This document shows, in pieces, positions 1 to 64,000 of a stretch of DNA of 64,000 nt. Source of the DNA: Candidatus Fermentibacterota bacterium. Lineage in GTDB: Bacteria > Fermentibacterota > Fermentibacteria > Fermentibacterales > JCC-6. Numbering within the stretch: position 1 is the first letter of the stretch; the number at the start of each line of letters is the position of its first letter. The position numbers were made by a program, and so were the translations under genes. A model generated the notes under the pieces. It saw only the letters and a list, made by a program, of their open reading frames with translations. It was not told the origin of the DNA and did not search any database. The stretch is from assembly GCA_014728175.1 (NCBI GenBank), contig WJMA01000054.1, positions 71,673-135,672 of the forward strand, read 5' to 3'.

Positions 1-723
1 ACGATGTCTTTCGATTCTTTGCCTGATTCTCTCCGCTACGATCAACGAGTCCTTCTTGGGGGTGTACGGAAGCATCACCACGAACTCCTCGCCGCCGTAC
101 CTCAGCGCTACGTCCGATGCTCGAATCGCTTCCTCGATGAGCTCGGCCAGGGCGACCAGCGCCCGGTTGCCGGCCAGGTGGCCGTGGGTGTCGTTGTACC
201 GCTTGAAATCGTCTATGTCTATCATCACCAGAGACAGCGAGTTGTCATGTCTGTCGTTGCGCTCTATCTCCCGGGGAAGGTGTTCCCTGAAGTACCTGTA
301 GTTGAACAGGCCGGTCAACTCGTCTCGATAAACCGAGGCCTGGGTCTCCTGGAATAATCTGAGCTCTATGATTTTGGGATTCTTGAGGGTTCTGTTTACG
401 TTGACGAAGTAGTGCACCAGAGCCACCCTGACGTCCACCACTCCGCCCAGAAGCTCCTGCAGGTCTCTTCTAACCTTGAGAACGTGGTCCCAATGCTTGC
501 GTGCCTCGTCGGGCTCCATACGCAGATGTGCCAGTACGTAGAGAAGCTCGGAGTAGACATCCTGCCCGAACGATTCCTCCAGAGACTCCAGAGCTTTCTG
601 TATGTCGTCCGCCGGAACCTTCAGCCTGGCCACTATCTCTGATACGCTTCGGGCCAAGTTGGGATCCCCCACCCTGAAGTCGGCCCCCTGATCCGAATTC
701 TTGGCAATGTAAGCAAGCGACAT
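1..723 (-). CDS. GGDEF-domain diguanylate cyclase with unassigned N-terminal sensor region; partial, C-terminus beyond window start
   Basis: Not in ORF track because it runs off the window. Minus-strand translation from ATG (revcomp of cat 721-723) reads MSLAYIAKNSDQG...LTGLFNYRYF...LVMIDIDDFKRYNDTHGH...RYGGEEFVVMLP, the canonical GGDEF active-site region. The plus ORF 4..357 is its antisense shadow. Confidence 0.8.
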   Translation of the reverse strand, partial: MSLAYIAKNSDQGADFRVGDPNLARSVSEIVARLKVPADDIQKALESLEESFGQDVYSELLYVLAHLRMEPDEARKHWDHVLKVRRDLQELLGGVVDVRVALVHYFVNVNRTLKNPKIIELRLFQETQASVYRDELTGLFNYRYFREHLPREIERNDRHDNSLSLVMIDIDDFKRYNDTHGHLAGNRALVALAELIEEAIRASDVALRYGGEEFVVMLPYTPKKDSLIVAERIRQRIERHR

Positions 724-900
724 CTGACAGACCTCTTCGATTGACGAGCTTGGTATAGCACAAGTTAATCGGCACGATATTCTTGCCATCGAAGCATCGT
801 CAAGTACTGGAACCACTCCGGAGGTCGGAGAAGGCGGAAAACCCCCGATATACAGGGCCGATCGGCCGATCATTAACTGCGCCAGTGTCCCCCCAGAAAC

Positions 901-1653
901 TCAGGGCTCGAACCGCCACCCCGCTCCTGTCCGACAACAGTCTTCCCCGAAAAGCTCCTCGAAGACCCTCCTGGCCTCATCGCCGGAGCAGTGCGAGGGG
1001 GCCACCTTTTTGACTCCCTGCTCCTGCAGGCGTTCGGCGGTGGCCCGTATCCTGGCCGGGGAAGCACCGCCGAGATGGAAGCCGCCCATGACCAGGAGTA
1101 TCTCTCCGCTGCCGCTGTCCAGGGCGTTCTGCACCATGTTCTCGACTCCCGGATGCGCGCAACCAGTGAGAACCAGGTCGCCGTCCGGGGTGGATACCAC
1201 CAGGGCCTGTTCCAGCAGGCCGGCCCTGACCGGTCCGGTGGTGCGAATTCCCGGCCGTACCTGCATGGCCGAATCGACTACCACGACGTTGTCGAACCGC
1301 AGCAGGACGTCCGGAAAATCTTCCAGCACATAGACTCTCGGGCGGGAACCGGCCTCGATCAGGGCGGACAGGCCTCCGATGTGATCGTGGTGCCGGTGGG
1401 AGAGGACCACGCACCCTATGCTGGCGGGATCCACCCCCAGCACCCCCAGGTTATGCAGCAAAACATCCCCGTTTCCGCCGGTGTCGAACAGAACGGTATC
1501 GGTCTCGGTGGTGAGCAGCGCACCGAAACCCCAAGAGGTGGTCATTAGCTGATCGTAGGCGTAGTTGTCGAAGACCACGGTTACCGTAACGTTTCCCGCC
1601 GTTCGTGTCCCAACCGCGGCGGCAATCGCCCAGACCGTAGAGATGAAGATCAT
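901..1653 (-). CDS. MBL-fold metallo-hydrolase, secreted (signal peptide)
   Basis: HRHHDHIGG (HxHxDH) metallo-beta-lactamase motif; N-terminal hydrophobic signal MIFISTVWAIAAAVG. The ATG overlaps the stop of the RND permease by 4 bp (1650-1653). Confidence 0.8.
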   Translation of the reverse strand: MIFISTVWAIAAAVGTRTAGNVTVTVVFDNYAYDQLMTTSWGFGALLTTETDTVLFDTGGNGDVLLHNLGVLGVDPASIGCVVLSHRHHDHIGGLSALIEAGSRPRVYVLEDFPDVLLRFDNVVVVDSAMQVRPGIRTTGPVRAGLLEQALVVSTPDGDLVLTGCAHPGVENMVQNALDSGSGEILLVMGGFHLGGASPARIRATAERLQEQGVKKVAPSHCSGDEARRVFEELFGEDCCRTGAGWRFEP

Positions 1654-4600
1654 CCGGTATCTTCATCCCCAACGGAGTTATCGTTGTGGCGCCGGCGGAA
1701 GGTTTTGTATCTGCCGAAGATCACGTATATGCAGGGCTCCACCAGCAGGGTGAGCATGGTGGCCACGAACAGCCCGCCGATTACGCTGATGGCCATGGGC
1801 GACCACGCCTCGGCTCCCTCGCCGATCTCCAGCGCCAGGGGGAACATGGCCAGTATGGTGGTGAAGGCCGTCATCAGTATTGGCCGCATCCTGATGGTCG
1901 AGGCCTCTACGATCGCCTCCTCCAACTCCCTGCCCCGGTGCCGCAGCTGGTTGGCATAGTCCACCATGACTATGCCGTTGTTCACCACGATCCCCGCCAG
2001 CATCAACACCCCCACCAGCGACATCACCGACAAGGTCGTTCCGGTCAGCAGAAGGGCCAGCACCACTCCGATGATGGCCAACGGTATGGTGAAGATTATG
2101 ATAAACGGCTCCAGGAACGACTCGAACTGCCCGGCCATAACCATGTACACCAACGCGGCGGCGACGGCTATGGCTATCCCCAGGTACATGAAGGTCTCCC
2201 GCTGGTCTTCCATCTCACCGCCTATCTCCACGCGGTAGCCAGCCGTTTCGACGGTGTCTAACACCGCGCTCACGTCGCCGGCCACCTCACCCAGAGACCG
2301 GCCGTACACATCGCAGGAGACCCGGGCCATTCTGGCTTGATTCTTGCGCCGGATCGTATTGGGAACCATCCTCTGTCTTAGGGTTCCGTAGGCACTTAGA
2401 GGGCGGCCCAGGACGGTCGCACTCTCAGCGTCTTCCCGGCTGTCCCGCGTCCTTTCGGGATAGCGGACGAACACATCGTACTCCTCGTCGCCTTCCCTGA
2501 AGATGGTAGCGTTGGTCCCCATCAGCCCGTAGGAAAGGTCCCGGGCCAGGCGCGACGGGCTGGTGCCGTAAAGGGCCAGCCGCGCCGGGCTGGGGTCGAA
2601 GGAGTACTCGGGAACCTGCTCCTCCACCGAGCTCTGGACATCCACCGCGCCGTCTATCGACTGCATCCTGGACTTTATTCGATCCGCCACCTCGGAGAGC
2701 ACCTCCAAGTCGTCGCCGTAGATCTCCACCTCTATGGGCGACCCGGTCATCATGGTGCCTCCGGCGGTGCTCTCGTACTCGATACCGGGCATGCGGTCCA
2801 GCACCCTTCTTATCTCGTCCTCGTAGTCGAAGATACTGGTGGAGCGCTGCCCAGCCGGGGTGAATCGGACGTTAGTCTCCGCCTCGTTGGTGCCGCTGCT
2901 GCCGAAGATGGCCATGACACCCTCACCCTGGCCCACCGAGGAGAAGATGGCCAGAAGGTCCTCCTCCGGGACGATGGCCCGAATGGAGTCCTCCAGCGCG
3001 GCCACAGTGGCGTTGGTGGTCTCCAGGTCGGTGCCCACCGGCTCCTCCAGCGATATGGAGAGGAAGGCGTCATCGGTCTCGGGAAAAAAATCCGTGGGAA
3101 GCATGGTGGCCACCAGTATCGACAGGGCGAAGGCCCCGGCGACACCACCGATGACGATCTTCTTGTGCCTGACCGCCCAGTACACCACTTCGTTGTAGCG
3201 GTCCTGCAGACCGGAGATCAGCCAGGAGATCCTGCCCGCCAGTCCCCGCTCTTGCTCGGGAACCAGCCTGCGTACCCAGGAGGAGATCAGGGGGACCAGG
3301 CTCAGAGCCACGAAGAGTGAGACCGACAGGCTGAAGGTGATGGTCAAAACCATCTCTCTGAAGAGCTGGCCGGCCAGGCCCGGGACGAAGAGTATGGGCA
3401 GGAAGACGGCCAGCGTGGTCATGGTGGAGGCGGTGATGGCCATGGAGACCTCCGAGGCGCCGTCCACTGCGGCCTTCCAGATGCTCTTCCCCATCTCCCG
3501 GTGGCGGAAGATGTTCTCCAGAACCACCACAGAGTTGTCCACCAGCAGCCCTATCGCCAGTGCCAGGCCGGCCAGGGATATGACGTTTATCTGGACCTCG
3601 GCCAGGTGCATGACGAAGAAGGTTACGAAGACGGATATGGGAATGGCCACGCCTGCCACCGAGGCTCCCCGCCATGACCGCAGGAAGAACAGCAGCACCA
3701 GGAAGGCGAAGATCACCGCCTGTAGGGCGGTATTGCCCAGGTTGCCGATGGACTGGTTGATGAACTTCGCCTGCTCGAACATCACCTGCAGCTCCAGCTG
3801 GCCCTCGTACTCCGACTCGATCTCGTCCAGGACCTCGTGAACCCTCTCGGTGACGTTTACAGTGTTGGCGTCCGAGCGTTTGTTGATGTAGCTCATCACC
3901 GCCGACCGGCCGCCGAAGCGTACGTACTGCAGCTTCTCCTCCCGGCCGTCCTCCACATCGGCCACGTGGCGCAACTCAACCGGACCGGACTCCGTGTAGC
4001 CCACCACTAGCTGTTCGATCTCCGCCACGGTCTCGAAGGCCGATTCCACGCGGAGGTTGATCCGCATGCCCCCTGCGTCGATGTAGCCGGCGGGGGTGTT
4101 GTTGCGCACCGACTGCAGGGCCCCCACCACCTGACTCAAGCTCAGACCGACCTCGGCCAGCCTGGAGGGGAACGGCGTTACGTTGATCTGCCGACGCAGG
4201 CCACCCAGGGTGGACACCGAGCCCACGCCCTCCACCCTGCTCAACCGGGCCTCTATCTCATCCTCCACCAGCCTGCGCAGCTCGAAGTCGGTGAGGGTTT
4301 CGCTGGTGAATCCCAGAAAGATTACCGGCTGCAGGCTGGGGTCCAAGGCCAGCACGGTGGGCTCTGCCGCGTCCTCGGGAAGAAAGCCCTCGTACATGTC
4401 CATCTGCCGGCGGACGTCGGTCTCGGCCTGGTTCAGATCGTGGCCCCAGTCGAACTCCGCCATCACCAGGCTCAGCCCGGGCATGGACCGGGAGGTGACG
4501 TTCTTCACGTTGGACACCCGGGACACCGCCTGCTCCAGGAGGTCGGTGACCAGCTCCTCCATCTCTTCGGGACCCGCCCCCTCCAGGCTGGAGACCACCA

Positions 4601-4736
4601 TGATCATGGGGAAGTCCATGTCGGGGAACATGTCCACGCCCAGCTGGGTGAGGCCGAACACGCCCGCCCCCAGAATTCCGATGAAGAGCATGAGGAAGGC
4701 TATGCGCCTGCGAACGGATACGGCGGGAAGGCCCAT
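1650..4736 (-). CDS. RND efflux transporter permease (AcrB/HAE1 family)
   Basis: 1028 aa; 12-TM architecture with two large periplasmic loops; typical AcrB-like blocks (…VDNSVVVLENIFRH…, …AGIVVNNGIVMVDY…). Confidence 0.95.
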   Translation of the reverse strand: MGLPAVSVRRRIAFLMLFIGILGAGVFGLTQLGVDMFPDMDFPMIMVVSSLEGAGPEEMEELVTDLLEQAVSRVSNVKNVTSRSMPGLSLVMAEFDWGHDLNQAETDVRRQMDMYEGFLPEDAAEPTVLALDPSLQPVIFLGFTSETLTDFELRRLVEDEIEARLSRVEGVGSVSTLGGLRRQINVTPFPSRLAEVGLSLSQVVGALQSVRNNTPAGYIDAGGMRINLRVESAFETVAEIEQLVVGYTESGPVELRHVADVEDGREEKLQYVRFGGRSAVMSYINKRSDANTVNVTERVHEVLDEIESEYEGQLELQVMFEQAKFINQSIGNLGNTALQAVIFAFLVLLFFLRSWRGASVAGVAIPISVFVTFFVMHLAEVQINVISLAGLALAIGLLVDNSVVVLENIFRHREMGKSIWKAAVDGASEVSMAITASTMTTLAVFLPILFVPGLAGQLFREMVLTITFSLSVSLFVALSLVPLISSWVRRLVPEQERGLAGRISWLISGLQDRYNEVVYWAVRHKKIVIGGVAGAFALSILVATMLPTDFFPETDDAFLSISLEEPVGTDLETTNATVAALEDSIRAIVPEEDLLAIFSSVGQGEGVMAIFGSSGTNEAETNVRFTPAGQRSTSIFDYEDEIRRVLDRMPGIEYESTAGGTMMTGSPIEVEIYGDDLEVLSEVADRIKSRMQSIDGAVDVQSSVEEQVPEYSFDPSPARLALYGTSPSRLARDLSYGLMGTNATIFREGDEEYDVFVRYPERTRDSREDAESATVLGRPLSAYGTLRQRMVPNTIRRKNQARMARVSCDVYGRSLGEVAGDVSAVLDTVETAGYRVEIGGEMEDQRETFMYLGIAIAVAAALVYMVMAGQFESFLEPFIIIFTIPLAIIGVVLALLLTGTTLSVMSLVGVLMLAGIVVNNGIVMVDYANQLRHRGRELEEAIVEASTIRMRPILMTAFTTILAMFPLALEIGEGAEAWSPMAISVIGGLFVATMLTLLVEPCIYVIFGRYKTFRRRHNDNSVGDEDTG

Positions 4737-5830
4737 CAGCGAACCACCCTGACCTCGTCACCGTCGGAAAGAGTGTTCTGACCCCGTACTACCAGGGAAT
4801 CACCGGGTTGTAGTCCAGAGGTTATCTGTACGCGGCCGTCGTTGCTGATTCCGGTCTCCACGTCCCGGACGGAGGCAGTTCCGCCCTCCACTACAACCAC
4901 CTGGAAGCCCATTCGGGTCCGCTTTAGCATGCTCTCCTTCACGGCTACGGCATCGTCAAAGGTCCGGAGTTGTACCCCTACCCGTCCGGAGGTGCCGGGG
5001 CGAAGCTTTCCCCCGGCGGTCTCGAAACGCACCCGCGTCGGAACCAGGCCGCTCTGCGCGTCCACGGCCGACGATACCGCGGTAACCACTCCCGGGAACG
5101 CCTCCCCGTCCAGGGCCGGTACCTCTATGAAGGCCGGCTGCCCCGGCTCCAGGTCGTACACCGTTTCCTCGGGAAGCAGCACTCGAGCGGTGAAGAAACT
5201 GTCGCTAGCCACCGAAACCACAGGTATTCCGCTTATCATCTGGCCCTCCGTGGCCCACACCCTGACCACGGTCCCATCGAAGGGCGCGGCGATCCAGGAG
5301 GTGCTCACGGCGGTACGGGCCTGCTCCAGGCCGGCACGGGCCTGGTCGTACTGCGCCTGGGCCGCCTCCAAGCCGGCACGGGCCCGCTCCAGCTGCTGGC
5401 TGCTCACGGCCCCCGCCCGATGGAGGGACTCCATCCGCTCCACATCCCTGCGGGCGTTGTCCAGGTTGACCCGGGCCGCCTCCAGCGAGGCCCGGGCCCC
5501 GCTCAGGGTGGCCGCCATCTGCTCATCGGTGTCCATTCGGACCAGCCGCTGGCCCTTCTCCACCTGGTCGCCCTCGGAAACCAGGACCTCCATCACCTTG
5601 CCGGGAGTTCCCGGGTAGATCATGGCCTCACCTGAACCCTCCAGCCGGGCGTTGGCGTATGCGATGCTAGATATGCTGGTTGGCTCCACCACCTCCACGG
5701 CCACCGCCGGGGGCGGTTCTTCCTCCCTCGATCCCCCTCCGGGGCCGCACGAAAGGGTCAGCAGCGCCGCCGTAAATGCCAGAGCCGTTACGGCGCAGCG
5801 AAGGCTTGCTTTCCCAGGATGTCCGCTCAT
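4736..5830 (-). CDS. RND efflux periplasmic adaptor (membrane fusion protein, HlyD family), lipoprotein
   Basis: Coiled-coil repeats (LEAARVNLDNARRDVERMESL…QAQYDQARAGLEQAR) and a beta-barrel C-terminus. True start taken at M132 of the track ORF (MSGHPGKASLRCAVTALAFTAALLTLSCG, lipobox), which gives an ATGA overlap with the upstream OMP gene. The 131-codon Gly/Arg-rich N-terminal extension in the track is rejected. Confidence 0.85.
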   Translation of the reverse strand: MSGHPGKASLRCAVTALAFTAALLTLSCGPGGGSREEEPPPAVAVEVVEPTSISSIAYANARLEGSGEAMIYPGTPGKVMEVLVSEGDQVEKGQRLVRMDTDEQMAATLSGARASLEAARVNLDNARRDVERMESLHRAGAVSSQQLERARAGLEAAQAQYDQARAGLEQARTAVSTSWIAAPFDGTVVRVWATEGQMISGIPVVSVASDSFFTARVLLPEETVYDLEPGQPAFIEVPALDGEAFPGVVTAVSSAVDAQSGLVPTRVRFETAGGKLRPGTSGRVGVQLRTFDDAVAVKESMLKRTRMGFQVVVVEGGTASVRDVETGISNDGRVQITSGLQPGDSLVVRGQNTLSDGDEVRVVR

Positions 5831-7131
5831 CGTCCGGCTCCCTTCATGGTCCCCATGGTTCGGGTGAGGTCGGTCTCGGCGCTTCTGAGCTCGAACAGAG
5901 ACTGGGCGTGGTTGCTCCGGGCGGAGGTCAGCGCCAGGAAGGCCTGGTCCATCTCCAGCCTGGTTATCATTCCCGCCTCGTAGCTCACCCGGGCTATTTC
6001 CGCTCCCTCCTCGGCCTCGACCACGGTAGCGCACGTGGACTCCACCCGCTCCCGGGCCTCCTCCAGACTGTTCCAGGCCTGCACCAGGGACAGCCCCGAA
6101 GACTGCTTTAGCGCCCTGGCCTCCGAGTAGGACGCCAGCTGCTCCGATCGGGCCGCATTGTAGCCCGAGATGTCCGACAACCCATCGAAGATTGGAATCT
6201 GCAGGGATATGGACGTGCTCCAACTTCGGTCGTAGTCGTCGGTCGAGAACTCGTAGTCATCCCGCATGGCCTGGTAGTAGTAATCGGTCTGGAACACCAG
6301 GCTGGGTAGGAACTCCGAGCGGGCCATGTCCACTCCCGCCTCTGCGCTCAGCCTCATGGCGTCGGCCATCGCCAGCTCTGGGCTGTGGGTCTCCATCAGC
6401 CGTCTGGCTTCGGAGAGCGAGGTCGGTATGGAGGCGTGAATGGGAGCCTCCAGAAAGCCCTCCAACTCTACCTCCACGGTGTCGTCCAACCCCATCGCCA
6501 CCGCCAGACCCCGACGCGCGGTCTCCAGTGCGCTTCGGGCCGAGATCGCCTCCGGTTTTCGGTTCTGCCAGGCCACGTGGCTCTGTAGCAGCTCGAAGCG
6601 GGATATGGTTCCGGCGTCGTATCTGGCCTGGGCCAACTCGTAGCCTTCCCTGGCTATCTCCAGCGCCTCCTCGGCCACCTCCACCATGCGCTGGGAAAGC
6701 AGCACCCCGTAGAACGCCTTGATCACCTGGGACACCGCGTCCAACTCGGTCGACATAAGTCGGGCCTCTGCCAGGTCGCTGGAGCGTCCGTACAGTCTCG
6801 CCCCGGCCGGCCCCTGGGGTACGTACAGCGGAACCTGGACCGTTATCCCGGCCATGGAGGTGTATTCCGAGCCCATGGGCAGGCTACCCATTCCCGGGAC
6901 CTCTATCTCCCGAATGTCATGGTCCCTCTGAAAGCTGATCTGTCCCGTTACGGAGGGAAGAAACCAGTAGGTGGCGCCGCGGCTCTGCCACTGGGCGGCC
7001 CTGTGCTCGCTCCGGGCCGCCTGGACGTCTCCCCTGATCTCCAGGGCGGTGGAGACGGCCTCGTCGAGAGTCACCGCATAGGTCACGCCCACGGCGAGGA
7101 GCATGATGGGTGTCAGCACCAGCTTCATCAC
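5827..7131 (-). CDS. TolC-family outer-membrane efflux protein
   Basis: 434 aa, signal peptide MMKLVLTPIMLLAVGVTYA, two-repeat OEP architecture; contiguous with MFP and RND genes. Confidence 0.85.
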   Translation of the reverse strand: MMKLVLTPIMLLAVGVTYAVTLDEAVSTALEIRGDVQAARSEHRAAQWQSRGATYWFLPSVTGQISFQRDHDIREIEVPGMGSLPMGSEYTSMAGITVQVPLYVPQGPAGARLYGRSSDLAEARLMSTELDAVSQVIKAFYGVLLSQRMVEVAEEALEIAREGYELAQARYDAGTISRFELLQSHVAWQNRKPEAISARSALETARRGLAVAMGLDDTVEVELEGFLEAPIHASIPTSLSEARRLMETHSPELAMADAMRLSAEAGVDMARSEFLPSLVFQTDYYYQAMRDDYEFSTDDYDRSWSTSISLQIPIFDGLSDISGYNAARSEQLASYSEARALKQSSGLSLVQAWNSLEEARERVESTCATVVEAEEGAEIARVSYEAGMITRLEMDQAFLALTSARSNHAQSLFELRSAETDLTRTMGTMKGAGR

Positions 7132-7724
7132 TCAACCTCCCCGCTGTTGCGCGGTGCGATGCCCTCGTATATAAGGTCAACTACCGCATCGGGATCCGGC
7201 AATGCGGGCTCATCTATTCCCTTGAGTATCCTCACCATGTATCCCACTCCCGTGGTGTTGATCATCATCATGGTCAGCGTGTACGGAACGTCGGCCCTTA
7301 TCTCCCCGGACTCCACTGCCGCATCGAACACCGGACGTATCATCTCCGCGTACTTGCCGAACTCGTCCTGCAGCTTCTTGATAAGCCTTCCTATGTTCGG
7401 GTCGTGCATCATGGACATCATCGCCCGGGAAAGCCCCGGGTTCTCCCTGGCGAACCGTACCCTTTCGTTCATCATATCGTACAGACACTCTCTCAGGCTT
7501 CGGCCGGGCCTGAATATCTTCTCCACGTATCCCCTGATGATCCTCAATAGATGTTGCGCCAAGCCCTTGTAGAATCCCTCCTTGTTTTCGAAGTAGTAGT
7601 AGATCATGGGCTTGGTCAGTCCCGACCTTTGGGCCACCTCGTCCATGGTTATCTCGGAGAAAGTCTTCTCGGCGAGAAGGTTGGTTCCCGCCTCCAGGAG
7701 CTTCTCTTTGTTCGATTCAGTCAT
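7128..7724 (-). CDS. TetR/AcrR-family transcriptional regulator of the efflux operon
   Basis: N-terminal HTH FSEITMDEVAQRSGLTKPMIYYYFENKEGFY; 4-bp overlap with the tolC-like gene; GGGGGAG RBS 5 nt upstream of the ATG. Confidence 0.85.
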   Translation of the reverse strand: MTESNKEKLLEAGTNLLAEKTFSEITMDEVAQRSGLTKPMIYYYFENKEGFYKGLAQHLLRIIRGYVEKIFRPGRSLRECLYDMMNERVRFARENPGLSRAMMSMMHDPNIGRLIKKLQDEFGKYAEMIRPVFDAAVESGEIRADVPYTLTMMMINTTGVGYMVRILKGIDEPALPDPDAVVDLIYEGIAPRNSGEVE

Positions 7725-7744
7725 CCGCTCCCCCAGCAGTATAC

Positions 7745-7758
7745 TTACCAGTTAGTAA
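7745..7758. promoter_or_regulatory. Imperfect inverted repeat TTACCAGTTAGTAA immediately upstream of the tetR-like gene; candidate autoregulatory operator
   Basis: TTAC…GTAA arms about 20 nt upstream of the TetR start codon within a 134-bp intergenic region. The palindrome is imperfect. Confidence 0.25.
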
Positions 7759-7858
7759 CCTACCGACCGGCAATTAACATACCTGTCGAGTAGAGGTCGT
7801 CAACCCTAAACAGATAACTGATTGTAGATTAAATAATTACGCTGATCCGTGGTGGGCT

Positions 7859-8608
7859 CTATTCTTCCTCGCCGTGGACCATGGGCACGAAACGAACCGG
7901 CATGTCCTCCGTCACCCGTACGCTGTCGGCTTCCTTCTCCAGGATGACCAGCCTCTGGAGCCTGTCGCCCAGGGGGAGAATCATCCTGCCTCCGTCGGCC
8001 AGTTGTTCCACCAGAGCCCGGGGGATCTCCTCCGGCGCGCAGGTGACTATCACCGCGTCGAACGGGCTGTGCTCGGGCCAGCCCAGGTATCCGTCTCCGG
8101 TCAGCACGTGGACGTTCTCGTATCCCTGGCTCTCCAGCACGGAGTCCGCGTGCTCGGCCAGCTCGGGGATGATCTCGATGGTGTAGACCTCCGCTCCCAG
8201 CTCGGCAAGAATGGCCGCCTGATAGCCGGATCCGGTACCGATCTCCAGTACCTTCTTCCCCGGGGCGGGATCAATCTGCTCTGTCATGTAGGCGACGATG
8301 TACGGTTGGGATATGGTCTGGCCGTGTCCGATCGGGCAGGCGTGGTCCCCGTAGGGGTCCCTCAGCCAGCGGTACTCCTCGGGGATGTATAGATGTCTGG
8401 GTACCTCGGCCATAGCCCCCAGCACGTCCTCATCGGCTATGCCGTACCTGCGCAGCAAATTGACCATCCCGCGCCGACTCTCCTCCAGATTCGCGGAAGC
8501 CGCGCAGGACCAGGCGAGAAGAGCCAGAGCGGCCGCCACTAATACGATTCTTTTCCCTCCCATTGCCGGGATCGCTCCCACTTTCTGTCCGCTCACAGCC
8601 TGTCGCAT
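7859..8608 (-). CDS. pcm: protein-L-isoaspartate O-methyltransferase, secreted/periplasmic form
   Basis: GHGQTISQPYIVAYMTE and VLEIGTGSGYQAAILAELG SAM-binding motifs; N-terminal signal peptide. Confidence 0.85.
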   Translation of the reverse strand: MRQAVSGQKVGAIPAMGGKRIVLVAAALALLAWSCAASANLEESRRGMVNLLRRYGIADEDVLGAMAEVPRHLYIPEEYRWLRDPYGDHACPIGHGQTISQPYIVAYMTEQIDPAPGKKVLEIGTGSGYQAAILAELGAEVYTIEIIPELAEHADSVLESQGYENVHVLTGDGYLGWPEHSPFDAVIVTCAPEEIPRALVEQLADGGRMILPLGDRLQRLVILEKEADSVRVTEDMPVRFVPMVHGEEE

Positions 8609-9552
8609 ACGCCTCTCAACACCTCCACAGCCTTCCTTTCGGCATCGTAAGCCTCGGTCAGCGCCCGTACCGCACGCCGCCTTCCTCCATCGTCGACCTC
8701 CGGATTCTCGTCGGGCCCGTGGAAGGGGTATACCTCCCCTACCTCCAGAAGCGAGCTCTGAACCCTGGAGTACAGTTTCGAGACCCTTTCCAAATCCGTC
8801 GATAGGCCGCTGCCCAAACGGTCGGCGGCCATTTCAGTGAACTTCGCGGCGAAGTAGCGGCACTCCGACCATACCTCCGTGTTGTATGCCACCCCCCAAG
8901 GCAGCTCGTTGGCATCCTCTATCGACTCTCGCCAAGCCTCGAAGGCCCGGGGTCCGGAGTTGTAGCCCTCGAACGTGAGACCGTCTGCATCGTCTGCGTG
9001 CCTCAGGGCAGCTTGCAGAGCCTGCTTCACGGTTGCCTCGTCTGATGCGGGCTGGCATGGCTCGCAGCAGTACACCTCCAGCACGCCTATCTCCGAGTCA
9101 CCCAGCTTTTTCCAGGGCTTGGGATCCTTCCCCCCGTCGCACATGGGCCCGGAGAAGAAGTATCCTTCCTCGTCGTATCCGTAAATCACATAGAACTCGG
9201 GTATATCCAGCTCCCAGCCGAAGCAGGGCCTTCCATCGTCAATCGCTCCCCGAACCATCTGCCAGGCCTGTTTCCTCAAGCCCCGGGGATCATCCTTGCC
9301 CACCTCGCCGAACAGGTTGGTCTGCCTTATTCCCACGTTGGGGGACAATTCCAAGATCATGCGGGTGTCCCATGCGGTCGGCCCGCTCGGACAGAGCCGG
9401 TCGTGAACGTTTATCACGAAGGCATGGCCGGTGGCACCGAACAACCACGCCACGGGAACCTCCGAGCCCATGAACTCCGCGCACCCCTGGAGACATCCGA
9501 TATGGGTCGTCCAGAGTGGGTGCCATCCCAAACCTTCCAGCATCTTGGACAT
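8593..9552 (-). CDS. hypothetical Cys-rich protein (possible BtrH-N/peptidase-like fold)
   Basis: Start placed at M32 (MSKMLEGL) preceded by a GGGGGGAG RBS; no confident motif. Confidence 0.5.
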   Translation of the reverse strand: MSKMLEGLGWHPLWTTHIGCLQGCAEFMGSEVPVAWLFGATGHAFVINVHDRLCPSGPTAWDTRMILELSPNVGIRQTNLFGEVGKDDPRGLRKQAWQMVRGAIDDGRPCFGWELDIPEFYVIYGYDEEGYFFSGPMCDGGKDPKPWKKLGDSEIGVLEVYCCEPCQPASDEATVKQALQAALRHADDADGLTFEGYNSGPRAFEAWRESIEDANELPWGVAYNTEVWSECRYFAAKFTEMAADRLGSGLSTDLERVSKLYSRVQSSLLEVGEVYPFHGPDENPEVDDGGRRRAVRALTEAYDAERKAVEVLRGVCDRL

Positions 9553-9725
9553 CGCTTTCTCCCCCCGAGGTCGTTGGCGGTCGCCCGGCGGATAATGAAC
9601 CGGAAGACTTCGCTCATGTACCGAAGATAGACCGGCTAGGTCCACCGGGAAACCCTTCGCCGTCGAGAGGGTCGGCCTTGCCCGATCGGCCGGACTGGGA
9701 ATATGCTACGATTCCCGGAGGATGG

Positions 9726-10712
9726 ATGATCCCAATACTGGCCTGCGTGGTTATGTTGTCCGTGTCGTTCTTGCCCCCCAGCATGGGGGAGGTCACCAAG
9801 GGCGACTTGGCCGACCTCTCCTATTTCGAGCTTCAGCTGATGAGGAACGAGCTGTACGCGAGGCACGGCTACCAGTTCATGACCCCCTGGCTGGCCGACC
9901 ACTTCGAGAGACAAGGCTGGTACAGCCCCGATCCCAGGTTCGCTCCCGGCAGAACCCGTCCCAGCCTGAGCAGGGCCGAGCAGTGGCTTCTGGATGCGAT
10001 CCTGGCCACCTCCGAAGGCCTGTGTCCCTCCGTTCTCAGGTGCTTCCACTCCCAGGTGGGAGACAGCATGCCTTACGAGTACTACCGCAGCGTATCTACC
10101 AGTCCCGTTCCGGGGGAGGCGATACCGGCCGAGTTCGGCGAGCATACGTGGGCCAACCTCGGCGTCTGGTCCTCACCGGTCACCAGCTCGTACGACGTCT
10201 TGCCCGATGAGATCTCCCGGCCCATCTTCGAGAGGTCGGACTCCGCCCTGAGGGCCCTGGACTCACTACCCCAAGACGCAATAAGAGAGATACAGATATC
10301 GGTGGAGGAAACCCTCAGCCTGCACCGGGTCTCCGATATCGTCTACAGGGTCTACCGCAGGCCGGATTCCAGCATCGCCAGGGTGGACGCGGTAAGTCTG
10401 GGAAGCGGCTACTGGCGCTCCTGGCTGGATCCGGTCGTGCTCTGGACTTCACGTTTTTCGCCCGACGGCGCCCTACGGCTGTTTCGTCCGGTGTACGGCG
10501 GCGGGGGATGGACCAGCAACGTATCGTTAGTCGCCTTCGACGGCCCGCCCGACAGCACTTTCGCCCGGTGCGTAATATCCGGGGACATGGAGCGAATAGA
10601 CATGCACGTCTACCACGGCCCCTACGAAAGCGTCCCCATGACCGTGAACCTCTACAGCGACGACCGCGACGGCATTCAAAGGTACCGGCAGCTTACCACG
10701 GATGAATCGTGA
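9726..10712 (+). CDS. YARHG-domain membrane-anchored protein
   Basis: LMRNELYARHGYQF matches the YARHG motif; start at M71 of the track ORF (MIPILACVVMLSVSF, TM/signal). The upstream part of the ORF overlaps the divergent gene. Confidence 0.6.
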   Translation: MIPILACVVMLSVSFLPPSMGEVTKGDLADLSYFELQLMRNELYARHGYQFMTPWLADHFERQGWYSPDPRFAPGRTRPSLSRAEQWLLDAILATSEGLCPSVLRCFHSQVGDSMPYEYYRSVSTSPVPGEAIPAEFGEHTWANLGVWSSPVTSSYDVLPDEISRPIFERSDSALRALDSLPQDAIREIQISVEETLSLHRVSDIVYRVYRRPDSSIARVDAVSLGSGYWRSWLDPVVLWTSRFSPDGALRLFRPVYGGGGWTSNVSLVAFDGPPDSTFARCVISGDMERIDMHVYHGPYESVPMTVNLYSDDRDGIQRYRQLTTDES

Positions 10713-10724
10713 GATAATTCCGGC

Positions 10725-11873
10725 TTACCCATTCTCGGAAGGTTCCAGCTCGACGTGGGCCCTTTGCAACCAGTCCCTTACGGGAATGCCCTGGGGACAG
10801 CTTTCCTCGCACTGACCGCAACCATCGCAGGCCGGGGGCCTCTTGTCATCTCCGAGGAATTCGTACAGGCGCCTGGCCTCCACCGGATCGTCGAACATAC
10901 GCATTAGGTTCAGGTACTCGAAGATCCTGGGTATGGCCACCCCCCTGGGGCACGGCACGCAGTACCCGCAATAGGTGCAGCGAACGGCCGACCTGGCCAG
11001 GTAGGCTTTTCTGACCCTTTCCAGCAGCCGCAGCTCGTCGGCGGTCAGGCTTCCCCGGCCCGATCGATCGGCGCTGGCCAGATTCTCCCTCAGCTGCTGC
11101 ATGTCGCTCATTCCGCTGAGGACCACCGATACCTCCTCCTGGTTCCACAGCCACTGAAGCGCCCAGTCGGCCGGCGTTCGTTTATTGGCCGCCTTCTCGA
11201 AGAGGGCCTCTATCTCCGAAGGCGGCTTCCGCGCCAGCAGCCCCCCGCGCAGGGGCTCCATAACCATGACCGCGATGTCTCTCTCGGCGGCGTACTGAAC
11301 CCCGGCCCTACCCGCCTCGTAATCGATGTCCAGGTAGTTGTACATCAGCAAAACCGCTGCCCATCCCTCGTAGCAATCCACGATGTCTTTGAAGACATTG
11401 AAAGTATCGTGGAAAGAGAAGCCCAGGAAGCCGAACGCCCCGTCGGCCATTTTTCTCTCGGCCCAGTCCAGCACGCCCAGCTCTCGCAGCTTCTCCCATC
11501 GGCCCTCCGTAAGGCCGTGCAACAGGTAGAGGTCGATACGTTCGGTATCCAGGCGTTCCAGCTGCTCGTCCAGGTAGCGGTCGAAGTCGTAATCGTGCTC
11601 TACCTTCCAGCTGGGCATCTTGGTGACCAGCCGGACCCGGTTCCGGTAACCTTCGGTCAGCGCCCTTCCCAGAAAGGACTCACTCTCTCCCCCGTGGTAA
11701 GGGTAAGCCGTATCGACCAGGTTGACTCCCTGGTCTATGGCCGTACTTATCAAATCGGTCGCGCGGTCCTCGATTATTCCGGAAGGCTGGTCATCCTCGT
11801 GAGGGAGGCGCATGGCACCGAACCCCAGAACGGAGACCTCCCATCCCGTCCTGCCGAAGCGGCGGAACCTCAT
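10725..11873 (-). CDS. aldo/keto reductase-family oxidoreductase with C-terminal 4Fe-4S cluster domain (COG1453-like)
   Basis: AKR barrel (GFGAMRLP…, IDLYLLHG) plus C-terminal CTYCGYCVPCP and CDGCGQCEESCP motifs; start at M21 gives an ATGA overlap with the TPR gene. Confidence 0.8.
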   Translation of the reverse strand: MRFRRFGRTGWEVSVLGFGAMRLPHEDDQPSGIIEDRATDLISTAIDQGVNLVDTAYPYHGGESESFLGRALTEGYRNRVRLVTKMPSWKVEHDYDFDRYLDEQLERLDTERIDLYLLHGLTEGRWEKLRELGVLDWAERKMADGAFGFLGFSFHDTFNVFKDIVDCYEGWAAVLLMYNYLDIDYEAGRAGVQYAAERDIAVMVMEPLRGGLLARKPPSEIEALFEKAANKRTPADWALQWLWNQEEVSVVLSGMSDMQQLRENLASADRSGRGSLTADELRLLERVRKAYLARSAVRCTYCGYCVPCPRGVAIPRIFEYLNLMRMFDDPVEARRLYEFLGDDKRPPACDGCGQCEESCPQGIPVRDWLQRAHVELEPSENG

Positions 11874-12943
11874 TTTGGAGTCTCGCTGCCGGACCCCTTG
11901 GCGGCCTTGAGTTTCCTGCCAGCCTCGACGCATTGGAGCTGCTCGCGCGCGTTGTCCGCTCTGCTGCAGTAGTGGGAGGCTTTGCCGTGGTAGCCCAGAT
12001 TATCGTAGATGGTCGCCAGGAGCTCGAAGGCGTTCATCACGCAGTTGAGGTCTCCCACCTTCTCTGCGGTATCCAGGCCTTTGACCGCATGCTTCAACGC
12101 CAGGTCCACCTGGCCTCTCCGCATGTAGATCTCGCCTACGTTAACTGTGAGGATGGCCAGATCCAGGTCGTAGCGTTTATCACCGGAGCCCAAAAGAACC
12201 CTCGCTCTCAGACAGAATCCCAGGGCGATGGACTGGTTGCCCATATCCATGTATACCCGGCCCATGTTGGCCAGGCACCGGGCGACCTGTTGGTGTTCTT
12301 CACGGATCTGTCTTATCTGCAGGGCCTCACCGAAGCTCTCCAGGGCTTCGCGATACCTGCCCAGACGCCTGTAACATACTCCGATGTTGTTCAAGGTGTT
12401 GGAGATGCTCATTGGACTGCAGTGCTCCCTTTTGAGCTTCAGGGCCCGGTGGTAATAGCCCAGGGCCAGCTCGGTATCCTCCAGATGCATGCAGATCCCA
12501 CCGATGTTGTTCAGAAGACCGGCGACAGCCTTGTCCAAACCCTGCCTCTGTCGTATCTCCAGCGCCCTCAGGTAGCTCTCCAAAGCCCTGTTCTGGTCTC
12601 CCAGGTGCCAGCAGCAAATGCCCAGGGTGTTCAAGGCCTTCGCTTCCTGGTCGGGCAGGTCGCAGTCCCTCACAATGAAGGCCGCCAACCGGGCGTACTT
12701 CCGGGCGGTCGTGAACTCGCCCGCTCTTCTGCTGCTCTCGGCCAGGGTGTTCAGAACGCCCACCTTGATGTCGGGTAAGTCGCTCTCTCGAATCAGGTTC
12801 AAAGCCTGGGAACCGCAGAAAATGGCCTTGTAATGATCATGCTCCGCCAGAAGGGAGGTCATCTGGGCCAGGATGCCGGCCTTCTCGGTCTTGTCTTCGG
12901 TCAGAGAGAGCTCTTCCTCGAGCCTCTGCAGTGTCTTGGGCAT
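11870..12943 (-). CDS. tetratricopeptide-repeat protein
   Basis: Reiterated ~34-aa W-LG-Y-A/ALE repeats (…ALNTLGICCWHLGDQNRALESYLRALEI…). Confidence 0.7.
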   Translation of the reverse strand: MPKTLQRLEEELSLTEDKTEKAGILAQMTSLLAEHDHYKAIFCGSQALNLIRESDLPDIKVGVLNTLAESSRRAGEFTTARKYARLAAFIVRDCDLPDQEAKALNTLGICCWHLGDQNRALESYLRALEIRQRQGLDKAVAGLLNNIGGICMHLEDTELALGYYHRALKLKREHCSPMSISNTLNNIGVCYRRLGRYREALESFGEALQIRQIREEHQQVARCLANMGRVYMDMGNQSIALGFCLRARVLLGSGDKRYDLDLAILTVNVGEIYMRRGQVDLALKHAVKGLDTAEKVGDLNCVMNAFELLATIYDNLGYHGKASHYCSRADNAREQLQCVEAGRKLKAAKGSGSETPK

Positions 12944-13173
12944 GAACGAAATCCCCCCCCGGTATTCGGAGTAGATACAATGTACGTAGAAATCGCACCA
13001 TACTCAAGTGCGCTTTTCGGACGAAGGTCGGGAATAATCCAACAAAGCCGTTACACCTCCGGTGGTCCTCCCCGCCCCGGTGATGTAAGTTGCAACGGAA
13101 GCCTGGACACCCAGCGGCGATTGTGTGAGCTTTTCTCTTCGTCGAGTGGGCAAAATCCGTAAGGTCCTTACAG

Positions 13174-14451
13174 ATGATAGAAGGCATTCTCAGACTGCGC
13201 GGCAGAATACTCAGGGCCGGCGTCCCCAGCCTGGTAAGCAGGGGAGCGGTAGTGGTCTGGGGGCTGTTCTCCATCCTGATAGTAAGAGCCCTTCCCAGAG
13301 ACGCCTACGCCGCTTACTCCATAGCCAGGAGCATCCAGTTCTTTGGAATCATGCTGGGTGGCGGCTTCGTGATGCAGGCCATAACCAAGTTCGTCGCCGA
13401 GGGGGTAACCGACCGGGAGAAAAGAATCACCAACGCCGGCATCGTGCTTTCCATGGGCATCGCCGTCTTGGTGGCGATGGTCATACTGGCGCTGGGCGGC
13501 ACCCTCAGGTCCTTCTACGCGCAGATAGACCTCCGCGGCATCCCCTGGGTGATAGCTCTGCTGGTGATAACCAGCACCGCCTCCACCCTGCCTCACAGCA
13601 TACTGGCGGCCAGGTACAGGATGGTGCGGATGATGGTGGCGGACGTCTCCTCCGTAGCCGTCCGGATCGGAATAGTTTCGATCCTGCTGCTGAGAGGAAG
13701 CTTAACCTCTCCCCTTCAGATCTTCGGGGCCATGATCTGCGGCAACGTTGTGGCCACGATAGTCGGAGGCCTCTTCGCCAGAAGGCATCTGTCCTTCCGG
13801 TTGCGTTTCCGCAGAAGGCATCTGGGCATGCTCTTCGGTTTCTCCGTGGTTACCCTGGGGGCCGGCTTGGCCAACACCGTTCACGCCAGAACGGACATCC
13901 TCCTCCTGGGAAGGCTCTCCGGCGAGCTCCAGACCTCCGGCTACGCTGCCTGCAGAACGCTGACCGCCCTGGTGGACAACCTTAACATGGCCGCCAAGAC
14001 CATAATGCTGCCCCTGATCTCCCGCATGTGGTCCCAGGGCCGAAAGGGAGAGATCGTACCCAGGGTGATGGGCGCCATTCTGATCATTTCCATGATACAG
14101 ATACCCGTGGTGGCGGTCTTCGCAGGATTCCCATCCGGCCTGCTCCGCGCGCTGTATGGTGGCAAGTACGACGCGGCGGCCCCCGTACTGATGATCCTGG
14201 GACTTCTGTCTCTGGCCAAGCCCTTCGGAAGCATGTTCGCCTGCATGTCGGTGGCGGTGGGAAAGCCCTCGTACACCCTCTACGTGATCACCGCCTCCGC
14301 CCTGGTCAACGTAGCTCTGAACCTGATGCTCATACCGCCCTACGGGGCGGTGGGAGCCGCGATAGCAACGACCGTCTCCGTGGTACTGGGAGCGGCGGTG
14401 ATAATCGTACTCTCGCTGCGCTACCTCAAACGGGCCCCTAACCAGCCCTGA
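13174..14451 (+). CDS. polysaccharide biosynthesis protein / oligosaccharide flippase (Wzx/MOP superfamily)
   Basis: 425 aa, about 12 predicted TM helices, MOP-type topology. Confidence 0.75.
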   Translation: MIEGILRLRGRILRAGVPSLVSRGAVVVWGLFSILIVRALPRDAYAAYSIARSIQFFGIMLGGGFVMQAITKFVAEGVTDREKRITNAGIVLSMGIAVLVAMVILALGGTLRSFYAQIDLRGIPWVIALLVITSTASTLPHSILAARYRMVRMMVADVSSVAVRIGIVSILLLRGSLTSPLQIFGAMICGNVVATIVGGLFARRHLSFRLRFRRRHLGMLFGFSVVTLGAGLANTVHARTDILLLGRLSGELQTSGYAACRTLTALVDNLNMAAKTIMLPLISRMWSQGRKGEIVPRVMGAILIISMIQIPVVAVFAGFPSGLLRALYGGKYDAAAPVLMILGLLSLAKPFGSMFACMSVAVGKPSYTLYVITASALVNVALNLMLIPPYGAVGAAIATTVSVVLGAAVIIVLSLRYLKRAPNQP

Positions 14452-15382
14452 AACGCCTTTTCTTCCGTTGTCTCCAGGCCTTCGAGGCAAGCATCGGATG
14501 GGCAATGGCCTGCAGCAGCAGGCTAAGCCCCTGAGCCGTGCTGGGACTATCGCCTCGATGGCTGCCCAGGGCCAACCGGTACCGATGGTACTGGCAGTTA
14601 AGGAACAGGCTCGCTAACCTGGACCCTGCCACCTCCCTCTCCCTGGCCCAATGGAAAAGCGTGTTCCACAGCTTCAGTCCGGTCCGGTAAGGGTTATAGC
14701 CGGACAGGTACCTGTTCCCGGGATGAACCCTGCGGACCGCCACCGGCTCGTCCAGCCTTCCCGGAACCAGCCTGCAGAACTGCGCCAGCTGGATGGTCAT
14801 GGCAGTGTCCTGGTGAAGCCTCAGGCTCTCGAAGAACGAGCCGCTACGATCGAAGGCCTTTCGCCTCACCACCAGGCCGTTCAGATGAAAGGAACCCGAA
14901 TCACACGCTATCAGCAGGTCACATAGCTCTTCGGGCGGTACTTCGCGCTTCAACGTCGTAAGCTCCTCGAATCCCTGAGACCTCCACCTACGTGCGGACT
15001 CAGAGTCATCGAAGCGCACGGCGATCGCCTCGTAGACGCCGTCTATTCCCCGGTCTTCGGCGAACAGCGATTCGGCCACGCCGAAGCGTCCCTCCAGGTA
15101 GTAATCGTCCGCGTCCAGGAAGGCGACGAACGGGCTCTCCGCCTTTGCAATGCCCAGATTTCGGGAGGCTCCCGCGCCGTGATTGCCCCCGTCGGGGTGC
15201 CTGAGAAGGAGAACCCTGCGGTGTCGGCTCTCCAGACGTTTGCAAACCGCCAGGCTGCCATCTCTCGAGCCGTCCTCCACCAGGATAACCCGTTCGGTCT
15301 GGTTCTGCCCCAGAGCGGACCCCACCGCCTGCTCCAGGTAGTCCCGGGCGTTGTACACTGGAATGACTACGGTTACCTGCAA
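14438..15382 (-). CDS. family 2 glycosyltransferase
   Basis: VTVVIPVYNARDYLEQAVGSAL…VILVEDGSRDGS…FLDADD GT2 motifs. Start uncertain: TTG at 15382 follows a GGAGG; the track ATG at 15496 would overlap the GT4 gene by 124 bp. Confidence 0.75.
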   Translation of the reverse strand: MQVTVVIPVYNARDYLEQAVGSALGQNQTERVILVEDGSRDGSLAVCKRLESRHRRVLLLRHPDGGNHGAGASRNLGIAKAESPFVAFLDADDYYLEGRFGVAESLFAEDRGIDGVYEAIAVRFDDSESARRWRSQGFEELTTLKREVPPEELCDLLIACDSGSFHLNGLVVRRKAFDRSGSFFESLRLHQDTAMTIQLAQFCRLVPGRLDEPVAVRRVHPGNRYLSGYNPYRTGLKLWNTLFHWAREREVAGSRLASLFLNCQYHRYRLALGSHRGDSPSTAQGLSLLLQAIAHPMLASKAWRQRKKRRFRAG

Positions 15383-16608
15383 CGCGCCTCCGAGACCACT
15401 TCCCGATAAATCGCCTCCAGGCGGGACACTTGTTTTTTCAGATCGAACTCCTCCTCCACGCGCCTTCTTCCCGCGATACCTATGCGAGACCAGCACCCGG
15501 GATCGCGGGTCAGTTTCCTAACGGCCTCGGTAAGGGCCCCCACGTCTCTCTCAGGAACCAGCAGCCCGGACCGCCCGTCCTCAACCAGTTCGGGTATTCC
15601 GCTATGGGTGGTGGAAACTACCGGCATGCCCACGGCCATGGCCTCCATAAGCACCACCGGGATTCCTTCCTGGTCACCGCTCCTGGCGGTTACGCTGGGC
15701 GCCAGCAGAAGATGCGAGCTCCGGAGAAGCTTCAGCAACTCGTTTTGGGGCATCCACCCGGCGAAGGATATCCTGCCGGAGGAATCCAATCTGCGAGCCA
15801 ACTCCTCCAGATCCTCCCGGAGCTCACCGTCGCCTACGATCGTGTATCTCAGATCTACGCCTTCCTCGATAAGCGCTCCCACCGCCCTTATCCCGTACTC
15901 GATCCCCTTCTTCTCCACCAGCCGGGCCACGCTGACCAGCTCGACCGGTTGGCCCGGTCGAAGCGAACGCGCGGTGAACTCCAGCCTCTCGCAGTCCACT
16001 CCCATTCTGTGAACCCTGATCTTATCCGGAGGGCAGCCCATTTCGATCAGCCTCTTCCTCCAGTGCTCGCTCACCGGAAGGAACAGATCTCCCCTTTCGA
16101 ACAGGTACGAATAAACGTCCGAACCGTGCTCGCGAACGTAGGATGTCATATCGAAGCCGTGGAAGGATGTTACGACCGGGCCCACCGAGGCTCCCGCATC
16201 CCGGACCCGCACTCCCGGGTTTCCCAGCATTCCGTAGTGGCAGTGAAGAATGTCCCAGCTTCCCCGAAATCCCGACGCAAGGTACAGCAACCTGAGGGAG
16301 GCAGCCTCCCTACCGTACCGGAACACGTTTAGCGAATTGAGGATCAGCCCCGGATCATGGAAAAGCCCATCGGCAAGGCGAGCCATACCACCCCACAATC
16401 GAGCCGGAAGGTCCCGGGGACAAAACACCGGCCTGGCTCGGCGCAACAGACCGTAGGCCTCGACTTCCGGATGGTTCCTCGGATCCTTGCAGCTCATGGT
16501 GTGCCTGATGTCCACGGTATGGCCCAGATCGATCAACCCCGTGATCTGGTTGAGTATGAAGGTCTCCGACAGGGCAGGGAACCTTCTGAGAAGGAAGGCA
16601 ACTCTCAT
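15373..16608 (-). CDS. family 4 (GT-B) glycosyltransferase
   Basis: C-terminal GT4 signature EGIPVVLMEAMAVGMPVVSTTHSGIPELVEDGRSGLLVP; start at M13 (MRVAFLL) preceded by GGAGGG. Confidence 0.85.
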   Translation of the reverse strand: MRVAFLLRRFPALSETFILNQITGLIDLGHTVDIRHTMSCKDPRNHPEVEAYGLLRRARPVFCPRDLPARLWGGMARLADGLFHDPGLILNSLNVFRYGREAASLRLLYLASGFRGSWDILHCHYGMLGNPGVRVRDAGASVGPVVTSFHGFDMTSYVREHGSDVYSYLFERGDLFLPVSEHWRKRLIEMGCPPDKIRVHRMGVDCERLEFTARSLRPGQPVELVSVARLVEKKGIEYGIRAVGALIEEGVDLRYTIVGDGELREDLEELARRLDSSGRISFAGWMPQNELLKLLRSSHLLLAPSVTARSGDQEGIPVVLMEAMAVGMPVVSTTHSGIPELVEDGRSGLLVPERDVGALTEAVRKLTRDPGCWSRIGIAGRRRVEEEFDLKKQVSRLEAIYREVVSEARCR

Positions 16609-16659
16609 TTTACGCCCTCCTCTTCGGTCTACCGGGAACATCAACAGCTTGCTTGTCGA

Positions 16660-17967
16660 TCAGTACTCCTCCGTCTTCATCAGGGCGCGCATCCTGTTTG
16701 CCCTCAGCAGAACCAGCATACCCCCAAGCACCAGAACCGCCGAGGCGGCGAAAGACGTCCGGTAGGAGAACACCTGGGTAGCGCCCGACCCTATCAGAAG
16801 GTCCACTATCGGTCCGAAGATAAGCGTTCCGGCCAGCCCCCAGCTTAGGTAGAATGTGGCGTTGAACAGGGCGAACTGCTTTCCCCTGTGCCGTGGAGGT
16901 ATCAGTTTGGACGCATAGGAGTAGGCGGAGGCTCTCACCACCACCTGGGCCAGACCGTAGAGGAAGTTGCTTACAAAAATGGCCCACAGGACCCGGGACA
17001 GAGCGAAACCCAGCAGGCTCAGTATGGATACGATCGCTCCCGACATCAGGACCCTCTGGTCGTTGAACCAGTCGGTCAGCCTGCCGATGAGCAGCCCTCC
17101 CAGGCAGATGGCCACCGACCGCATGTTGACCACGTAGCTGAGCATGGTGCTGGAGACGTCGAATCCCTCGTCCAGCACCAGGTATTGGGTCTTAAGCAGG
17201 GTGACCCCGTTCTTGCCGAAATTCAGGAGTATCATGGCCACCAGGAACAGAAAATATACCTTGGAGTAGGAGGAAAGCTCCAGGATGCGTCCTCCGGGCT
17301 TGCCCCCTCCTTCGTCCTTCTTCGCTCCGGGGACACCTCCCTCGGGCAGGAAGAACATGGGTATGGTCGACAGAAGCATCACCCCCGAGGCTACGAAGAA
17401 CAGGAATCCCTCCTCGAATCCCCAGCCCTCGTAATACCTGGACATCCCGTCGTAGGCCAGCCCTCCGATCCATACCCCGATGATCCTCCCCGCACCGCCG
17501 ACGGTGAACAGCTTGCCCTGTATGCCGGCCCTCTTGTATCCCGGGTAGAGGTCTGACAACAGCGCCGTCCAGCTGACGTTGGACATCGACCAGAATATCT
17601 CCACCACGGTGAAGCCGATGATGATCGCGTATCCGGCCGTCCGGGGGCTCGCCGACCAGCTGTGGACCAGCCAAACCAGGAAGGTAATCACGGCCGCCGA
17701 TATCTCGCCCAGGATTATCAGCGTTCTCCGCTTCTGGTAGCGGTCGGAGACCACGCCCCACACGAACATCTGGAAGATGATATTGACCACCATGGGAAAG
17801 GCCGCGAAGAAGGTGGTCTCGGTGACGCTGAGCCCCAGATAGGCCCTCAGGTATATCGATAGATAGCTGTAGAAAAGACCCCGACGGAACATGGCCAGCG
17901 CCTGGAAGGAGGAAACTCCCAGGAAGGTCTTCCTGCCCGGGTCCACGTAGCCGTTGTCTCTGCTCAT
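16660..17967 (-). CDS. MFS transporter
   Basis: 435 aa, 12 TM, MFS-type loop motifs. Confidence 0.8.
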   Translation of the reverse strand: MSRDNGYVDPGRKTFLGVSSFQALAMFRRGLFYSYLSIYLRAYLGLSVTETTFFAAFPMVVNIIFQMFVWGVVSDRYQKRRTLIILGEISAAVITFLVWLVHSWSASPRTAGYAIIIGFTVVEIFWSMSNVSWTALLSDLYPGYKRAGIQGKLFTVGGAGRIIGVWIGGLAYDGMSRYYEGWGFEEGFLFFVASGVMLLSTIPMFFLPEGGVPGAKKDEGGGKPGGRILELSSYSKVYFLFLVAMILLNFGKNGVTLLKTQYLVLDEGFDVSSTMLSYVVNMRSVAICLGGLLIGRLTDWFNDQRVLMSGAIVSILSLLGFALSRVLWAIFVSNFLYGLAQVVVRASAYSYASKLIPPRHRGKQFALFNATFYLSWGLAGTLIFGPIVDLLIGSGATQVFSYRTSFAASAVLVLGGMLVLLRANRMRALMKTEEY

Positions 17968-18129
17968 TGCCCCCCACCCTCGGAAGGATTCGGCAACCGC
18001 GTCCGGGCAGTATTCTAGAACGTGGGGTCAAAGGCAAGGAAGAGCCACTGATGAAGATGATCGAGTAAGGCTGAGATGGCCCGGGAAGCGCTCAGCAGTT
18101 GAGCTTGCCGACCGAAGGCGGCGCGGGCC

Positions 18130-18954
18130 ATGTTACTCCAATTCGCTGCCGTTTTGATGAACGGAGGACGGATGATCACCCGGTGCAGGCTTTGTGGGGC
18201 CGAAGAACTCAAGCTCTACTACACTCAGGGGGACCGAGACCAGTACGAGTACTACAGATGCCCCAGGTGCGGTCTGGTCAACTACGACCTCTCCGGTGGC
18301 CTGGATCAGGGTAAGTACGCGGAGAGGTACATCGACCCCCGGGAATCGGATCACAGACTGAACCGGCTGCAGACGGAGAGCTACCGCTTCCTGAAAAGCA
18401 ATGTCCCGGGACCGGGGCGCCTGCTGGAGGTGGGATGCGGAAACGGAAGGCTCTTGATGCTGGCCAGGGAGAACGGATGGGAAGTCCGGGGGCTGGAGCT
18501 CTCACCCTTTCTGGCCGAATCGGTTCGGCAACACCTGGGCATAGAAGTGGAAGTGGCCGACTTCATGAGCTACCAGCCGGAGGAGGAGTACGATCTAGTT
18601 GTGTTGAGGCACGTGCTGGAGCACCTCCCCGAACCCCTTGCCGCCATGGGCAAGATCCGCTCTCTGCTGAGATCCGAGGGTAACGCTTTGCTTGAGTTTC
18701 CCAACGTAGAGGGCTGGGAGCCCAGGTTCAAGCACTTCTTGCACCGCAGCGGGATACGCCGCATGAAGTACTCGCCCGATTACGTGCCCGGGCATTGCAA
18801 CGAGTTCTGTAGGTCATCCTTTGCGCTTCTGGTTCAGAAAACGGGATTCGAGTTGCAGAGATGGCTTACCTATTCCGACCGGCCCATTCTGGATCTTCCC
18901 TGCAGGCTCATCGGATGCGGCCGCAAGGTCCGGGCCCTGATCCGTAGGACCTAG
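18130..18954 (+). CDS. class I SAM-dependent methyltransferase with N-terminal zinc-ribbon
   Basis: CRLCGAEELK…YRCPRCGLVNYD zinc ribbon; LLEVGCGNGRLL SAM motif I. Confidence 0.75.
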   Translation: MLLQFAAVLMNGGRMITRCRLCGAEELKLYYTQGDRDQYEYYRCPRCGLVNYDLSGGLDQGKYAERYIDPRESDHRLNRLQTESYRFLKSNVPGPGRLLEVGCGNGRLLMLARENGWEVRGLELSPFLAESVRQHLGIEVEVADFMSYQPEEEYDLVVLRHVLEHLPEPLAAMGKIRSLLRSEGNALLEFPNVEGWEPRFKHFLHRSGIRRMKYSPDYVPGHCNEFCRSSFALLVQKTGFELQRWLTYSDRPILDLPCRLIGCGRKVRALIRRT

Positions 18955-18985
18955 GATTTCCGATCTTTAGCGACGAGCCTTTCGC

Positions 18986-20515
18986 CTAGCCGAAATCTAT
19001 TCCCTGGGCCAGCTCCATGCCCCCGCTGAAGTTGATGGTGCAGGTCTGGCGGCGCATGTAGCCTTTCCAGGCGTCGGAACCGGATTCCCGTCCGCCCCCG
19101 GTCTCCTTCTCTCCGCCGAAGGCACCGCCTATCTCGGCTCCGGAGGTACCGGTGTTTACGTTGGCTATGCCGCAGTCCGATCCCATGTGCGAGAGGAAGG
19201 TCTCCACCTCTATCAGGTCCCGGCTGAACAGGCAGCTGGAGAGTCCTTGAGGAACGTCGTTGTGGATCCTTATGGCCTCCTCGATGTTGGAGTACTCCAT
19301 AACGTAGAGTATGGGCGCGAAGGTTTCCCGGCGGACGATCTCCGTCTGTTCGGGCATCCTTACTATCGCCGGGGTGACGAAGCGGGGGCCCAGGTCCTCC
19401 AGGACCTCGCCTCCGGTCAAAAGCTCTCCCCCATCCTTCTTGGCCCAGTCCAGGGCGTTCTTCATCTCTTCCACCGCGTCGACGGTCACCAGTGGTCCCA
19501 TCAGGGTGGAGTCGTCCAACGGGTCGCCTATGGCCACGGATTCGTATTTTCCCACCAGGGTCGATACCAGCTCTTCGGCCACTTCACTGTGTACGATCAG
19601 CCTGCGGTTGGTCGTGCAGCGCTGGCCGGCGGTGCCCACGGCGGCGAACAGGATGCTGTCGGCCGCCAGCTCCGGGTCTGCCGAGGGAGCCACTACGGCC
19701 GCGTTGTTGCCGCCCAGCTCCAGTATGGTGCGGCCGAAGCGGGCGGCCACGGTCTCCGAGACCCGCCTACCCATCCTGCAGGAGCCGGTGAAGGAGACCA
19801 GGGGCACCCGCTCGTCCTCCAGCATGCTCTGGCCCACCATGGACCCCGAGCCTGCGACCAGGTTGAGAACGCCGCTATACCCAAGCTCACTCTGGATCCT
19901 GTCGGCCACCTTCTGCACGGCTATGGCACAGAGAGGTACCCTACTGGAAGGCTTCCAGATCACCGTATCACCGCACACCATGGCAATCGCCGCGTTCCAG
20001 GCCCATACGGCCATGGGGAAGTTGAAGGAGGTGATCACTCCTATCGATCCCAGGGGATGCCACTGCTCGTACATCCGGTGACGGTGACGCTCCGAGTGCA
20101 TGGACTTTCCGTAAAGCTGCCTGGACATGCCCACCGCGAGGTCGCAGATGTCTATCATTTCCTGGACCTCCCCGTGGCCCTCGGCGCGTATCTTGCCCAT
20201 CTCCAGGCTTATGAGGTCGCCCAACGGCTCCTTCATCTCCCGCAGGGCGTTGCCCAGCAGCCTCACGGCCTCGCCGCGGACCGGCGCCGGAACCATCCGC
20301 CAGCTCCGGAACGAATCGTACGCTGCGTCGGCTACCTTTGCGTAATCGTCGGAAGAGGCTTGCGCCACGGCAGCCAGATCCTCGCCGTCCGAAGGATTGC
20401 CGGACACCAGCTCGCCTCCGCCGGTCTTTATGGGGCCCTTGCCGCCGACGAATGCCCCGGGGTTCGATCGGTCGGTGTGAATACCAAGTTTCTCGAGTAT
20501 CTCGTTCGCTCTCAT
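18986..20515 (-). CDS. ALDH7-family aldehyde dehydrogenase (alpha-aminoadipic/piperideine-6-carboxylate semialdehyde dehydrogenase type)
   Basis: 509 aa; catalytic ELGGNNA…GQRCTT; C-terminal GGAFGGEKETGGGRESGSDAWKGYMRRQTCTINFS, diagnostic of antiquitin/ALDH7. Confidence 0.9.
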   Translation of the reverse strand: MRANEILEKLGIHTDRSNPGAFVGGKGPIKTGGGELVSGNPSDGEDLAAVAQASSDDYAKVADAAYDSFRSWRMVPAPVRGEAVRLLGNALREMKEPLGDLISLEMGKIRAEGHGEVQEMIDICDLAVGMSRQLYGKSMHSERHRHRMYEQWHPLGSIGVITSFNFPMAVWAWNAAIAMVCGDTVIWKPSSRVPLCAIAVQKVADRIQSELGYSGVLNLVAGSGSMVGQSMLEDERVPLVSFTGSCRMGRRVSETVAARFGRTILELGGNNAAVVAPSADPELAADSILFAAVGTAGQRCTTNRRLIVHSEVAEELVSTLVGKYESVAIGDPLDDSTLMGPLVTVDAVEEMKNALDWAKKDGGELLTGGEVLEDLGPRFVTPAIVRMPEQTEIVRRETFAPILYVMEYSNIEEAIRIHNDVPQGLSSCLFSRDLIEVETFLSHMGSDCGIANVNTGTSGAEIGGAFGGEKETGGGRESGSDAWKGYMRRQTCTINFSGGMELAQGIDFG

Positions 20516-20634
20516 GAACGCCTTCCCATCCGCTTGTCGCTAATAGATCTTGGTGAGTTAAAGTAGCATTATGCTCAATAGGGGCTGGACCAACAAACCG
20601 ATCCATTGACCCATGACAGTGGAACGGCCCGGGT

Positions 20635-20658
20635 AAAAAAGAAGGCCCGCCGCCGGGC
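20635..20658 (-). terminator. Candidate rho-independent terminator after the lipoprotein gene
   Basis: Minus strand reads GCCCG-GCGG-CGGGC followed by CTTCTTTTTT; the stem is short (5 bp). Confidence 0.4.
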
Positions 20659-20691
20659 TACCGGCCCGGCGACGGGCAAGGACGCTGAGCG

Positions 20692-21366
20692 TCAATCCGC
20701 TACGCTGTAAGAGGTAAGCTCGCTGGTTATGTGATACTCCAGGAAACTGGCCGTCTGATCGTAGACGTTTCTCACTATGCCCACGTCCGGGGCGAAATCG
20801 GTGGTGTTGACCACTGTAAGCCCGGACTGGATCCAGGTGGTCCTCATCTGCATCACGTTGGAGAACGTCCCGGCGGGAACGGTTACCTCCCCACCCATGG
20901 AAAGGATCTCTCCGGTCATGGGAGGATCCTCGGAGTACTGCCACGTGTTCCCCACCTCCAGGGGAAAGGGAACGACGAAGCTGGAGTCGGTATTCTCCAG
21001 ATTCGGATAGCCGTGTACCCCGTCCGAAGCCAGCCGCATGTAGGTCACGCAGGTGGAGTCGGGTACCGGCTGACCGGCCAGAGTGTCGGTGGATACGAAC
21101 TCCTCCACGTATACCTCGAAGCTGTCGGCGTGGGTCTCGGTGCCCGTTATCTCGCTGACGGACTTCCCGGTAATCTGGCAGGTGATCGTATCCATCTGCA
21201 TGGTGCCGGACCTGTCGTAGTTCCAGGTGTTCCCCACGGCCATGGGGAAGAATGCCTCGTCATCGCCGCCCGGTCCCGGCCCGGAGGGACCGCCGTTAGA
21301 GTCTCCGCAGGAGGCCAGAAGCAAAAGAGAAGTCAAGGCGATGGTCAAAAGAAGCAATGTTTTCAT
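20692..21366 (-). CDS. hypothetical lipoprotein
   Basis: MKTLLLLTIALTSLLLLASCGDS signal plus lipobox. Confidence 0.55.
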   Translation of the reverse strand: MKTLLLLTIALTSLLLLASCGDSNGGPSGPGPGGDDEAFFPMAVGNTWNYDRSGTMQMDTITCQITGKSVSEITGTETHADSFEVYVEEFVSTDTLAGQPVPDSTCVTYMRLASDGVHGYPNLENTDSSFVVPFPLEVGNTWQYSEDPPMTGEILSMGGEVTVPAGTFSNVMQMRTTWIQSGLTVVNTTDFAPDVGIVRNVYDQTASFLEYHITSELTSYSVAD

Positions 21367-21468
21367 GGAATCCCTCCGTATTCGGGTTTGAAGCCGCGCG
21401 AGAGCGTGAAAAGTGCCCGGGCTAATCCCGGAACGCTCTGGACACTCCTTACAGAGGAATATACAGGA

Positions 21469-22602
21469 TCAATCGGTCCGTCGCCCCATCCGCAACAGAT
21501 AGACCTTTGGATAGTCCTCCGGCTGCTCGTCGAAGGCCAGGTATCCGTTGTCGAAGCAGTAACTCAGACCATCCACGTCCTCCAGCGCGGGTACGGTGGC
21601 CACGAAAAGAAGGTTCCCCCGGGGCGAGTAAACGTCGAAGGTGGGCACATCGGTCCAGCCCCGGCCCACCCAGATTCTTCCCTGGTCGTCGACGTCGATC
21701 GAACCGATGGCGTTATGGTATCTGGGTACGTTTTCGTACCTGCGGTCGCGGTTCACCGAAGTACCGCTCTCCCTCCCGGTGGACAGGCTCTCGTGCAGCA
21801 ATCCCTCCTCCAACTCCTCCTCGGTCTTGGCCACCCTTTCCCAGGGTTTGAAAACCGTGACCAACGTATCGCCCTCCGGACCGTAGCCCGTGAAGGCCCA
21901 TACGCTGTCACAGCCAATGGCGACGTAGACCGAGCCGTCGGGCCCGGTGTCCCATCTCAAAAGCACCGTGTGCACGTTAAGGTCTCCGTCATCGCCCAGG
22001 CTGAAGGTCATGGGATACCCGCAGTAGACCAGCTCCGGCTGGGTCGACCGGTCGAACCTGGCCACGTAGGTGCTTCCTACCGGTTGCCCGTTCTCTACGG
22101 AGTGCCTCAGGGTCATTCCCACGTACGATCCGTCTGGAAAGGGAACGAGCCTGTCCGGGGCGATGTGGCGGTAGCCCGTTATCAGGGTATCGAATTCCAG
22201 CTCCGGGGTAAGATGGGTAACGGATATTCCTCCCCAGTCGCAGATCACCACGCTACCATCGCTCATCAGGGCGAAGCTTTTGGGATACTGGTACTCCCCG
22301 GGACCGGAGCCCTTCCGTCCCACGGACCTCTGAAAGATGCCCTCGGGCGAGTACACCGAAAGCCTGCAGCGCAGACCGTCCAGAACGTATATCTCCCCGT
22401 CCGGGGTACGGGTGGCGTCGGTTACGTTGCCGAACACGTAGGAGCTGTCCCCCATCATCACCCCAATGGTATCGACCACGGAGATTCTGAGGGTATCGAT
22501 CGTACCTCCCTCATCGCTGGCAGGTCCCGGACTGCCCGGACCCCCGCAGGCAACGATGATCGTCAGGCCAAGAACGAAGCCCACGGCAGCCAACGTTTTC
22601 AT
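21469..22602 (-). CDS. hypothetical lipoprotein, probable beta-propeller
   Basis: MKTLAAVGFVLGLTIIVACGG lipobox; repeated Y/W-G-D segments. Confidence 0.55.
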   Translation of the reverse strand: MKTLAAVGFVLGLTIIVACGGPGSPGPASDEGGTIDTLRISVVDTIGVMMGDSSYVFGNVTDATRTPDGEIYVLDGLRCRLSVYSPEGIFQRSVGRKGSGPGEYQYPKSFALMSDGSVVICDWGGISVTHLTPELEFDTLITGYRHIAPDRLVPFPDGSYVGMTLRHSVENGQPVGSTYVARFDRSTQPELVYCGYPMTFSLGDDGDLNVHTVLLRWDTGPDGSVYVAIGCDSVWAFTGYGPEGDTLVTVFKPWERVAKTEEELEEGLLHESLSTGRESGTSVNRDRRYENVPRYHNAIGSIDVDDQGRIWVGRGWTDVPTFDVYSPRGNLLFVATVPALEDVDGLSYCFDNGYLAFDEQPEDYPKVYLLRMGRRTD

Positions 22603-22692
22603 GGTTCCTCCCGGAAAAAGGCTAAGCTTTTCTTCAAAGGGCGAACATAATCCACTCCGAAAGGTTCCCCCCTAATCCCCCTCGTACCCGCT

Positions 22693-23265
22693 TTGACCGG
22701 AATCGAGGAGCAGGGTTATCATCGGCACCGTCAGGTTGGACTCGGGAGGGCTTACGTGAGCAGCGTATGGGAATCGATTCCGGGCAAATGGTGGATCTGG
22801 GTAGTACCGATGACCGTATTCGCCGTCGTCGGAGTTCTGGTCATCAAGGCAGCCATAGCCATCCCTCCCGGCATCCAGGAGAGCGCCCTTCCTTTCCTGT
22901 CTAGACGGACCGAGGTCCTCGTTCTGGGAGTATTCCTGATCGTCGGCCCCTACGCTTCTTGTGCCGCCCTGTACCTTCGCATGCGGAGCAGAACCAGGAG
23001 GGCCTCCCGCCTGAGGGAGGAGGGCGTCCCGTGCAGGGCCCGAATCCTCTCGATTCGATCCACGGGAATGACGATCAACGATCTTCCCCAGTACCGGATC
23101 GAGGTGGAGGTCACGGGAGCGGGAGCGCCGCCCTTTCCAGCCGTGGTCAGGACCTGCCTGAAGCCAGGGCAGCTGAAGGATCTGGGACCAGGCAGCGTTT
23201 GCCGGACATGGCTGGATCCCAACAACGGTAAAAACCTGCTGGTAAGCTTCGAGGATCAGTTGTAG
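22693..23265 (+). CDS. hypothetical small membrane protein (two N-terminal TM helices plus C-terminal domain)
   Basis: Hydrophobic stretches WWIWVVPMTVFAVVGVLVI and VLVLGVFLIVGPYAS; exact start uncertain. Confidence 0.45.
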   Translation: MTGIEEQGYHRHRQVGLGRAYVSSVWESIPGKWWIWVVPMTVFAVVGVLVIKAAIAIPPGIQESALPFLSRRTEVLVLGVFLIVGPYASCAALYLRMRSRTRRASRLREEGVPCRARILSIRSTGMTINDLPQYRIEVEVTGAGAPPFPAVVRTCLKPGQLKDLGPGSVCRTWLDPNNGKNLLVSFEDQL

Positions 23266-23304
23266 GGATTTTGATAACCTGCAGAACGATCTCTCGGGCA
23301 GGCT

Positions 23305-25875
23305 CTAGTTCGGTCGGATTCTAACCAACCGGTCAGGAACCGCTTCCTTCTCGGCCACGGCATCGGTATCTCCAGGTACGTATAACTCCAGGGTGCAACT
23401 ATCGCCGCAGGGAAGACCGAAGTGCAGGATTCCGCCGTTCTGGCTGGTAGTGCCGCTGCCACCCTCGACCTGGCGTAGCAGGGTCAGGTCGTTCTGCCTC
23501 AGAGCAACGATGCAACCGATACCCGAGTGGTTGATGCCACTCGTAGGGACGACCTCCACCTCCATCCAGCAGCCTTCGGGCGTAGTGTTCATAAGCAGGA
23601 CCGGGCCATCCCCGGAGCCTACGGCCAAATCCAACCTGCCGTCCAGGTTGAAATCCGCCGCCGCAGCGCCCCAGCCGTTGAAAACCCTGGATCCCGACAT
23701 CCAGGTAACGTCCCGAAACCTGCTGCCTTCTTCATTCAGATAGAGAAAGCTCCGCCTCTCGGGATAGACGGAGGTCACGAAAAGGTCCAGCCATCCATCG
23801 TTGTCAAAATCTCCCCATACCGGGTTGGAATGCGTTTCCTCGAAGCGTATGCCGAGGGCAGCTCTCACATCCTCGAAAGAGCTATCCACGTTCTCATAGA
23901 GCATGCTTCGGTCGGAGAAGGTTATGTATCTGGGATGAGCCAGATTGGCGGAGAAGAGGTCCCAGTCACCGTCGTTGTCGTAGTCTCCCCAGGTGCTTCC
24001 GATGGTGTGTCCCCACCATCCCTGTGTGTTGGTTCCGGCGACCCCCTCGGCTAAAGCAGAGTTCACCGCGCGGCCGTCCCGATTCTCCCACAGGAGGTTC
24101 TCCTGGAGCCTGTAGTTGCTGACCAGGATATCCATGTCTCCGTCCATGTCGTAGTCGCAGGGGCTCACTCCCCTTCCGCACAGATGTTTACCCAGGAAAG
24201 GTGTCATGCCCAAACTGTCACTTACCTCTACAAAACCGTTACTTCTGCCTAGATAGAAAGCGTCGGCCGTCCCAGAACCCAGGTTTCCCGATCTTTCGTA
24301 GCTGGCCAGGTATAGATCCAGCCAACCGTCAGCGTTCCAGTCCAGAAGGGCCACACCCTCCACCCTGGAATCGGTGGGAAGCACGCCCAGCTTATCCGTG
24401 GACTCTTCCAGCGTCCCATCTCTCTGCAGGAAGATTTGCACGGTGTCCCCAGAGGTCACAAGATCCTGGGTCCCATCTAGGTTCAGGTCTCCCCACACCC
24501 CTCCGTTGCCCCGGTTGGTTGAAAGGCCGGACTCGACGGTGACGTCCGTGAAACCCGTACCGTGGTCGTTGCGGTAAAGGTCATGCCCCAGAAGAAGGTC
24601 CGGGTATCCATCGTCATTGTAGTCGCACCAGGAGATCCGGGTGCCCCGGACCAGGCTGTCCGGGCCCAAAATACCGGTTACGTCGGCGAACGTCGGGCCG
24701 TCGTAGCCGGTACTCTCCCTGGCCCATTTGATCGGACCCACCCTGGGTATCAGCAGACCCTCCATGGCGGAAACCGCCTTGCCACTCCACTCGTTCTCCA
24801 CGTTGCCCAGGGCAGCCGAACGGGCGTAGGAACGTAGGGCGGCGATGGTGTAACCGGTCTTAAGCAGCATCTCTCCCTGCAACCAGTAAAGCGAGGTCTC
24901 CGTGTGATAGTCATCGATCCCCAGCTCGACGCCCTCGATAACCCCCCTGATCAGAGCCAGCGCCTGGTCCCTGCGGCCCGATCCATCCAGGGCCATCAAC
25001 CTTCTGAAGCGAAGCCGCATATCCAGAGCCGGGCCGGAAAGCATCCATTCCTCGGCCGGCATCCCCTGCGGATGGTATCCACCCTCTAGTATCTCCAGCC
25101 CTCTGTCGCAAAGCTCCAGAGCCTCCGACCAGGACGAGTCTCTATCCATCATCAAGGTCGCGCCGGTCAGGCAGCATTGAGGATCGTTCGGACAACTTTC
25201 CTTCCACGACCGGTAGTAGTCCTTCCAAGAGGAAGAGTCAGCGGTCTGCAACACGGATGTCAGGGTATATCGCCAGGCCCTGCATCGCCAGGCATCGGAT
25301 TCGTCCCCCCGCCGGTCGATAAACTCCCTCAAAACGCTTATCCTGGCGGAGTCGTCGTTCCATACCGGGTATAGGCGATCGTAGAAATCCCACCCGATGA
25401 TCTGGTACGTCTCCTCGGATTCGGGAAACCTCTCGATCAGAACCGCCGTCAGGCTGTCGTAAACGACGCTGTCTCCCAGCGCACTGGATGACTCAATGAG
25501 GGAGAGAAGGTCCGATGGGCCCCATGAGAGTCTACCGCCCCATTCGCTGAGCATTCCCCTCAGAGAAAGGGAAGACGGGCTCTCCTCGCATCCGGCGATG
25601 GACCTCCACAGAGCTGCCATCGTCCCTGCCGTAGGTCTTCTTCGGAAAACCAGCTCGTAGAGATCGGCGGCCGCAGAGTAATCACCTCTGGCGGCGTATA
25701 CGACAGCCGTGAGTGAGTCTGATCCTCTGGCCATCTCCAGGGCGGCATCGAAATCCCGAACGCCTAGTAGGTCCTCAAAATCGGCCTGGCCGAACGAAAG
25801 GGAAAGAATAACCATGGCCTTCCGGCCGCAATCTAAAAGGAACGATGAATTCGATTTCCTGCCGGTCGCTACCAT
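23305..25875 (-). CDS. CRTAC1/ASPIC-UnbV family protein with FG-GAP/VCBS beta-propeller repeats and N-terminal TPR-like region
   Basis: Multiple D-x-N/D-x-DG-x-DL repeats (DLNLDGTQDLV, DWNADGWLDLY, DYDMDGDMDIL, DYDNDGDWDLF, DFDNDGWLDLF, DFNLDGRLDLA) and a C-terminal UnbV_ASPIC-like tail; 7-bp overlap with the upstream gene. Confidence 0.8.
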   Translation of the reverse strand: MVATGRKSNSSFLLDCGRKAMVILSLSFGQADFEDLLGVRDFDAALEMARGSDSLTAVVYAARGDYSAAADLYELVFRRRPTAGTMAALWRSIAGCEESPSSLSLRGMLSEWGGRLSWGPSDLLSLIESSSALGDSVVYDSLTAVLIERFPESEETYQIIGWDFYDRLYPVWNDDSARISVLREFIDRRGDESDAWRCRAWRYTLTSVLQTADSSSWKDYYRSWKESCPNDPQCCLTGATLMMDRDSSWSEALELCDRGLEILEGGYHPQGMPAEEWMLSGPALDMRLRFRRLMALDGSGRRDQALALIRGVIEGVELGIDDYHTETSLYWLQGEMLLKTGYTIAALRSYARSAALGNVENEWSGKAVSAMEGLLIPRVGPIKWARESTGYDGPTFADVTGILGPDSLVRGTRISWCDYNDDGYPDLLLGHDLYRNDHGTGFTDVTVESGLSTNRGNGGVWGDLNLDGTQDLVTSGDTVQIFLQRDGTLEESTDKLGVLPTDSRVEGVALLDWNADGWLDLYLASYERSGNLGSGTADAFYLGRSNGFVEVSDSLGMTPFLGKHLCGRGVSPCDYDMDGDMDILVSNYRLQENLLWENRDGRAVNSALAEGVAGTNTQGWWGHTIGSTWGDYDNDGDWDLFSANLAHPRYITFSDRSMLYENVDSSFEDVRAALGIRFEETHSNPVWGDFDNDGWLDLFVTSVYPERRSFLYLNEEGSRFRDVTWMSGSRVFNGWGAAAADFNLDGRLDLAVGSGDGPVLLMNTTPEGCWMEVEVVPTSGINHSGIGCIVALRQNDLTLLRQVEGGSGTTSQNGGILHFGLPCGDSCTLELYVPGDTDAVAEKEAVPDRLVRIRPN

Positions 25876-27524
25876 CGATCCAGCAGGACCAGCCTCGCCG
25901 TGCAGGGCTCTCCCCCGGTGTCCCTAACCTCCACCACGTAGCATCCGGAGGGCAGGCCTGAGCCACCGCAGGTGTAGATGCCATCGAAGGCCGTTCTGAG
26001 AATCTCTCTTCCCGAGACGTCGTAGATTCGCAGGATTGCGTCGGGTCCGAAGCCGGTGCCCAGTATTCGAACTCTGCCGCCGCCGGGGTTGCCGGACACC
26101 ACCAATCCCCTGGATGGATCCCCGGGAGTGTCCGGCTCGACACCCATGTAGTTTACAGTGAAGGTCCAGTACTCGTCGCTGCCGCCACCACCGGGAGCGG
26201 TGCACCAGGTCTGCTCGTAGCCGTCGGTGGCCGCGACCTTCCAGTGGTAGGTCTGGCCCGGGGTCAGATCGCCCTCCGAGAAGGTGTAGGTCGATCCCGT
26301 GAGATCGTTAACCTCGTCGTGCGGGCTGAAGTCCGGGTCGGTGGAGTACCACAGGTCGTAGGTAACGGCGTGCTGCCCGCCGTCGTCGCTGTCCTCCCAG
26401 TCCAGGGTGGGAGGGTCGTTCACGTTGGAGTTGTGGGCGGGCGAGAGAAGCTCGAATCCCGCTGGGGCGACGTTGTACCAGGCGCAGTACAGGTCGCCAT
26501 ACCAGCTGTACTCGTAAGACATGTAAGGATTTCCGGTGGTGTCTGTCGCGATCGAGGAGTAGCTGCCGACGCTGTACTGGCTGTGAACGGTCTCCACCTC
26601 CCAGTCGGTACCATTGAAATAGGCGTACTTCAGGTCCTCCAGCGAAAGGTCGTAGTAGGAGATGTGGATGTGGTCATCACCGTCCACGGCTATAGATGTG
26701 TACCAGCCCACGTAAGCGTCATCCACCACCTCGGTCTGCCAGTCGGCTCCGTCCCACCAGGCGTGCTCCAGGTCGTGGTTGTCGTAGTCACAGTAGGAGA
26801 TGTGGGGGTTATCCCCGCTGTCCAGGACCATCGACAGCCACAGACCCACCTGCCCGGAGGATATCACCGTCTCGGTGTTCCAGCTGCTTCCGTCATGGCT
26901 GGCGTACCGCAGGTCGTCGTCGGACCCCTCGAAGTAGGCTATGTGCGGGTGGTCGAGGCTGTCGATGTCTATGGAGGTCCAGGCGCCCGACTCGCCGTAA
27001 TCGTCGACGGTCTGAAGAGTCCAGGAGCTCCCGTCGTACCAACCGTACTTCAGCTCGGTGTCGCCGTAGGTCACGTAGTAGCGGTAGGAGAGGTGAGGAT
27101 TGTCGTCGCTGTCCAGGGCCAGAGACGTGTAATCCCCGACGTAGCCCTCCGAGTCTATGAAGACCGTATTCCAGGCAGCTCCGTCCCACCAGGCGTACTT
27201 GAGTGCTGAGTTGTAATAGTCGTAGTAGGAGATGTGGGGATAATCGTTGCTGTCTATAGCTATGGAGGTCCACCACCCCACATTGTCGCCGGCCTCCACC
27301 ATCTCCAGCTGCCAGGTATCTCCATCCCACCAGGCGTGCTTGAGGCCGCCTTCGGTGTTGTTGTAGTAGGCTATGTGGGGGTAGTCGTTGCTGTCCAGGG
27401 CGATGGACGTATACTCACCGGTCGATCCCTGTTCCTCCAAAGGCACAATTTGCCAGCCGTCGGCCGAGGCGTATCCCCCGACCAGGAGTACGGCGAGCAT
27501 GAATATCCATCGTGATTCAGGCAT
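25869..27524 (-). CDS. secreted protein with seven tandem ~47-aa Y-x-W-DG-x-W repeats (probable 7-bladed beta-propeller), an Fn3-like domain and a C-terminal sorting-type beta-sandwich
   Basis: Signal peptide MPESRWIFMLAVLLVGGYASA. Repeat unit G-YTSIA-DSND-PHISYYD…LKYAWWDG-W… occurs seven times. C-terminal …AILRIYDVSGREIL… resembles T9SS/FlgD-type C-terminal domains. Confidence 0.7.
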   Translation of the reverse strand: MPESRWIFMLAVLLVGGYASADGWQIVPLEEQGSTGEYTSIALDSNDYPHIAYYNNTEGGLKHAWWDGDTWQLEMVEAGDNVGWWTSIAIDSNDYPHISYYDYYNSALKYAWWDGAAWNTVFIDSEGYVGDYTSLALDSDDNPHLSYRYYVTYGDTELKYGWYDGSSWTLQTVDDYGESGAWTSIDIDSLDHPHIAYFEGSDDDLRYASHDGSSWNTETVISSGQVGLWLSMVLDSGDNPHISYCDYDNHDLEHAWWDGADWQTEVVDDAYVGWYTSIAVDGDDHIHISYYDLSLEDLKYAYFNGTDWEVETVHSQYSVGSYSSIATDTTGNPYMSYEYSWYGDLYCAWYNVAPAGFELLSPAHNSNVNDPPTLDWEDSDDGGQHAVTYDLWYSTDPDFSPHDEVNDLTGSTYTFSEGDLTPGQTYHWKVAATDGYEQTWCTAPGGGGSDEYWTFTVNYMGVEPDTPGDPSRGLVVSGNPGGGRVRILGTGFGPDAILRIYDVSGREILRTAFDGIYTCGGSGLPSGCYVVEVRDTGGEPCTARLVLLDRW

Positions 27525-27624
27525 GACGTCTCCCTCGTGTTGTAGGCAAATAGTTAATCGTAACGTGATTATATGGGATAATTGTTTTTCCAGTGTTACG
27601 GCGTTCGAAGTAAGGTAGATTTAT

Positions 27625-28065
27625 TTATCGTTTAACATTCCCCCGTCCCCGGTTACAGAACACCCAGGCGAAGCCCCGGATTATAAGCGGGAGCAGGCGG
27701 TAGTAATGAAGGATGGACATGACGGCGGAGAAGAAAACTATGGTGGCCAGCCCCTGGAAAGCCAGGGAGAAGCCCAGGGAGGTCTCTCCATCCGGGCCGG
27801 TCTCCCCCGGAGGTATGGCCAGCCTGCCGAAGACGAACCTGGTGCCGGCCTGGGCCGAGTCCAACAGCTACACGATCAGGTCGTTTAGAAACCTGAACAG
27901 ACCGGTCCCCACCTGGGCCTGGAAGACGAACAGGGCGAAGACCAGTTGTAGGCCGACGCCCCAGCCGATTACCCGCCAGTTCATCCTCCGCCTGTCGGCC
28001 GAGAGGATCCATCCCACGCCCATCATCGCCAGAAGCCCACAGGCGTTGACCAGGCTATGGCTCAA
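27625..28065 (-). pseudogene. nupC: Truncated and frameshifted remnant of a concentrative nucleoside transporter (NupC/CNT family); N-terminal ~145 codons only
   Basis: Track ORFs 27868..28065 (…ADRRRMNWRVIGWGVGLQLVFALFVFQAQVGTGLFRFLNDL) and 27625..27864 (…TRFVFGRLA…GFSLAFQGLATIVFFSAVMSILHYYRLLPLIIRGFAWVF…) together align with the first ~140 residues of E. coli NupC. They are in different frames and the ~250 C-terminal residues are missing. Confidence 0.55.
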
Positions 28066-28316
28066 CCGCAGCCTCCTTCCATCACTCGGAAAGGACTAAT
28101 CTAACAAGAGGCTAAAAGCTCGACTAGAACCTCCGCGGGTGGAGGCGGCAATACCGCTGCCCCGGTCGATCGACGTTGACCCAACGGCGCGCTTGCGGTA
28201 TTTGTCTTCCCTGCATTTTCGGACGATCCGTACCCGCCAGCCCCTGCTTGTGGGAAGCCCTGCGGCACGCGGGTCGTGCACACGGCTGACCGTTTAAATC
28301 GTGGAAGGGTGAACCT

Positions 28317-29468
28317 ATGAAGCTCGAGGAGTTTCAGGCGAAGAAACTCTTCTCCAGGTCTGGAATACCGATCCCAGAGGGCAGCATGGTTACCACGGCC
28401 GAAGAGGCCCGGGAGACCGCCGGGAAGATAGGCTGCCCGGTGGTTGTAAAGGCCCAGGTCCAGACCGGGGGAAGAGGCAAGGCCGGTGGAGTAAAGCTGG
28501 CCCAGAGCCCCGAAGAGGCCCAGCAAAGAGCTTCGGAGATATTGGGCATGGACATCAAGGGCCACAAGGTGAAGCGCCTGCTGGTGGACCCCGCCGTAGA
28601 CATCCGGGGCGAGTTGTACGCGGGCATAACCGTCGACAGGAACAAGAAGGCTCCAGTGATGATGGTCTCCCCCGCCGGAGGGGTGGATATAGAGGAAGTG
28701 GCCCGGACCACGCCGGAGAAGATAACGTTCCAACGCATAGACCCACTTATGGGCCTGCAGCTCTTCGAGGCGAAACGTCTGGCTTTCGGCCTGTTCGACG
28801 AGAAGAAGAAGGCCCTGGCCACGGCCGGAATCCTGACCAGGCTGTGGAGCTGCTTCCGGGATTGCGACGCTTCCCTGGCGGAGATAAATCCTCTGGCCGA
28901 GCTGGCCGACGGCGGCATAATCGCCCTGGACGCCAAGATAGTCCTGGACGACAACGCCATGTACAGACATCCTGACCTGAAGGAGATGCGGCTGCCCACC
29001 CCGGACGAGGAGAAGGAGCTGCTGGCCAAGAGCAAGGGCCTCAGCTACGTCCAGCTGGAAGGAGAGATAGGCTGCATGGTTAACGGAGCGGGTCTGGCGA
29101 TGGCCACCATGGACCTGATCAAGCACCTCGGCGGCAGGCCGGCCAACTTCCTGGACATCGGGGGAAGCTCCAACCCGCAGAAAGTGATCGACGCCATGGA
29201 GCTGCTGGTCTCCGACCCCAACGTGCGGGTGATATTCATAAACGTGTTCGGGGGGATAACCCGCTGCGACGACGTGGCCAACGGGCTGGTCGAGGCGCTG
29301 GGACAGCTGGAGCTGGACCTCCCTCTGGTGGTCAGGCTCACCGGAACCAACGAGGACCAGGGCCGGGAGATACTGGCCAACGCCGGAATCACCGCCGTAA
29401 CCGACATGACCGAGGGGGCGAGCAAGGCGCTGGAGCTCGCTTCCGCCGGAGGGGGTGAGCGGGCATGA
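28317..29468 (+). CDS. sucC: succinate--CoA ligase (ADP-forming) beta subunit
   Basis: [12 protein letters not shown] start, ATP-grasp domain, 383 aa; 4-bp overlap with sucD. Confidence 0.9.
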
Positions 29469-30337
29469 GCATTCTGATAGACAAGGATACCAGGGTGATC
29501 GTTCAGGGCCTGGGACGCGACGGTTCCTTCCATGCCGCGCAGATGCTTGAATACGGCACCAACGTGGTGGGCGGAGTCCACCCCGGCCGCGGGGGAGAGA
29601 CCGAGTCGGGCTTTCCCGTGTTCAACGATTGCCGGGCGGCCGTGGAGAGTACGGGGGCGGACTGCAGCGTGCTCTTCGTTCCGGCCGGGTTTGCAGCCGA
29701 TGCGATAATGGAGGCCGCCGATGCGGGCATAGGCCTGGTAGTTGCTATCAGTGAGGGCATACCGGTGCTGGATATGACCCGGGTAACCGAGGTGCTGCAG
29801 CGCAAAGGCACCAGGCTGGTGGGGCCCAACTGCCCCGGTCTGATATCGCCCGGCAGGTGCAAGGTAGGCATCATGCCCGGAGCTATCTTCGAGGAGGGCA
29901 GAATAGGAGTGGTGAGCCGCAGCGGAACCCTCACCTACCAGGTGGTGAGACACGTCACCGACTCCGACCTCGGACAGTCGACCGCGGTGGGCATGGGTGG
30001 AGACCCGGTCACCGGTTTGGGCTTCATCGATTATCTGGAGCTCTTCGAGAAGGACGACCAGACGGAAGCGGTGGTCCTGGTGGGCGAGATAGGAGGAACC
30101 GCCGAGGAACGGGCGGCCGAGTTCGTCAAGGCTTCCATGAGCAAGCCGGTGGTCTCCTTCATAGTAGGTCGCACCGCGCCTCCCGGCAAACGCATGGGAC
30201 ACGCCGGGGCCATAATCTCGGGAGGATCCGGAACAGCGGAGGCAAAGGTGGCGGCCCTGACCGAGAACGACGTACCGGTGGCCGACACCACGGAGCAGAT
30301 CGTGCAGCTGCTCCAGGACGAGCTTGGAGGTCGATAG
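29465..30337 (+). CDS. sucD: succinate--CoA ligase alpha subunit
   Basis: CoA-binding and active-site His region (…[14 protein letters not shown]…), 290 aa. Confidence 0.9.
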
Positions 30338-31182
30338 TGAGAGATCTCGACGTATCGGAAATAACGGACGTCCTGAGGGAGATATGCATCTCCGCCAACG
30401 TATTTTTGGGCGAGGACGTCAAGACGGCGATCAAAAAGGCCAGGGATGCCGAGGAGTCCCCTCTGGGCAAGGAGATACTGGACGTCATACTGGACAACCA
30501 CAGTATCTCCGAGGAGAGCGACATGCCCCTTTGCCAGGACACCGGCTTCGCAGTCGTCTTCCTGGAGATCGGACAGGATGTACACCTGACCGGAGGCTAC
30601 CTGGAGGACGCGGTAAACGAAGGTGTACGAAGGGGTTACAAGGACGGCTATCTGAGGAAGTCCATAGTGGACGACCCCTCCATATCCCGCAAGAACACGG
30701 GCGACAACACGCCGGCGGTGATCCACACCCGCATCGTCCCCGGAGAGAAGGTGCGAATCGTGTTCGCGCCCAAGGGGGGCGGGTCGGAGAACATGAGCGA
30801 GGTAAGGATGATGACCGCCGCCGACGGCATAGAGGGCATCAAGGACTTCGTCGTGGAGCGGGTAAGGAAGTCCGGCGGCAACCCCTGCCCTCCCATTGTG
30901 GTGGGAGTGGGTATCGGCGGAACCTTCGAGAAGTGCGCCTATCTGGCGAAGAAGGCGGTTCTGAGACCGCTGGGGGAGCACAATCCCGATCCGCGTTACG
31001 CGGAGGTGGAGAAGGAGCTCCTGCAGCGGATCAACGATCTGGGCATAGGCCCGGCCGGATTCGGGGGCAGGACGACCGCGTTGGGGGTCAACGTGGAGAC
31101 CTTTCCCTGCCACATCGCTTCCATGCCGGTGGCGGTCAACATTCAGTGTCACGCCAGCAGGCATAAGGAAAGAACGCTGTAG
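30337..31182 (+). CDS. class I (Fe-S) fumarate hydratase, alpha/N-terminal subunit
   Basis: GTG start overlapping the sucD stop, with GGAGG 6 nt upstream; …SDMPLCQDTGFAVVF…, …KGGGSENMSEVRMM…, …IVVGVGIGGTFEKCAYLAKKA… match Fe-S hydro-lyase alpha-type blocks. The track's upstream extension into sucD is rejected. Confidence 0.85.
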   Translation: MRDLDVSEITDVLREICISANVFLGEDVKTAIKKARDAEESPLGKEILDVILDNHSISEESDMPLCQDTGFAVVFLEIGQDVHLTGGYLEDAVNEGVRRGYKDGYLRKSIVDDPSISRKNTGDNTPAVIHTRIVPGEKVRIVFAPKGGGSENMSEVRMMTAADGIEGIKDFVVERVRKSGGNPCPPIVVGVGIGGTFEKCAYLAKKAVLRPLGEHNPDPRYAEVEKELLQRINDLGIGPAGFGGRTTALGVNVETFPCHIASMPVAVNIQCHASRHKERTL

Positions 31183-31196
31183 GGGGTGGGGCAATC

Positions 31197-31754
31197 GTGA
31201 AGACATTGGAACTGAGCACACCGCTGGAATCACGGGAGCTACAAGAGCTCGACGTCGGGGACAAGGTCCTGCTCTCCGGAGAGGTCTACACGGCGCGCGA
31301 CGCCGCGCACAAGAGGCTGGTCGCGCTCATAGAGGAAGGCAAGGATCTGCCGTTCGAGCTAAAAGGGGCGGTTATCTACTACGTCGGTCCCGCCCCTTCC
31401 AGGCCGGGGCAGGTACTCAACTCGGCCGGACCAACCACCAGCTACAGGATGGATCCGTTCGCACCACTCCTTCTGGAACACGGCATGAAGGCCAGCATAG
31501 GCAAGGGCCCCCGGAGCCGCGAAGTCAGAGACGCCATGGTGAAATACAAGGCGGTTTACCTAGGCGCGGTCGGAGGGGCTGCGGCCGGCATAGCCTCCTC
31601 GGTCGAGGAGATGTCGGTGATAGCCTACGAGGACCTGGGCCCGGAGGCGGTGCGCAGACTGGTGGTCAAAGACATGCCCCTGTTCGTGGTGAACGACACC
31701 AAGGGCAAGGACCTGTTCGAGATCGGCGTGGCCGAGTACAGCAGAAGCGGCTAG
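31197..31754 (+). CDS. class I fumarate hydratase, beta/C-terminal subunit
   Basis: 185 aa; …VYTARDAAHKRL…YYVGPAP…SIGKGPRS… match beta-subunit blocks of the Fe-S hydro-lyase. Confidence 0.85.
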   Translation: MKTLELSTPLESRELQELDVGDKVLLSGEVYTARDAAHKRLVALIEEGKDLPFELKGAVIYYVGPAPSRPGQVLNSAGPTTSYRMDPFAPLLLEHGMKASIGKGPRSREVRDAMVKYKAVYLGAVGGAAAGIASSVEEMSVIAYEDLGPEAVRRLVVKDMPLFVVNDTKGKDLFEIGVAEYSRSG

Positions 31755-31773
31755 GCACGTTCCGGCCGGAGAC

Positions 31774-33420
31774 GTGGGGATGGAGGGCATAGCTAGGCGC
31801 AGGCCGCGCCCGCAGACCTTCTCGGGGCTGAGAAAAGAGCACCTGTTAGCCGGCCTGATCGTCTTGCTCCTGCTGGCGGTGTTCCTTCTTCCGGGCAGGT
31901 CGTTCTGGGCCATGGACGAGGGCAACCGCTACCTGCAGGTGGTGTCGCTGTCCAGAAGCGGGCTGCAGCTTCCTCCACCCATACCATATCCCGGCTCCGA
32001 GCTGCTTCCCCCCTCGCTCCTGCAGACCCTGAAGCCCCTTCCCTACCATTACGGAACCCTGGAGAACGGCCGCCTGTACAGCCAGTACAACCCTCTTATG
32101 GCCCTGCTATCTCTGCCGGGATACTTCCTGCTCGGGCGCAGTGGGATATACCTGATCCCTCTGTTGGCGGGCGCGCTGCTGGTCATGCATCTGTCGCGAC
32201 GCTATCGGCGCAGGGGCTGGCGGACCAAGACCTCCTTTGCCCTGGCCCTCCTTGCCACCCCGATCGTCTTCTACAGCCTTACCTTCTGGTCGCATACCCT
32301 GGCCCTCCTGCTGGGTCTCATCGCGTTGGATCAGGCCAGGCGGGGAAGCATTCGGGCGGCCATCGTGCTCACCGTGCTTTCCGTGCTGCTGAGGGAGGAG
32401 ATGCTCCTGCTGATACCCCTCATCATTCTGATAAGGCCGAGAGTCGCCTCTCCGATTTCCACAACCGCTACCGCCCTGGGCGCGGTAGCGTTTTTCCTGC
32501 TGGCACAGAGGGTGCTGACCGGAACCTGGCTGGGGACCCATCTGGCCGCCAGTGGTACCGAACAGGCCATATACGGGCATGCCGGGCTCTCCCTCCTCTC
32601 CTCCAAGCTGTACGTTGCGGCCCGGACGTTCTTCAGCATGCTGCCTGGAGTCCAGGGAGGTTGGGCCCTGCCGGCCGGGCTGGGGCTGTGGGGACTCTGG
32701 GGATTGGGCTTTCTGCCGGACCGCAGGATTGGGCGGGTGGCCAGGATGGTGGGAATGGGCGCCTGCGCCGCGATCCTGGTCTGGATGCTGGCCAGAGGCG
32801 CCCGGGCATCGGACACCCTGGTGGTGAAGCATCCCCTGCTGGTGTTCCCGGTACTGTGGCTCTGCTACCCCGACACCCGGAGAGGTCTTACCTTCCTGGG
32901 TCTGTGCCTCCTGGTCGTACTGGCACTGAGCCCCATGCACGTCGACGACCTGGCCTGGGGCCTTCGGCACACCCTTCTTCCCGTGTTCTTCCTGTCCCTG
33001 GGAATGCGTAAGGACCTGTCCAGGCCTCTTCTCCCACCGGTCCTGGTCCTGGGCGGCCTGGCCCTGCTGACCTCGATATCCCTGCTCACGGCCAAGCGGG
33101 TGAGGAGCGCCGAGCTCCTGGATCTATGCCGTTCCACGGGAAGTTCGGTGATCACCACCTCCTGGGAGCAGCCCCAGGACTTCGCTACCCTGATCGAGGA
33201 CGGGGTACCGGTGCTGATGGCGGACCGGGGCGGAGACCTTCTGGAAGCGCTCCGGGCGCTCTCGGAGAAGTACCCGGTGGTGGTATGCAGAAGCGAAAGC
33301 GCGGATCTGGCCATCAGGGCGGTGGAACTCTCCGGCATGCGTCCGACGGTCGTGGGTAGAGGCTACCCGGACGACCCTTTGCTGGATGTGGTGGTGGTGA
33401 CCACCGCCCGGCACCGTTGA
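31774..33420 (+). CDS. polytopic integral membrane protein, function unknown (possibly GT-C-fold/ArnT-like glycosyltransferase)
   Basis: 548 aa, at least 10 hydrophobic helices; early loop DEGNRYLQ reminiscent of the GT-C loop-1 acidic motif. No firm assignment. Confidence 0.5.
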   Translation: MGMEGIARRRPRPQTFSGLRKEHLLAGLIVLLLLAVFLLPGRSFWAMDEGNRYLQVVSLSRSGLQLPPPIPYPGSELLPPSLLQTLKPLPYHYGTLENGRLYSQYNPLMALLSLPGYFLLGRSGIYLIPLLAGALLVMHLSRRYRRRGWRTKTSFALALLATPIVFYSLTFWSHTLALLLGLIALDQARRGSIRAAIVLTVLSVLLREEMLLLIPLIILIRPRVASPISTTATALGAVAFFLLAQRVLTGTWLGTHLAASGTEQAIYGHAGLSLLSSKLYVAARTFFSMLPGVQGGWALPAGLGLWGLWGLGFLPDRRIGRVARMVGMGACAAILVWMLARGARASDTLVVKHPLLVFPVLWLCYPDTRRGLTFLGLCLLVVLALSPMHVDDLAWGLRHTLLPVFFLSLGMRKDLSRPLLPPVLVLGGLALLTSISLLTAKRVRSAELLDLCRSTGSSVITTSWEQPQDFATLIEDGVPVLMADRGGDLLEALRALSEKYPVVVCRSESADLAIRAVELSGMRPTVVGRGYPDDPLLDVVVVTTARHR

Positions 33421-33444
33421 TTCCCGGCGAGGGCCGGGACTCCG

Positions 33445-35124
33445 TCAGCCCCTGATCGTACCCTGGTACTCCGTGGTCAGCTGTCTCTTCCTGACCTCGG
33501 GATTGCTGTAATCAGGAAGGATCATGGGCGCGATCCGGTCGGTATCAACGCCCTCCTTGTCCAGCTCCTGGTTGTACTGCTTCACGTGCTCCAGGGTAGG
33601 CTTGCCGGTCTCGCCCTTCTTTTTGACGAACTCCGCAGCGGCCTTGCCGGCTATCCTGCCGAACACGACCACGTCCAGTAGGGAGTTGCCCATAAGCCTG
33701 TTCTCGCCATGGACCCCCCCGGTTACCTCGCCGCTGGCGAAAAGCCCGGGAACGTTGGTCTCGCAGCTCTCGGTGATCTGCAGCCCGCCGTTCTGGTAGT
33801 GAAGGGTCGGATGGACCAGCATGGGCTCCCTGGAGATGTCTATCCCGTAGCGTTCGTAAAGGATATGCTTGGCGGGGAACTCCCTGCCAACTGTTCCCTC
33901 TCCCTTCAGCAGGTCTATCATCGGCGAGTCCAGCCATACGCCCACCTTGCCCGTGGGGGTGGGAACGCCCTTGCCCACGTCCTCGGAGCACTCGCGGATG
34001 ATACAGGCCGCCTCCACGTCTCGGGGCTCACGCTCGTAGACGAACTGCTCGCCGTCCACGTTGAGAATGTTGGCCCCCGCACCCCTGAACTTCTCGGTTA
34101 TCAGGATGCCCTCGGCCTGCTCGGGGTAGACCACGCCCGTCGGATGGTACTGCACCGTGTGCAGGAACGAGACCGGCACCCCGGCCCGGTAGGCCATCAC
34201 CACGCCGTCGGCGGTGGCCCCGTAATGGTTGGTGGTCATGAAGTCCTGGATGTGGAGCCTACCGCATCCGCCGGTTGCCAGAACCACGGCCTTGGCCCGG
34301 ACGTAGTGGTACTCCCTGGTCTCCAGGTTGTAGAGGATGGCTCCGGCGCACCTGCCCTTATCGTCCAGCACCAGATCAACGGCGGGGTTAAACTCGATGA
34401 CCTCTATGTCTTCCTCCCTGGACCTGGCCTCGTCCCTTATGGTCCGCATTATCTCCGCGCCGGTGATGTCGGCGGCGAAGTGCATGCGCTTCCGAGAGGT
34501 GCCTCCTCCATGCATCGTCTTCAGCGTTCCGTCGGACTCCTTGGAGAACATGGCTCCCAGCGACTCCAGCCACTGGATGGCGTCGGGGCCATTGTTCACC
34601 AGCCTTTTCACCAGCTGGGGAACGTTCTTGAAGTGTCCTCCGCCCAGTACGTCGAGGTAATGGTAGTAGGGAGAGTCCTTCCAGCCCTTGGAGGCGGCCT
34701 GGATGCCTCCCTCCGCCATCATGGTGTTGGCGTCACCGTGGCGGAGCTTGGTGGCTATGGTCACCTCCACCCCGTTCTCCTGGGCGATCAGCGCGGTCGA
34801 CGTTCCGGCGCCTCCCCCACCGATCACCAACAGGTCGGTGTCATAATCCGGCTCGGAAAGGTCGATCAGGCCGGGGTCTATCCTGCTGCGGGCCTCCAGA
34901 AGATCCACTATCTCGTTGCTTATGGAGTAGCCCTTACTGGGGCCGACCTTTATCTCCCGCCTGGTTCCCTTCCTGTAATCGGGATGGTACTTCCTGAGGA
35001 GCTCGTCCCTGTCTTCCACGTCCACGGCCTCGAACTCCTGACCTGCCTTCTTCCTCTCCACCCTTGCGGGTCGGGTGGCCTCCACTTTCTTGATGAGCTT
35101 CTTCAGACTTTCGGGGTACGGCAT
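33445..35124 (-). CDS. fumarate reductase/succinate dehydrogenase flavoprotein-family subunit (FrdA/TfrA-like) with a ~95-aa charged N-terminal extension
   Basis: FAD dinucleotide fold LLVIGGGGAGTSTAL and C-terminal …HYQNGGLQITESCETNVPGLFASGEVTGGVHGENRLMGNSLLDVVVFGRIAG, characteristic of FrdA/SdhA/NadB active-site region. The C-terminus is shorter than canonical SdhA. Confidence 0.85.
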   Translation of the reverse strand: MPYPESLKKLIKKVEATRPARVERKKAGQEFEAVDVEDRDELLRKYHPDYRKGTRREIKVGPSKGYSISNEIVDLLEARSRIDPGLIDLSEPDYDTDLLVIGGGGAGTSTALIAQENGVEVTIATKLRHGDANTMMAEGGIQAASKGWKDSPYYHYLDVLGGGHFKNVPQLVKRLVNNGPDAIQWLESLGAMFSKESDGTLKTMHGGGTSRKRMHFAADITGAEIMRTIRDEARSREEDIEVIEFNPAVDLVLDDKGRCAGAILYNLETREYHYVRAKAVVLATGGCGRLHIQDFMTTNHYGATADGVVMAYRAGVPVSFLHTVQYHPTGVVYPEQAEGILITEKFRGAGANILNVDGEQFVYEREPRDVEAACIIRECSEDVGKGVPTPTGKVGVWLDSPMIDLLKGEGTVGREFPAKHILYERYGIDISREPMLVHPTLHYQNGGLQITESCETNVPGLFASGEVTGGVHGENRLMGNSLLDVVVFGRIAGKAAAEFVKKKGETGKPTLEHVKQYNQELDKEGVDTDRIAPMILPDYSNPEVRKRQLTTEYQGTIRG

Positions 35125-35140
35125 GTATCTACCTCCAGAC

Positions 35141-35911
35141 CTAGTCCCGCTCCGACCGGCTCACAACGTAGTCCCGATCCTCGGGGACCCAGTCGTCCTC
35201 GGCGTTGTCGGGCTCGGCCTCTCTATCCCTGTAGATTTTTATCAGATCCTTCTCCTCCATGTCCATCAGCTCCTGCAACGGCTCATCGAAGCGTCCTCCC
35301 TCGACGGACTCCACCGCGTCGGCCAGGTGGTCGGCTGCCGGAACCAGATTCCTGCCGTGCAGCCTGCGGCAGAGGATGGCCACGTTGTACTGGACCTCCT
35401 CGGCCGGGCAGCGGGAGGCACAGAGCCCGCACATGATGCAATCGAAAGACAGCTCCGCCACTCCGGAGACGTCCCCTCTGATAGCCCTGGCCATGTACTG
35501 CATTACGTCGATATCCATGGGGCAGCTCTGGGTGCAGGCGTTACACCCTATGCACTTGAATATCTCCGGGTAGAGCTCGGCAACCTCTTCGCCGGTGCCC
35601 TCCATCTCGGTGATATCGTAGCCTGCCCTGTTCCCGGGGAAGAACGGAAGAAGGGTCAGGTACATCCCGGGCTGTACGACCGTCTGGCAGGCCAGACCCA
35701 CCTCCAGTCGGTAGCTGCCGGGGGTTCTGTAAACCGTGCCGCAAGCTCCGCATACGCCGCCCCTACAGCCGCAGCCCCGGATCAGCTGGTATCCAGCGTA
35801 CTCCATGGCCTTCTGAATGGTCAGGCTGGCGGGCACGTCGAAACGCTCACCCATCACGAATATGGGCACCATCTCCTCGCTGGGTGCCTGGGAAGTATTC
35901 TTAGCTGTCAT
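35141..35911 (-). CDS. SdhB/FrdB-like iron-sulfur subunit (2Fe-2S plus two Cys4 clusters)
   Basis: Start at M130 of the track ORF (MTAKNTSQ…) gives an ATGA overlap with mvhD. Motifs RGCGCRGGVCGACG (2Fe-2S), CIGCNACTQSCP and CIMCGLCASRCP. Confidence 0.8.
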   Translation of the reverse strand: MTAKNTSQAPSEEMVPIFVMGERFDVPASLTIQKAMEYAGYQLIRGCGCRGGVCGACGTVYRTPGSYRLEVGLACQTVVQPGMYLTLLPFFPGNRAGYDITEMEGTGEEVAELYPEIFKCIGCNACTQSCPMDIDVMQYMARAIRGDVSGVAELSFDCIMCGLCASRCPAEEVQYNVAILCRRLHGRNLVPAADHLADAVESVEGGRFDEPLQELMDMEEKDLIKIYRDREAEPDNAEDDWVPEDRDYVVSRSERD

Positions 35912-36330
35912 ACAGTCATCTCCTTCGAAGCAAGGCTCAACGGACCCTTCTTCCTGAGCTCCTCGCTGAAGTTGTCCATCACCTCCGCGAACTTCTTCCC
36001 CTCCGCAGCGGAGATCCACTCCAGCCTGAGACGGGAGGATTCTATGCCCAGCTGGTCCAGGACCCGGCGCAGCAGCGCCATCCTGGTCTGGGTTCTGTAG
36101 TTTCCGTCCTGGTAGTGGCAGTCGCCGGGATGGCAGCCCCCCACCAACACGCCGTCCGCTCCCTGCCTGAAGGCCCACATGATGTGCTCCGGATCCACTC
36201 TGCTCGAACACATGAACCTCAGGTTGATCCCGTTGGGGGAGTACTTCAACCTGGAGGTCCCCGCCAGATCCGCCCCGGCGCTGGTACACCACTTGCATAC
36301 GAAGCAGACTATCTTGGGCTCGAACATCAT
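35908..36330 (-). CDS. mvhD: MvhD-family [2Fe-2S] electron-transfer protein (methyl-viologen-reducing hydrogenase delta subunit homolog), copy 1
   Basis: IVCFVCKWCTSAGADLAGTSRLKYSPNGINLRFMCSSRVDP…GCHPGDCHYQDGN is the MvhD signature; 4-bp overlaps on both sides. Confidence 0.8.
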   Translation of the reverse strand: MMFEPKIVCFVCKWCTSAGADLAGTSRLKYSPNGINLRFMCSSRVDPEHIMWAFRQGADGVLVGGCHPGDCHYQDGNYRTQTRMALLRRVLDQLGIESSRLRLEWISAAEGKKFAEVMDNFSEELRKKGPLSLASKEMTV

Positions 36331-38282
36331 TCCTCCCCCAGGCTAGCGGTTATCATCTCCAATATCTGCCTGTCGGTAAGGTTGCTCTGCTGGGTGGCCC
36401 CGCAGGGACAGGCCGCCACGCATGCTCCGCATCCCTCGCACAGGGCCTCGTTGACGACCGCTATCTCCTCTTCCTCGTCGTACTCCCGCGCGTCGTAGGG
36501 ACACACGGAGATGCAAACCCGGCAGCCGCCGCAGACATCCTCGTCGACGGCCGCGATCATGGGATCCTGTTCCATCTCGTCCTTGGAGAACAGCGCCGTT
36601 ACCTTGCTGGCCGCCCCGCTGGCCTGGGCGACGGTATCGGGAATGTCCCGGGGCGACTGCCCGCAACCGGCCAGATAGAAACCGGCGGTTATGCTCTCCA
36701 CCGGGCGAAGCTTGGGATGGGCCTCGTTCAGGAAGCCGTTCTCCCCGGTCTGGATCTTCAGCTTCTTGGCCAGGTCCTGCACTCCGGTTCCGGGGACCAC
36801 GGCGGTTGCCAGAACCACCAGGTCGGCCCTTATCTCTACGTTGCGCCCGGCGAGGCTATCAGTCCCCCACACCACGGTCTGGTCACCGTCACGGAAGATG
36901 CTGGCCACCTTTCCTTTCAAGTAGACTACACCCTCTTCCTCCTCCGCGCGGTGGTAGAATTCCTCGTAACCTTTTCCGCCCGTGCGCACGTCTATGTAGA
37001 AGATGTACGGCTGGCCGTCGTGAACCCGGTGCTTGTAGAGCATGGCGTGCTTCGTGGTGTACATGCAGCATATACGGGAGCAGTAGGGCTGGTATCTCTC
37101 GGGGTCCCTCGACCCGGCGCACTGAACGAAGACCACCTCCTTGGGAACCTTGCCGTCGGATGGTCTTCTCACCTCTCCCACCGTAGGGCCGGAGGCCGAG
37201 AGGAGCCTCTCGAAGGCCAGCCCGTCTATTACATCGGGAACCTCTCCCCCGCCGTACTCCGCTATTCTCTGCAGGGGAAGCGTCTCGTAGCCGGTGGCCA
37301 CTACGATTGCCCCCACCTCCTCCTCCACGATCTCATCCTCCTGGTCGAACCTTATGGACCCAACCTCGCAGGTGCTCTCGCAGAGCTTGCACTTGCCGGT
37401 GCGGTAGTAGACGCAGTTGTCTCTGTCTATGACCGGCTTGTTGGGAACGGCCTGGGGGAAGGGGACGTATATCGCTCCCCTGTCGTCCAAGCCCCGATTG
37501 AACTCGGAGGGAACCTTGACCGGACACTTCTCCATGCACTCGCCGCAACCGGTGCAGGTGGCCCAGTCCACGCTGGGGGCCTTCCGGCGAATCTTCACCG
37601 TGAAGTTACCCACGTAGCCGGACACCTCCTCCACTTCCGAGTAGGTCATCAGCTTTATGCGGGGGTGTTTCCCCACCTCCACCATCTTGGGGGTGAGGAT
37701 GCACTGGGAGCAGTCCAGGGTGGGGAAGGTCTCGGAGAGCTGAGCCATGTGCCCCCCTATGGACGGCTCGCGCTCCACCAGCACCACCTCGTAGCCGGAA
37801 TTGGCTATGTCCAGTGAGGCCTGGATTCCTGCTATACCGCCTCCTATCACCATCGCCCTTCTATTGATGGGAACCCTTATGGGCTCCAGGGACTCGTTGA
37901 GATAGGTCTTGGCCACTATGGACTTGATTATCTTGACCGCCTTGGCGGTGGCCCTCTCCCGGTCCTCGTGCACCCAGCTGCACTGCTCGCGGATGTTGGC
38001 TATCTCGCACTGGTACGGGTTCAGACCCGCCTCCGCGCTGGCCTGCCTGAACGTAAGCTCGTGCAGGGATGGCGAGCATGCCGCAACCACCACCGCGTCC
38101 AGCTTCTCATTCTTAATGGTATCCCTGACCAGCTCCTGGCCCGGGTCTGAGCACATGTAGATGTAGCTCTGGGCGTGCGTTATCCTGGGGTCCTTCCGGA
38201 GCTCCTCCACCACCCGGTCCACGTCTACGGTATTGGCAATGTTGATACCGCAGTGGCAGACGAAAACGCCTATCCTCTTCAC
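36327..38282 (-). CDS. hdrA: heterodisulfide reductase subunit A (FAD, multiple 4Fe-4S; electron-bifurcating type)
   Basis: 651 aa; MKRIGVFVCHCGINIANTVD N-terminus, FAD fold VIGGGIAGIQASLD, several CxxCxxCxxxCP ferredoxin motifs and the C-terminal MvhD-like Cys cluster region. Confidence 0.9.
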   Translation of the reverse strand: MKRIGVFVCHCGINIANTVDVDRVVEELRKDPRITHAQSYIYMCSDPGQELVRDTIKNEKLDAVVVAACSPSLHELTFRQASAEAGLNPYQCEIANIREQCSWVHEDRERATAKAVKIIKSIVAKTYLNESLEPIRVPINRRAMVIGGGIAGIQASLDIANSGYEVVLVEREPSIGGHMAQLSETFPTLDCSQCILTPKMVEVGKHPRIKLMTYSEVEEVSGYVGNFTVKIRRKAPSVDWATCTGCGECMEKCPVKVPSEFNRGLDDRGAIYVPFPQAVPNKPVIDRDNCVYYRTGKCKLCESTCEVGSIRFDQEDEIVEEEVGAIVVATGYETLPLQRIAEYGGGEVPDVIDGLAFERLLSASGPTVGEVRRPSDGKVPKEVVFVQCAGSRDPERYQPYCSRICCMYTTKHAMLYKHRVHDGQPYIFYIDVRTGGKGYEEFYHRAEEEEGVVYLKGKVASIFRDGDQTVVWGTDSLAGRNVEIRADLVVLATAVVPGTGVQDLAKKLKIQTGENGFLNEAHPKLRPVESITAGFYLAGCGQSPRDIPDTVAQASGAASKVTALFSKDEMEQDPMIAAVDEDVCGGCRVCISVCPYDAREYDEEEEIAVVNEALCEGCGACVAACPCGATQQSNLTDRQILEMITASLGEE

Positions 38283-39223
38283 CGGCTCCCACCCCCCTTC
38301 AGAGAACCCAGGGCCTTCTCGACCACCGGTTCGGGATCAACGTAGTGCTTGTCGAATCCTAAATCCGAGATATCCAGATCCATGGCCATCCCCAGAACCT
38401 GGGTGAAGTAAAGGATCGGAATGCTCTTGGTACCCGGATAGAGCTCGGAGATCATCTTCTGTCTGGAATCCAGATTGTAGAAACAAAGGGGGCAGCTTAC
38501 CACGATGGCGTCCGCGCCCTTCTCGGCGGCCGAGGATATGATGTTGCTGCACAGCCTGGCGGAGGATTCGGGAAAGGAGACGGAGAGATATGATCCGCAG
38601 CAGACCGTTCGGTAGGGATAGGCTACGGTCTCGGCCCCCAGGGCCACCAAAAAGTCCTCGATTATGGTGGGGTTCTCCACGCTGTCCAGCCCTATCTCGT
38701 CCTCAGGCCTGAGCATGACGCAACCGTAGTATGGAGCCAGCCGGAGCCCGGATAGCTCGGTGCTTCGGCTCTGGGCTATCTCCTCGAAACCCACCACGTC
38801 ACGCAGGTACTCCAGCAGATGCATCACCTGGACCTCGCCCAGGTAATCCCGGTAATCCTCCTCCGTGGATGGGAGGTAATCCCTCTTGGGCTGGTTCTCC
38901 CTCAGGAAGGCATTGACCCGCTTGCGGTCGAGGTCGCTGGTACTAACCCGATGGTTGGCTCTCTTCAGGCTGTTGTAGCAGAAGTCGCATATGGTCACCA
39001 GAACCTCGTCTCCCGTATCCCGCACGTCCTTCAGTATCCTTATGGGAGCGACGAGGTTCATTATCCTCTCCTCGGACGGCGGTGGAACCGCGCCACAGCA
39101 CGTCCAGGAGTCCAGCTCGTCCAGCTCGAAGCCCAGCTTCTCGGCTGCACCGAGCGCCGGCCTCTCCAGGTGTGCGGACCTCTCCTTCAGAGCGCAACCC
39201 GGATAATAGGCCACCCTAGTCAT
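38279..39223 (-). CDS. hdrB: heterodisulfide reductase subunit B (two CCG domains)
   Basis: MTRVAYYPGCALKE…WTCCGA and a second …YYGCVMLRP… CCG-type Cys-rich domain. Confidence 0.9.
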   Translation of the reverse strand: MTRVAYYPGCALKERSAHLERPALGAAEKLGFELDELDSWTCCGAVPPPSEERIMNLVAPIRILKDVRDTGDEVLVTICDFCYNSLKRANHRVSTSDLDRKRVNAFLRENQPKRDYLPSTEEDYRDYLGEVQVMHLLEYLRDVVGFEEIAQSRSTELSGLRLAPYYGCVMLRPEDEIGLDSVENPTIIEDFLVALGAETVAYPYRTVCCGSYLSVSFPESSARLCSNIISSAAEKGADAIVVSCPLCFYNLDSRQKMISELYPGTKSIPILYFTQVLGMAMDLDISDLGFDKHYVDPEPVVEKALGSLKGGGSR

Positions 39224-39268
39224 TGTTCCTCCATGCTAAGTAACGGTGTTTTCGAAACCGGCTCCCGG

Positions 39269-39706
39269 TCAGGTCGAGAGCTTCCGGTACGCGGAAACCA
39301 GACCCGGTTGGGGAACCTCGGCGGCGTTCCTGGGGTCGACCTGGTCCGGGCCGAAGTGATCGATCCCTTCGGCCAGGGCCATCTGGCGAAGAACGTCCAT
39401 CACCTTTTGTATGTCTATACCCTTGGGACACCGCACGGTACATTGAAGACAGCTTGCACAGACCCAGATGCTCCTGCTGTTCAGGACAGCTTCACTCTGA
39501 CCGAGTTGGACCAGATGCATGACCGTGCTGGGCAACAGATCCATCTCTTCGGCGAGGGGACAACCGGAGGAGCAGTTGCCGCACTGGTAGCAGGCGAGGA
39601 TGTGCTGCTCGCTCAAGCTGTCCAATCTCTTTCCGAACTCGCCCCGCACCTTTTCCCGGTCCAGCCTCAGACGCGGAGTAGTCTCGTTATCCGCTCCTTC
39701 AGCCAT
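39269..39706 (-). CDS. hdrC: heterodisulfide reductase subunit C (2x4Fe-4S)
   Basis: CYQCGNCSSGCP and CASCLQCTVRCP motifs; start at M48 (MAEGADNE) preceded by GAGAGGAG; the track's 47-codon upstream extension is rejected. Confidence 0.8.
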   Translation of the reverse strand: MAEGADNETTPRLRLDREKVRGEFGKRLDSLSEQHILACYQCGNCSSGCPLAEEMDLLPSTVMHLVQLGQSEAVLNSRSIWVCASCLQCTVRCPKGIDIQKVMDVLRQMALAEGIDHFGPDQVDPRNAAEVPQPGLVSAYRKLST

Positions 39707-40154
39707 GGCTCTCCTCTCGAGAAAGGAACCTCCGCCGGAGGGCTGGTTATCCCATCCAACTGCCCCCGGCTGGTCCCTCCCGATGTAGACTCTTCGGAAA
39801 TGTAGAGCTCCCGCGAATGGTTCCCGCGCGCCGGCGGAATATCGCAAATAACAGAGCCCATAAGTATAAGATCCTAATCAAGTGGATAGGGAATAGAATC
39901 CTACTTTCCAGATATGTCAAGGCGAGTTCCGCCCTCCGGCGGAGCAATGCGTTGAGGTGCGGCTTTCGGGGTATTCGTCTTGACAAGATTGACCTCTCGT
40001 ATTCTTGTACCCACTCGTTCCAAAGAGGCTAGGCAAGTGCGAAGTGCGGTGGTTGGAAACGAGTTGCCGTACGGATGTCCGAACTACGAGCCATAACCCT
40101 CAACATGCCCGACCGTACCTGCGAGCGGCCGTAAGAAAACGGAAAGACACCAAG

Positions 40155-41405
40155 ATGGGAAAGACGCTCAGCGAGAAGATCATCTCCAGTCACTGCGGCA
40201 AGGAGGTAACTCCAGGCGAGCTGGTCATAGCAAATATCGACGGAGCCCTGGTTCAGGATGGAACCGGTCCCCTCTCCGTGGAAGAGCTGCGGAAAGCGAA
40301 CATGGTCATGGCCGCCGTGCCGGACCGAACAGTGCTGTTTCTGGACCACGCCTCTCCCAGCCCCCGAAAGGAGCTCTCCAACGCCCACATCATCCTGAGG
40401 AACTTCGCCAGGGAGACCGGGGTGATTCTCTCCGAGATCGGAGACGGAGTCTGCCACCAGCGGATCGTCGAGGACTACGCCCGTCCGGGAGATCTAATAG
40501 TTGGTGCCGACTCCCATACGGTCACCGCGGGGGCCCTGGGAGCGTTTGCGACCGGCATGGGCTCTTCCGACGTCGGTTTCGCCATGGCCCTGGGCAAGGT
40601 ATGGCTGAAAATCCCGGAGGCTTTTAGGGTAGAGCTTACGGGCTCCCTTTCGGAGGCAGTTTACTCCAAGGACGTGATCCTACACCTGATCGGGTCGATC
40701 ACCGCGGACGGAGCGACGTACAACGCCCTGGAGTTCACCGGACCGGGAGCAACCGCGCTCAGCATGTCCGACCGGATGACAATATCCAACATGGCCGTGG
40801 AAGCCGGGGCGAAGGTGGGCCTTTTCGAATCGGACGACTCCACCCGGGAGTACCTGGAGGAGATGTCTCGAGGGCAGGATTGGAAAAGAATGGCTCCGGA
40901 CCCGGACGCCTCCTACCAGAGGACCATAGAGCTGGACCTGGGAACGGTGGAGCCTACCGTAAGCTGTCCGCATACCGTGGACAACACCTCCCCGGCATCT
41001 GAGCTGGGCGAGGTCGAGATCGACCAGGCGGTGGTGGGCACCTGTACCAATGGAAGAATCGAGGATCTACGGGTGGCCGCCTCCCTGCTCCGGAGAAGAA
41101 AAGTGTCGGACCAGGTCCGTCTCCTGGTGGTCCCGGCCTCCCGCAGGGTGTATCTGGAAGCCCTCCGGGAGGGATTGCTGGAGACATTCGTGGAATCCAA
41201 CGGAACGGTCCTGCCGCCGGGATGCGGACCCTGCGTGGGAGTGCACCAGGGCGTGCTCGGCGACGGAGAGACCTGCATCTCTACACAGAACAGAAACTTC
41301 CATGGTCGGATGGGAAACCCCAAGGGTTCGATCTACCTCGGCTCCCCGGCCACCGTCGCGGCATCGGCCCTGACCGGGAGGATCACCGACCCCAGAGAGG
41401 TCTGA
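40155..41405 (+). CDS. aconitase-superfamily hydro-lyase large subunit (LeuC/HacA type, ~416 aa)
   Basis: Start at M51 (MGKTLSEKII); …VGADSHT…, …CTNGRIEDL… aconitase-family blocks. Confidence 0.85.
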   Translation: MGKTLSEKIISSHCGKEVTPGELVIANIDGALVQDGTGPLSVEELRKANMVMAAVPDRTVLFLDHASPSPRKELSNAHIILRNFARETGVILSEIGDGVCHQRIVEDYARPGDLIVGADSHTVTAGALGAFATGMGSSDVGFAMALGKVWLKIPEAFRVELTGSLSEAVYSKDVILHLIGSITADGATYNALEFTGPGATALSMSDRMTISNMAVEAGAKVGLFESDDSTREYLEEMSRGQDWKRMAPDPDASYQRTIELDLGTVEPTVSCPHTVDNTSPASELGEVEIDQAVVGTCTNGRIEDLRVAASLLRRRKVSDQVRLLVVPASRRVYLEALREGLLETFVESNGTVLPPGCGPCVGVHQGVLGDGETCISTQNRNFHGRMGNPKGSIYLGSPATVAASALTGRITDPREV

Positions 41406-41436
41406 TCGGAAGACGAAACAGGAGAGGACTGACAAG

Positions 41437-41952
41437 GTGCTAGAGGGAAAGGCGTTCAAGTTCGGGGACAACATCTCCACCGACCACATAACCCCTGGCA
41501 GATATTTCCATCTCAGAGGGGACATAGAGAAGCTGGCCGAGCATACCCTGGAGGACGCGGACGAGACCTTCGCCTCCAGGGTCTCCGAGGGAGATTTCGT
41601 GGTGGCGGGAAACAACTTCGGGTTGGGTTCCTCCAGAGAGCACGCTCCGCGGGTCATAAAGCAGTGCGGGGTCGCCACCATACTGGCCGAATCCTTTGCC
41701 AGAATATTCTATCGCAACGCCATAAACATCGGCCTTCCGGTGATCGAATGCGACACCTCGCAGATCGAGGACGGAGACCGGATCCAGGTAGACCTCGACG
41801 AAGGCAAGGTAAGGGTACCCGAAAAGCAGATCGAGGTATCTTTCACCCCCTTCCCCGACTTCATGAAGGAGTTGCTGGCCGACGGAGGCCTATCCGCCCA
41901 TCTGCAGAAGAACAAAGGATTCAAGATTGGAGGATCATCGGATGGCCCCTGA
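41437..41952 (+). CDS. aconitase-superfamily hydro-lyase small subunit (LeuD type)
   Basis: [16 protein letters not shown] and GSSREHAP swivel-domain motifs. Confidence 0.85.
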
Positions 41953-43225
41953 GAGGATCACGGTCACCGACGGCAAGCTCGAGGTTCCCGACAAACCCAT
42001 AATTCCATTCATCGAGGGTGACGGTATAGGAGCGGACATAACCTCCGCCTCCATGGTCGTCTGGAACGCCGCGGTGAAGAAGGCTTACGGCGGCAAGAAG
42101 CGCATAGAGTGGAAGGAGATATACGCCGGGGAAAAGGGGTTCGATAAAACCGGCTCCTACCTTCCGGACGAGACCGTCGAGGCCATAAGGGAGTACGTGG
42201 TGGCCATAAAGGGCCCCCTAACCACCCCGGTCGGCGGCGGCTTCCGTAGCCTCAACGTCACCCTTCGCCAGGTCCTGGACCTTTACGCCTGCGTAAGGCC
42301 CGTCAGCTACGTGAGGGGAGTACCCTCCCCCATGAAGCATCCGGAGAAGCTTGACGTGGTCGTGTTCCGGGAGAACACGGAGGACGTCTACTCCGGTATC
42401 GAGTGGGAGCAGGGCACGCCCGATGCCAGGAAGATCATCGATTTCATAGGCTCGGAGATGGGTAAGCCCATCAGGGCGGACTCAGGGGTGGGCATCAAGC
42501 CCATCTCCATCACCGGCACCAAGAGGCTGGTAAGGAAGGCCATCGAGCACGCAATCAGCAAGAACCGTAGCAGCGTCACCCTGGTGCACAAGGGCAACAT
42601 AATGAAGTACACCGAAGGTGCCTTCAAGGAGTGGGGCTACGAGCTGGCCGCTCAGGAGTACCGCGACCGGGTGATAACCGAGTCGGAGCTGTGGGACCGG
42701 GTCATAGCCGACGACGGCGTAACGCCAACCACGGAGGAAGGCGCATTCGCTCACCTCAGGGGAGGCAGGCCCGCCGGCGACCCCGGGGACAGGATAGTGA
42801 TCAAGGACAGGATAGCCGACCAGATGTTCCAGCAGGTGCTGCTCCGCCCGGACGAGTACGCCGTCCTGGCCCTGCCCAACCTCAACGGCGATTACCTATC
42901 CGACGCCTGCGCGGCCCAGGTGGGTGGCCTGGGAATGGCCCCGGGAGCCAACATCGGTGACTACACGGCGCTGTTCGAGGCAACCCACGGGACGGCCCCC
43001 AAGTACAGAAACATGGACAAGGTCAACCCCGGCTCGCTTCTGCTGTCCGGGGTAATGATGCTGGAGTACCTCGGATGGAACGAGGCCGCCCAGGGCATCC
43101 GGGATGCGCTGGAGAAAACTATTCTCAATAAGACGGTAACCTACGATCTGGCACGTCAACTCGAGGGGGTAGAACCTGTAAAGACAAGCGAGCTGGCCAG
43201 AGCGATAGTGGACAATCTTCCGTAA
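41927..43225 (+). CDS. icd: NADP-dependent isocitrate dehydrogenase (prokaryotic homodimeric type)
   Basis: Near-colinear with E. coli Icd: [75 protein letters not shown]. Start may be the second Met at 41942. Confidence 0.9.
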
Positions 43226-43248
43226 TCAAAGCAGTCAGGGGAGATGCA

Positions 43249-44898
43249 ATGACTTTTCAGGAGCGCCTTGACGAGTTCCTGGCCGGAAGGCCGGACAAGA
43301 AGCACAATCCACCTCGCACGGAGATGATAGAGGAAGCGGTGAAACGCCGCGAGGCGATGGTAAGCGCCAACGGCGCGCTGGCCACATGGACGCCTCCCGA
43401 GTCCACGGGCAGAAGCCCGAAGGACACGGTCATAGTCAAGCGTCCTTCTTCGGAGAGAAACATAGACTGGTCCAGCCCCAACAACATCCCTTTGGAGGAG
43501 GATACCTTCGAGATGCTTCTGGAGGATGCCTACCGTACCCTCCAGGAGAAGGAGACGATCTACGTTACCGAGAGGACGGTGGGAGCGGACTCCAGGATAG
43601 CCCTGAAGGTCAAAACGGTAACCGACTTCGCCCTCACGGCCCTGTTCACGGACAACATGTTTAGATCCATTCCCGAGGACTTCGACCGGAGCTGCTTCGC
43701 CGACAAGACGTTCACCCTGGTCGTTCTACCCTACGACAAGCTGGACCCCGAACGGTACGAGGGAAAGCTGAGAATAGACCCCAGGCTGGGCCATACCTCC
43801 ACTATGGCGGTGGCCATGGACATGGACAACTGGCTGGGCGTCGTCTACGGCTCCGCCTACGGCGGAAGCGTAAAGAAGCTGATCTTTACGGTCATGAACT
43901 ACATACTGCCCGGAGAGGGAATACTACCGCTGCACTGCAGTGCCAACGAGGGCCCCGACGGAGACCTGGCGATGCTTCTGGGCCTTTCCGGAACCGGAAA
44001 GACCACGCTATCGGCGGATCCGTCTCGAGCCCTGCTGGGTGACGACGAGCACGGCTGGAGCGAGCACGGCATTTGCAACTTCGAGAACGGCTGCTACGCC
44101 AAGCTGATCGACCTCGATCCGGAAAAGGAGCCGGAGATACACAACGCCTGTTTCCACCAGGACGACTACCCGAACCACGGCGCGATAATCGAGAACGCCA
44201 TGATCTTCCCCAACGGCGAGTTCGATCTGTTCGACGACAGGTTCACCCCCAACTCGCGGGGCTCCTACCCCCTTCGCTACCTGACCAACATCAAGCCCTC
44301 GTCGGTAGGAGACCATCCCAAGACCATCCTGTTCCTGACCGCCGACGCGAACGGCGTTCTCCCTCCGGTGGCCAAGTTCACCACCGACCAGGCGATGTTC
44401 TGGTTCCTGATGGGTTACACCAGCAAGCTGGCCGGAACCGAGACCGGTATAGTCGACCCCGTCAGCACCTTCTCCCGCTTCTTCGGCGAGCCCTTCATGC
44501 CCCGCAACCCCGACGTCTACGCCCGGATGCTGGGCGAGCGGCTGGACGAGCACGGGACACGGGTCTACGGAATCAACACCGGCTGGACCGGCGGGCCTTA
44601 CGGAGAGGGCCACAGAATTGACCTGCCCCTGACACGGATAATGGTGAACGCCGTTCTCTCGGGTAAGCTCGACGACGTCGAGTTCGAGCAGGATCCGATC
44701 TTCAAGCTGCTCTACCCCAAGACCTGCCCGGGTCTTCCGGACGACTCGATACTCAAGCCGGTGAATACCTGGGACGACCCCGAGGCCTACAGACGACGGG
44801 CGGAGAAGCTGGCATCGGAGTTCGCAGAACACTTCGACAAGGCTTACGGTAACAAGGGAATCGACCCTGCGGTCGAAGCTGCTTGTCCAGGTAAATAA
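43249..44898 (+). CDS. pckA: phosphoenolpyruvate carboxykinase (ATP)
   Basis: LGLSGTGKTTLSADPSRALLGDDEHGW kinase-1a/P-loop region typical of ATP-PEPCK. Confidence 0.9.
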   Translation: MTFQERLDEFLAGRPDKKHNPPRTEMIEEAVKRREAMVSANGALATWTPPESTGRSPKDTVIVKRPSSERNIDWSSPNNIPLEEDTFEMLLEDAYRTLQEKETIYVTERTVGADSRIALKVKTVTDFALTALFTDNMFRSIPEDFDRSCFADKTFTLVVLPYDKLDPERYEGKLRIDPRLGHTSTMAVAMDMDNWLGVVYGSAYGGSVKKLIFTVMNYILPGEGILPLHCSANEGPDGDLAMLLGLSGTGKTTLSADPSRALLGDDEHGWSEHGICNFENGCYAKLIDLDPEKEPEIHNACFHQDDYPNHGAIIENAMIFPNGEFDLFDDRFTPNSRGSYPLRYLTNIKPSSVGDHPKTILFLTADANGVLPPVAKFTTDQAMFWFLMGYTSKLAGTETGIVDPVSTFSRFFGEPFMPRNPDVYARMLGERLDEHGTRVYGINTGWTGGPYGEGHRIDLPLTRIMVNAVLSGKLDDVEFEQDPIFKLLYPKTCPGLPDDSILKPVNTWDDPEAYRRRAEKLASEFAEHFDKAYGNKGIDPAVEAACPGK

Positions 44899-44935
44899 CG
44901 GTATAGTAACAAGTTACGAAGTACGAATCCACAAA

Positions 44936-44976
44936 GCGCCCGGGGCCATCCCGCCGGAGACTCCGGGCGCTCTTCT
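44936..44976 (+). terminator. Candidate terminator hairpin downstream of pckA
   Basis: GCGCCCGG…(19 nt)…CCGGGCGC 8-bp GC stem followed by TCTTCT; the U-tract is weak. Confidence 0.35.
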
Positions 44977-44980
44977 ACGG

Positions 44981-45009
44981 TTGACCCCCCTGGTAGCGGG
45001 GTCTATATA
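44981..45009 (+). promoter_or_regulatory. Sigma70-like promoter for the larA-family gene
   Basis: TTGACC (44981-44986), 17-nt spacer, TATATA (45004-45009); GAAAGGTG RBS at 45044-45051 before ATG 45058. Confidence 0.5.
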
Positions 45010-45057
45010 GGTTGATTCTTCTTCCAGGGAGCTGCGCCCCAAACGAAAGGTGATTCC

Positions 45058-46326
45058 ATGGCTGAAGGCGAGCTTACCGAACTGGAAGTCCCCTACGGCA
45101 GGGATACCACGATGGTCAGACTGCCGTCCTCCAACGTTTTGGCAACGGTTCACCCCAACGAGGTGGAAAAGACCGACGCTGGGGTCGCCCTCAGGGAAGC
45201 TCTGGAGAATCCCGTCTCGTCTCCTTCCTTCTCCGACTTCCTCTCCGGCGGCGGTAGTACCCTGGTCATAGTTAACGACGGTACCCGTCCCACCCCCACC
45301 TCGAAGGTGCTCGACCACCTCTTCGACATGATACCCCCCGAGACCGCGGCAGACCTGGAGTTCCTCATGGCCACGGGCATACACAGAGCTCCCACGGAAG
45401 AGGAGCTGGGCTTTATATTCGGCCGGCACCTCGAAGGGCTGCGCGACCGTATACACGTGCACGATGCGGAGAAAGACGAGATGGTCCATCTCGGCACCTC
45501 CAGCAACGGCACGGAGATGTACCTGAACAAGATGGGGGTGGAGGCCGACCGACTGGTCATAATCGGGTCGGTGGAACCCCACTACTTCGCGGGCTACACC
45601 GGCGGCAGGAAATCCTTCCTTCCCGGAATAGCCTCCTACCGGACCATCGAGCAGAACCACAAGTACGCCCTGCTTCCCGAGGCGAAGGCACTGGCCCTGC
45701 AGGGCAATCCGGTGCACGAGGATATGATAGACGCCCTCAAGGCCGTCACCGAGAAACCCATCTTCTCCATACAGACCGTTCTGGACCGCGAGAGGGACAT
45801 ATACGCGGCCACCGCGGGACATATTCACGAATCCTTCTACGCGGCCATAGACAAGGCGAAAGAGGTTTTCTGCGTCGAGGTTCCCCGAAAGGCCGAGATC
45901 GTGGTGTCCGTCGCGCCATATCCGATGGACGTCGATCTGTACCAATCCCAGAAGGCCATCGACAACGCCAAGCTGGCCCTGAAGGAGAACGGGATTCTCG
46001 TACTGGCAGCTACTTGCAGAACCGGCATAGGGCACGAGACATTCTACGAGCTTCTTTCCTCCTGCGACTCCCCGCAGGAGGCGATCGATACGATAGATAA
46101 AGGCTACGTACTGGGCTACCACAAGGCGGCCAAAATGGCCGAGATAGGTCTTTGGGCCGACATGTGGGCGGTTACGGAGCTGCCCGACGATATGGTTAGG
46201 AACGTCCTAATGGAGCCCTTCGAGAACCTACAGACGGCCGTAGATGCCGCGCTGCAGCTAAAGGGCCCCGATGCCGGGGTGCTGTTCCTCATGGAGGGCA
46301 GCATCACGGTTCCAATCGTCGAATAA
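45058..46326 (+). CDS. larA: LarA-family nickel-pincer-dependent 2-hydroxyacid racemase (lactate racemase or paralog such as malate racemase)
   Basis: …IGSVEPHYFAGYTGGRKSFLPG… matches the LarA His/Lys catalytic-motif region; 422 aa. Confidence 0.8.
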   Translation: MAEGELTELEVPYGRDTTMVRLPSSNVLATVHPNEVEKTDAGVALREALENPVSSPSFSDFLSGGGSTLVIVNDGTRPTPTSKVLDHLFDMIPPETAADLEFLMATGIHRAPTEEELGFIFGRHLEGLRDRIHVHDAEKDEMVHLGTSSNGTEMYLNKMGVEADRLVIIGSVEPHYFAGYTGGRKSFLPGIASYRTIEQNHKYALLPEAKALALQGNPVHEDMIDALKAVTEKPIFSIQTVLDRERDIYAATAGHIHESFYAAIDKAKEVFCVEVPRKAEIVVSVAPYPMDVDLYQSQKAIDNAKLALKENGILVLAATCRTGIGHETFYELLSSCDSPQEAIDTIDKGYVLGYHKAAKMAEIGLWADMWAVTELPDDMVRNVLMEPFENLQTAVDAALQLKGPDAGVLFLMEGSITVPIVE

Positions 46327-46362
46327 CCTATACTCCCGGATACCGGGGGAGGTTCTGACAAC

Positions 46363-48621
46363 ATGGCTATCACGCGCGAAGAGTCACTGGACTACCATAC
46401 CAGGGGAAGACCGGGCAAGATCGAGGTCGCATCAACCAAGCGCTGCAGAACGCAGCGAGACCTATCCATGGCCTATACTCCCGGAGTCGCCGAGCCCTGC
46501 AGGATCATTGAGAAGGATGTGTCGGAAGTCTACACCTACACGGCCAGGGGCAACCTGGTGGCGGTGATCTCCAACGGGACGGCGGTGCTGGGCCTCGGTG
46601 ACATAGGCCCCGAAGCGGGAAAGCCGGTCATGGAAGGCAAGGGTGTCCTTTTCAAGCGATTCGCCGATATCGACGTCTTCGATCTGGAGATGAATACCAA
46701 GGACCCCGAGAAGCTCATCAACGCGGTCCAGCTCCTGGAGCCCACCTTCGGAGGCATCAACCTGGAGGACATTGCTGCCCCCGAGTGCTTCCTCATAGAG
46801 GAAGAGCTCAAGAAGCGGATGAACATCCCGGTCTTCCACGACGATCAGCACGGAACCGCGATAATCTCGGGAGCGGCCCTTCTAAACGCCCTCGAGATAA
46901 ACGGAAAGAAGATAGGCCAGCTCAAGCTGGTGGTCAGCGGAGCGGGGGCGTCGGCCATCGCCTGCACCAAGTACTACATCAGTCTGGGCGTGAAGCCGGA
47001 GAACGTTCTCATGGTGGACAGCAAAGGGGTGATCTACAAGGGGCGAAAGAAGAACATGAACCCCTACAAGGAGCAGTTCGCCGCCGAGACCGAAGCCAGA
47101 ACTCTCCAGGACGCCATGAAGGGCGCCGACGTGTTTCTGGGTCTCTCCGTAGGGGGCTTGGTATCCCAGGACATGGTAAAATCGATGGCCGACGACCCGG
47201 TGATCTTCGCCATGGCCAACCCCGATCCGGAAATTACCTACGAGGACGCCACTGCGGCCCGTGAAGACGTGATAATGGCCACCGGCAGGTCCGACTACCC
47301 CAACCAGGTAAACAACGTACTGGGATTCCCCTTCATTTTCAGGGGCGCCCTGGACGTCAGGGCCACCGACATAAACGAGAAGATGAAGCACGCGGCGACC
47401 AAGGCCCTCGCCGACCTGGCCAAGGAGGACGTGCCCGACTCCGTGTGCAGGGCCTACAGGGTGGAAAGGCTGTCCTTCGGCAGGGACTATCTGATTCCCA
47501 AACCCTTCGATCACAGGGTCCTTCTCTGGGAGGCCCACGCGGTGGCCAAGGCCGCCATAGAAAGCGGGGTGGCCCAGCAGGAGCTGGACCTCGAGGACTA
47601 CAGGAACCAGCTGGAGGCCCGGCTGGGAAGAAGCTATAGCGTGATGCGGGTGGTCATAACCAAGGCCCAGAAGCACCCCAGGCGGATAGCATTCCCCGAG
47701 GGGGAGAACGACAAGATCCTCCGGGCCAGCTCATTGATCATAGAGGAGGGTATTGCCAAGCCCATACTCCTGGGAAGTCCCGACGTCATACGAAAGCGGG
47801 CCGAGGAGCTGGGCCTGGAGCTGGAGGAGGCTGAGACCATCGATCCCACCGAGTCCCCTCTGCTGGAGGACTACGCGCAGGAGTACTACCAGCTGAGGCA
47901 GCGCAAGGGCCGCACTCTGGAGCACTGCCGCGAGCTTCTTCGCCTGCCTCGGGTATACGGACCGATGATGGTGCGCATGGGCGACGCCGACAGCGTTCTG
48001 GGTGGAATCACCATGCACTATCCGGAGATGATAAGACCGGCGATAAGGGTTATCGGCACGGAGGGCGAGCCGGGGATAGTCATGGGAATGTACATGCTGA
48101 TATTCCCCGACAAAGTGATCTTCTTCGCCGACACCACCGTGAACATAGAACCCGACGCGGAGCAGGTCGCCCGGATCGCCAGGATGACCGCCAGATACGT
48201 CACCGGCCTGGGCTTCGAGCCCCGGATAGCCATGCTGTCCTTCTCCAACTTCGGAAGCTCGAAGCACGAGAAGACGCTGAAGATGAAACGGGCGACCGAG
48301 CTGGTGAAGAAGGCCGAGCCCGAGCTGATTATAGACGGCGAGATGCAGGCGGATACGGCCGTACTTCCGGGGATCATCGAGAGCACCTACCCCTTCTCCA
48401 CGCTGAAGGGGGGCGCCAACGTGCTGATCTTCCCCGACCTGCAGGCCGCAAACATAGCCTACAAGCTCGCGGCCAACCTGGGCAAGGCCGACGCCGTCGG
48501 GCCCATTCTTATGGGGTTGAAGAAGTCGGCCCACGTGCTCAGGCACGGGTGCGAAGCGGACGACGTAGTGAACATGGCGGCGATAGCCGTCGCGGAGATA
48601 CTGGAGATGTCGGGGCGCTGA
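46363..48621 (+). CDS. maeB: NADP-dependent malic enzyme, MaeB-type with C-terminal phosphotransacetylase-like domain
   Basis: 752 aa; N-terminal malic-enzyme NAD(P) domain (…[19 protein letters not shown]…, GAGASAIA) plus ~330-aa PTA-like C-terminal domain. Confidence 0.9.
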
Positions 48622-48668
48622 GCGTGGTATGACTCCCGCCAGGGCCCCGGAGGGAGCGATAGCGAAGC

Positions 48669-50990
48669 ATGGATGAGCCGGAAGCGCTGCTGAAGGGTAT
48701 CTCGCTCTTCGACGACTTCAATGATGAAGAGCTTCGCCGCCTGGTCGAGGAGAGCGAGCTCAGGGCCTACGCGCCCGGTGACCACGTGATAACCTACGGA
48801 GAGCCGGGCAGGTTCCTGGGCATAATCCTCAGCGGATCCGTCGAGGTCTCCATAGTGGACGATGACGGAGCCAGGGAGAGGTTGGCCTTGATCGAGCCCG
48901 GCTCCTTCGTGGGGGAGATGTCCCTGCTTACCGGAGAGCCCTCCTGCGCGGACGTGATCTCCCTGGAGGAAACCAGGGTCCTTATTATCCCCAACGAGAT
49001 ATGCACCAAGCATTTCTCGGATAAGCCCGGAGCCATGCGGGAGATGATAAGAACCATCTCGGAGCGACTCCGGAGCCGGGAGGAGGACGAGGCAGCCCGT
49101 CTGCGCGTGGAGGGAGCCTGGCGGGCGGTCGAGGACAGGTACGGGCTCAGGCTCACCTCGACAAAACCCGCGAGGATACTGGTAATAAACTGTGGCAGCT
49201 CGTCCCTGAAGTACGCATTCTACGACACGGTCGAACCCCAGAGGAACTGCGACGGCCTGGTGGAGAGAATAGGCGAGGATCAGGGCAGGCTGAATGCCTC
49301 CACCCCGTCCGGCGAGGTCACCAGGGACCTGGGGAAGATCGATCACGACCAGGCCTTCCAGGCTATGGCGGATATGCTGATCGATGAAGAGCTGGGGGCC
49401 ATAGCAGACCTGGAGGAACTGACCGGGGTCGGGCACAGGGTGGTGCATGGAGGAGCGAAGTACGGCAACCCGGTGGTCATCGACGAAGAGGTGGTCCGGG
49501 ACATAGACCTTCTGGCGGACCTGGCCCCCCTGCACAACCCTCCGAACCTGACGGCCATACGGAAGAGCATGCAGCTGATGCCCGACGTACCGCAGGTGGC
49601 CGTTTTCGACACCGGCTTCCACCAAAAGATGCCCAAACAGGCCTACCTGTACGGCCTGCCCTACTCCTACTACGAGAAGCACGCCCTCCGCCGGTACGGC
49701 TTTCACGGCATATCCCATAAGTATCTGGCTCTCAAGGCGGCGTCGTACCTGAAGCTTCCCTTCCGGGACCTGAAGATCATAACCTGTCATCTGGGTAACG
49801 GCGCTTCCCTGTGCGCCGTCGAGCACGGTCGGTCGATCGATACCAGCATGGGCCTTACTCCGCTGGAGGGTCTGGTGATGGGCACCAGATGCGGCGATTT
49901 GGATCCGGCGGTCGTTCTCTACCTTACCCGTCAGGAAGGGATGTCCACGGACGAGATAGACAGGATGCTGAACAAGGAGAGCGGCCTGAAGGGCCTCTCG
50001 GGGATCTCCAACGATTTCCGCGAGCTGGAGGACGCGGCCAACCAGGGCGACCGCAGGGCCCTGTTGGCCATCCACGTATTTTGCTACCGGATAAGGAAGT
50101 ACATAGGGGCTTATACGGCGGCCATGGGTGGGCTGGACGTACTGGTCTTCGCCGGCGGCATAGGCGAGCACAGCTCCTGGGCCCGGGGGCTGGCCTGCCA
50201 GGGCCTTTCCGGTATGGGAGTGGAGGTAGACGACATACTCAACCGGACCGCATCACCTTCCCAGGGTGAGGTCATAGACGTCTCCGGGGACGCCTCCAAC
50301 TCCAAGGTCCTGGTCATTCCCACCGACGAGGCCCGGATGATAGCCAGGGAGACCATCCGGACCCTGGGATACAGCTCCACCGCCGCACACATCCAGAGCA
50401 GGGAAGACAGAACGGTTCCCATAAGGGTATCCGTCCACCACGTTCACGTCACCGAGAGCACCAAGGACAAACTGTTCGGCAGGGAATACAGGCTTTCCTG
50501 CACCCGGAGCCTATCGCAACCCGGGCTGTACGCCTGCAAGGAGAAAGTGGACCTGGAAGGACCCCGGGGAATCGTGAAGGGCGTAAGAATCTACGGTCCG
50601 ACCAGAAGGCAGGATCAGGTGGAGGTATCCGTGGCCGACGAATCGATTCTGGGGATCCGTGCGCCCATAAGGCGATCCGGGGACGTGGATGGAAGCCCGG
50701 GCATAACTCTCCGCGGCCCGAAGGGCTCCTGCAAGCTCCGGCAGGGAGTGATCCGGTTCATGAGGCACCTGCACATGACCCCGGCCGACGCTCTCGCCTT
50801 CGGGCTCAAGGACGGAGACATGGCCATGGTCCGTACCGAGGGCGAGCGGGGCCTCATATTCGACAACGTCCTGGTCAGGGTTGATCCCGACTACGAGCTC
50901 TCCTTGCACATAGACGTCGACGAGGCCAACGCGGCGAACATCCGCTCAGGCATGACCGGCGAGCTTATAGGCATTCATGATCGAAGATAG
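48669..50990 (+). CDS. tri-domain fusion: cyclic-nucleotide-binding domain, acetate/propionate kinase (AckA) and PduL-type phosphate acyltransferase
   Basis: Residues ~1-150 form a cNMP-binding beta-barrel (…GEMSLLTGEPSCADVISLEETRVL…). Residues ~165-560 are acetate kinase (ILVINCGSSSLKYAF, …VVHGG…, …GFHGISH…). Residues ~575-773 carry two PduL-type repeats (…GPTRRQDQVEVSVAD… and GPKGSCKLRQGVIRFMRHLHM). Confidence 0.8.
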   Translation: MDEPEALLKGISLFDDFNDEELRRLVEESELRAYAPGDHVITYGEPGRFLGIILSGSVEVSIVDDDGARERLALIEPGSFVGEMSLLTGEPSCADVISLEETRVLIIPNEICTKHFSDKPGAMREMIRTISERLRSREEDEAARLRVEGAWRAVEDRYGLRLTSTKPARILVINCGSSSLKYAFYDTVEPQRNCDGLVERIGEDQGRLNASTPSGEVTRDLGKIDHDQAFQAMADMLIDEELGAIADLEELTGVGHRVVHGGAKYGNPVVIDEEVVRDIDLLADLAPLHNPPNLTAIRKSMQLMPDVPQVAVFDTGFHQKMPKQAYLYGLPYSYYEKHALRRYGFHGISHKYLALKAASYLKLPFRDLKIITCHLGNGASLCAVEHGRSIDTSMGLTPLEGLVMGTRCGDLDPAVVLYLTRQEGMSTDEIDRMLNKESGLKGLSGISNDFRELEDAANQGDRRALLAIHVFCYRIRKYIGAYTAAMGGLDVLVFAGGIGEHSSWARGLACQGLSGMGVEVDDILNRTASPSQGEVIDVSGDASNSKVLVIPTDEARMIARETIRTLGYSSTAAHIQSREDRTVPIRVSVHHVHVTESTKDKLFGREYRLSCTRSLSQPGLYACKEKVDLEGPRGIVKGVRIYGPTRRQDQVEVSVADESILGIRAPIRRSGDVDGSPGITLRGPKGSCKLRQGVIRFMRHLHMTPADALAFGLKDGDMAMVRTEGERGLIFDNVLVRVDPDYELSLHIDVDEANAANIRSGMTGELIGIHDRR

Positions 50991-51149
50991 ACCTTCATCC
51001 AATCTGGACAATTAGAACAGATTTGGTATGCTTTTCCTTCCGTTGACAGTATTGTTGGAACCTATTCAATGCCTACTGAATTGATATGATGCGTGCAGGG
51101 CAACCCGGTGACGCCGGGCAACCATCCCATATTTAGAAAGGTTATCCCC

Positions 51150-52580
51150 ATGAAAGAGGGCCTGGTTCAGGATCTGCAGGAGATCGTAGGCGAGGACGCC
51201 GTAAGGGACGACCCGGCCGATCTCTACGTGTACGGGTCCGACTCTTCGGTACATTGCGCCCTTCCGTGGGCCATCGTTCGTCCCGGCACGGTGGAGGAGG
51301 TGCAGGAGATCCTGCGTTACGCGAACAGCAACGGCATACCCGTCGTAACCAGAGGGGCCGGCTCGGGCATGTCCGGGCAGGCCGTCCCCATCCAGGGCGG
51401 AATCATCCTGGATATGAAAAGGCTGAACAAGATCCTCGAGATCAGCCCCGAGAACACGTACGTTAGGGTGCAGGCCGGAGTGGTCGACGACGACCTCAAC
51501 CGTGCTCTCAAGCCTTACGGCTTCATGTATCCACCCGCTCCGGCATCCAGCAGGATAGCCACCATAGGCGGGGAGATCGCGAACAACGCCAGCGGCACCA
51601 GATCCGTCAAGTACGGAGCTACCAGGGATTGCGTTCTGGGCATGAAGGTAGTGATGGCGGACGGCAGCCTGGTAAACCTGGGCTCCACCACTCGCGTAGA
51701 GGCCAGCGGCTACCAGGTGGACAGGCTGATGGTAGGCTCCGAAGGCACACTTGGCGTAATCGTCGAGGCTACCATGAAGATAGTCCCCATCCCCAAGTAC
51801 AGGTGCATGGGAGTCGCCTGCTTCAACGAGCTCGAGGAGGCCGGCGACACCATCTCCGAGATAATCGCCAGCGGGACACAACCCTCGGTGCTGGAGCTGA
51901 TGGACAACGTGGCCATCACCGCGGTGAACACGGCCATCGATCTCGGCCTTCCCGACGTGGAGGCCCTGCTGTTCATAGAGGCCGACGGCAACGTTAAGGA
52001 AGCCGTCGACTACGAGATCGAGAGGATGAAGGAGATAGCCGAGAAGTACAACGCTTTCGGCATCGATATCAGCTACGACGCAGAAAAGCGCACCAAGCTC
52101 TTCAAGGGACGCAAGAAGCTCTTCGCATCCCTGTCCAGGTACAAGGAAGGCTACTCCTGCACCTCCCTGGCCGACGACATGGCCGTACCCTACAGCAGGA
52201 TGGCCGAAATGGCCCGGAAGATCCACGATATAGCGGACCGCAACGACGTGATAATGACCGCCTACGGTCACTGTGGCTCGGGCTGCGTGCACACCAAGAT
52301 CCTGATGGACCCTACCCGGAAGGAGCAGTGGGAGGGCGCCAGAAACGCGGTCAGAGAGATATACGAGTACGTCCGCTCCGTCGGGGGGACGACTTCGGCC
52401 GAGCACGGAATAGGTCTTTCCAAAGCCCCGGCCTGGAAGAAGGAGAAGCAGGACTCGCTGGAAATCATTGGGGCCATAAAGAAAGCTTTGGACCCCAACA
52501 ACATTCTCAATCCGGGCAAGCTTCAGGACGCCCCGGACGACTGGCTGACCGCAACAGACCTTCGGTACAAGGCGGAATAG
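51150..52580 (+). CDS. FAD-linked oxidase, GlcD/D-lactate dehydrogenase family
   Basis: FAD-binding PCMH domain (…VVTRGAGSGMSGQAVP…) and C-terminal …EHGIGLSKA… motif; start at M20 (MKEGLVQ). Confidence 0.85.
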   Translation: MKEGLVQDLQEIVGEDAVRDDPADLYVYGSDSSVHCALPWAIVRPGTVEEVQEILRYANSNGIPVVTRGAGSGMSGQAVPIQGGIILDMKRLNKILEISPENTYVRVQAGVVDDDLNRALKPYGFMYPPAPASSRIATIGGEIANNASGTRSVKYGATRDCVLGMKVVMADGSLVNLGSTTRVEASGYQVDRLMVGSEGTLGVIVEATMKIVPIPKYRCMGVACFNELEEAGDTISEIIASGTQPSVLELMDNVAITAVNTAIDLGLPDVEALLFIEADGNVKEAVDYEIERMKEIAEKYNAFGIDISYDAEKRTKLFKGRKKLFASLSRYKEGYSCTSLADDMAVPYSRMAEMARKIHDIADRNDVIMTAYGHCGSGCVHTKILMDPTRKEQWEGARNAVREIYEYVRSVGGTTSAEHGIGLSKAPAWKKEKQDSLEIIGAIKKALDPNNILNPGKLQDAPDDWLTATDLRYKAE

Positions 52581-52587
52581 GTGTAGA

Positions 52588-53646
52588 ATGCTTACCGACT
52601 ACCTCAACGAATGGAAAGACGAGCTAAACATCTGCATCAGGTGCGGCTACTGCTTCGAGGGATGCCCGATCTTCAAGGACGGCGGATGGGAGCTGGACGG
52701 AGCCAGGGGCAAGGTGATCCTGGCCTATGGCCTGCTCTCCGGAGAGCTGGAGCCGACCGAGTACGTGGCGGAGAAGCTTTACCAGTGCACCTACTGCAAG
52801 GACTGCATAGAGAAGTGCTCCGCAAACGTTTCCATCCCCGATATCATGACCGCCGCCAGGGCCGATCTCCGGGAGGCTGGTTTCACCTACGACTCCCACG
52901 CCGATCTCCTGAGCAAGGTGACCGAGTCGGGAAACATCTTCGGCAAGGAGCTGAAGGGTCCGGCCACGGAGGGCGAGGTACCCGTTCTTCTGGGTTGCCG
53001 CTTCCTGGAACGGCGCGACGATGCGGAGCGGTACCTCGAGATGCTCCGGAAGCTGGGCATCGAACCAGTAGTCATCGAGGACGAGATCTGCTGCGGCATG
53101 CCCTTCGGAGTTCTGGGCTACAAGGAAGAGCTGGCCGAGCACAAGAAGAAGTTCAAGGAGAGGTTCCCCCACCAGAGGTTCATATGCCTCTGCACCACGT
53201 GCGCCTTCTTCATATCCAAGTCCTATCCGGAGCTGGAGCCGGTGTACGTAATAGACGAGATCCATAAGAGGCTTCCCGATGCCGACCTGACCGAGTTGGG
53301 CATCAAAACCACGTACCACGATCCCTGCAACGTCAGCAGGGGAATGGACATGGTGGACGAGCCCCGCGACATAATCGACTGGTTGGGCGCCGAGCTCGTC
53401 GAGTTTCCGAAGAACGCGAAGGAGACCGAATGCTGCGGGGGAGGCGGCGGGGTCCTGGTAACCGACAAGCCGCTGTCGACGAGACTCGCCGAGAAGAGGA
53501 TCCGTCAGGCGGGAGAGCTGGGCGTAGACCACCTGGTCACCCTCTGCCCCACCTGCGAGCTCAACCTGAGAAACGCGGCCGATTCCACGGGAACGGACGT
53601 AGAGGTCAGGAACCTGCTGGATCTGGTCTGTGACTCGGTACTGTAG
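52588..53646 (+). CDS. Fe-S oxidoreductase partner of the GlcD-like dehydrogenase (GlcF/HdrD-like: 2x4Fe-4S plus two CCG domains)
   Basis: CIRCGYCFEGCP and CTYCKDCIEKCS ferredoxin motifs; CCG-domain motifs (…LLGCRF…, …CCGGGGG…). Confidence 0.85.
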   Translation: MLTDYLNEWKDELNICIRCGYCFEGCPIFKDGGWELDGARGKVILAYGLLSGELEPTEYVAEKLYQCTYCKDCIEKCSANVSIPDIMTAARADLREAGFTYDSHADLLSKVTESGNIFGKELKGPATEGEVPVLLGCRFLERRDDAERYLEMLRKLGIEPVVIEDEICCGMPFGVLGYKEELAEHKKKFKERFPHQRFICLCTTCAFFISKSYPELEPVYVIDEIHKRLPDADLTELGIKTTYHDPCNVSRGMDMVDEPRDIIDWLGAELVEFPKNAKETECCGGGGGVLVTDKPLSTRLAEKRIRQAGELGVDHLVTLCPTCELNLRNAADSTGTDVEVRNLLDLVCDSVL

Positions 53647-53666
53647 GCTTACGGCACCTGGGAACC

Positions 53667-54251
53667 ATGAATGGTGAGGACAGCATGACAGCCAATTTCA
53701 AGGATCTCGAGAAATGGAGCCCCGAGCTCAACATATGCATCCGATGCGGCTACTGCTACGAGCTGTGCCCGCTTTACAAGGCCCATCCCTGGGAGTCCGA
53801 CACTCCCCGGGCCAAGATGCTCCTGGTCTACGGGCTCTTGACCGGTGACCTCGAACCCTCGCAACACGTGGCGGAGAAGATAAGCGAGTGCTTCTTCTGC
53901 AAGAACTGCGAGAACAACTGCTCCGCCAACGTCCCGGTGACCGACATTATCAAGGAGGCCAAGGCCGCCCTGGCCGAGGCCGGTTACGAGGTAGACCGCA
54001 CCGCCAGCACCGTCGACGAGGACCTCTGCTGCCGTTGCTACACCTGCGTATCGGTGTGCAAGGCCGAGGCGGTCGAACCCGACGAGGATGGGCAACCGGT
54101 GGTCGATCCGGTGGAGTGCGAGGGGTGCGGCGTTTGCGCCGCTTCGTGCCCGTCGGGAGCGATCTCCCAGAAGGACGGGTTCGGAGTATCCAGAGAAGAG
54201 CTGCGGCAGTTGCTTTTGGACACTTTGCGAAAGGGGGCCCAGGTTGAGTGA
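53667..54251 (+). CDS. HdrC-like poly-ferredoxin (four Cys4 motifs)
   Basis: CIRCGYCYELCP, CFFCKNCENNCS, CCRCYTCVSVCK and CEGCGVCAASCP. Confidence 0.7.
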   Translation: MNGEDSMTANFKDLEKWSPELNICIRCGYCYELCPLYKAHPWESDTPRAKMLLVYGLLTGDLEPSQHVAEKISECFFCKNCENNCSANVPVTDIIKEAKAALAEAGYEVDRTASTVDEDLCCRCYTCVSVCKAEAVEPDEDGQPVVDPVECEGCGVCAASCPSGAISQKDGFGVSREELRQLLLDTLRKGAQVE

Positions 54252-54666
54252 GGATCCCAGGATAGTGGTCTTCTGCTGCAACTGGTCGATTTATCCCGGG
54301 CTCCAGCTGTCGGCGATCGACGAGAATCCAGACGATCTTCCCGGGGTGAGCCACATAGTCTCCATGTGCTCGGGGAGGGTCTCACCCGAGCTGGTCATAG
54401 AGGCCTTCGTTAACGGCGCCTGGGGCGTAATGCTCGCCGGTTGCCCGACCGACGAGTGCGAGCACGATGGCAACTACAAGACCAGAAAACGCTTCATAAT
54501 GCTACGTAAAGTTTTGGAGGAATTCGGCATTGAGCCGGGTAGGATAAGCATGGACTGGTTCTCTACCGGAGAGGTCGCGAAGCTCAAGCAATCGGTGCGG
54601 GAGTTCGTCGACCGTATAACGGAGATGGGACCGGCTAGAGTCGTAAAGGAACAAGAACTCGGATAG
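54244..54666 (+). CDS. mvhD: MvhD-family [2Fe-2S] protein, copy 2 (hydrogenase-associated)
   Basis: IVVFCCNWSIYPGLQLS…GCPTDECEHDGNYK; TTG start at 54244 after AAGGGGG, overlapping the upstream stop (alternative GTG at 54265). The track's 52-codon upstream extension is rejected. Confidence 0.75.
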   Translation: MSEDPRIVVFCCNWSIYPGLQLSAIDENPDDLPGVSHIVSMCSGRVSPELVIEAFVNGAWGVMLAGCPTDECEHDGNYKTRKRFIMLRKVLEEFGIEPGRISMDWFSTGEVAKLKQSVREFVDRITEMGPARVVKEQELG

Positions 54667-54674
54667 GAGCCCGT

Positions 54675-55655
54675 ATGTCATCTAAACCAAAGGTGGCGTT
54701 CTACTGGAACGCCTCTTGCGGCGGATGCGAGGAAGCCGTCGTAGACCTCGCCGAAGATATACTCCAGGTGGTCGAGGCAGTGGACATAGTCTTCTGGCCG
54801 GTCGCCCTGGACTTCAAGAAGAAGGACGTAGAGGCGATGGACGACGGAGAGATCGCGGTCAGCTTCATCAACGGCGCAATCAGGACCGACGAGCAGAGGG
54901 AGATGGTCGAGCTTCTCAGGCGCAAGTCGGGGCTGGTGGTCGCCTTCGGCTCCTGCGCCCACATAGGGGGGATACCCGGGCTGGCAAACTTCTACAACCG
55001 GGAGCTCATCTTCGACCGGGCCTACAGGACGGTACCCAGCACACCGAACCCCGACGGGGTGCTTCCCCGGACCAGCTCCGACATCGATGACGACGAACTA
55101 ACGCTTCCGGAGTTCTGGGACACCGTAAAGACCCTCGACCAGGTGATAGACGTGGACTACTACCTTCCCGGCTGCGCCCCTCCCCCGGACCTCATCATGG
55201 ACGCGGTCACCGCTATTCTGGAGGCGAACCTCCCGGAGAAGGGCACGGTCCTAGCGCCCAGGAAGAATCTCTGCGACACCTGCCCCAGATCAGAGAGCAA
55301 ACCGGACAAGATCTCCATAGAGAGCCTGAAGCGGCCCTACGAGATCGAGGCCGATCCGGAAAAATGCTTTCTGGAAGAGGGCATAATCTGCCTGGGCATG
55401 TCGACCAGATCTGGCTGCGGAGAGAGGTGCATAAACGCCAACATGCCCTGCAGGGGTTGCTTCGGTCCGGCCGAGGAGGTGTTCGACCAGGGAGCCAAGG
55501 GTCTTTCGGCCATAGCTTCCATACTGGGTCTGGAGAAAGAGGAAGAGCTCACGGACGAGGACATAGAGAGGCTGATCGACAGAATACCCGATCTGGCGGG
55601 CCTGTTCTACATGTACAGCCTTCCCTCCTCGCTACTTCGAAGGAAGAAGCTCTAG
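54675..55655 (+). CDS. mvhG: [NiFe] hydrogenase small subunit, Mvh/group 3c type (MvhG)
   Basis: VAFYWNASCGGCEEAV…FGSCAHIGGIPG proximal-cluster motifs; 326 aa. Confidence 0.85.
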   Translation: MSSKPKVAFYWNASCGGCEEAVVDLAEDILQVVEAVDIVFWPVALDFKKKDVEAMDDGEIAVSFINGAIRTDEQREMVELLRRKSGLVVAFGSCAHIGGIPGLANFYNRELIFDRAYRTVPSTPNPDGVLPRTSSDIDDDELTLPEFWDTVKTLDQVIDVDYYLPGCAPPPDLIMDAVTAILEANLPEKGTVLAPRKNLCDTCPRSESKPDKISIESLKRPYEIEADPEKCFLEEGIICLGMSTRSGCGERCINANMPCRGCFGPAEEVFDQGAKGLSAIASILGLEKEEELTDEDIERLIDRIPDLAGLFYMYSLPSSLLRRKKL

Positions 55656-55708
55656 TTGGATAACGACACGGACCCTGCCACAGGCATTCTGGGAGGAATG
55701 GAACAACG

Positions 55709-57172
55709 ATGGCGAACAAACGAGTCACTATAGACCCTATCACCAGGCTGGAGGGCCACGGTAAGATAGAGATATTCCTCGACGATGAGGGGAACGTGGA
55801 CAAGGCGTTCCTCCAGGTCCCAGAGCTGAGGGGATTCGAGAAGTTCTCCGAGGGACGGATGGCCGAGGAGATGCCCAGGATAACCCCCAAGATATGCGGC
55901 GTCTGCCCCACCACCCATCACATGGCCTCCGGCAAGACTTTGGACGATCTATTCAACGTAGACCCCCCGCCCGCGGCGAAGAAGATACGTGAGCTGGTCA
56001 ACTCGGCGTTCATGGCGGAGGACCACACCCTCCACTTCTTCTTCCTGGGTGGGCCCGACTTCATCGTGGGCCCGGACGCCCCCGCGGGCCAGAGGAACAT
56101 TCTGGGGGTGATCGAGAAGGTCGGCCTGGACGCCGGCAAGAAGGTGATAGAGATCCGCAGGCGCCTGCGCGACATAATCACCAAGCAGGGCGGCAGGGTG
56201 ATCCACCCGGTCTGCAATCTCCCCGGCGGGGTGTCCAAGGGCGTCACCGAAGAGGACCGTCAGGAGTACATCCAGACCGGCAAGGACGCCATAGACTTCT
56301 CGCAGTTCGCCTTGCAGGCGTTCTCGGACATAGTCCTGGAGAACGAGAGGTACGTCAACATAATCACCTCCGACGTTTACCTGCACCATACGTACTACAT
56401 GGGCCTGGTCGACGAGGACAACAAGGTGAACTTCTACGACGGCGAGATCAGGGTGGTGGACCCCGACGGCGAGGAGTTCGCCAAGTTCGACGCCCACGAG
56501 TACCTCGACCACATAGAGGAGCACGTGGAACCCTGGAGCTACATAAAGTTCCCCTTCCTCAAGAACGTAGGTTGGAAGGGATTCGTCGACGGCAAGGACA
56601 GCGGTGTCTACCGGGTCGCGCCGCTTGCCAGGCTCAACGCATCCGACGGCATGGCCACTCCCAAGGCCCAGGAGGCCTACGAGCAGATGTACGACGTGCT
56701 GGGAGGAAAACCCGCCCACAACACTCTCGCCTACCACTGGGCCAGGCTGATAGAGCTCCTGTATGCGTCTGAAAGGCTGCTGGAGCTGGCCGAGGACGAG
56801 GAGATACTGGACCCCAAGATCAGGAACATCCCCACCGACACTCCCGACGAGGGAGTGGGAGTGGTGGAGGCACCCAGAGGAACCCTCTACCACCACTACA
56901 AGACCGACGACAGAGGAGTTCTCACCGACGTCAACCTGATAGTGGCCACGGTGAACAACTCGGCAGCCATATCCATGTCCATCGCCAGGGCGGCCGAGAA
57001 GGTTATATCGGGCAGAGAGGTCGCCGACGGCCTTCTTAACCTGGTGGAGATGGCCTTCAGGGCCTACGACCCCTGCCTGGCCTGCGCCACCCACTCCCTT
57101 CCCGGCGAGACGCCGCTGGAGGTAAGGGTCTACGATCACCGGAGGGAGCTGCTGCAGACCCTCACCAGATGA
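55709..57172 (+). CDS. mvhA: [NiFe] hydrogenase large subunit, Mvh/group 3c type (MvhA)
   Basis: N-terminal RLEGHGKI and RICGVCPTTHHMAS (L1 Ni-binding CxxC); C-terminal DPCLACATHS (L2) followed by a cleavable tail. Confidence 0.9.
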   Translation: MANKRVTIDPITRLEGHGKIEIFLDDEGNVDKAFLQVPELRGFEKFSEGRMAEEMPRITPKICGVCPTTHHMASGKTLDDLFNVDPPPAAKKIRELVNSAFMAEDHTLHFFFLGGPDFIVGPDAPAGQRNILGVIEKVGLDAGKKVIEIRRRLRDIITKQGGRVIHPVCNLPGGVSKGVTEEDRQEYIQTGKDAIDFSQFALQAFSDIVLENERYVNIITSDVYLHHTYYMGLVDEDNKVNFYDGEIRVVDPDGEEFAKFDAHEYLDHIEEHVEPWSYIKFPFLKNVGWKGFVDGKDSGVYRVAPLARLNASDGMATPKAQEAYEQMYDVLGGKPAHNTLAYHWARLIELLYASERLLELAEDEEILDPKIRNIPTDTPDEGVGVVEAPRGTLYHHYKTDDRGVLTDVNLIVATVNNSAAISMSIARAAEKVISGREVADGLLNLVEMAFRAYDPCLACATHSLPGETPLEVRVYDHRRELLQTLTR

Positions 57173-57627
57173 AAACGCTGGTCCTGGGGCTGGGCAATCC
57201 GATACTGAGCGACGATGCCGTGGGCATCAGGATAGCCCGGGAGCTGCGGAAACGGGTCGACGGAGTGGACGTCGAGGAGGGAGCGGTAGCGGGGATAACC
57301 ATCCTCGACCACATACAGGGCTACGACAGCCTGGTGATCGTAGATTCGATCAAGACCGGAAAGTCACCCCCCGGGCATCTGCACGTCCTTCGGCCGGAGG
57401 ACCTGGACTGCGTGACCAGACCGTCGCGCTCCCACCACGGTCTGGGGCTGGTCAGAGCACTGAGCATAGGCAAACGCATGGGCTACGATCTGCCGGATAC
57501 AATTAGGATATACGCAGTGGAGGTTCTGCGGAACGACGAGTTCGGCGAGGATCTGTCCCCCCAGGTGGAGGAAAGCGTTCCCGCCGTAGTCGAGGCCATA
57601 GCGTCCTACCTCACCGAAAGACAGTAG
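57169..57627 (+). CDS. hydrogenase maturation endopeptidase (HycI/FrhD/HybD family)
   Basis: 152 aa; MKTLVLGLGNPILSDDAVGIR…HGLGL… motifs; 4-bp overlap with mvhA. Confidence 0.85.
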   Translation: MKTLVLGLGNPILSDDAVGIRIARELRKRVDGVDVEEGAVAGITILDHIQGYDSLVIVDSIKTGKSPPGHLHVLRPEDLDCVTRPSRSHHGLGLVRALSIGKRMGYDLPDTIRIYAVEVLRNDEFGEDLSPQVEESVPAVVEAIASYLTERQ

Positions 57628-57639
57628 GCCCCGGCGAGA

Positions 57640-59007
57640 TCAGGCCCTGTACACCGTCTTCGCGTTCACGAACTCCAGTATTCCCTCCCTGGATAGTTCC
57701 CTGCCGTAACCGGATCCCTTGATCCCTCCGAAGGGAAGCCGGGGATCGGATCGCACGAACGTGTTCACGAAGCAGCAACCCGCCCGCAGCCGATCCGCGG
57801 CTATGCGCTCGCCTTTCTCCACGTCGGACGTGAAGACGGCGGCTCCCAGTCCGAAGGAGGTGTCGTTTGCCAGCCGGATGCATTCCTCCTCGTCCGCCGC
57901 CTCCAGCACGGCCGCCACCGGGCCGAAGGTTTCCTCGTCGAACGCGGGCATGCCCTTACTCACCCCGGTCAGAACCGACGGAGGATAGAACCAGCCCCGG
58001 CCCCCGGGCATCTCGCATCCCAGCGCCACCGAGGCTCCCATCTTCACGCTCCTCCGGACCTGGCCGTGGATCTCCTCCCGCAGATCGGCCCTGGCCATGG
58101 GCCCTACGTCCACCCCTCCTTCCAGCGGATCTCCCATCGTCCTGGCGGCCATTCGCTCGATCAGCAAATCGCAGAAATCGAAGGATACCTTTCTCTCCAC
58201 GATCATCCTCTTCGCCGATATGCAGCACTGCCCCGCGTTTATGAGCCTGGAGAAGGCACACGTCTCGGCGGCCGCGCGCAGGTCCGCGTCCGCCAGGATC
58301 ACGTAGGGGTCGCTTCCGCCCAGCTCCAGCACGGACGGAATCAGGGAGGCCCCCGCCGAGCTGCCCACGGAGATCCCGGCCGGGGTGCTTCCGGTGAGGG
58401 ACACCCCCCTCACTCTAGGGTCGGCGATGACGTCGGAAACCTTGTCGGAGGGCAGAACGAGTACGTCGAACAGGCCCTCGGGGAAACCGGCGCCCCGAAT
58501 GATCTCACCTATCCTCAGAGCACAGCCGGTCACGTTGGACGAATGCTTCAGAAGGGCGGCGTTTCCGGCCATGAGTGACGGGGCGAGGAACCGGAATACC
58601 TGCCAAAAGGGAAAGTTCCAGGGCATCACCGCCAGCAGAACCCCCAGCGGCCTGTACGTCACGTAGCTTCTCGCCGCGTCCGTGGGTATCGGACGGTCTT
58701 CCAGATGCGCCTCGGCGTTCCCGGCGTAGTAGTCGCATACCCGGGCGCACTTCTCAGCTTCCGACCGGCCCTCGGTCAAGGGCTTGCCCATCTCCGTCGC
58801 CATCAGCCGCGCCAGGTCCGAGGCCCGCTCTCGAAGCAGCCGAGCAGCTCCGCCCATAACCTCCGCCCGTTCTCCGAACCCGGTCGCCGCCCATTCCCGC
58901 TGGGCGGACTCCGCCGCCTCCAGCATCTCCTCGATCCGTTCCGGAGAGGTCTCCGAGTACGACGCTATACGTTCCTCCGTGGATGGGTTGTACGATTCGA
59001 GTGCCAC
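57640..59007 (-). CDS. NAD(P)-dependent aldehyde dehydrogenase (succinate-semialdehyde dehydrogenase-like)
   Basis: 455 aa; ELGGSDP catalytic Glu region and QCCISAKR catalytic Cys. Confidence 0.85.
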   Translation of the reverse strand: MALESYNPSTEERIASYSETSPERIEEMLEAAESAQREWAATGFGERAEVMGGAARLLRERASDLARLMATEMGKPLTEGRSEAEKCARVCDYYAGNAEAHLEDRPIPTDAARSYVTYRPLGVLLAVMPWNFPFWQVFRFLAPSLMAGNAALLKHSSNVTGCALRIGEIIRGAGFPEGLFDVLVLPSDKVSDVIADPRVRGVSLTGSTPAGISVGSSAGASLIPSVLELGGSDPYVILADADLRAAAETCAFSRLINAGQCCISAKRMIVERKVSFDFCDLLIERMAARTMGDPLEGGVDVGPMARADLREEIHGQVRRSVKMGASVALGCEMPGGRGWFYPPSVLTGVSKGMPAFDEETFGPVAAVLEAADEEECIRLANDTSFGLGAAVFTSDVEKGERIAADRLRAGCCFVNTFVRSDPRLPFGGIKGSGYGRELSREGILEFVNAKTVYRA

Positions 59008-59262
59008 AGGGCCCTCCTTTCACCATCTGAAATATCCGATCCAAAAGCCCAACCGGAACCGATTCTAACGAAAGCCCTCTGGTAACCGTTGTCAATCGGC
59101 CACATCCATTACATGGCTAATTATCAACCTGGGAATAAGTTAACAGTGATATCAAGGGAGGCCGAGAGCATCCATAGTGGGCGAGGACGCCCTTCAAATT
59201 CCGACAGAAAAAGTATCAAACTCATGGCAGTCAGGGCTTTGTGAATCCAGCAACGATCTAGC

Positions 59263-59274
59263 GGGTATCGATAC
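59263..59274. promoter_or_regulatory. Perfect 12-bp palindrome GGTATCGATACC in the 458-bp divergent intergenic region
   Basis: Read directly; a second ATCGAT-containing element (CTATCGATCATCGA) lies ~22 bp downstream. Candidate regulator-binding sites. Confidence 0.3.
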
Positions 59275-59465
59275 CGCCTCGCGGCCTTGACTATCGATCA
59301 TCGACTTTGTTGGTTACCGTTTCTGCACGACTGGGCTCGCAGCCGACAGGCCAGGGGGGAGCCCCGAACCAGTTACGATCGAGGTTTTCCTGTCGGCCCA
59401 TCAAAACCGGGTTAGGTCTGCACCGCAAGGTGTTGGAAGACTGAGAGGTCTCGGTTCTCAGCGAT

Positions 59466-60491
59466 ATGCATTACCTGAGCCATGATAGACTCAGGCAGCT
59501 TCTGGAAAAGCTGACCTCCAGCTACAGTGTGTTCGTCCCGGTGGAGGACGGCAGCGGTCTACAATACGTTCCCTACACGTCGGACCTGGAGCATTTCGAC
59601 CCCGGCCAAGTCAGAGCGTTCGAGCCCCTTAAGCTCTTCTTCCAGAGGGCCCGGGAGGTAGTCGCCCAAGACTACGACACCGACCTTCCCGGCCAAGATA
59701 AGAAGCCGGTCTGCGTGGTGGGGGCCAAGGCCTGCGACCTCAAAGGGTTCAAGGTCCTTGACCATGCCCTGCTGAAGGGCGAGTACGAGGACCCGTTCTA
59801 CAAGAGGAATCGGGAGCGGAACCTGATCATCTCCTGCGACTGTACCACCGCCCTGGACACCTGCTTCTGCATGGCCATGGGGGTGAAGCCTTTCCCCGAG
59901 GAAGCCTTCGACATCAACCTGTCTCCCGTGGAGGGGGGTTACCTCGTCGAGGCCGGATCTAAGAAGGGAGAGGCCCTCCTGGAAGCGTCCTCGGGCATTC
60001 TGGGGGAGCCGGACCAGGACATGATGGCAGAGAGGGGTAGAACCCGCAACCAGGTGGCCGAGCTGGTCCAGGCCAACATCGAGGAGTCGGGGGTGCCCGA
60101 CCGGAAGAGTCTGGAAGGCGCGGTCAGACGCATGTACGATTCCGAGGTATGGGCGGACGAGGCCCGGACCTGCGTGGAATGCGGGGCATGCAACACCATA
60201 TGCCCCACCTGCCACTGCTTCCTGCTTTACGACCAGAAGAACGAAGGAAAGATGGAGCGCCTCCGCATCTGGGACTCCTGCCTGTTGAAGGGATTTGCCC
60301 GGGTCGGCGGAGGCGACAATCCACGGCCGGAGCTGTGGATGCGGCTTCGCAACCGGTTCGAGAAGAAGTTCGATTTCTTCCCGGAGGTGGCGAACGTCTA
60401 CGCCTGTACCGGCTGCGGCAGATGCATCACCGGTTGCCCGGCCAAGATAGACATAAGAGAGGTTCTGGGCAGGTTGGTTTCCAATGGGTAA
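59466..60491 (+). CDS. AsrA-family Fe-S protein (anaerobic sulfite reductase subunit A / sulfhydrogenase beta-like)
   Basis: Colinear with AsrA blocks: …VCVVGAKACDLKG…, …ISCDCTTALDTCFCMAMG…, CVECGACNTICPTCHCF, …IWDSCLLKGFARVGGG…, CTGCGRCITGCP. Confidence 0.8.
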   Translation: MHYLSHDRLRQLLEKLTSSYSVFVPVEDGSGLQYVPYTSDLEHFDPGQVRAFEPLKLFFQRAREVVAQDYDTDLPGQDKKPVCVVGAKACDLKGFKVLDHALLKGEYEDPFYKRNRERNLIISCDCTTALDTCFCMAMGVKPFPEEAFDINLSPVEGGYLVEAGSKKGEALLEASSGILGEPDQDMMAERGRTRNQVAELVQANIEESGVPDRKSLEGAVRRMYDSEVWADEARTCVECGACNTICPTCHCFLLYDQKNEGKMERLRIWDSCLLKGFARVGGGDNPRPELWMRLRNRFEKKFDFFPEVANVYACTGCGRCITGCPAKIDIREVLGRLVSNG

Positions 60492-61308
60492 TACCACCAA
60501 TCCCTACAGCATGGTGCGCTCGAGGGTGCTGAAGGTGGTCAAGGAGACCCCCACCATATACACGATAAGGCTCAAGCCCGACCGGGAGGTCCCTTTCGAT
60601 CCCGGTCAGTTCATCCAGCTGACGGTTCCGGGGGTGGGCGAGGCGCCCTTCACCCCCTCCTCTCACTACAGGAAGCCCGAGACCCTCGACGTAACCGTGG
60701 CCCGGGTGGGCAAGGTCACCGACAGGATCCACCAGCTCAGCCCGGGAGACGAGGTAGGGATACGGGGGCCCTACGGCAACAACTACCCGCTGGAAGATTT
60801 CCGGGACCGCGAAGTTCTGGTGGTGGGCGGCGGCGTTGGGTTCGCCCCGATGAGGGCGGTTATGTACGGCCTGTTCGACATCGTATCCAGCCTGGCCAAG
60901 CTCCTCTACCGGGGCGGTTGCAGGAATCCCTCCGAGCTGGTGTACCGCGAGGAGATGTCCCGATGGTTCGACCGCGACGACCTGAACATCGTTCTTACCG
61001 TGGACGAGGGCGACGAGACCTGGCGGGGCCCCACCGGCGTGGTCACCACCATCCTGGAAGACCTTAGCCTGGACTTCGAGAGCGCGGTGGCCATCGTCTG
61101 CGGGCCACCCATAATGATGAAGTTCTCAACGCTGAAGCTTTTAGAGATGGGCTTCTCCGATTCCAACATTTTCCTGTCCATGGAGAAGAACATGTCCTGC
61201 GCGATAGGACAGTGCGGTCACTGCAGGATAGGCCCCTACTACTGCTGTACCGACGGGCCGGTTTTCAGGTACTCACAGATCAAGCAGTACCCTAATATCT
61301 GGGACTGA
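60484..61308 (+). CDS. AsrB-family FAD/NAD(P)-binding reductase with C-terminal 2Fe-2S (sulfhydrogenase gamma/PyrK-like)
   Basis: …GQFIQLTVPGVGEAPFT… (FAD), …VLVVGGGVGFAPMRAV… (NAD(P)), …MSCAIGQCGHCRIGPYYCCTDGPVF… (2Fe-2S); 8-bp overlap with the asrA-like gene. Confidence 0.8.
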   Translation: MGNTTNPYSMVRSRVLKVVKETPTIYTIRLKPDREVPFDPGQFIQLTVPGVGEAPFTPSSHYRKPETLDVTVARVGKVTDRIHQLSPGDEVGIRGPYGNNYPLEDFRDREVLVVGGGVGFAPMRAVMYGLFDIVSSLAKLLYRGGCRNPSELVYREEMSRWFDRDDLNIVLTVDEGDETWRGPTGVVTTILEDLSLDFESAVAIVCGPPIMMKFSTLKLLEMGFSDSNIFLSMEKNMSCAIGQCGHCRIGPYYCCTDGPVFRYSQIKQYPNIWD

Positions 61309-61314
61309 CGGAGG

Positions 61315-61890
61315 ATGGAAAGAACCAAGAGCTTCAAGGGCAGCGCTGAGCAGTTGCACATGGGACGGGCCAACCCCGAGCCCCGGCCGGGGAGCGACCT
61401 CAGGCTGTACGTCGACCTGGACGTCTGCGCTACCGGCGAGTGCGAGGAGTGCGTCGTCGAGTGCAGCTACTTCTACCACCCCTGGAACAACGGGATTGTA
61501 TCAGCGGTGGAGCTCGCCACCTACTACCTGGTCTGCAGGCGCTGCGAAGAGCCCCATTGCGTCAACGCCTGTCCCAAGGACGCGCTGGCGCAGCTGGAGG
61601 AAAAGGACAACATGCTGGTCAGGTACCCCATCCGGTGCATCACCTGCCGGTCCTGCTCGCACGCCTGTCCTTACGGGACCATCTATCCCGAGCTGGTGCC
61701 CCAGCTGGTCCACATATGCGATTTCTGCTACGACCGGCGTGACCTGGAGGACGAGCCCCTGTGCATCAAGTCCTGTCCCTACGGAGCGCTGAAACTTATG
61801 CCCGCGGACACCGAGCTCGACGAGAACACGTTCCTGGTTGGTGACAACCTCATAGTCCATTCGACTCACTGGGACAGAGAGAAGGCATGA
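61315..61890 (+). CDS. HycB/CooF-like 4x[4Fe-4S] ferredoxin subunit
   Basis: CRRCEEPHCVNACP, CITCRSCSHACP, CDFCYDRRDLEDEPLCIKSCP and an N-terminal CATGECEECVVEC cluster. Confidence 0.75.
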   Translation: MERTKSFKGSAEQLHMGRANPEPRPGSDLRLYVDLDVCATGECEECVVECSYFYHPWNNGIVSAVELATYYLVCRRCEEPHCVNACPKDALAQLEEKDNMLVRYPIRCITCRSCSHACPYGTIYPELVPQLVHICDFCYDRRDLEDEPLCIKSCPYGALKLMPADTELDENTFLVGDNLIVHSTHWDREKA

Positions 61891-62810
61891 TCTACCTCCT
61901 CTATCTGCTGGTTTACGGTTTTCTGGCCACCGCGGCGCTGGGCCTTTTCCTAAGCTGGGTGGACCGGAAGGTCACGGCCAGGGTCCAGTACAGGGTGGGT
62001 CCCCCACTGCTTCAGCCTCTGTACGACGTAGTCAAGCTGATGGGCAAGGAGAACCTGATACCGGCGGGAGCCTCCCGCCTGGCGTTCGTGTCCGCGCCCC
62101 TTATCGGCTTCTCCTCGGTGGTGGTGGTGTCCGCCCTCCTGTGGAGCAACAACCTCAATCCTTCCCAGAGCTTCATGGGGGACTGGATAGTGGTCATCTA
62201 CCTGCTCACCATCCCCTCCATCAGCATCATCATGGGCGGGTTCGCCTCCAAGAACCCCCTGGCCAGCCTGGGAGCCTCCAGGGAGATGAAGCTCCTTATC
62301 GCTTACGAGCTCCCCTTCATTCTGGCCGCGCTGGTCCCGGTCATCAACTCCGGAGGCTCGCTTCGACTGGGCGAGATCCTCACCTGGCAGGCCGAGGCGG
62401 GGGCTACGGCCACCAACCTCTCGGGCATCATAGCCCTGCTGGTCATGATCCCCACCATACAGGCCAAGCTGGCGCTGGTTCCCTTCGACATCCCCGAGGC
62501 GGAGACCGAGATAGTGGAGGGCCCGATGGTGGAGTACTCCGGCACCGGCCTGGCGCTGTTCAAGCTTATGAAGAATATGCTCCTGTTCGTGATCCCCTTC
62601 TTCGCCACCATACTCTTCCTGGACGGGATTACCTTTCAGGGGATACACATACTGTGGGGAGCCCTGAAGATAGTGGTTCTGGTGGCTCTGGTCACAGTCA
62701 TCCGCAACACCAATCCGAGGGTGCGGATAGATCAGGCCCTACGTTTCTTCTGGGGGCCCGTAACGCTGCTGGCGGTCGCGGCCGTCGTGCTGGCGTACCT
62801 GGGTTTATAG
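61887..62810 (+). CDS. group-4 [NiFe] hydrogenase membrane subunit (NuoH/HycD/EchB family)
   Basis: 307 aa, ~8 TM, conserved …RKVTARVQYRVGP…LQPLYDVVKL… NuoH-family N-terminal block. Confidence 0.85.
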   Translation: MIYLLYLLVYGFLATAALGLFLSWVDRKVTARVQYRVGPPLLQPLYDVVKLMGKENLIPAGASRLAFVSAPLIGFSSVVVVSALLWSNNLNPSQSFMGDWIVVIYLLTIPSISIIMGGFASKNPLASLGASREMKLLIAYELPFILAALVPVINSGGSLRLGEILTWQAEAGATATNLSGIIALLVMIPTIQAKLALVPFDIPEAETEIVEGPMVEYSGTGLALFKLMKNMLLFVIPFFATILFLDGITFQGIHILWGALKIVVLVALVTVIRNTNPRVRIDQALRFFWGPVTLLAVAAVVLAYLGL

Positions 62811-62832
62811 CAATGTGTTTCGGGAGTAACCG

Positions 62833-63255
62833 ATGAGCATCAAACTCAAGGCGCTTCTCAAGTCACCCTGGGTGTTCCACTTCTCGACGGGAAGCTGCAA
62901 CAACTGCGATATAGAGATCCTGGACTGCCTTACTCCCAGGTTCGATATCGAGCGTTTCGGGATGCTGCTGGCCGGCAGCATCAAGCACGCGGACGTCCTT
63001 CTGGTAACCGGCTCCTGCAACCGGATGTCCGCCGACAGGCTAAGAAAGCTCTACGACCAGGTACCCAAGCCCTGTCTGGTGGTGGCCATCGGTGAGTGCT
63101 CAATGTCCAGGGGGATGTTCATTCACAGCTACAACTGTCCGGTTCCCCTGGACCATATCGTGCCGGTCGACGTTTACATCCCCGGTTGCCCGCCCAAGCC
63201 GGAAGCGATCATCGCAGGCGTGGTCAAGCTGATAGAGAAGGTACGCAGCTCATGA
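62833..63255 (+). CDS. group-4 [NiFe] hydrogenase small subunit (NuoB/HycG/EchC family)
   Basis: …FSTGSCNNCD…VAIGECSMSRGMF…IPGCPPKPEAI… carries the four Cys of the NuoB-type [4Fe-4S]. Confidence 0.85.
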   Translation: MSIKLKALLKSPWVFHFSTGSCNNCDIEILDCLTPRFDIERFGMLLAGSIKHADVLLVTGSCNRMSADRLRKLYDQVPKPCLVVAIGECSMSRGMFIHSYNCPVPLDHIVPVDVYIPGCPPKPEAIIAGVVKLIEKVRSS

Positions 63256-63725
63256 ACCGAGAAGAGATACTCCAGGATCTCAGGAGCAGGTTCGCCGGAG
63301 ACATCCTGGACTTCCAGGACAAGAGCCCGAAGAGGGTTTTCGTGGAGATAAGGCCCGAGGCTTTGAAGCAGGTGGCCCGACACGTATTCTTCGACCTGAA
63401 GGCCCGGTTCAACATAGCCTCCGGCATCGACACCCGGCGGGCGATAGAGATCCTTTACCATTTCACCATCGAAGACATAAACCTGATGATAAACCTCCGG
63501 GTGAAGCTGGACCGAGACCACCCGGTGATAGAGTCGCTGGCCCCCTGGATAGAGGCCACGAACTGGATCGAGAGGGAGATAAGCGAGCTTCTCGGAGTCG
63601 AGTTCAAGGGCCATCCGGACATGCGCAGGCTGCTTCTGGCCGACAACTGGCCTGAAGGCGTTTATCCACTCAGGCAGGACTACGAGGAGTGGGACGAAAC
63701 AGCGATAAGGGACAGAGGCGTCTGA
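63252..63725 (+). CDS. NuoC/EchD-like 30-kDa subunit of the group-4 hydrogenase
   Basis: Start at M53 of the track ORF (MNREEIL) gives ATGA overlaps on both sides; …ERE…GV.F.GHP…RRLLL… NuoC-family C-terminal block. Confidence 0.8.
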   Translation: MNREEILQDLRSRFAGDILDFQDKSPKRVFVEIRPEALKQVARHVFFDLKARFNIASGIDTRRAIEILYHFTIEDINLMINLRVKLDRDHPVIESLAPWIEATNWIEREISELLGVEFKGHPDMRRLLLADNWPEGVYPLRQDYEEWDETAIRDRGV

Positions 63726-64000
63726 TGGGCAAGAGAACCGTAGTTCCCATAGGGCCGTTCCATCCGCTGCAGGAGGAACCGGAGTTCTTTACCCTCACCG
63801 TCGAGGGCGAGCGGGTGGTGGACATAGACGTCCGCATAGGGTACAACCACAGGGGCATCGAAAAGCTCTCCGAGCGGAAGAACTTCGACCAGAGCACCTT
63901 CGTCATAGAGAGGATCTGCGGAATCTGCTCCACCAGCCACCCCTTCGCCTACACCAGGGCCGTGGAGGACGTATTCCCCATGGAGGTGCCCGAAAGAGCC
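63725..64000 (+). CDS. group-4 [NiFe] hydrogenase large subunit (NuoD/EchE/HycE family); partial, continues beyond window end
   Basis: MGKRTVVPIGPFHPLQEEPEFFTL…RIGYNHRGIEKL…RICGICSTSHPFAY retains the N-terminal Ni-binding CxxC pair, arguing for a true hydrogenase rather than a Cys-less Ehr/Nuo paralog. Confidence 0.8.
   Translation, partial: MGKRTVVPIGPFHPLQEEPEFFTLTVEGERVVDIDVRIGYNHRGIEKLSERKNFDQSTFVIERICGICSTSHPFAYTRAVEDVFPMEVPERA

Follow-up and report, generated by a model that had tools for sequence, protein, structure and literature searches.

A six-gene operon joining HdrABC and MvhD to a fumarate-reductase-like flavoprotein and its FeS partner in a Fermentibacterota bacterium

Operon structure and genetic neighbourhood

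The window analyzed in this study is a 64,000-nucleotide stretch of contig WJMA01000054.1 (assembly GCA_014728175.1) from a Candidatus Fermentibacterota bacterium. The ORF table places on its minus strand a six-gene operon, in the order hdrC-hdrB-hdrA-mvhD-frdB-like-frdA-like (Table 1). The frdB/mvhD, mvhD/hdrA and hdrA/hdrB pairs each overlap by 4 bp, and gaps of 16 bp and 45 bp separate frdB from frdA and hdrC from hdrB, in agreement with the preliminary description of this DNA. A ribosome-binding site (GAGAGGAG) is found 5' of the hdrC ATG at 39706, and GGAGGA lies just before the hdrB ATG. The operon promoter is presumed to be located in the divergent intergenic region. Within the operon no promoter-like or terminator-like sites were detected above chance, and nothing was found that speaks against co-transcription.

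Table 1. Features of the window. Positions are those of the whole stretch.
Feature	Position	Strand	Description
sucC, sucD, fumarate hydratase alpha and beta	28317..31754	+	Pfam and NCBIfam matches
fumarate hydratase alpha	about 30340-31182	+	422 bits, above the equivalog cut-off of 276
fumarate hydratase beta (class I fumarase)	31197-31754	+	Pfam/NCBIfam match
flavoprotein (frdA/tfrA-like)	33445..35124	-	559 aa, fumarate-reductase type
FeS subunit (frdB-like)	35141..35911	-	256 aa; one Cx4Cx2C...C [2Fe-2S] and two CxxCxxCxxxCP motifs
mvhD	35908..36330	-	140 aa, [2Fe-2S] adaptor of Mvh hydrogenase
hdrA	36327..38282	-	651 aa, GTG start, full-length bifurcating-type flavoprotein
hdrB-like	38279..39223	-	314 aa, two complete CCG motifs (non-cubane cluster ligands)
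hdrC-like	39269..39706	-	145 aa, two CxxCxxCxxxCP [4Fe-4S] motifs
divergent intergenic region	39707..40004		298 bp, between hdrC and the aconitase-family/icd/pckA genes
mvhD2-mvhG-mvhA-hycI module	54253..57627	+	candidate electron-donor module
mvhD2	about 54253-54666	+	second mvhD paralogue, 34% identical to operon MvhD
mvhG	54675-55655	+	best NCBIfam match VhuG, 221 bits
mvhA	55709-57172	+	best NCBIfam match VhuA, 418 bits; best PDB match MvhA 5odc_F, 407 bits
hycI protease	57169-57627	+	directly 3' of mvhA

Divergent from the promoter region are genes for a two-subunit hydratase of the aconitase family, an NADP-isocitrate dehydrogenase and a PEP carboxykinase (pckA); malic enzyme-PTA and acetate kinase are also encoded in the window. 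The sucCD and class I fumarase genes, previously described as immediately upstream, are on the opposite strand as claimed, but they lie past frdA on its 3' side and are convergent with it, with the gene for a 548-aa membrane protein in between. Judging from this pathway context, their products would supply fumarate and consume succinate. As noted before for DsrC, no thiol-carrier gene (DsrC, TusA or LbpA) was found in the window, nor among the sampled neighbours of loci L002, L030 and L067 of the survey described below. Neither nadA nor nadC was found among annotated neighbours.

Properties of the encoded proteins

The Hdr and MvhD modules are identifiable and intact. HdrA was aligned over residues 3-650 with methanogen HdrA (713 bits for 8rvu and 691 bits for 5odc_A), retained in this alignment every cluster motif of the structurally characterised bifurcating protein, and scored 801 bits against NCBIfam HdrA2. 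MvhD matched PF02662 FlpD (170 bits) and VhuD (115 bits). HdrC matched Fer4_17/Fer4_8 and, with 69 bits, stayed under the 160-bit cut-off of TIGR03290 HdrC. PF02754 CCG was matched twice by HdrB, and every motif cysteine was aligned with 8rvu_b (136 bits). HdrB scored 161 bits against TIGR03288 and nearly as much (144 bits) against SdhE, the anchor of methylmenaquinol:fumarate reductase (MFR), in both cases below the cut-off; at type-2 and type-3 loci HdrB likewise scores almost as high for MFR SdhE as for HdrB. Since no ligand of a genuine disulfide-reducing site is missing from HdrB, a thiol/disulfide intermediate, whether bound or diffusible, may take part.

Residues 97-482 of the flavoprotein matched FAD_binding_2 (PF00890, 254 bits), and the domain search gave no Succ_DH_flav_C match, so that the C-terminal domain of SdhA is absent. 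The N-terminal extension of about 95 residues and the short C-terminus reported earlier are thereby borne out. The extension (residues 1-96) is common to the whole family; its role was not readable from the predicted FrdA model, which was poor (pLDDT 58). The best NCBIfam match was TfrA (342 bits, short of the 718-bit cut-off), of whose 546 model positions only 6-426 are covered. All the residues that serve catalysis or dicarboxylate binding in FrdA/SdhA are present and invariant across 38 family members (H327, T343/E344, R368, H442 and R476 align to catalytic residues), and Asn133 stands where the covalent-FAD histidine would be.

The flavoprotein fell below every NCBIfam equivalog cut-off (276 bits for NadB versus 292 bits for Sdh/Frd), and its termini are atypical. 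Its FeS partner has an SdhB-type cysteine pattern, but neither HMMs nor the fold search placed it in the SdhB family. These features would suit a pair that does not act on fumarate or succinate, for example an L-aspartate-oxidase-like enzyme or another enoate/2-hydroxyacid oxidoreductase sharing the fold. Such an activity is highly improbable, since the fumarate-binding and proton-donor residues are all invariant, fumarase, sucCD and korABG repeatedly adjoin the genes in unrelated phyla, and the nad genes mentioned above were not found among the annotated neighbours. Furthermore, NadB is not known to have an FeS partner. The flavoprotein thus stays in the fumarate family.

No CCG domain was detected in the FeS subunit by domain and HMM searches. 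As HdrB is the operon's only CCG protein, FrdAB alone should be unable to oxidise a thiol in the manner of TfrB.

Conservation and modularity of the gene cluster

Synteny was surveyed in 80 of the loci in the genome collection, which number at least 555. The same gene order recurs in the loci examined, and hundreds of species-level genomes spread over many phyla keep it; the family is abundant among MAGs of the Syntrophaceae, Syntrophobacterales and other Thermodesulfobacteriota. The six-gene arrangement is therefore neither due to chance nor unique to this contig. In Thermodesulfobacteriota frdA is followed by sucCD, and in Aminicenantes by korABG and fumarase. The tight and conserved linkage of a fumarate-reductase-type flavoprotein and FeS partner to HdrABC/MvhD and TCA genes, as first proposed, was thus upheld.

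At 16 loci hdrA and mvhD are absent and hdrC-hdrB still adjoin frdBA, which identifies HdrBC as the constant partner of FrdBA and MvhD as the adaptor of the hydrogenase. MvhD has the same role in methanogens. The donor modules interchange across architectures between Mvh, HdrL (1009 aa, two Pyr_redox_2 domains; joined to an FrdBA-type pair in 21 loci) and an NADH module resembling NuoF (in the frdB-frdA-nuoF-like operon of a gammaproteobacterial subfamily with 47% identity). Given these varied donors, the simplest reading is that FrdBA forms the acceptor end.

Hydrogenase genes

An Mvh/Vhu-type [NiFe] hydrogenase (54675-57172) is encoded in the window, 15 kb away from the operon; it had been overlooked in the preliminary description. 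In the closest named relative and at least 11 other genomes, mvhG-mvhA follow frdA, for the most part directly and in the order hdrCBA-mvhD-frdBA-mvhGA (L001, L003, L004, L005, L007, L008, L009, L011, L017, L075 and L081), so that frdBA sits within a classic hdrCBA-mvhDGA cluster. The earlier view that FrdBA stands behind MvhD in place of a hydrogenase was accordingly abandoned. The mvhG/mvhA genes adjoining frdA in L001, L003, L005, L007, L008, L011, L017 and L075 are 48-79% identical to those of the window, the most similar mvhA (79%) being that of L017. In L057 their relatives follow frdA-mvhD (order frdBA-mvhDGA), and in L081, the named relative just mentioned, frdA is followed by hydrogenase genes that have Oxidored_q6 and NiFeSe_Hases domains.

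In the window, mvhG-mvhA stand behind mvhD2 and a GlcD-like/CCG/polyferredoxin set, and therefore Mvh may serve another enzyme here. The mvhD2-mvhG-mvhA-hycI genes are tightly packed (gaps of 8, 53 and -4 bp), the hydrogenase genes are likewise detached in a 93%-identical contig (L082), and hydrogenase genes directly after frdA are absent from four type-1b loci, as are mvhGA from 11 type-1 loci whose sequence runs at least 1.5 kb past frdA (in one of the latter, L078, hdrC has an mvhA homologue about 2.4 kb upstream). On this evidence, the six proteins of this lineage could work without a hydrogenase, passing electrons from reduced ferredoxin (PFOR/OGOR) or another donor to fumarate, with Mvh belonging to the GlcD-like/CCG/polyferredoxin/mvhD2 operon. 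The operon MvhD would then be vestigial, or would dock some other donor. We consider this quite unlikely, because the operon mvhD is 62-81% identical to its same-position counterparts at type-1 loci, which indicates purifying selection, the mvhA of the window is closest to one that adjoins frdA, and transfer from ferredoxin to fumarate would waste about 90 kJ and not require a bifurcating HdrA.

Relation to known systems

The operon resembles MvhAGD-HdrABC of methanogens (5ODC, 8RVU) in its full-length HdrA with FeS motifs kept, both HdrB CCG motifs, HdrC, MvhD, the Mvh/Vhu-type large subunit and, in relatives, the gene order. It differs in the bacterial host, in the flavoprotein/FeS pair inserted between mvhD and mvhGA, in HdrB and HdrC scores far under the methanogen equivalog cut-offs and, in the window, in the detached hydrogenase genes.

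TfrAB of Methanothermobacter is a thiol:fumarate reductase (Heim et al. 1998, as cited in PMC8542988). It too is soluble, belongs to the same flavoprotein superfamily and combines [2Fe-2S], two [4Fe-4S] and CCG domains, the latter fused to the FeS subunit and not, as here, in a separate HdrB that is accompanied by HdrC, HdrA and MvhD. The flavoprotein studied here further differs in lacking the C-terminal domain and in its extra 95-residue N-terminus. The type E SQR/methylmenaquinol:fumarate reductases (SdhABE, MfrABE; PMC2754724, PMC2680327) share an SdhAB-type pair with a two-CCG-domain subunit, to which the HdrB score above corresponds. Unlike these, the operon includes an HdrC-like subunit, HdrA and MvhD, has no quinone-related or membrane subunit, and its flavoprotein has neither the C-terminal domain nor the covalent-FAD histidine.

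According to the summary in PMC13147460, Hydrogenobacter thermophilus has a five-subunit soluble NADH-dependent fumarate reductase (Miura et al. 2008), which is similar, as there described, in being a multi-subunit reductive-TCA enzyme with an Sdh/Frd-family A subunit and extra electron-input subunits, and different in its donor, NADH. This likeness is one of description, the nearest analogue in sequence data being the gammaproteobacterial frdB-frdA-nuoF-like operon. The genes of the H. thermophilus enzyme are reportedly dispersed in the genome.

Clusters of this kind were already noted in genome papers of 2019-2024 as 'TfrAB' with Flx-Hdr or Mvh-Hdr. They include the genome-predicted rTCA cluster of Endoriftia/Thioflavicoccus (PMC6315080, PMC11636981), the 'succinate operon' of Pseudoclostridium thermosuccinogenes (PMC7282089, citing Preprints 201912.0288), an Mvh (group 3c)-Hdr-TFR-fumarase-SCS cluster of the Cloacimonadota Ca. 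Celaenobacter (PMC8542988, published in 2021) and a predicted cluster of Bipolaricaulia (bioRxiv 2023.11.26.568696). By their descriptions, not by sequence, these were equated with the operon: an AB-type soluble fumarate reductase lies beside HdrABC, a donor module and fumarase/SCS/OGOR. Their donor, unlike here, is mostly FlxABCD (NADH); in the window the hydrogenase that would be the donor is not linked, and there is a second mvhD. Flavin-based bifurcation to ferredoxin and fumarate has been proposed for them since 2019 (PMC6315080, PMC7282089), and similar genome-based models were given in PMC8542988. The novelty claimed for the coupling complex was thus overstated, although no purified example and no biochemical characterisation of an Hdr-linked FrdBA gene set were found in the literature searched.

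Proposed function

We tentatively favour a cytoplasmic, Hdr-coupled fumarate reductase driven by H2 through Mvh and bifurcating to ferredoxin and fumarate. The hydrogenase would oxidise H2, and electrons would reach the bifurcating FAD of HdrA via MvhD. One electron would pass uphill via the ferredoxin-type clusters of HdrA to ferredoxin, the probable second acceptor, and the other downhill via the clusters of HdrC and HdrB to the FeS subunit and on to the flavoprotein, at whose non-covalently bound FAD fumarate would be reduced to succinate. FrdBA and the Hdr proteins would be assembled as one complex, with HdrB handing electrons to FrdB and fumarate reduction as the probable direction. The net reaction would be 2 H2 + fumarate + Fd(ox) -> succinate + Fd(red) + 2 H+. 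The potentials are +33 mV for fumarate and -140 mV for the CoM-S-S-CoB of methanogens. With fumarate replacing the latter as high-potential acceptor, a diffusible heterodisulfide would be unnecessary, and about -70 to -80 kJ per reaction was calculated from standard potentials, more favourable than with heterodisulfide.

A methanogen-like two-step scheme, in which Hdr (with Mvh or another donor) reduces a bacterial disulfide and HdrBC-FrdBA acts as a split TfrAB to reoxidise the thiol with fumarate, appears doubtful. It was adopted in PMC6315080, PMC8542988 and PMC11636981, and it agrees with TfrA as best HMM match of the flavoprotein, with both complete CCG motifs of HdrB (where disulfide chemistry takes place in the 5ODC/8RVU structures) and with the type-2 loci (hdrCB-frdBA only), which have the composition of TfrAB spread over four genes. 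A low-molecular-weight thiol or a DsrC/TusA/lipoate-type protein would be candidate carriers. One HdrBC pair per operon would, however, need to act on the same couple in both directions, reduction and oxidation, and the DsrC, TusA and LbpA genes are absent from the sampled regions. In such bacteria, CoM and CoB are not expected.

The favoured bifurcating reductase might also run in reverse, as a confurcating succinate dehydrogenase in which high-potential electrons from succinate and low-potential electrons from reduced ferredoxin merge at the HdrA flavin to form H2 (NADH in the HdrL variants). This is unlikely: the mean of +33 mV and about -480 mV was calculated as about -225 mV, so that H2 formation would be barely feasible, calling for about 0.1 Pa H2 or a very low ratio of fumarate to succinate, and the pckA, malic enzyme-PTA and acetate kinase genes fit a succinate-forming fermentation at least equally. 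In its favour are the general reversibility of flavin-based bifurcating enzymes (PMC5861303), the predicted oxidation of propionate via succinate by the cluster-carrying Aegiribacteria MLS_C (L001; PMC4846661), and the abundance of the family, with sucCD after frdA, in the Thermodesulfobacteriota groups named above. If the enzyme did run in this direction, syntrophic propionate and succinate oxidisers would avoid membrane-bound reverse electron transport.

Organization of the operon and its neighbourhood

The ORF table gave six minus-strand genes in the order hdrC-hdrB-hdrA-mvhD-frdB-frdA, joined by three 4-bp overlaps, a 16-bp gap and a 45-bp gap, exactly as in the preliminary description. 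Purine-rich ribosome-binding sites were found 5' of the hdrC ATG (at 39706) and of the hdrB ATG. A consensus scan for promoter-like and terminator-like sites inside the operon remained at chance level and, given also the tight junctions, co-transcription of the six genes can reasonably be inferred. Rex-box and inverted-repeat searches of the promoter regions returned nothing above chance.

Coordinates of the genes and gene runs in the window
Feature	Positions	Strand	Length, source or best match
frdA-like (flavoprotein)	33445-35124	-	559 aa; ORF table
frdB-like (FeS subunit)	35141-35911	-	256 aa; ORF table
mvhD	35908-36330	-	140 aa; ORF table
hdrA	36327-38282	-	651 aa; ORF table
hdrB	38279-39223	-	314 aa; ORF table
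hdrC	39269-39706	-	145 aa; ORF table
mvhD2	~54253-54666	+	tblastn of operon proteins against the window; 34% identical to operon MvhD
mvhG	54675-55655	+	best NCBIfam family VhuG, 221 bits, under equivalog cut-off
mvhA	55709-57172	+	best NCBIfam family VhuA, 418 bits, under equivalog cut-off; best PDB match 5odc_F (MvhA)
hycI protease	57169-57627	+	
Polytopic membrane protein	31774-33420	+	548 aa
LarA-like gene	45058-46326		
Acetate kinase fusion	48669-50990	+	773 aa, single ORF
GlcD-like to hycI gene run	51093-57627	+	seven genes
ShyB/AsrA-like to NuoC-like gene run	59466-63725	+	

Past the 3' end of frdA, convergent genes encode SucC, SucD, the alpha and beta subunits of a class I fumarase and a membrane protein. 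Divergent from hdrC lie genes for a two-subunit aconitase-family hydratase, an NADP-isocitrate dehydrogenase (scoring over its equivalog cut-off) and an ATP-PEP carboxykinase, and on the same side a LarA-like protein, a malic enzyme-PTA and an acetate kinase fusion. This setting of TCA and fermentation genes fits fumarate/succinate as the substrate.

The polytopic membrane protein, encoded between fumB and the 3' end of frdA, had no Pfam match and matched the LA_3751/LA_3752 glycosyltransferase family weakly; a 541-aa gene (4941-6566) holds the equivalent position in L082, a 93%-identical contig, and was likened to it by position. In the acetate kinase fusion a cyclic-nucleotide-binding domain is joined to a full acetate kinase and to a PTAC phosphate-propanoyltransferase domain, an unusual arrangement that suggests nucleotide-regulated formation of acetate or propionate. 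The gene run close to the window edge comprises ShyB/AsrA-like (Fer4_22), ShyC/AsrB-like FAD/NAD(P)-binding, DmsB-like FeS, NuoH-like and NuoC-like genes, and may belong to a membrane-bound complex, Mbx/Fpo-like or related to sulfhydrogenase, that extends past that edge.

Classification of the flavoprotein and the FeS subunit

The flavoprotein belongs to the Sdh/Frd/NadB superfamily by its FAD_binding_2 domain (PF00890, 254 bits), which was matched at residues 97-482 only; with no match to Succ_DH_flav_C (PF02910), this bears out the N-terminal extension of ~95 residues and the short C-terminus reported previously. The best curated model was TfrA of the methanogen thiol:fumarate reductase (NF004900), at 342 bits against a cut-off of 718 and over model positions 6-426 of 546, so that the protein is not a TfrA equivalog; the NadB and Sdh/Frd models ranked close behind. 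It also falls outside the respiratory SdhA/FrdA proteins, having no PF02910 match, no covalent-FAD histidine (the position is Asn133) and equivalog scores that were all far under the cut-offs. Alignment with HMMER against 3p4p and 7d6v (E. coli FrdA and M. smegmatis SdhA) placed H327, T343/E344, R368, H442 and R476 on E. coli FrdA H232, T244/E245, R287, H355 and R390, respectively. These catalytic and dicarboxylate-binding residues, and Asn133, were invariant in 38 homologues. Foldseek with a model of the flavoprotein built from 38 close homologues, which was poor (pLDDT 58) and uninformative on the N-terminal extension, gave SdhA/FrdA as top matches. The preliminary assignment to a fumarate-reductase type was upheld. 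Action on a substrate other than fumarate is unlikely, since the active site is invariant and fumarase, sucCD and kor genes recur as neighbours.

The FeS subunit carries C49x4C54x2C57...C75 for a [2Fe-2S] cluster, followed by C120xxC123xxC126xxxC130P and C158xxC161xxC164xxxC168P, all invariant in alignments A2 and A3; an N-terminal [2Fe-2S] motif before two cubane motifs is the order found in SdhB/FrdB. Recognition as SdhB by profile failed (TIGR00384, 21 bits against a cut-off of 88), the family profile matched SdhB/FrdB in the PDB with just 24-29 bits, and Foldseek returned no match at E <= 0.001. The subunit was therefore treated as a putative [2Fe-2S]+2[4Fe-4S] connector with SdhB-like cluster content, outside the SdhB family.

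Across the FrdB alignments of loci L001-L080 the second cubane motif follows the locus architecture, reading C[IV]MCGLCxxRCP in loci with hdrA and CIQCGLCxxRCM in most of the displayed loci that have hdrCB only, as well as in L080, a locus with hdrA, and in L022, whose upstream part is truncated. The first motif varies too (KC[IV]GC versus RC[VIL]AC). Such variants by architecture hint at different docking partners.

HdrA, HdrB, HdrC and MvhD

Residues 3-650 of HdrA were aligned to residues 13-655 of the methanogen structure 8rvu_a at 713 bits (691 bits to 5odc), with all cysteine and cluster motifs kept. The bifurcating architecture is complete, comprising the N-terminal cluster domain, the FAD domain with its inserted ferredoxin and the C-terminal ferredoxin domain. 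HdrB contains two CCG motifs (Cx31-39CCx35-36CxxC) and two PF02754 matches, and all its cysteines align to 8rvu_b. Because its scores with the HdrB (161 bits) and SdhE (144 bits) models both lie under the cut-offs, it was left without a subfamily assignment. HdrC has two [4Fe-4S] motifs, and the operon MvhD is a clear PF02662 protein (170 bits).

A hydrogenase in the window

The window contains the gene set of a group 3c Mvh hydrogenase, namely an MvhD (PF02662), MvhG and MvhA. These hydrogenase genes lie 15 kb from the operon, and in 12 relatives they lie next to frdA. The preliminary description had FrdBA take the place of a hydrogenase behind MvhD, which is wrong: MvhD goes together with the hydrogenase, as it does in methanogens, and relatives carry frdBA inserted in an otherwise classical hdrCBA-mvhDGA cluster.

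The possibility that the window hydrogenase has no MvhD of its own was discarded, as tblastn placed mvhD2 directly upstream of mvhG. The seven tightly spaced genes of this run encode a GlcD-like FAD oxidase, a Fer4+CCG protein (best NCBIfam TfrB, 153 bits), a polyferredoxin whose C-terminal half is similar to the C-terminal ferredoxin domain of HdrA, MvhD2, MvhG, MvhA and HycI. The run appears to encode a 2-hydroxyacid (lactate/glycolate-type) dehydrogenase in genetic linkage with an Mvh hydrogenase; it had no counterpart among 80 related loci. With mvhD2 and the GlcD-like, CCG and polyferredoxin genes tightly spaced before mvhG, the hydrogenase sits in another operon in the window lineage, where it may serve the GlcD-like/CCG module rather than the six-gene complex.

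Conservation and locus architectures

Homologues of the flavoprotein number in the thousands, and the best 120, from many phyla, all share 70-93% identity along their whole length, including the N-terminal extension; identity across phyla is ~70%. A scan of one genome per species gave at least 555 loci. Carriers of the family include Fermentibacterota, Aminicenantes, KSB1, Zixibacteria, Gemmatimonadota, Ignavibacteria, Thermodesulfobacteriota and Dehalococcoidia, in which the two proteins are usually annotated just as 'FAD-binding protein' and '4Fe-4S dicluster protein'. The window proteins were mapped onto the best 80 of these loci, and the same linkage recurred in many phyla, so that the synteny is not peculiar to this contig.

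Within the best 80, the window order was found in 21 loci. In 10 of the 21 (L001, L003, L004, L005, L007, L008, L009, L011, L017 and L075) mvhG directly follows frdA, as does mvhA where the contig is long enough. Independent gene calls on L081, the contig of the nearest named relative (an 81%-identical Fermentibacterota protein), gave hycI-hdrC-hdrB-hdrA-mvhD-FeS-flavoprotein-mvhG-mvhA, and L057 has the order frdB-frdA-mvhD-mvhG-mvhA-hycI. L082 shares the arrangement of the window and likewise lacks hydrogenase genes behind frdA. Genes for a korA/B/G-type 2-oxoacid:ferredoxin oxidoreductase and a fused fumarase come next after the cluster in Aminicenantes.

Another 16 of the best 80 loci, plus 3 with a gap, consist of hdrC-hdrB-frdB-frdA without hdrA or mvhD; their hosts include Ignavibacteria, Zixibacteria, Gemmatimonadaceae, Myxococcota and Krumholzibacteriia. 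Five have hdrCBA-frdBA with no mvhD between. A further 21, in Thermodesulfobacteriota and Syntrophaceae, have hdrA-hdrC-hdrB-HdrL(1009 aa)-mvhD-FeS(403 aa)-frdB-frdA, often followed by sucCD, and resemble the HdrABC/HdrL cluster of Syntrophobacter fumaroxidans (PMC5947623). In the example L016 (3166-6195 and 6816-8027; 20 similar loci) the HdrL-like protein has two Pyr_redox_2 regions and ferredoxin domains. HdrBC is the constant neighbour of FrdBA.

A subfamily of the flavoprotein from Gammaproteobacteria, 47% identical and 545 aa long, is encoded in a three-gene operon, FeS (212 aa)-flavoprotein-NuoF-like (L083/L084, 9366-12891), with no Hdr; the NuoF-like protein consists of Complex1_51K and NADH_4Fe-4S domains. 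This operon probably encodes a soluble NADH:fumarate oxidoreductase. Cluster members of the nearest 50%-identity representatives were Gammaproteobacteria MAGs and one Prochlorococcus. Genes with DsrE, rhodanese and cytochrome-c domains neighbour the operon.

A model for electron flow

The operon is likely to encode an Hdr-coupled soluble fumarate reductase/succinate dehydrogenase. The genetic tie between a fumarate-reductase-type enzyme and HdrABC/MvhD, put forward in the preliminary description, is conserved. The hydrogenase, HdrL and NuoF-like variants point to FrdBA as a portable acceptor module: exchangeable donor modules (Mvh, HdrL, NuoF-like and, in the literature, Flx) are expected if FrdBA is the acceptor end.

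In the model that we favour, though at slightly less than an even chance, MvhAG would oxidize H2 and pass electrons via MvhD to the FAD of HdrA, which would bifurcate them, one branch going to ferredoxin and the other through HdrC/HdrB and FrdB/FrdA to fumarate. Its net reaction was calculated from standard potentials (H2, -414 mV; fumarate, +33 mV; ferredoxin, about -450 to -500 mV) to release about 70-80 kJ. Assembly into one complex, the path from HdrB to FrdB, the direction of the reaction and the role of ferredoxin are parts of this model that we infer. The reverse, confurcating direction, in which succinate and reduced ferredoxin would yield H2 or NADH, would suit the Syntrophaceae-type loci well but is thermodynamically marginal.

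A diffusible thiol/disulfide intermediate is possible, as HdrB retains the complete set of disulfide-site ligands. Against it, HdrB is the only CCG protein of the operon and FrdB has no CCG domain, so that a shuttle of the methanogen kind would need one and the same HdrBC both to make and to consume the thiol, reducing and oxidizing in turn. Searches for thiol-carrier genes in the window, in the sampled neighbourhoods and beside type-1b loci (a label from the neighbourhood mapping) and type-2 loci (those with hdrC-hdrB-frdB-frdA) found none. More speculatively, and with considerable reserve, HdrB may turn over no disulfide at all, its two non-cubane clusters instead relaying electrons along an unbroken FeS wire that links the bifurcating flavin of HdrA with the flavin of FrdA. 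An eight-subunit Mvh-Hdr-Frd supercomplex would then use fumarate as high-potential bifurcation acceptor and could be reversible, acting in syntrophs as a confurcating soluble succinate dehydrogenase. If true, this would provide the first defined physiological acceptor for a bacterial HdrABC, and a novel route of energy conservation by fumarate reduction that requires neither quinones nor membranes.

Relation to known systems and implications

Clusters of this kind have been proposed from genomes before (PMC6315080; PMC7282089; PMC8542988), and the novelty first claimed for the operon was overstated. In rTCA clusters, Rubin-Blum et al. (2019; PMC6315080) reported tfrAB genes lying among flxABCD-hdrABC and korABCD, and they suggested that electrons are shuttled directly. 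The 'succinate operon' of P. thermosuccinogenes (Koendjbiharie et al., 2020; PMC7282089, citing a 2019 preprint) comprises fumarase, Flx-Hdr and fumarate reductase, and ferredoxin-coupled fumarate reduction was proposed for it. One cluster of a Cloacimonadota genus contains TFR, OGOR, fumarase, SCS, Mvh (group 3c) and Hdr (Williams et al., 2021; PMC8542988). Co-expression was reported in Endoriftia, with tfrAB itself off the shared expression pattern (Mitchell et al., 2024; PMC11636981). The published 'TfrAB' clusters, likened here by their descriptions, presumably share their protein family with the window. The gene content that defines them (a soluble AB fumarate reductase, hdrABC, a Flx or Mvh donor and TCA genes) was found in the window and in L001-L082. 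The idea of an Hdr-coupled fumarate reductase is thus already published at the genome level, and the present operon is a further member of the predicted kind; full-text searches of the available literature found no purification or activity measurement of such clusters.

Bacterial HdrABC is common, and the operon appears to encode an acceptor enzyme for it, which bears on the physiological high-potential acceptor. Although the theme is familiar to the specialist, the breadth and strong conservation of the family and the concrete acceptor to which it points for bacterial Hdr make it well worth biochemical study. If fumarate and ferredoxin reduction are coupled, the energy yields of succinate and propionate fermentation and the energy balance of carbon fixation by the reductive TCA cycle in uncultured anaerobes would need revising, as possibly would the succinate-oxidation step of syntrophy.

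Follow-up and report, generated by a model that had tools for sequence, protein, structure and literature searches.

To our knowledge, a good understanding of Hdr-based electron bifurcation exists only for methanogens. The closest described system to the locus analysed here is MvhAGD-HdrABC of hydrogenotrophic methanogens (5ODC; PMC13580544), in which the non-ligand residues Cys16, His68 and Asp71 of MvhD face the Cys202/Cys205-FAD of HdrA (PMC13580544). Modules can be swapped on Hdr, as in Fdh-Hdr (M. maripaludis, M. hungatei 7BKB) and in Elp-Hdr (PMC12350162): alternative donor modules reach HdrA via an MvhD-type [2Fe-2S] protein, and the MvhD paralogue may be module-specific, as with ElpC versus MvhD. 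ElpC reportedly does the same job as MvhD and has His67 and Asp70 at the HdrA-facing positions. In the HdrABC-MvhD-MetFV methylene-THF reductase of Moorella thermoacetica, a bacterial hdrCBA-mvhD operon is extended by a non-hydrogenase redox enzyme supplying a high-potential acceptor; bifurcation has been proposed for it. Partial likenesses are offered by TfrAB (Methanothermobacter) and the type E SQR/MFR (SdhABE), in which a flavoprotein of the non-covalent-FAD type occurs together with a CCG protein resembling HdrB and an Fe-S subunit, and by HdrD/GlcD units and the GlcD+GlcF-type (Dld-II) D-lactate dehydrogenases, in which a GlcD-like FAD enzyme is followed by an Fe-S/CCG protein and lactate is the proposed donor.

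The window (the whole 64-kb stretch of DNA that was analysed) shares with MvhAGD-HdrABC an HdrA, a two-CCG HdrB, an HdrC, a canonical MvhD (copy 1, MvhD1) and a NiFe hydrogenase of the Mvh type together with the protease that accompanies it; it differs in its Fermentibacterota-like bacterial host, in an FrdAB-like pair inserted in the operon, in hydrogenase genes placed 19 kb off, where they follow a divergent second MvhD (copy 2, MvhD2), and in an MvhA and MvhG that score under the NCBIfam Vhu cut-offs. Where Fdh-Hdr and Elp-Hdr have their donor modules, a GlcD-type dehydrogenase and a fumarate reductase-like pair are found instead, and MvhD2, unlike ElpC, has lost the HdrA-facing residues (S16, P68) and is ferredoxin-tethered. 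In contrast to the Moorella system, the acceptor module is FrdAB-like, and mvhD correlates with hydrogenase rather than with the extra module. Relative to TfrAB, the functions of TfrB appear split over FrdB, HdrC and HdrB with no fused TfrB, FrdA lacks PF02910 and carries an additional domain at its N-terminus, and the whole set is embedded with HdrA and MvhD. Unlike HdrD/GlcD and Dld-II enzymes, most relatives of the lactate-dehydrogenase-type module described below have no CCG protein, and GlcD is followed by a fusion of a four-cluster ferredoxin (Fd4) with an MvhD domain. In type E SdhB a second [4Fe-4S] cluster takes the place of [3Fe-4S], and the FrdB of the window is alike in having two full CxxCxxCxxxCP motifs.

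Gene order, motifs and homology together suggest that the window encodes components of a single soluble redox hub, centred on Hdr, through which H2, lactate and fumarate are connected, and on the same grounds we infer physical complexes, a direction of electron flow and bifurcation. We consider it probable, as the joint best explanation, that such a hub is present and that its MvhD copies represent two different, non-interchangeable subfamilies.

Two MvhD subfamilies in one window

The preliminary description had reported two MvhD genes, and the window indeed contains two intact 140-aa MvhD (FlpD) genes 18 kb apart. Both match Pfam FlpD/MvhD PF02662 far over the gathering score (copy 1, 170 bits, E=2e-50; copy 2, 123 bits, E=9e-36), and the MvhD chain of the solved Mvh-Hdr complex (5ODC_D) aligns with both end to end (E=1e-45 and E=9e-31, respectively). 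Copy 1 lies in the hdr operon as described, adjoining hdrA on one side and the SdhB-like/SdhA-like pair on the other, with ATGA start/stop overlap that couples its translation to that of the upstream hdrA and the downstream frdB. For copy 2, the ORF as called mechanically (54088-54666) extends into the ferredoxin gene that precedes it, and the FlpD match starts at residue 59 of this ORF; an in-frame TTG at 54244, with an 8-nt overlap with the upstream stop codon, gives a 140-aa protein, and the orthologue in an independent assembly (L006) is likewise called as 140 aa. A tblastn search of the whole 64-kb window found no further MvhD, HdrA or MvhGA copies. Two neighbouring MvhD genes are not unusual, as related loci hold three to five. 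Coordinates of all features are collected in Table 1.

Table 1. Features of the window discussed in the text, in order of position.
Feature	Position	Strand	Remarks
sucC	28317-29468	+	succinyl-CoA synthetase; Pfam ATP-grasp_2/Ligase_CoA
sucD	29465-30337	+	succinyl-CoA synthetase; Pfam CoA_binding/Ligase_CoA
class I fumarate hydratase alpha	30337-31182	+	GTG start overlaps sucD stop; Pfam Fumerase E=3e-119
class I fumarate hydratase beta	31197-31754	+	Pfam Fumerase_C E=3e-56
FrdA-like flavoprotein	33445-35124	-	559 aa; PF00890 E=3e-75; conserved N-terminal extension of ~95 aa
FrdB-like iron-sulfur subunit	35141-35911	-	256 aa; plant-type [2Fe-2S] C49, C54, C57, C75; two CxxCxxCxxxCP motifs
mvhD copy 1	35908-36330	-	140 aa; canonical HdrA-docking subfamily: C13, C16, C42, C67, H68, D71, C72, H73
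hdrA	36327-38282	-	651 aa, full length; TLDCSQC Cys pair (Cys202/Cys205 of M. marburgensis HdrA); NCBIfam HdrA2/HdrA
hdrB	38279-39223	-	314 aa; two complete CCG motifs (10 Cys), Pfam CCG x2
hdrC	39269-39847	-	two [4Fe-4S] motifs; 39847 is the ORF limit, likely start Met47 near 39709
larA	45058-46326	+	lactate racemase; Pfam Lar_N/LarA_C
GlcD-like FAD-linked 2-hydroxyacid dehydrogenase	51093-52580	+	likely start ATG 51150, 476 aa; Pfam FAD_binding_4 + FAD-oxidase_C
HdrD/GlcF/TfrB-like protein	52588-53646	+	two [4Fe-4S] and two CCG motifs
Fd4, four-cluster ferredoxin	53667-54251	+	HdrC/GlcF-like dicluster domain, then dicluster domain like HdrA C-terminal ferredoxin domain
mvhD copy 2	54244-54666	+	TTG start, 140 aa; Fd4-tethered subfamily: C13, S16, C42, C67, P68, E71, C72, E73
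mvhG	54675-55655	+	directly after mvhD copy 2, 8 nt downstream
mvhA	55709-57172	+	CGVC and DPCLAC-ATH motifs
hycI-type maturation protease	57169-57627	+	follows mvhA

Four cysteines (C13, C42, C67 and C72 in 5ODC numbering) are found across some 200 homologues, the exceptions being two gaps in the alignment and a single Leu at C67, and both copies keep all four; this conservation, with one sentence in PMC13580544, points to them as the cluster ligands. The remaining signature positions separate the family by genomic context. Among 134 distinct MvhDs that do not follow Fd4 (those beside HdrA, ahead of GlcD or of MvhG, or at other places in these loci), C13, C16, C42, H68, D71, C72 and H73 occur in all and C67 in 132, the other two being gapped. 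MvhDs after Fd4 have S16 and P68 in 68/68, E71 in 66/68 and Asp or Glu at position 73 in 67/68, with C13, C42 and C72 invariant and position 67 a Cys in 67/68, and the same residue pattern is present in Fd4::MvhD fusions. At the three HdrA-facing positions copy 1 thus has C, H and D, and copy 2 has S, P and E (C16S, H68P, D71E). C16/H68/D71 versus S16/P68/E71 would therefore be a sequence rule predicting the module that an MvhD paralogue serves.

The hdrCBA-mvhD-frdBA operon and the hydrogenase

In HdrA the flavin domain, the ferredoxin domains and the Cys pair are all present, as in MvhAGD-HdrABC, and it aligns with the solved complexes at E=1e-206 to 3e-213 (the lowest for 8RVU HdrA, used for residue-level alignment). 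HdrB matches both the CoB-CoM HdrB (E=4e-47) and the SdhE-type anchor (E=8e-42) NCBIfam models, and no CoM/CoB genes were seen in the 64-kb window. The only Mvh hydrogenase in the window is encoded by mvhGA at 54675-57172; the best NCBIfam matches are VhuA for MvhA (418 bits, cut-off 800) and VhuG for MvhG (221 bits, cut-off 450), and the NiFe motifs CGVC and DPCLAC-H are present. A membrane-bound hydrogenase is encoded 2 kb downstream (59.5-64 kb).

The labels fumarate-reductase-like and lactate-dehydrogenase-like, given to the two flavoprotein modules in the preliminary description, are supported by catalytic residues and gene context. Aligned to 3P4P_A, the FrdA-like protein keeps H232, T244, E245, R287, H355 and R390 (E. 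coli FrdA numbering); these catalytic residues are invariant in 36 homologues, across which the covalent-FAD His44 position is invariantly Asn. A Pfam search gave no match to the PF02910 C-terminal domain, and the best NCBIfam match is TfrA (342 bits, cut-off 718). The protein is predicted to carry non-covalent FAD, as in soluble fumarate reductases, and resembles these, TfrA and NadB rather than complex II; its AlphaFold2 model (pLDDT 62) is too uncertain for domain arguments. Because the catalytic residues are invariant and fumarase and sucCD are neighbours, the pair is best read as a fumarate reductase. The same sucCD and fumarase genes lie beside hdrA-mvhD-frdBA in a 93%-identical relative (L172); in type-B loci fumarase subunits flank hdrCB-frdBA, with methylmalonyl-CoA carboxyltransferase genes, larA and glcD-fd4::mvhD adjoining, and in an Aminicenantes locus (L063) fumarase follows frdA, with POR, ack and pta in the same operon. 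L-aspartate oxidase, which has the same catalytic residues and non-covalent FAD, was considered for FrdA and is less likely, as FrdA has an Fe-S subunit of its own and its gene context includes fumarase, sucCD and methylmalonyl-CoA genes.

The FrdB-like subunit has >7600 homologues across phyla (60-76% identical), and the hdrC-hdrB-hdrA-mvhD-frdB-frdA operon is found in at least 348 species representatives, with occurrences in Fermentibacterota, Aminicenantes, Zixibacteria, KSB1, Latescibacterota, Gemmatimonadota and Syntrophaceae-like bacteria. In the literature searched, with subscription journals mostly outside its scope, an Hdr-linked FrdAB operon is not described; the sole trace among these papers comes from a comment, based on STRING, which places HdrA beside 'succinate dehydrogenase' in Zixibacteria and Syntrophaceae, and the Fermentibacter and Aegiribacteria genome papers discuss neither Hdr-linked FrdAB nor GlcD-Fd4::MvhD. 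The Hdr-FrdAB(-Mvh) operon is widespread and apparently uncharacterised.

In the reading put forward in the preliminary description, there are two separate complexes: MvhD1 docks the Frd-like pair on HdrABC as an alternative to the hydrogenase, and MvhD2 belongs to MvhAG and docks the lactate-dehydrogenase module independently of Hdr. The placing of mvhD1, flanked by hdrA and frdB and overlapping both at the start and stop codons, fits the first half of this scheme, as does the service of MvhD to non-hydrogenase modules in Fdh-Hdr, Elp-Hdr and MetFV-Hdr. Gene content across relatives argues against it. Over 80 operon loci, mvhD and mvhGA (scored in flanks of 10 kb by tblastn, with proteins of the window as queries) are both present in 45 and both missing in at least 5, and mvhD never occurs alone where flanks suffice; hdrCBA-frdBA exists without any mvhD where mvhGA is absent (L014, L017, L018, L056 and others). 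Among the 45, hdrA-mvhD-frdB accompanies mvhGA in 43, and in the other two (L077, L089) the single mvhD is shifted to adjoin mvhG and not frdB (frdA-mvhD-mvhG). Moreover, close relatives (L010, L013, L016) carry hycI-hdrCBA-mvhD-frdBA-mvhGA, so that Frd and Mvh share an operon and one mvhD and are hardly alternatives to each other. Because the presence of mvhD tracks that of mvhGA, copy 1 is better explained as a hydrogenase-to-HdrA adaptor than as a docking piece for Frd, and we regard the scheme of two complexes as unlikely. MvhD1 could in principle serve another partner here, as the canonical MvhD of Moorella HdrABC-MvhD-MetFV works without a hydrogenase.

The GlcD-Fd4-MvhD2 module

The second half of that scheme, that copy 2 belongs with mvhGA, stands as far as position goes: mvhG, mvhA and the protease follow directly, and the order fd4-mvhD2-mvhG-mvhA-hycI recurs in L006, L007/L169 and L092, with fd4-mvhD2-mvhG common to five lineages. 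As a statement about the subfamily it fails, since MvhD2-type genes come after Fd4 in 74/74 loci (fused to it in 65) and have GlcD upstream in 50/56, whereas mvhG lies downstream in only 4/58. Copy 2 is therefore not primarily the hydrogenase's own MvhD.

The GlcD-like enzyme scores 402 bits against NCBIfam glcD (cut-off 568), and its L006 orthologue is also 476 aa. Its substrate is probably D-lactate, a suggestion that comes from larA linkage alone: larA follows GlcD-Fd4::MvhD in 21/58 loci. We also observe larA, ack and pta near the glcD module. The same three genes are likewise nearby in the Desulfovibrio lactate-utilisation operon. Fd4 is 47% identical to HdrA residues 571-634, and its family is compact (7 clusters at E<=1e-30 in a search of 1.84 billion cluster representatives). 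The HdrD-like protein, whose N-terminus is 45-52% identical to that of Fd4, is a lineage-specific insertion missing from most GlcD-Fd4-MvhD loci. An AlphaFold2 model of one Fd4::MvhD fusion (P0060; pLDDT 66), too uncertain for interface arguments and used for fold matches only, resembles the fold of MvhD (TM 0.75-0.83) and that of a ferredoxin domain of HdrA. No description of a GlcD-Fd4::MvhD module or of Fd4-MvhD as an output wire was found in the literature searched, subscription journals being mostly outside its scope.

Since mvhD2 ends 8 nt before mvhG and both seem to belong to the same operon, GlcD-Fd4-MvhD2-MvhAG may form a dedicated complex. One such scheme would make GlcD-HdrD-like-Fd4-MvhD2-MvhAG a self-contained, non-bifurcating lactate-linked hydrogenase, in which H2 would reduce pyruvate or an HdrD-type disulfide, or lactate would yield H2 at very low H2 pressure; HdrABC-MvhD1-FrdAB would then run hydrogenase-free, with MvhD1 idle or serving an unknown donor. 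In both the window and L006 all seven genes do make up a single, tightly packed operon, the lineage-specific HdrD-like insertion has two CCG motifs, and in the window's lineage (window, L170, L172) no mvhGA or hycI lies beside the hdr-frd operon. Lactate lies at about -190 mV and H2 at -414 mV, and lactate conversion to H2 is strongly endergonic without coupling. MvhD1 is 76-81% identical to its relatives and keeps all signature residues, which argues for a retained function. Finally, Mvh of the window's clade (69-81% identical) occurs in L047, L156 and L001, where an MvhD1-type gene adjoins HdrA, with an Fd4-MvhD2 pair nearby or not, and where the hydrogenase appears coupled to HdrA via MvhD1-type proteins. 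We find this self-contained scheme rather doubtful, somewhat more so than that of two complexes.

By far the least credible are the trivial explanations (redundant recent duplicates, one decaying pseudogene, or a chimera of two organisms), for which nothing speaks beyond the mere presence of two FlpD genes: the copies share just 34% pairwise identity and belong to two widely conserved subfamilies with a clean split between them, both are full length with the conserved residues in place, tetranucleotide correlation of each 8-kb bin with the rest of the window is 0.95-0.975 at a GC of 0.60-0.62, one sequencing run (SRR25621639) yields 98%-identical copies of genes from both loci, and the gene order of each locus is reproduced in independent assemblies (L006, L170, L172). 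A decayed paralogue and a chimeric contig, both raised as possible pitfalls in the preliminary description, were rejected on these grounds.

Possible electron flow through an Hdr-centred hub

The modular, Hdr-centred character proposed for this region holds insofar as hydrogenase, Frd-type and lactate-dehydrogenase-type units are shuffled between loci, although with roles for the MvhDs other than those first assigned. In the hub we favour, MvhD1 would act as it does in the operon family, joining the Mvh hydrogenase to the HdrA flavin as a canonical [2Fe-2S] adaptor; in this lineage, which has no operon-internal mvhGA, the sole mvhGA of the window, behind mvhD2, would reach HdrA through MvhD1. 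The FrdAB-like pair would attach to the HdrABC core with no need of MvhD, most likely as a high-potential electron sink replacing, or in series with, the heterodisulfide at HdrB. Electrons from H2 would pass to the HdrA FAD and on to fumarate and ferredoxin by a proposed flavin-based bifurcation. In the glcD-(hdrD-like)-fd4-mvhD2 module, electrons would leave the lactate-dehydrogenase-type enzyme via the four Fd4 clusters and a permanently tethered MvhD2, which has none of the residues expected to face the HdrA Cys pair and flavin; this GlcD-Fd4-MvhD2 arm may feed lactate electrons to HdrBC-FrdAB and/or exchange them with MvhG.

More tentatively, MvhAG-MvhD1-HdrABC-FrdAB may represent a new class, a bifurcating quinone-free fumarate reductase in which exergonic fumarate reduction by H2 (or by lactate via GlcD-Fd4-MvhD2) would drive ferredoxin reduction and, with the membrane-bound hydrogenase, support an H2-cycling respiration, MvhD2 having been repurposed to dock on non-HdrA partners. 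Multi-MvhD loci are common, and the interest of the region lies in two uncharacterised modules, Hdr-Frd(-Mvh) and GlcD-Fd4-MvhD, that may make up such an enzyme. Which acceptor bacterial HdrABC uses has long been a question, and hdrCBA-mvhD-frdBA(-mvhGA), a very widespread operon with 348 species representatives and thousands of metagenomic homologues at 60-80% identity, offers fumarate as a concrete candidate in a tractable system. If the model holds, it would revise our view of energy conservation and H2 handling in succinate- and propionate-forming fermenters of digesters and sediments; the more tentative reading would also provide uncultured FCB-group and Acidobacteriota anaerobes with a fumarate respiration that works through H2 cycling and needs neither cytochromes nor quinones.

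Two MvhD genes in one redox block

Genes of central metabolism and redox chemistry are densely packed at 28-58 kb of the window, with the frdA-frdB-mvhD1-hdrA-hdrB-hdrC block convergent with that of sucCD, fumarase and a 548-aa ORF. Both MvhD genes reported in the preliminary description are real, and a tblastn search of the window found no third MvhD and no second HdrA or Mvh. We assign mvhD2 a TTG start, which overlaps the stop codon of fd4, in place of the ATG that opens the mechanical ORF. The two proteins are 34% identical in pairwise alignment, and each aligns over its full length with MvhD of the solved Mvh-Hdr, Fdh-Hdr and Elp-Hdr complexes. Neither lacks the presumed [2Fe-2S] cysteine set: Cys13, Cys42, Cys67 and Cys72 (5ODC numbering), the only cysteines conserved in essentially all of about 200 MvhD homologues, are kept in both.

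Nor is the contig chimeric. Its composition is uniform (tetranucleotide r = 0.95-0.975 per 8-kb bin, and 0.93 between the two mvhD loci), and both loci recur, with frdB and fd4 copies at 98% identity in run SRR25621639 and with the gene orders reproduced in independent assemblies (ack-glcD-hdrD-fd4-mvhD2-mvhG in locus L006; sucCD-fumAB-x-frdAB-mvhD-hdrA in loci L172 and L170). The best matches are to Candidatus Fermentibacteraceae, at 76-82% identity.

Features of the window, with position and strand
Feature	Position	Strand
sucC, sucD, fumarase alpha, fumarase beta	28317-31754	+
548-aa ORF, no Pfam match, between fumarase beta and frdA	31774-33420	+
frdA-like	33445-35124	-
frdB-like	35141-35911	-
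mvhD1	35908-36330	-
hdrA	36327-38282	-
hdrB	38279-39223	-
hdrC	39269-39847	-
Split aconitase-family large and small subunits, isocitrate/isopropylmalate dehydrogenase-family gene	40005-43225	+
PEP carboxykinase	after isocitrate dehydrogenase-family gene, before larA	+
larA	between PEP carboxykinase and malic enzyme-PTA fusion	+
Malic enzyme-PTA fusion	46363-48621	+
cNMP-binding domain-acetate kinase-PTAC fusion (phosphate propanoyltransferase-type)	48669-50990	+
glcD-like	51093-52580	+
hdrD-like	52588-53646	+
fd4 (four-cluster ferredoxin)	53667-54251	+
mvhD2 (TTG start at 54244)	54244-54666	+
mvhG, mvhA, maturation protease	54675-57627	+
Hybrid hydrogenase cluster at window edge	59466-64000	

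The aconitase-family pair and the dehydrogenase-family gene separate the two redox loci and may belong either to a TCA branch or to a pathway of the homo-aconitase/isopropylmalate type. The 548-aa ORF has weak, below-cut-off similarity to LA_3751/LA_3752 putative glycosyltransferases, and L172 (541 aa) and L170 each have a counterpart in the corresponding place. Two of the fusions are unusual, that of malic enzyme with PTA and that of a cNMP-binding domain with acetate kinase and PTAC; the latter, kept in L006 at 90% identity, suggests that cyclic nucleotides control the formation of acetate or propionate. The cluster at the window edge encodes AsrA/ShyB-like, AsrB/HydG-like FAD/NAD(P) and HydN/DmsB-like ferredoxin subunits, followed by a NuoH-like membrane subunit, a NuoB-like small subunit and, where the window ends, the beginning of a NiFe large subunit. 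The whole resembles a group-4-type, membrane-bound hydrogenase combined with an NAD(P)H module of the sulfhydrogenase type.

Two MvhD genes in one window are in themselves ordinary, since the swapping of modules on Hdr is established, as are paralogues of MvhD (Fdh or Mvh in Methanococcus, MetFV in Moorella, and the paralogue ElpC in Methanothermobacter, PMC12350162) and three to five MvhD genes per locus are common among related loci.

MvhD1 and the hydrogenase

Homologues of the FrdB-like protein number more than 7600 at E<=1e-10, with typical identities of 60-76% from phylum to phylum, and a scan of one genome per species found a relative in at least 348 species. Among the best 80 loci, onto which the window's proteins were mapped by tblastn with 10-kb flanks, the order hdrC-hdrB-hdrA-mvhD-frdB-frdA is nearly universal. 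Loci of Fermentibacterota, Aegiribacteria, Zixibacteria and KSB1 read hycI-hdrCBA-mvhD-frdBA-mvhG-mvhA, with a single mvhD; Aminicenantes-type loci carry mvhGA about 6 kb upstream of an operon that runs on into 2-oxoacid:ferredoxin oxidoreductase, fumarase and pta. In the Aminicenantes locus L063, acetate kinase, a 612-aa HEAT-repeat protein and a 165-aa protein lie between mvhGA and hdrC (2396-6183), and a three-subunit 2-oxoacid:ferredoxin oxidoreductase, a fused fumarase and a DRTGG-PTA lie 3' of frdA (12735-19907).

Cross-tabulation of mvhD with mvhGA gave 43 loci with mvhGA and with mvhD between hdrA and frdB, 2 with mvhGA and mvhD relocated to frdA-mvhD-mvhG, none with mvhD and adequate flanks that lacked mvhGA, and 5 with neither (plus 5 with short flanks). 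MvhD1-type genes thus follow the hydrogenase, and HdrABC-FrdAB exists without MvhD, which argues against the earlier proposal that MvhD1 docks the Frd-like pair on HdrABC as an alternative to Mvh. Several loci of Aegiribacteria and Latescibacterota (L014, L017, L018, L024, L029, L056, L061, L064) contain hdrCBA-frdBA only, with mvhD and mvhGA absent within their flanks, which implies that HdrA receives its electrons from some other donor there. Unusually, the hdr-frd locus of the window's lineage (window, L170, L172) is without mvhGA and hycI, and the window's sole Mvh lies 19 kb away. Mvh of the same clade (69-81% identical) occurs in L047, L156 and L001, in loci with an MvhD1-type gene adjoining HdrA.

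MvhD2 and the GlcD-type module

Most Fd4 homologues, at 310-340 aa, combine Fd4 and an MvhD domain in a single fusion protein. Across 80 metagenomic loci, counting those with enough flank, an MvhD2-type sequence follows Fd4 in 74/74 (65 fused, 9 split) and GlcD lies directly upstream in 50/56; the next gene is larA in 21, a canonical mvhD in 20, none of the window's query genes in 13 and mvhG in only 4. These counts point to MvhD2 as the output adaptor of a GlcD-type module and not, primarily, as the hydrogenase's own subunit; the substrate, given the linkage with larA, is probably D-lactate. Three arrangements recur: type A, Thermoplasmatales-like (hdrA-hdrC-hdrB-mvhG-mvhA-hycI-mvhD-glcD-fd4::mvhD-mvhD-...-hdrA); type B (glcD-fd4::mvhD-larA-fumA-hdrC-hdrB-frdB-frdA-fumB), with hdrA and mvh absent from the locus; and type C, that of the window (glcD-(hdrD-like)-fd4-mvhD2-mvhG-mvhA-hycI). 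In L001 and L007/L169, four or five FlpD/MvhD genes occur, one truncated at 104 aa, and giant HdrA-like and GltD-like fusions of 975-1503 aa adjoin Fd4-MvhD2-MvhGA.

A census of signature positions divides the MvhDs perfectly into two subfamilies. Positions 16/68/71/73 are C/H/D/H in all that do not follow Fd4 (n = 134; adjoining HdrA, ahead of GlcD or MvhG, or at other places in these loci), and S/P/E (66/68)/D or E (67/68) in those that do (n = 68). Cys13, Cys42 and Cys72 are kept without exception in both, and position 67 is Cys in 132/134 and 67/68, respectively. Cys16, His68 and Asp71 are conserved non-ligand residues, with the [2Fe-2S] cluster of MvhD on one side of them and, on the other, the Cys202/Cys205 pair of HdrA and the bifurcating FAD (PMC13580544). 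The window's HdrA retains this pair as TLDCSQC, so that MvhD1 is equipped for canonical hand-over to HdrA; it is exactly the HdrA-facing set that is lost in the MvhD2 subfamily. The absence of hdrA from type-B loci suggests that this subfamily can pass electrons to HdrBC-FrdAB or another partner.

In its C-terminal half, Fd4 resembles HdrA's C-terminal ferredoxin domain (64 aa at 47% identity, and likewise by NCBIfam and Foldseek). Fd4-MvhD2 is therefore reminiscent of the wire that a ferredoxin domain and MvhD form in HdrA2-type fusions, and the HdrC/GlcF-like domain ahead of it would face the GlcD flavin. The HdrD-like gene occurs only in the window's lineage (window, L006), and its product's N-terminus is 45-52% identical to that of Fd4, which suggests that a local duplication gave rise to a paralogue carrying CCG motifs.

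Probable fumarate reduction and proposed electron routes

Aligned to E. coli FrdA, the FrdA-like flavoprotein retains His232, Thr244, Glu245, Arg287, His355 and Arg390 and has Asn in place of the covalent-FAD His44, all invariant across its family. Non-covalent flavin is characteristic of enzymes working toward fumarate reduction (FrdA His44 variants, soluble fumarate reductases). Homologues are 70-93% identical over the whole length, including an N-terminal extension of about 95 aa (residues 1-95) that has no Pfam match, is present in all 36 aligned homologues and may be a docking surface for Hdr. In the FrdB-like subunit, two full [4Fe-4S] motifs accompany a [2Fe-2S] motif of the plant type.

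Gene context fits a fumarate-reductase role. Fumarase and succinyl-CoA synthetase genes adjoin the operon in the window and L172; frdA of L001 is followed by a glyoxalase-family gene, epimerase-like, and by sucC; the hdrC-hdrB-frdB-frdA stretch of type-B loci lies between fumarase alpha and beta and adjoins methylmalonyl-CoA carboxyltransferase subunits, larA and glcD-fd4::mvhD. HdrB has both CCG motifs and scores near-equally as CoB-CoM HdrB and as the SdhE-type CCG subunit of methylmenaquinol:fumarate reductase, so HdrBC-FrdAB resembles a split thiol:fumarate reductase or type-E complex II. The FrdA-like protein does not reach the curated threshold for TfrA and is without PF02910, the domain with which SdhA and FrdA usually end; we file the pair as a putative enzyme of the soluble fumarate reductase kind, outside both Tfr and complex II.

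We found no description in the searchable literature of the conserved Hdr-Frd(-Mvh) operon, the GlcD-Fd4::MvhD module or the residue rule dividing the MvhD subfamilies, and all three appear undescribed. From these parts, motifs and evolutionary linkages we infer electron routes, regarding the assignment of components to redox units as reasonably probable and a bifurcating fumarate-reductase mechanism as tentative. H2 would be oxidised by MvhAG-MvhD1-HdrABC-FrdAB; of the two electrons parted at the HdrA flavin, one would run through HdrC to FrdB/FrdA and on to fumarate, perhaps by way of the HdrB clusters or past them, and the other would go to ferredoxin. Fumarate reduction has an E0' of about +30 mV and lactate electrons lie at about -190 mV; the latter would enter the HdrBC-FrdAB branch via GlcD-Fd4-MvhD2 and/or exchange with MvhG. 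The membrane-bound hydrogenase (59.5-64 kb) could re-oxidise the reduced ferredoxin, which would allow energy conservation without quinones.

What the first reader, a model, noticed from the sequence alone, without database searches (positions are those of the whole stretch)
59466..64000. AsrA/AsrB-like NAD(P)H-Fe-S module placed directly in front of a minimal group-4 energy-converting [NiFe] hydrogenase
AsrA-like (341 aa) and AsrB-like (274 aa; FAD, NAD(P), 2Fe-2S) genes overlap by 8 bp. A HycB/CooF-like polyferredoxin follows 6 bp downstream, then four genes overlapping by 4 bp (NuoH-, NuoB-, NuoC-, NuoD-like), with the NuoD-like large subunit retaining its Ni-binding cysteines. No AsrC (siroheme) gene is present.

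Group-4 hydrogenases are known with ferredoxin, formate or CO as partner. A dedicated pyridine-nucleotide-type diaphorase module (homologous to sulfhydrogenase beta/gamma of soluble group 3b) fused to a membrane-bound group-4 enzyme would imply ion-gradient-coupled NAD(P)H:H+ oxidoreduction, or a sulfur/sulfite-linked variant. Further membrane subunits may lie beyond the window end.
Basis: partly seen in the sequence, partly recalled or inferred. Interest (0 to 1): 0.65.

Follow-up and report, generated by a model that had tools for sequence, protein, structure and literature searches.

The report
Known "Hun" membrane hydrogenase operon
The genes are real, but they are the first half of the already published 16-gene "Hun" (Mbh-Mrp-oxidoreductase, group 4g) membrane hydrogenase operon found in many uncultured anaerobes, here in a Fermentibacteria genome; whether NAD(P)H is its electron partner remains untested.

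Summary
Seven co-directional genes occupy 59466-64000. They encode a sulfhydrogenase-beta/AsrA-like protein, a gamma/AsrB-like protein, a 16-Cys polyferredoxin, NuoH-, NuoB- and NuoC-like subunits, and the first 92 codons of a [NiFe] large subunit.

The cluster is not "minimal". A contig 95% identical to the window (L083) and 80 related loci continue with a full 395-aa large subunit. Mrp-type antiporter subunits, a NuoI-like ferredoxin and HycI/hyp genes follow.

The A-B-C-D-E-F-G order is kept in every related locus that has enough flank, across more than 15 phyla. No asrC is present in the window.

This is the "hun" operon of Glass et al. 2021, which HydDB places in group 4g. Other papers call it the "Mbh-Mrp-oxidoreductase type" or an "enigmatic" cooF-asrA-asrB-Mrp hydrogenase.

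The NAD(P)H idea is reasonable:
- HunA and HunB best match the beta and gamma subunits of P. furiosus sulfhydrogenase I.
- The FAD, NAD(P) and 2Fe-2S motifs of HunB are at least 95% conserved.
- Rex-like operators sit upstream of hunA in 15 of 66 relatives.

The idea is neither new nor tested. Bird et al. 2019 already proposed "ferredoxin or NADH".

Verdict: a new member of a known, uncharacterised kind, of modest interest.

The parts
59008..59465 (.). 458-nt G+C-rich non-coding region between a divergent aldehyde dehydrogenase gene (57640-59007, minus strand) and hunA. It presumably holds the operon promoter.
   Evidence: No sigma-70-like promoter or terminator was found. No Rfam family matched. 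No Rex-like box with 2 or fewer mismatches occurs anywhere in the window. The region is 95% conserved in L083.
59466..60491 (+). hunA: an AsrA / sulfhydrogenase-beta-like Fe-S subunit (341 aa).
   Evidence: Pfam Fer4_22 7.6e-30. NCBIfam ShyB 166 bits, HydB 137 and AsrA 134, all below their cut-offs. The best PDB match is 9nez_B, sulfhydrogenase 1 beta, at 1.5e-38 over residues 9-335. 15 Cys are invariant in 66 orthologues.
60484..61308 (+). hunB: an AsrB / sulfhydrogenase-gamma-like flavoprotein (274 aa) with FAD, NAD(P) and [2Fe-2S] domains.
   Evidence: Pfam FAD_binding_6, NAD_binding_1 and DHODB_Fe-S_bind. PDB 9nez_C 1.8e-50 over the full length. The motifs GEaPFTPSS, vGGGxGxAPxR, CGPP and four C-terminal Cys are each at least 95% conserved in 70 orthologues.
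61315..61890 (+). hunC: a HycB/FdnH-type polyferredoxin (191 aa) with 16 conserved Cys, enough for four [4Fe-4S] clusters.
   Evidence: Pfam Fer4_11 1.4e-14. PDB matches to FdnH 1kqf_B, HDCR HycB3/HycB4 7qv7 and MvhB. The Cys are 89-96% conserved in 74 orthologues.
61887..62810 (+). hunD: a NuoH/MbhM-like membrane subunit (307 aa).
   Evidence: Pfam NADHdh 4.4e-69. 45-71% identical to 76 orthologues.
62833..63255 (+). hunE: a NuoB-like hydrogenase small subunit (140 aa) with four Cys for the proximal [4Fe-4S] cluster.
   Evidence: Pfam Oxidored_q6 1.8e-27. C22, C25, C89 and C119 are invariant in 80 orthologues. The identical protein is encoded on L083.
63252..63725 (+). hunF: a NuoC-like subunit (157 aa).
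   Evidence: Pfam Complex1_30kDa 1.4e-26.
63725..64000 (+). hunG, 5' part: the first 92 codons of the [NiFe] large subunit, cut off by the end of the window.
   Evidence: The L1 motif RICGICSTSH is present. Pfam NiFeSe_Hases 4e-9. All 92 residues are identical to the 395-aa HunG of L083, which ends in DPCYCCTER plus a 33-aa extension. The full-length relative from L014 best matches MbhL 6cfw_L (1.5e-91) and HycE 7z0s_E (1.9e-84).

Best explanation
**Identity.** The region is hunA to hunG', the 5' half of a hun operon. [quoted passage not shown] The genome is a Candidatus Fermentibacteria bacterium.

**What is shown**
- The seven gene identities.
- The cofactor motifs.
- The conserved operon structure.
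- The continuation into Mrp-like subunits in a same-species contig.

**What is inferred (mechanism)**
- HunB binds NAD(P)H at an FNR-type FAD/NAD(P) domain.
- Electrons pass through its [2Fe-2S] cluster to the Fe-S clusters of HunA, as in the gamma-to-beta relay of sulfhydrogenase I.
- They then pass through the four clusters of HunC, in the position HycB holds in formate hydrogenlyase.
- They continue to the NuoI-like HunP, the NuoB-like HunE and the [NiFe] site of HunG.
- Proton reduction is coupled through HunD and the Mrp-like subunits HunH to HunO to Na+/H+ movement.

**Thermodynamics (inferred).** NADH to H2 is uphill by about 94 mV under standard conditions. It becomes exergonic only below roughly 60 Pa of H2. 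The complex would therefore work close to equilibrium and reversibly. At low H2 and high NADH it would vent NAD(P)H electrons as H2, helped by the ion gradient when needed. In reverse it would conserve energy from H2-dependent NAD(P)+ reduction.

**Confidence.** Identity as a hun operon: about 0.95. NAD(P)H as a physiological partner: about 0.5-0.6.
For: **Gene identities**
-.

**Continuation and synteny**
- L083 is 95.2% identical in DNA to window 58615-64000. It carries a full HunG (395 aa), HunH (563 aa, Proton_antipo_M) and the start of HunI.
- L001 and L002 show A to P plus hypA-F and HycI.
- tblastn of A to P against 82 loci gives the same order in every locus with enough flank.
- At least 593 related stretches exist among GTDB species genomes.

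**It is a true hydrogenase**
- L1 is R[IV]CGICSxSH and L2 is DPC[YN]CCT[ED]R in 77 of 77 relatives.
- A 31-46-aa C-terminal extension follows, and a HycI protease gene is present.

**Input module**
- HunA matches SHI beta and HunB matches SHI gamma over their full lengths.
- In HunB, GGGxGxAP aligns with the NADH motif of NqrF, and CGPP aligns with the same motif in NqrF. Both are at least 95% conserved in 70 orthologues.
- The best match of HunP is HycF of formate hydrogenlyase. HunC is of the HycB/FdnH type.

**Regulation in relatives**
- Rex-like boxes lie 26-184 nt upstream of hunA in 15 of 66 loci, against 0.23 expected.
- 10 of the only 12 near-perfect sites in 1.32 Mb are at that position.
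- A rex gene sits directly upstream of hunA in Atribacterota locus L017.

**Literature**
- bioRxiv 10.1101/536078 section 8: the hun operon, group 4g, the CYCC motif.
- PMC6469976: co-transcribed in situ; "ferredoxin or NADH".
- PMC8542988: each Omnitrophota MAG has exactly one hydrogenase, of group 3b, 3d, A3 or 4g.
Against: - No biochemistry exists for any Hun complex.
- The authors who named it propose ferredoxin, not NAD(P)H, as the donor to HunABC (10.1101/536078).
- HunA and HunB score below every NCBIfam equivalog cut-off. They are a separate subfamily whose substrate could differ.
- NADH-driven H2 evolution cannot pump ions except at very low H2, which sits awkwardly with a large antiporter module.
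- From my own knowledge, Rex also controls ferredoxin-dependent hydrogenases in some bacteria, so the Rex boxes are not specific evidence.
- The window itself has no Rex box and no rex gene.
- The C-terminal half of hunG and hunH to hunP are not in the window. They are inferred from L083 and relatives.
Confidence: 0.6

Rival explanations
1. Ferredoxin-only Hun, the published model. Reduced ferredoxin donates to HunABC or directly to HunP. H2 evolution pumps H+/Na+ as in Pyrococcus Mbh. The flavin and nucleotide domains of HunB are vestigial, or serve only as an Fe-S/flavin relay.
For: - This is proposed in 10.1101/536078 section 8 and assumed in PMC8542988, PMC9324843 and PMC5030696.
- The closest solved relative of HunG is the ferredoxin-dependent MbhL.
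- Ferredoxin to H2 is exergonic enough to drive the Mrp-type module (established bioenergetics).
Against: - The NAD(P)-binding glycine motif, the CGPP motif and the FAD motif of HunB are at least 95% conserved across about 70 species from many phyla. That is not expected for a vestigial site.
- HunAB match the NADPH-linked beta and gamma subunits of SHI over their full lengths.
- Mbh needs no such module to accept ferredoxin.
- Rex boxes and an adjacent rex gene occur in relatives.
Confidence: 0.27
2. A sulfur-linked variant. HunAB reduce polysulfide, S0 or another sulfur compound with electrons from H2 or the membrane arm, as once proposed for the beta and gamma subunits of sulfhydrogenase. 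The complex would then be an ion-translocating H2:sulfur oxidoreductase.
For: - Homology to the sulfhydrogenase beta and gamma subunits.
- Bird et al. mention "and/or reduce sulfur compounds" (PMC6469976).
- Kirkegaard et al. annotate a sulfhydrogenase in Fermentibacteria (PMC5030696).
Against: - No siroheme (AsrC) or molybdopterin sulfur reductase is present in the window or in most relatives.
- From my own knowledge, S0 reduction by SHI is generally regarded as a non-physiological side activity.
- No sulfur-handling genes are linked to the operon.
Confidence: 0.07
3. Chance adjacency. asrAB belong to a separate anaerobic sulfite reductase and merely lie next to a hydrogenase operon.
For: NCBIfam gives AsrB-like 236 bits and AsrA-like 134 bits.
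Against: - Both scores are below the equivalog cut-offs of 288.6 and 323.
- No AsrC was found in the 64 kb.
- The A-B-C-D-E-F-G order is kept in all 66-70 loci that have enough flank, across many phyla.
- Median junctions are -4 to +8 nt. In the window the genes overlap by 8 bp or are 6 nt apart.
Confidence: 0.01
4. A non-hydrogenase relative (Ehr, Mbx/Mbs or Fpo-like) that only resembles a hydrogenase.
For: NCBIfam lists NuoD and FpoD as the top partial matches for the 93-aa fragment.
Against: - The L1 cysteines are in the window.
- L1 and L2 are present in 77 of 77 relatives and in L083.
- A C-terminal extension, a HycI protease gene and hypA-F genes are adjacent in relatives.
- MbhL and HycE outrank MbsL and Nqo4 among solved structures.
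Confidence: 0.01

Closest known systems
hun operon / Hun supercomplex (Glass et al. 2021, bioRxiv 10.1101/536078; HydDB group 4g). Also called the "Mbh-Mrp-oxidoreductase type" (Meheust et al., 10.1101/765248) and the cooF-asrA-asrB-Mrp hydrogenase of Saganbacteria (PMC6349859).
   Same: - The gene order is the same: AsrA-like, AsrB-like, polyferredoxin, NuoH-, NuoB- and NuoC-like, then the large subunit.
- In L083 and relatives, Mrp-like subunits and a NuoI-like ferredoxin follow.
- There is no AsrC.
- The L1 motif is CGIC and the L2 motif is CYCC.
   Different: - The host is Fermentibacteria. Section 8 of that paper, which I read, names Atribacteria, Firmicutes, Omnitrophica, Elusimicrobia, Bacteroidetes and Kosmotoga. 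Fig. 3A and Table S5 were not checked.
- HunA to HunF are at most about 67% identical on average to the nearest of 80 species-level loci.
- Only hunA to hunG' lie inside the window.
Pyrococcus furiosus membrane-bound hydrogenase Mbh (PDB 6CFW; group 4d)
   Same: - The large subunit is the closest solved homologue (1.5e-91).
- It has NuoB-, NuoC-, NuoH- and NuoI-like subunits and an Mrp-type antiporter module.
   Different: - Mbh takes ferredoxin directly and has no AsrAB-like or HycB-like input module.
- In the hun operon the hydrogenase genes come before the Mrp-like genes.
- HunG has a C-terminal extension and a HycI protease gene.
Escherichia coli formate hydrogenlyase FHL-1 (PDB 7Z0S; group 4a)
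   Same: - The modular logic is the same. A soluble substrate module is wired through a HycB-type polyferredoxin to a HycF-like subunit (the best match of HunP), then to the small and large subunits.
- The large subunit has a DPCxxCxxR motif with a C-terminal peptide that is cleaved in FHL-1.
   Different: - The substrate module here is the flavoprotein pair HunAB instead of the molybdoenzyme FdhF.
- The membrane arm here is Mrp-type.
Pyrococcus furiosus soluble sulfhydrogenase I, beta and gamma subunits (PDB 9NEZ/9NF0; group 3b)
   Same: - HunA and HunB align over the full length with beta and gamma.
- The Cys patterns and the FAD, NAD(P) and [2Fe-2S] motifs are the same.
   Different: - The partner is a membrane-bound group 4 hydrogenase, not the cytoplasmic group 3 alpha and delta subunits.
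- Scores are far below the ShyB/HydB and ShyC/HydG equivalog cut-offs.
Salmonella-type anaerobic sulfite reductase AsrABC
   Same: The AsrA-like and AsrB-like proteins share a fold and cofactor set with AsrA and AsrB.
   Different: - There is no siroheme subunit AsrC.
- Scores are below the TIGR02910 and TIGR02911 cut-offs.
- The pair is always linked to hydrogenase genes.

Membership tests
Hun / Mbh-Mrp-oxidoreductase-type group 4g [NiFe] hydrogenase | Gene order: AsrA-like, AsrB-like, polyferredoxin, NuoH-, NuoB- and NuoC-like, large subunit (hunA to hunG). | tested here: met
   Window ORFs and Pfam hits. The same order is found in L001, L002, L083 and in all related loci with enough flank.
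Hun / Mbh-Mrp-oxidoreductase-type group 4g [NiFe] hydrogenase | Downstream Mrp-antiporter-like subunits (hunH to hunO) and a NuoI-like ferredoxin (hunP). | tested here: inconclusive
   These lie beyond base 64000, so they cannot be seen in the window. The 95.2%-identical contig L083 continues with HunG, HunH and the start of HunI. 55 or more related loci carry H to P.
Hun / Mbh-Mrp-oxidoreductase-type group 4g [NiFe] hydrogenase | Large-subunit motifs: L1 CGIC and L2 CYCC (10.1101/536078). | tested here: inconclusive
   L1 RICGICSTSH is in the window. L2 is outside the window. It is DPCYCCTER in L083, whose first 92 residues are identical to the window's, and CYCC in 76 of 77 relatives.
Hun / Mbh-Mrp-oxidoreductase-type group 4g [NiFe] hydrogenase | HydDB or phylogenetic placement of the large subunit in group 4g. 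| not testable with these tools
   No HydDB classifier or reference set is available here. The placement is taken from 10.1101/536078. Among solved structures MbhL and HycE are closest.
[NiFe] hydrogenase, group 4 (functional hydrogenase rather than Ehr/Mbx/Fpo/Nuo) | Four nickel-binding cysteines (L1 and L2), a NuoB-like small subunit with a 4-Cys cluster, and maturation genes. | tested here: met
   L1 is in the window. L2 is in L083 and in 77 of 77 relatives. Four HunE Cys are invariant. hypA-F and HycI flank the operon in L001.
Anaerobic sulfite reductase AsrABC | A siroheme catalytic subunit AsrC encoded with asrAB. | tested here: not met
   No NIR_SIR-type protein was found among the window ORFs scanned or in the annotated relatives.
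Anaerobic sulfite reductase AsrABC | AsrA and AsrB equivalog models (TIGR02910, TIGR02911) above their curated cut-offs. | tested here: not met
   134 bits against a cut-off of 323, and 236 bits against 288.6.
Group 3b sulfhydrogenase (ShyABCD / HydABDG) | Beta and gamma subunits encoded with, and attached to, cytoplasmic group 3 alpha and delta subunits; equivalog scores above cut-off. | tested here: not met
   ShyB 166 against 690, HydB 137 against 750, HydG 172 against 650 and ShyC 159 against 600. The partner genes are of group 4 type.
Formate hydrogenlyase (group 4a/4b) | A formate dehydrogenase (molybdopterin) catalytic subunit in the cluster. | tested here: not met
   None is present in the window. 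A 497-aa molybdopterin protein lies between hunB and hunC only in the Saganbacteria locus L060.

The most novel reading that the evidence does not exclude
Hun is a true ion-translocating NAD(P)H:H+ oxidoreductase. It would be a fourth coupling type for energy-converting group 4 hydrogenases, beside ferredoxin, formate and CO. It would link the pyridine-nucleotide pool reversibly to H2 through a Na+/H+ gradient. In many lineages it would be switched on by the NADH sensor Rex. Because it occurs in hundreds of uncultured anaerobic species, it would be a major and so far unmeasured route of H2 production or consumption in sediments and digesters.
Probability: 0.4. Interest if true: 0.65.

Novelty: new member of a known kind. 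Interest (0 to 1): 0.3.

Why it matters
The arrangement itself is not a discovery. It has been named and drawn in several metagenome papers.

What remains open is the physiological electron partner of a complex found in at least hundreds of species-level genomes. These include Omnitrophota, Atribacterota, Planctomycetota, Elusimicrobiota, Fermentibacteria, Spirochaetota and others.

If NAD(P)H is the partner, these organisms have a gradient-assisted way to vent NADH electrons as H2, or to gain energy from H2 plus NAD(P)+. That would change the energy budgets drawn for many fermenters in the subsurface and in digesters.

Three observations made here give concrete handles for testing this in a cultured carrier:
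- the strict conservation of the HunB nucleotide motifs;
- the full-length match of HunAB to the beta and gamma subunits of SHI;
- the Rex boxes upstream of hunA.

Tried and rejected
**1. A split or frameshifted large subunit.**
- All 143 hits to the 92-aa HunG fragment were shorter than 160 aa.
- HunG is called as two genes in different frames in L001 and L002.
- Reading the DNA shows the breaks are at different codons: extra G's in a G-rich stretch in L001, and a missing T in a T run in L002, which is a 6x-coverage contig.
- 77 relatives and L083 have an uninterrupted gene of about 394 aa.
- I treat the frameshifts as assembly errors. The short hits are probably an effect of how the search picks candidates.

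**2. Exact-sequence look-ups to extend the window.**
- HunF, HunD and the 100%-identical PEPCK were not on record.
- HunE succeeded and gave L083.

**3. Regulatory elements in the window.**
- Rfam found none.
- No sigma-70 promoter or terminator was found upstream of hunA.
- No Rex box was found.
- The upstream element shared by other Fermentibacteria and Aegiribacteria loci is absent from the window.

**4. Synteny of the window flanks with related loci.**
- None was found. The only hits were paralogous similarity between Mvh and Hun subunits.

**5. A paper for PDB entry 9NEZ, to obtain the NADPH-contact residues.**
- It is not in the library.
- NADH versus NADPH specificity was therefore not assessed.

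**6. AsrC elsewhere in the window.**
- None was found.

**7. Classification against HydDB.**
- Not possible with these tools.

Full report
**Observation**

The window carries seven co-directional genes at 59466-64000. Pfam and NCBIfam identify them as follows:
- an AsrA/sulfhydrogenase-beta-like Fe-S protein (341 aa; Fer4_22, 7.6e-30);
- an AsrB/gamma-like flavoprotein (274 aa; FAD_binding_6, NAD_binding_1, DHODB_Fe-S_bind);
- a polyferredoxin (191 aa; Fer4_11);
- a NuoH-like subunit (307 aa);
- a NuoB-like subunit (140 aa);
- a NuoC-like subunit (157 aa);
- the first 92 codons of a [NiFe] large subunit with the L1 motif RICGICSTSH.

The junctions are:

| Junction | Spacing |
|---|---|
| A/B | 8-bp overlap |
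| B-C | 6-nt spacer |
| C/D | 4-bp overlap |
| D-E | 22-nt spacer |
| E/F | 4-bp overlap |
| F/G | 1-nt overlap (TGATG) |

Two of the stated 4-bp overlaps are not. Only half of the nickel ligands can be seen inside the window.

**What lies beyond the window**

The PEPCK gene at 43249-44898 is 100% identical to an NCBI protein of a Candidatus Fermentibacteria bacterium encoded on a 148-kb contig.

An exact look-up of the NuoB-like protein returned L083, an 8.5-kb contig. It is 95.2% identical in DNA to window 58615-64000. Its features are:
- a large subunit whose first 92 residues are identical to the window's;
- a full length of 395 aa;
- an ending of DPCYCCTER plus a 33-residue tail;
- a following 563-aa antiporter-like subunit and the start of an MbhD/E-like gene.

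More distant relatives (L001, L002) show the whole cluster:
- the same seven genes;
- then NuoL-like, MbhD/E, MnhB, NuoK-like, MnhD-like, MnhE, MrpF and MrpG subunits;
- then a NuoI-like ferredoxin;
- hypA-F and HycI nearby.

The enzyme is therefore not minimal. It is an Mrp-linked complex of about 16 subunits.

**Conservation**

A scan of one genome per GTDB species found 593 related stretches, and the best 80 were kept. They come from Omnitrophota, Planctomycetia, Atribacterota, Fermentibacteria, Aegiribacteria, Spirochaetota, Elusimicrobiota, Nitrospirota, Nitrospinaceae, Hydrogenedentota, Sumerlaeota, Saganbacteria, Margulisbacteria, Clostridia and others.

- tblastn with all subunits gives the order A-B-C-D-E-F-G in every locus with enough upstream sequence. 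It gives A to P in every locus with enough flank on both sides. The exceptions are a few Spirochaetota loci where the Mrp block is inverted upstream.
- Median intergenic distances are -12 to +30 nt.
- All 77 full-length large subunits carry L1 R[IV]CGICSxSH and L2 DPC[YN]CCT[ED]R, followed by a 31-46-residue extension. This fits the HycI protease gene in the operon.

The AsrAB-like pair is thus an integral, conserved part of a real hydrogenase operon. No NIR_SIR/AsrC protein was found among the window ORFs scanned.

**Subunit assignments**

The closest solved structures are:

| Subunit | Closest solved structure | E-value |
|---|---|---|
| HunG (from L014) | MbhL, 6cfw_L | 1.5e-91 |
| HunG (from L014) | HycE, 7z0s_E | 1.9e-84 |
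| HunP (from L014) | HycF, 7z0s_F | 4.7e-19 |
| HunC | FdnH / HDCR HycB-type four-cluster ferredoxins | 1e-10 to 1e-7 |
| HunA | P. furiosus sulfhydrogenase I beta, 9nez_B | 1.5e-38 |
| HunB | P. furiosus sulfhydrogenase I gamma, 9nez_C | 1.8e-50 |

The HunA and HunB matches cover the full length.

Across 59-81 orthologues per subunit, one search shows:
- HunA keeps 15 invariant cysteines.
- HunB keeps GEaPFTPSS (the flavin site).
- HunB keeps vGGGxGxAPxR and CGPP. These two pyridine-nucleotide motifs of the FNR family align with the same motifs of NADH-binding NqrF.
- HunB keeps four [2Fe-2S] cysteines at 95% or more.
- HunC keeps 16 cysteines.
- HunE keeps 4 cysteines.
- HunP keeps 8 plus 4 cysteines.

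All NCBIfam scores for HunA and HunB are below the AsrA/B, ShyB/C and HydB/G cut-offs. They form a subfamily of their own.

**Literature**

The arrangement is published.
- Glass et al. (bioRxiv 10.1101/536078, section 8) named the 16-gene cluster hun (HunA to HunP). They noted that HunAB resemble AsrAB without AsrC. They classified HunG as HydDB group 4g with the unusual L2 motif CYCC. They listed Atribacteria, Firmicutes, Omnitrophica, Elusimicrobia, Bacteroidetes and Kosmotoga as hosts. They proposed ferredoxin as the donor.
- Matheus Carnevali et al. (PMC6349859) described an "enigmatic" group 4 hydrogenase with cooF, asrA, asrB and Mrp genes in Saganbacteria.
- Meheust et al. (10.1101/765248) call it the "Mbh-Mrp-oxidoreductase type" and state that the oxidoreductase has unknown function.
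- Bird et al. (PMC6469976) found it co-transcribed in Atribacteria. [quoted passage not shown]
- Williams et al. (PMC8542988, PMC9324843) report group 4g Mbh-Mrp in Omnitrophota, Cloacimonadota and Auribacterota.
- Kirkegaard et al. (PMC5030696) mention a membrane energy-conserving hydrogenase and a "sulfhydrogenase" in Fermentibacteria.
- I found no biochemical study.

**Mechanism**

The operon identity is close to certain. For the electron partner I favour NAD(P)H, for these reasons:
- The nucleotide and flavin motifs of HunB are under strict purifying selection.
- HunAB match the NADPH-linked diaphorase pair of sulfhydrogenase I over the full length.
- Mbh itself accepts ferredoxin without any such module.
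- The HycB-like HunC and the HycF-like HunP reproduce the wiring by which formate hydrogenlyase plugs a soluble substrate module into the hydrogenase arm.

An additional observation made here concerns Rex, the NADH sensor.
- A Rex-operator-like palindrome, TTGTGA(A/T)NNNNTTCACAA, lies 26-184 nt upstream of hunA in 15 of 66 loci at 2 or fewer mismatches.
- Composition-matched resampling expects 0.23, with a maximum of 2 in 300 runs.
- Only 12 sites with 1 or fewer mismatches exist in the 1.32 Mb of fetched loci. Ten of them are at that position.
- In Atribacterota locus L017 a rex gene (PF06971 plus PF02629) sits directly upstream, with the box between it and hunA.

This links hun expression to the NADH/NAD+ ratio in many lineages. 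It is only supportive, because from my own knowledge Rex regulons can include ferredoxin-dependent hydrogenases. The window itself has no Rex box and no rex gene.

Thermodynamics, inferred from standard potentials of -320 mV for NAD+/NADH and -414 mV for H+/H2:
- NADH to H2 is uphill by about 94 mV.
- It becomes exergonic below roughly 60 Pa of H2.
- A NAD(P)H-linked Hun would therefore run near equilibrium.
- It would be either assisted by ion influx or, in reverse, conserve energy from H2-dependent NAD(P)+ reduction.

The direction of ion movement cannot be decided from sequence.

**Rivals**

- The ferredoxin-only model is the main alternative (about 0.27).
- A sulfur-reducing role is unlikely (about 0.07), since there are no sulfur-enzyme partners.
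- Chance adjacency to a sulfite reductase is effectively excluded.
- A non-hydrogenase Ehr/Mbx-type complex is effectively excluded.

**Verdict**

- The feature is a new member, from Fermentibacteria and at most about 67% identical on average to the nearest species-level locus, of a known but biochemically uncharacterised kind.
- Interest is modest at 0.3.
- The open and testable question is the electron partner.

Noticed in passing
L005, L017, L021, L052, L053, L056, L059, L068, L077, L079 and others; 26-184 nt upstream of hunA. Not present in the window.: A Rex-operator-like palindrome, TTGTGA(A/T)NNNNTTCACAA, lies upstream of hunA in 15 of 66 related loci, against 0.23 expected. 10 of the only 12 near-perfect sites in 1.32 Mb are at that position. 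A rex gene (L017 1275-1907) sits directly upstream of hunA in an Atribacterota locus. None of the papers I read mentions this.
   Followed up: yes
window 51093-57627 (+): One co-directional cluster encodes a GlcD/D-lactate-dehydrogenase-like FAD oxidase, an HdrD-like CCG/Fe-S protein, a di-cluster ferredoxin, MvhD, an MvhG-like small subunit, an MvhA-like large subunit and a maturation protease. This looks like a group 3c-type hydrogenase joined to a lactate/glycolate-dehydrogenase-like module without an adjacent HdrA. A LarA lactate racemase homologue lies at 45058-46326.
   Followed up: no
window 48669-50990 (+): A three-domain fusion protein of 773 aa: an N-terminal cyclic-nucleotide-binding domain, acetate kinase, and a C-terminal PTAC (PduL-type phosphate acyltransferase) domain. 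It sits next to a malic-enzyme/PTA fusion at 46363-48621.
   Followed up: no
window 33445-39847 (-): HdrC-like, HdrB-like (CCG) and HdrA-like (651 aa) genes are followed by a 385-aa Fe-S protein and a 559-aa fumarate-reductase-type flavoprotein (FAD_binding_2). This may be an Hdr-linked fumarate or thiol reductase. Genes for succinyl-CoA synthetase, fumarase, aconitase, IDH and PEPCK surround it.
   Followed up: no
L001 10001-11187; L002 7408-8540; one search hit list: All 143 database hits to the 92-aa HunG fragment are shorter than 160 aa. HunG is split into two frames in L001 and L002. The breaks are at different codons in homopolymer or G-rich runs, and 77 other loci are intact. Assembly errors plus a bias in search candidate selection are therefore the likely cause.
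   Followed up: partly
L016, L019, L039, L049, L053, L057, L062, L072, L077 (between hunG and hunH); L055, L064, L065, L074 (between hunO and hunP): These loci have an insertion of about 430-700 nt inside the hun operon. In the loci I scanned (L016, L064 and L075) the inserted ORF is a PhoU-domain protein of about 200 aa. L039 has an inserted ORF with a similar N-terminal sequence. Its role is unknown.
   Followed up: partly
L060 6241-7734; L059 8393-9808; L073/L075 about 11800-13200; L011, L030, L033, L040: Operon variants exist. The Saganbacteria locus has a 497-aa molybdopterin oxidoreductase between hunB and hunC. Three loci have an extra antiporter-like subunit after hunG (scanned in L059 and L075; inferred from an ORF of the same size in L073). 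In Spirochaetota loci the Mrp block is inverted upstream and hunP follows hunG directly.
   Followed up: partly
HunP, e.g. L014 17003-17632 (residues C134, C137, C196, C199): The NuoI-like subunit HunP carries a second conserved four-cysteine set (at least 95% in 59 orthologues) in a C-terminal extension, in addition to the eight Cys of its two [4Fe-4S] clusters. This may be an extra metal site.
   Followed up: no
L022, L024, L027, L029; about 20-50 nt upstream of hunA: Other Fermentibacteria and Aegiribacteria loci share a conserved upstream element, AAACCCCTTGACAAA...TCTCTATTTCTTTGCAATG, which is promoter-like. It is absent from the G+C-rich upstream region of the window and of L083.
   Followed up: partly
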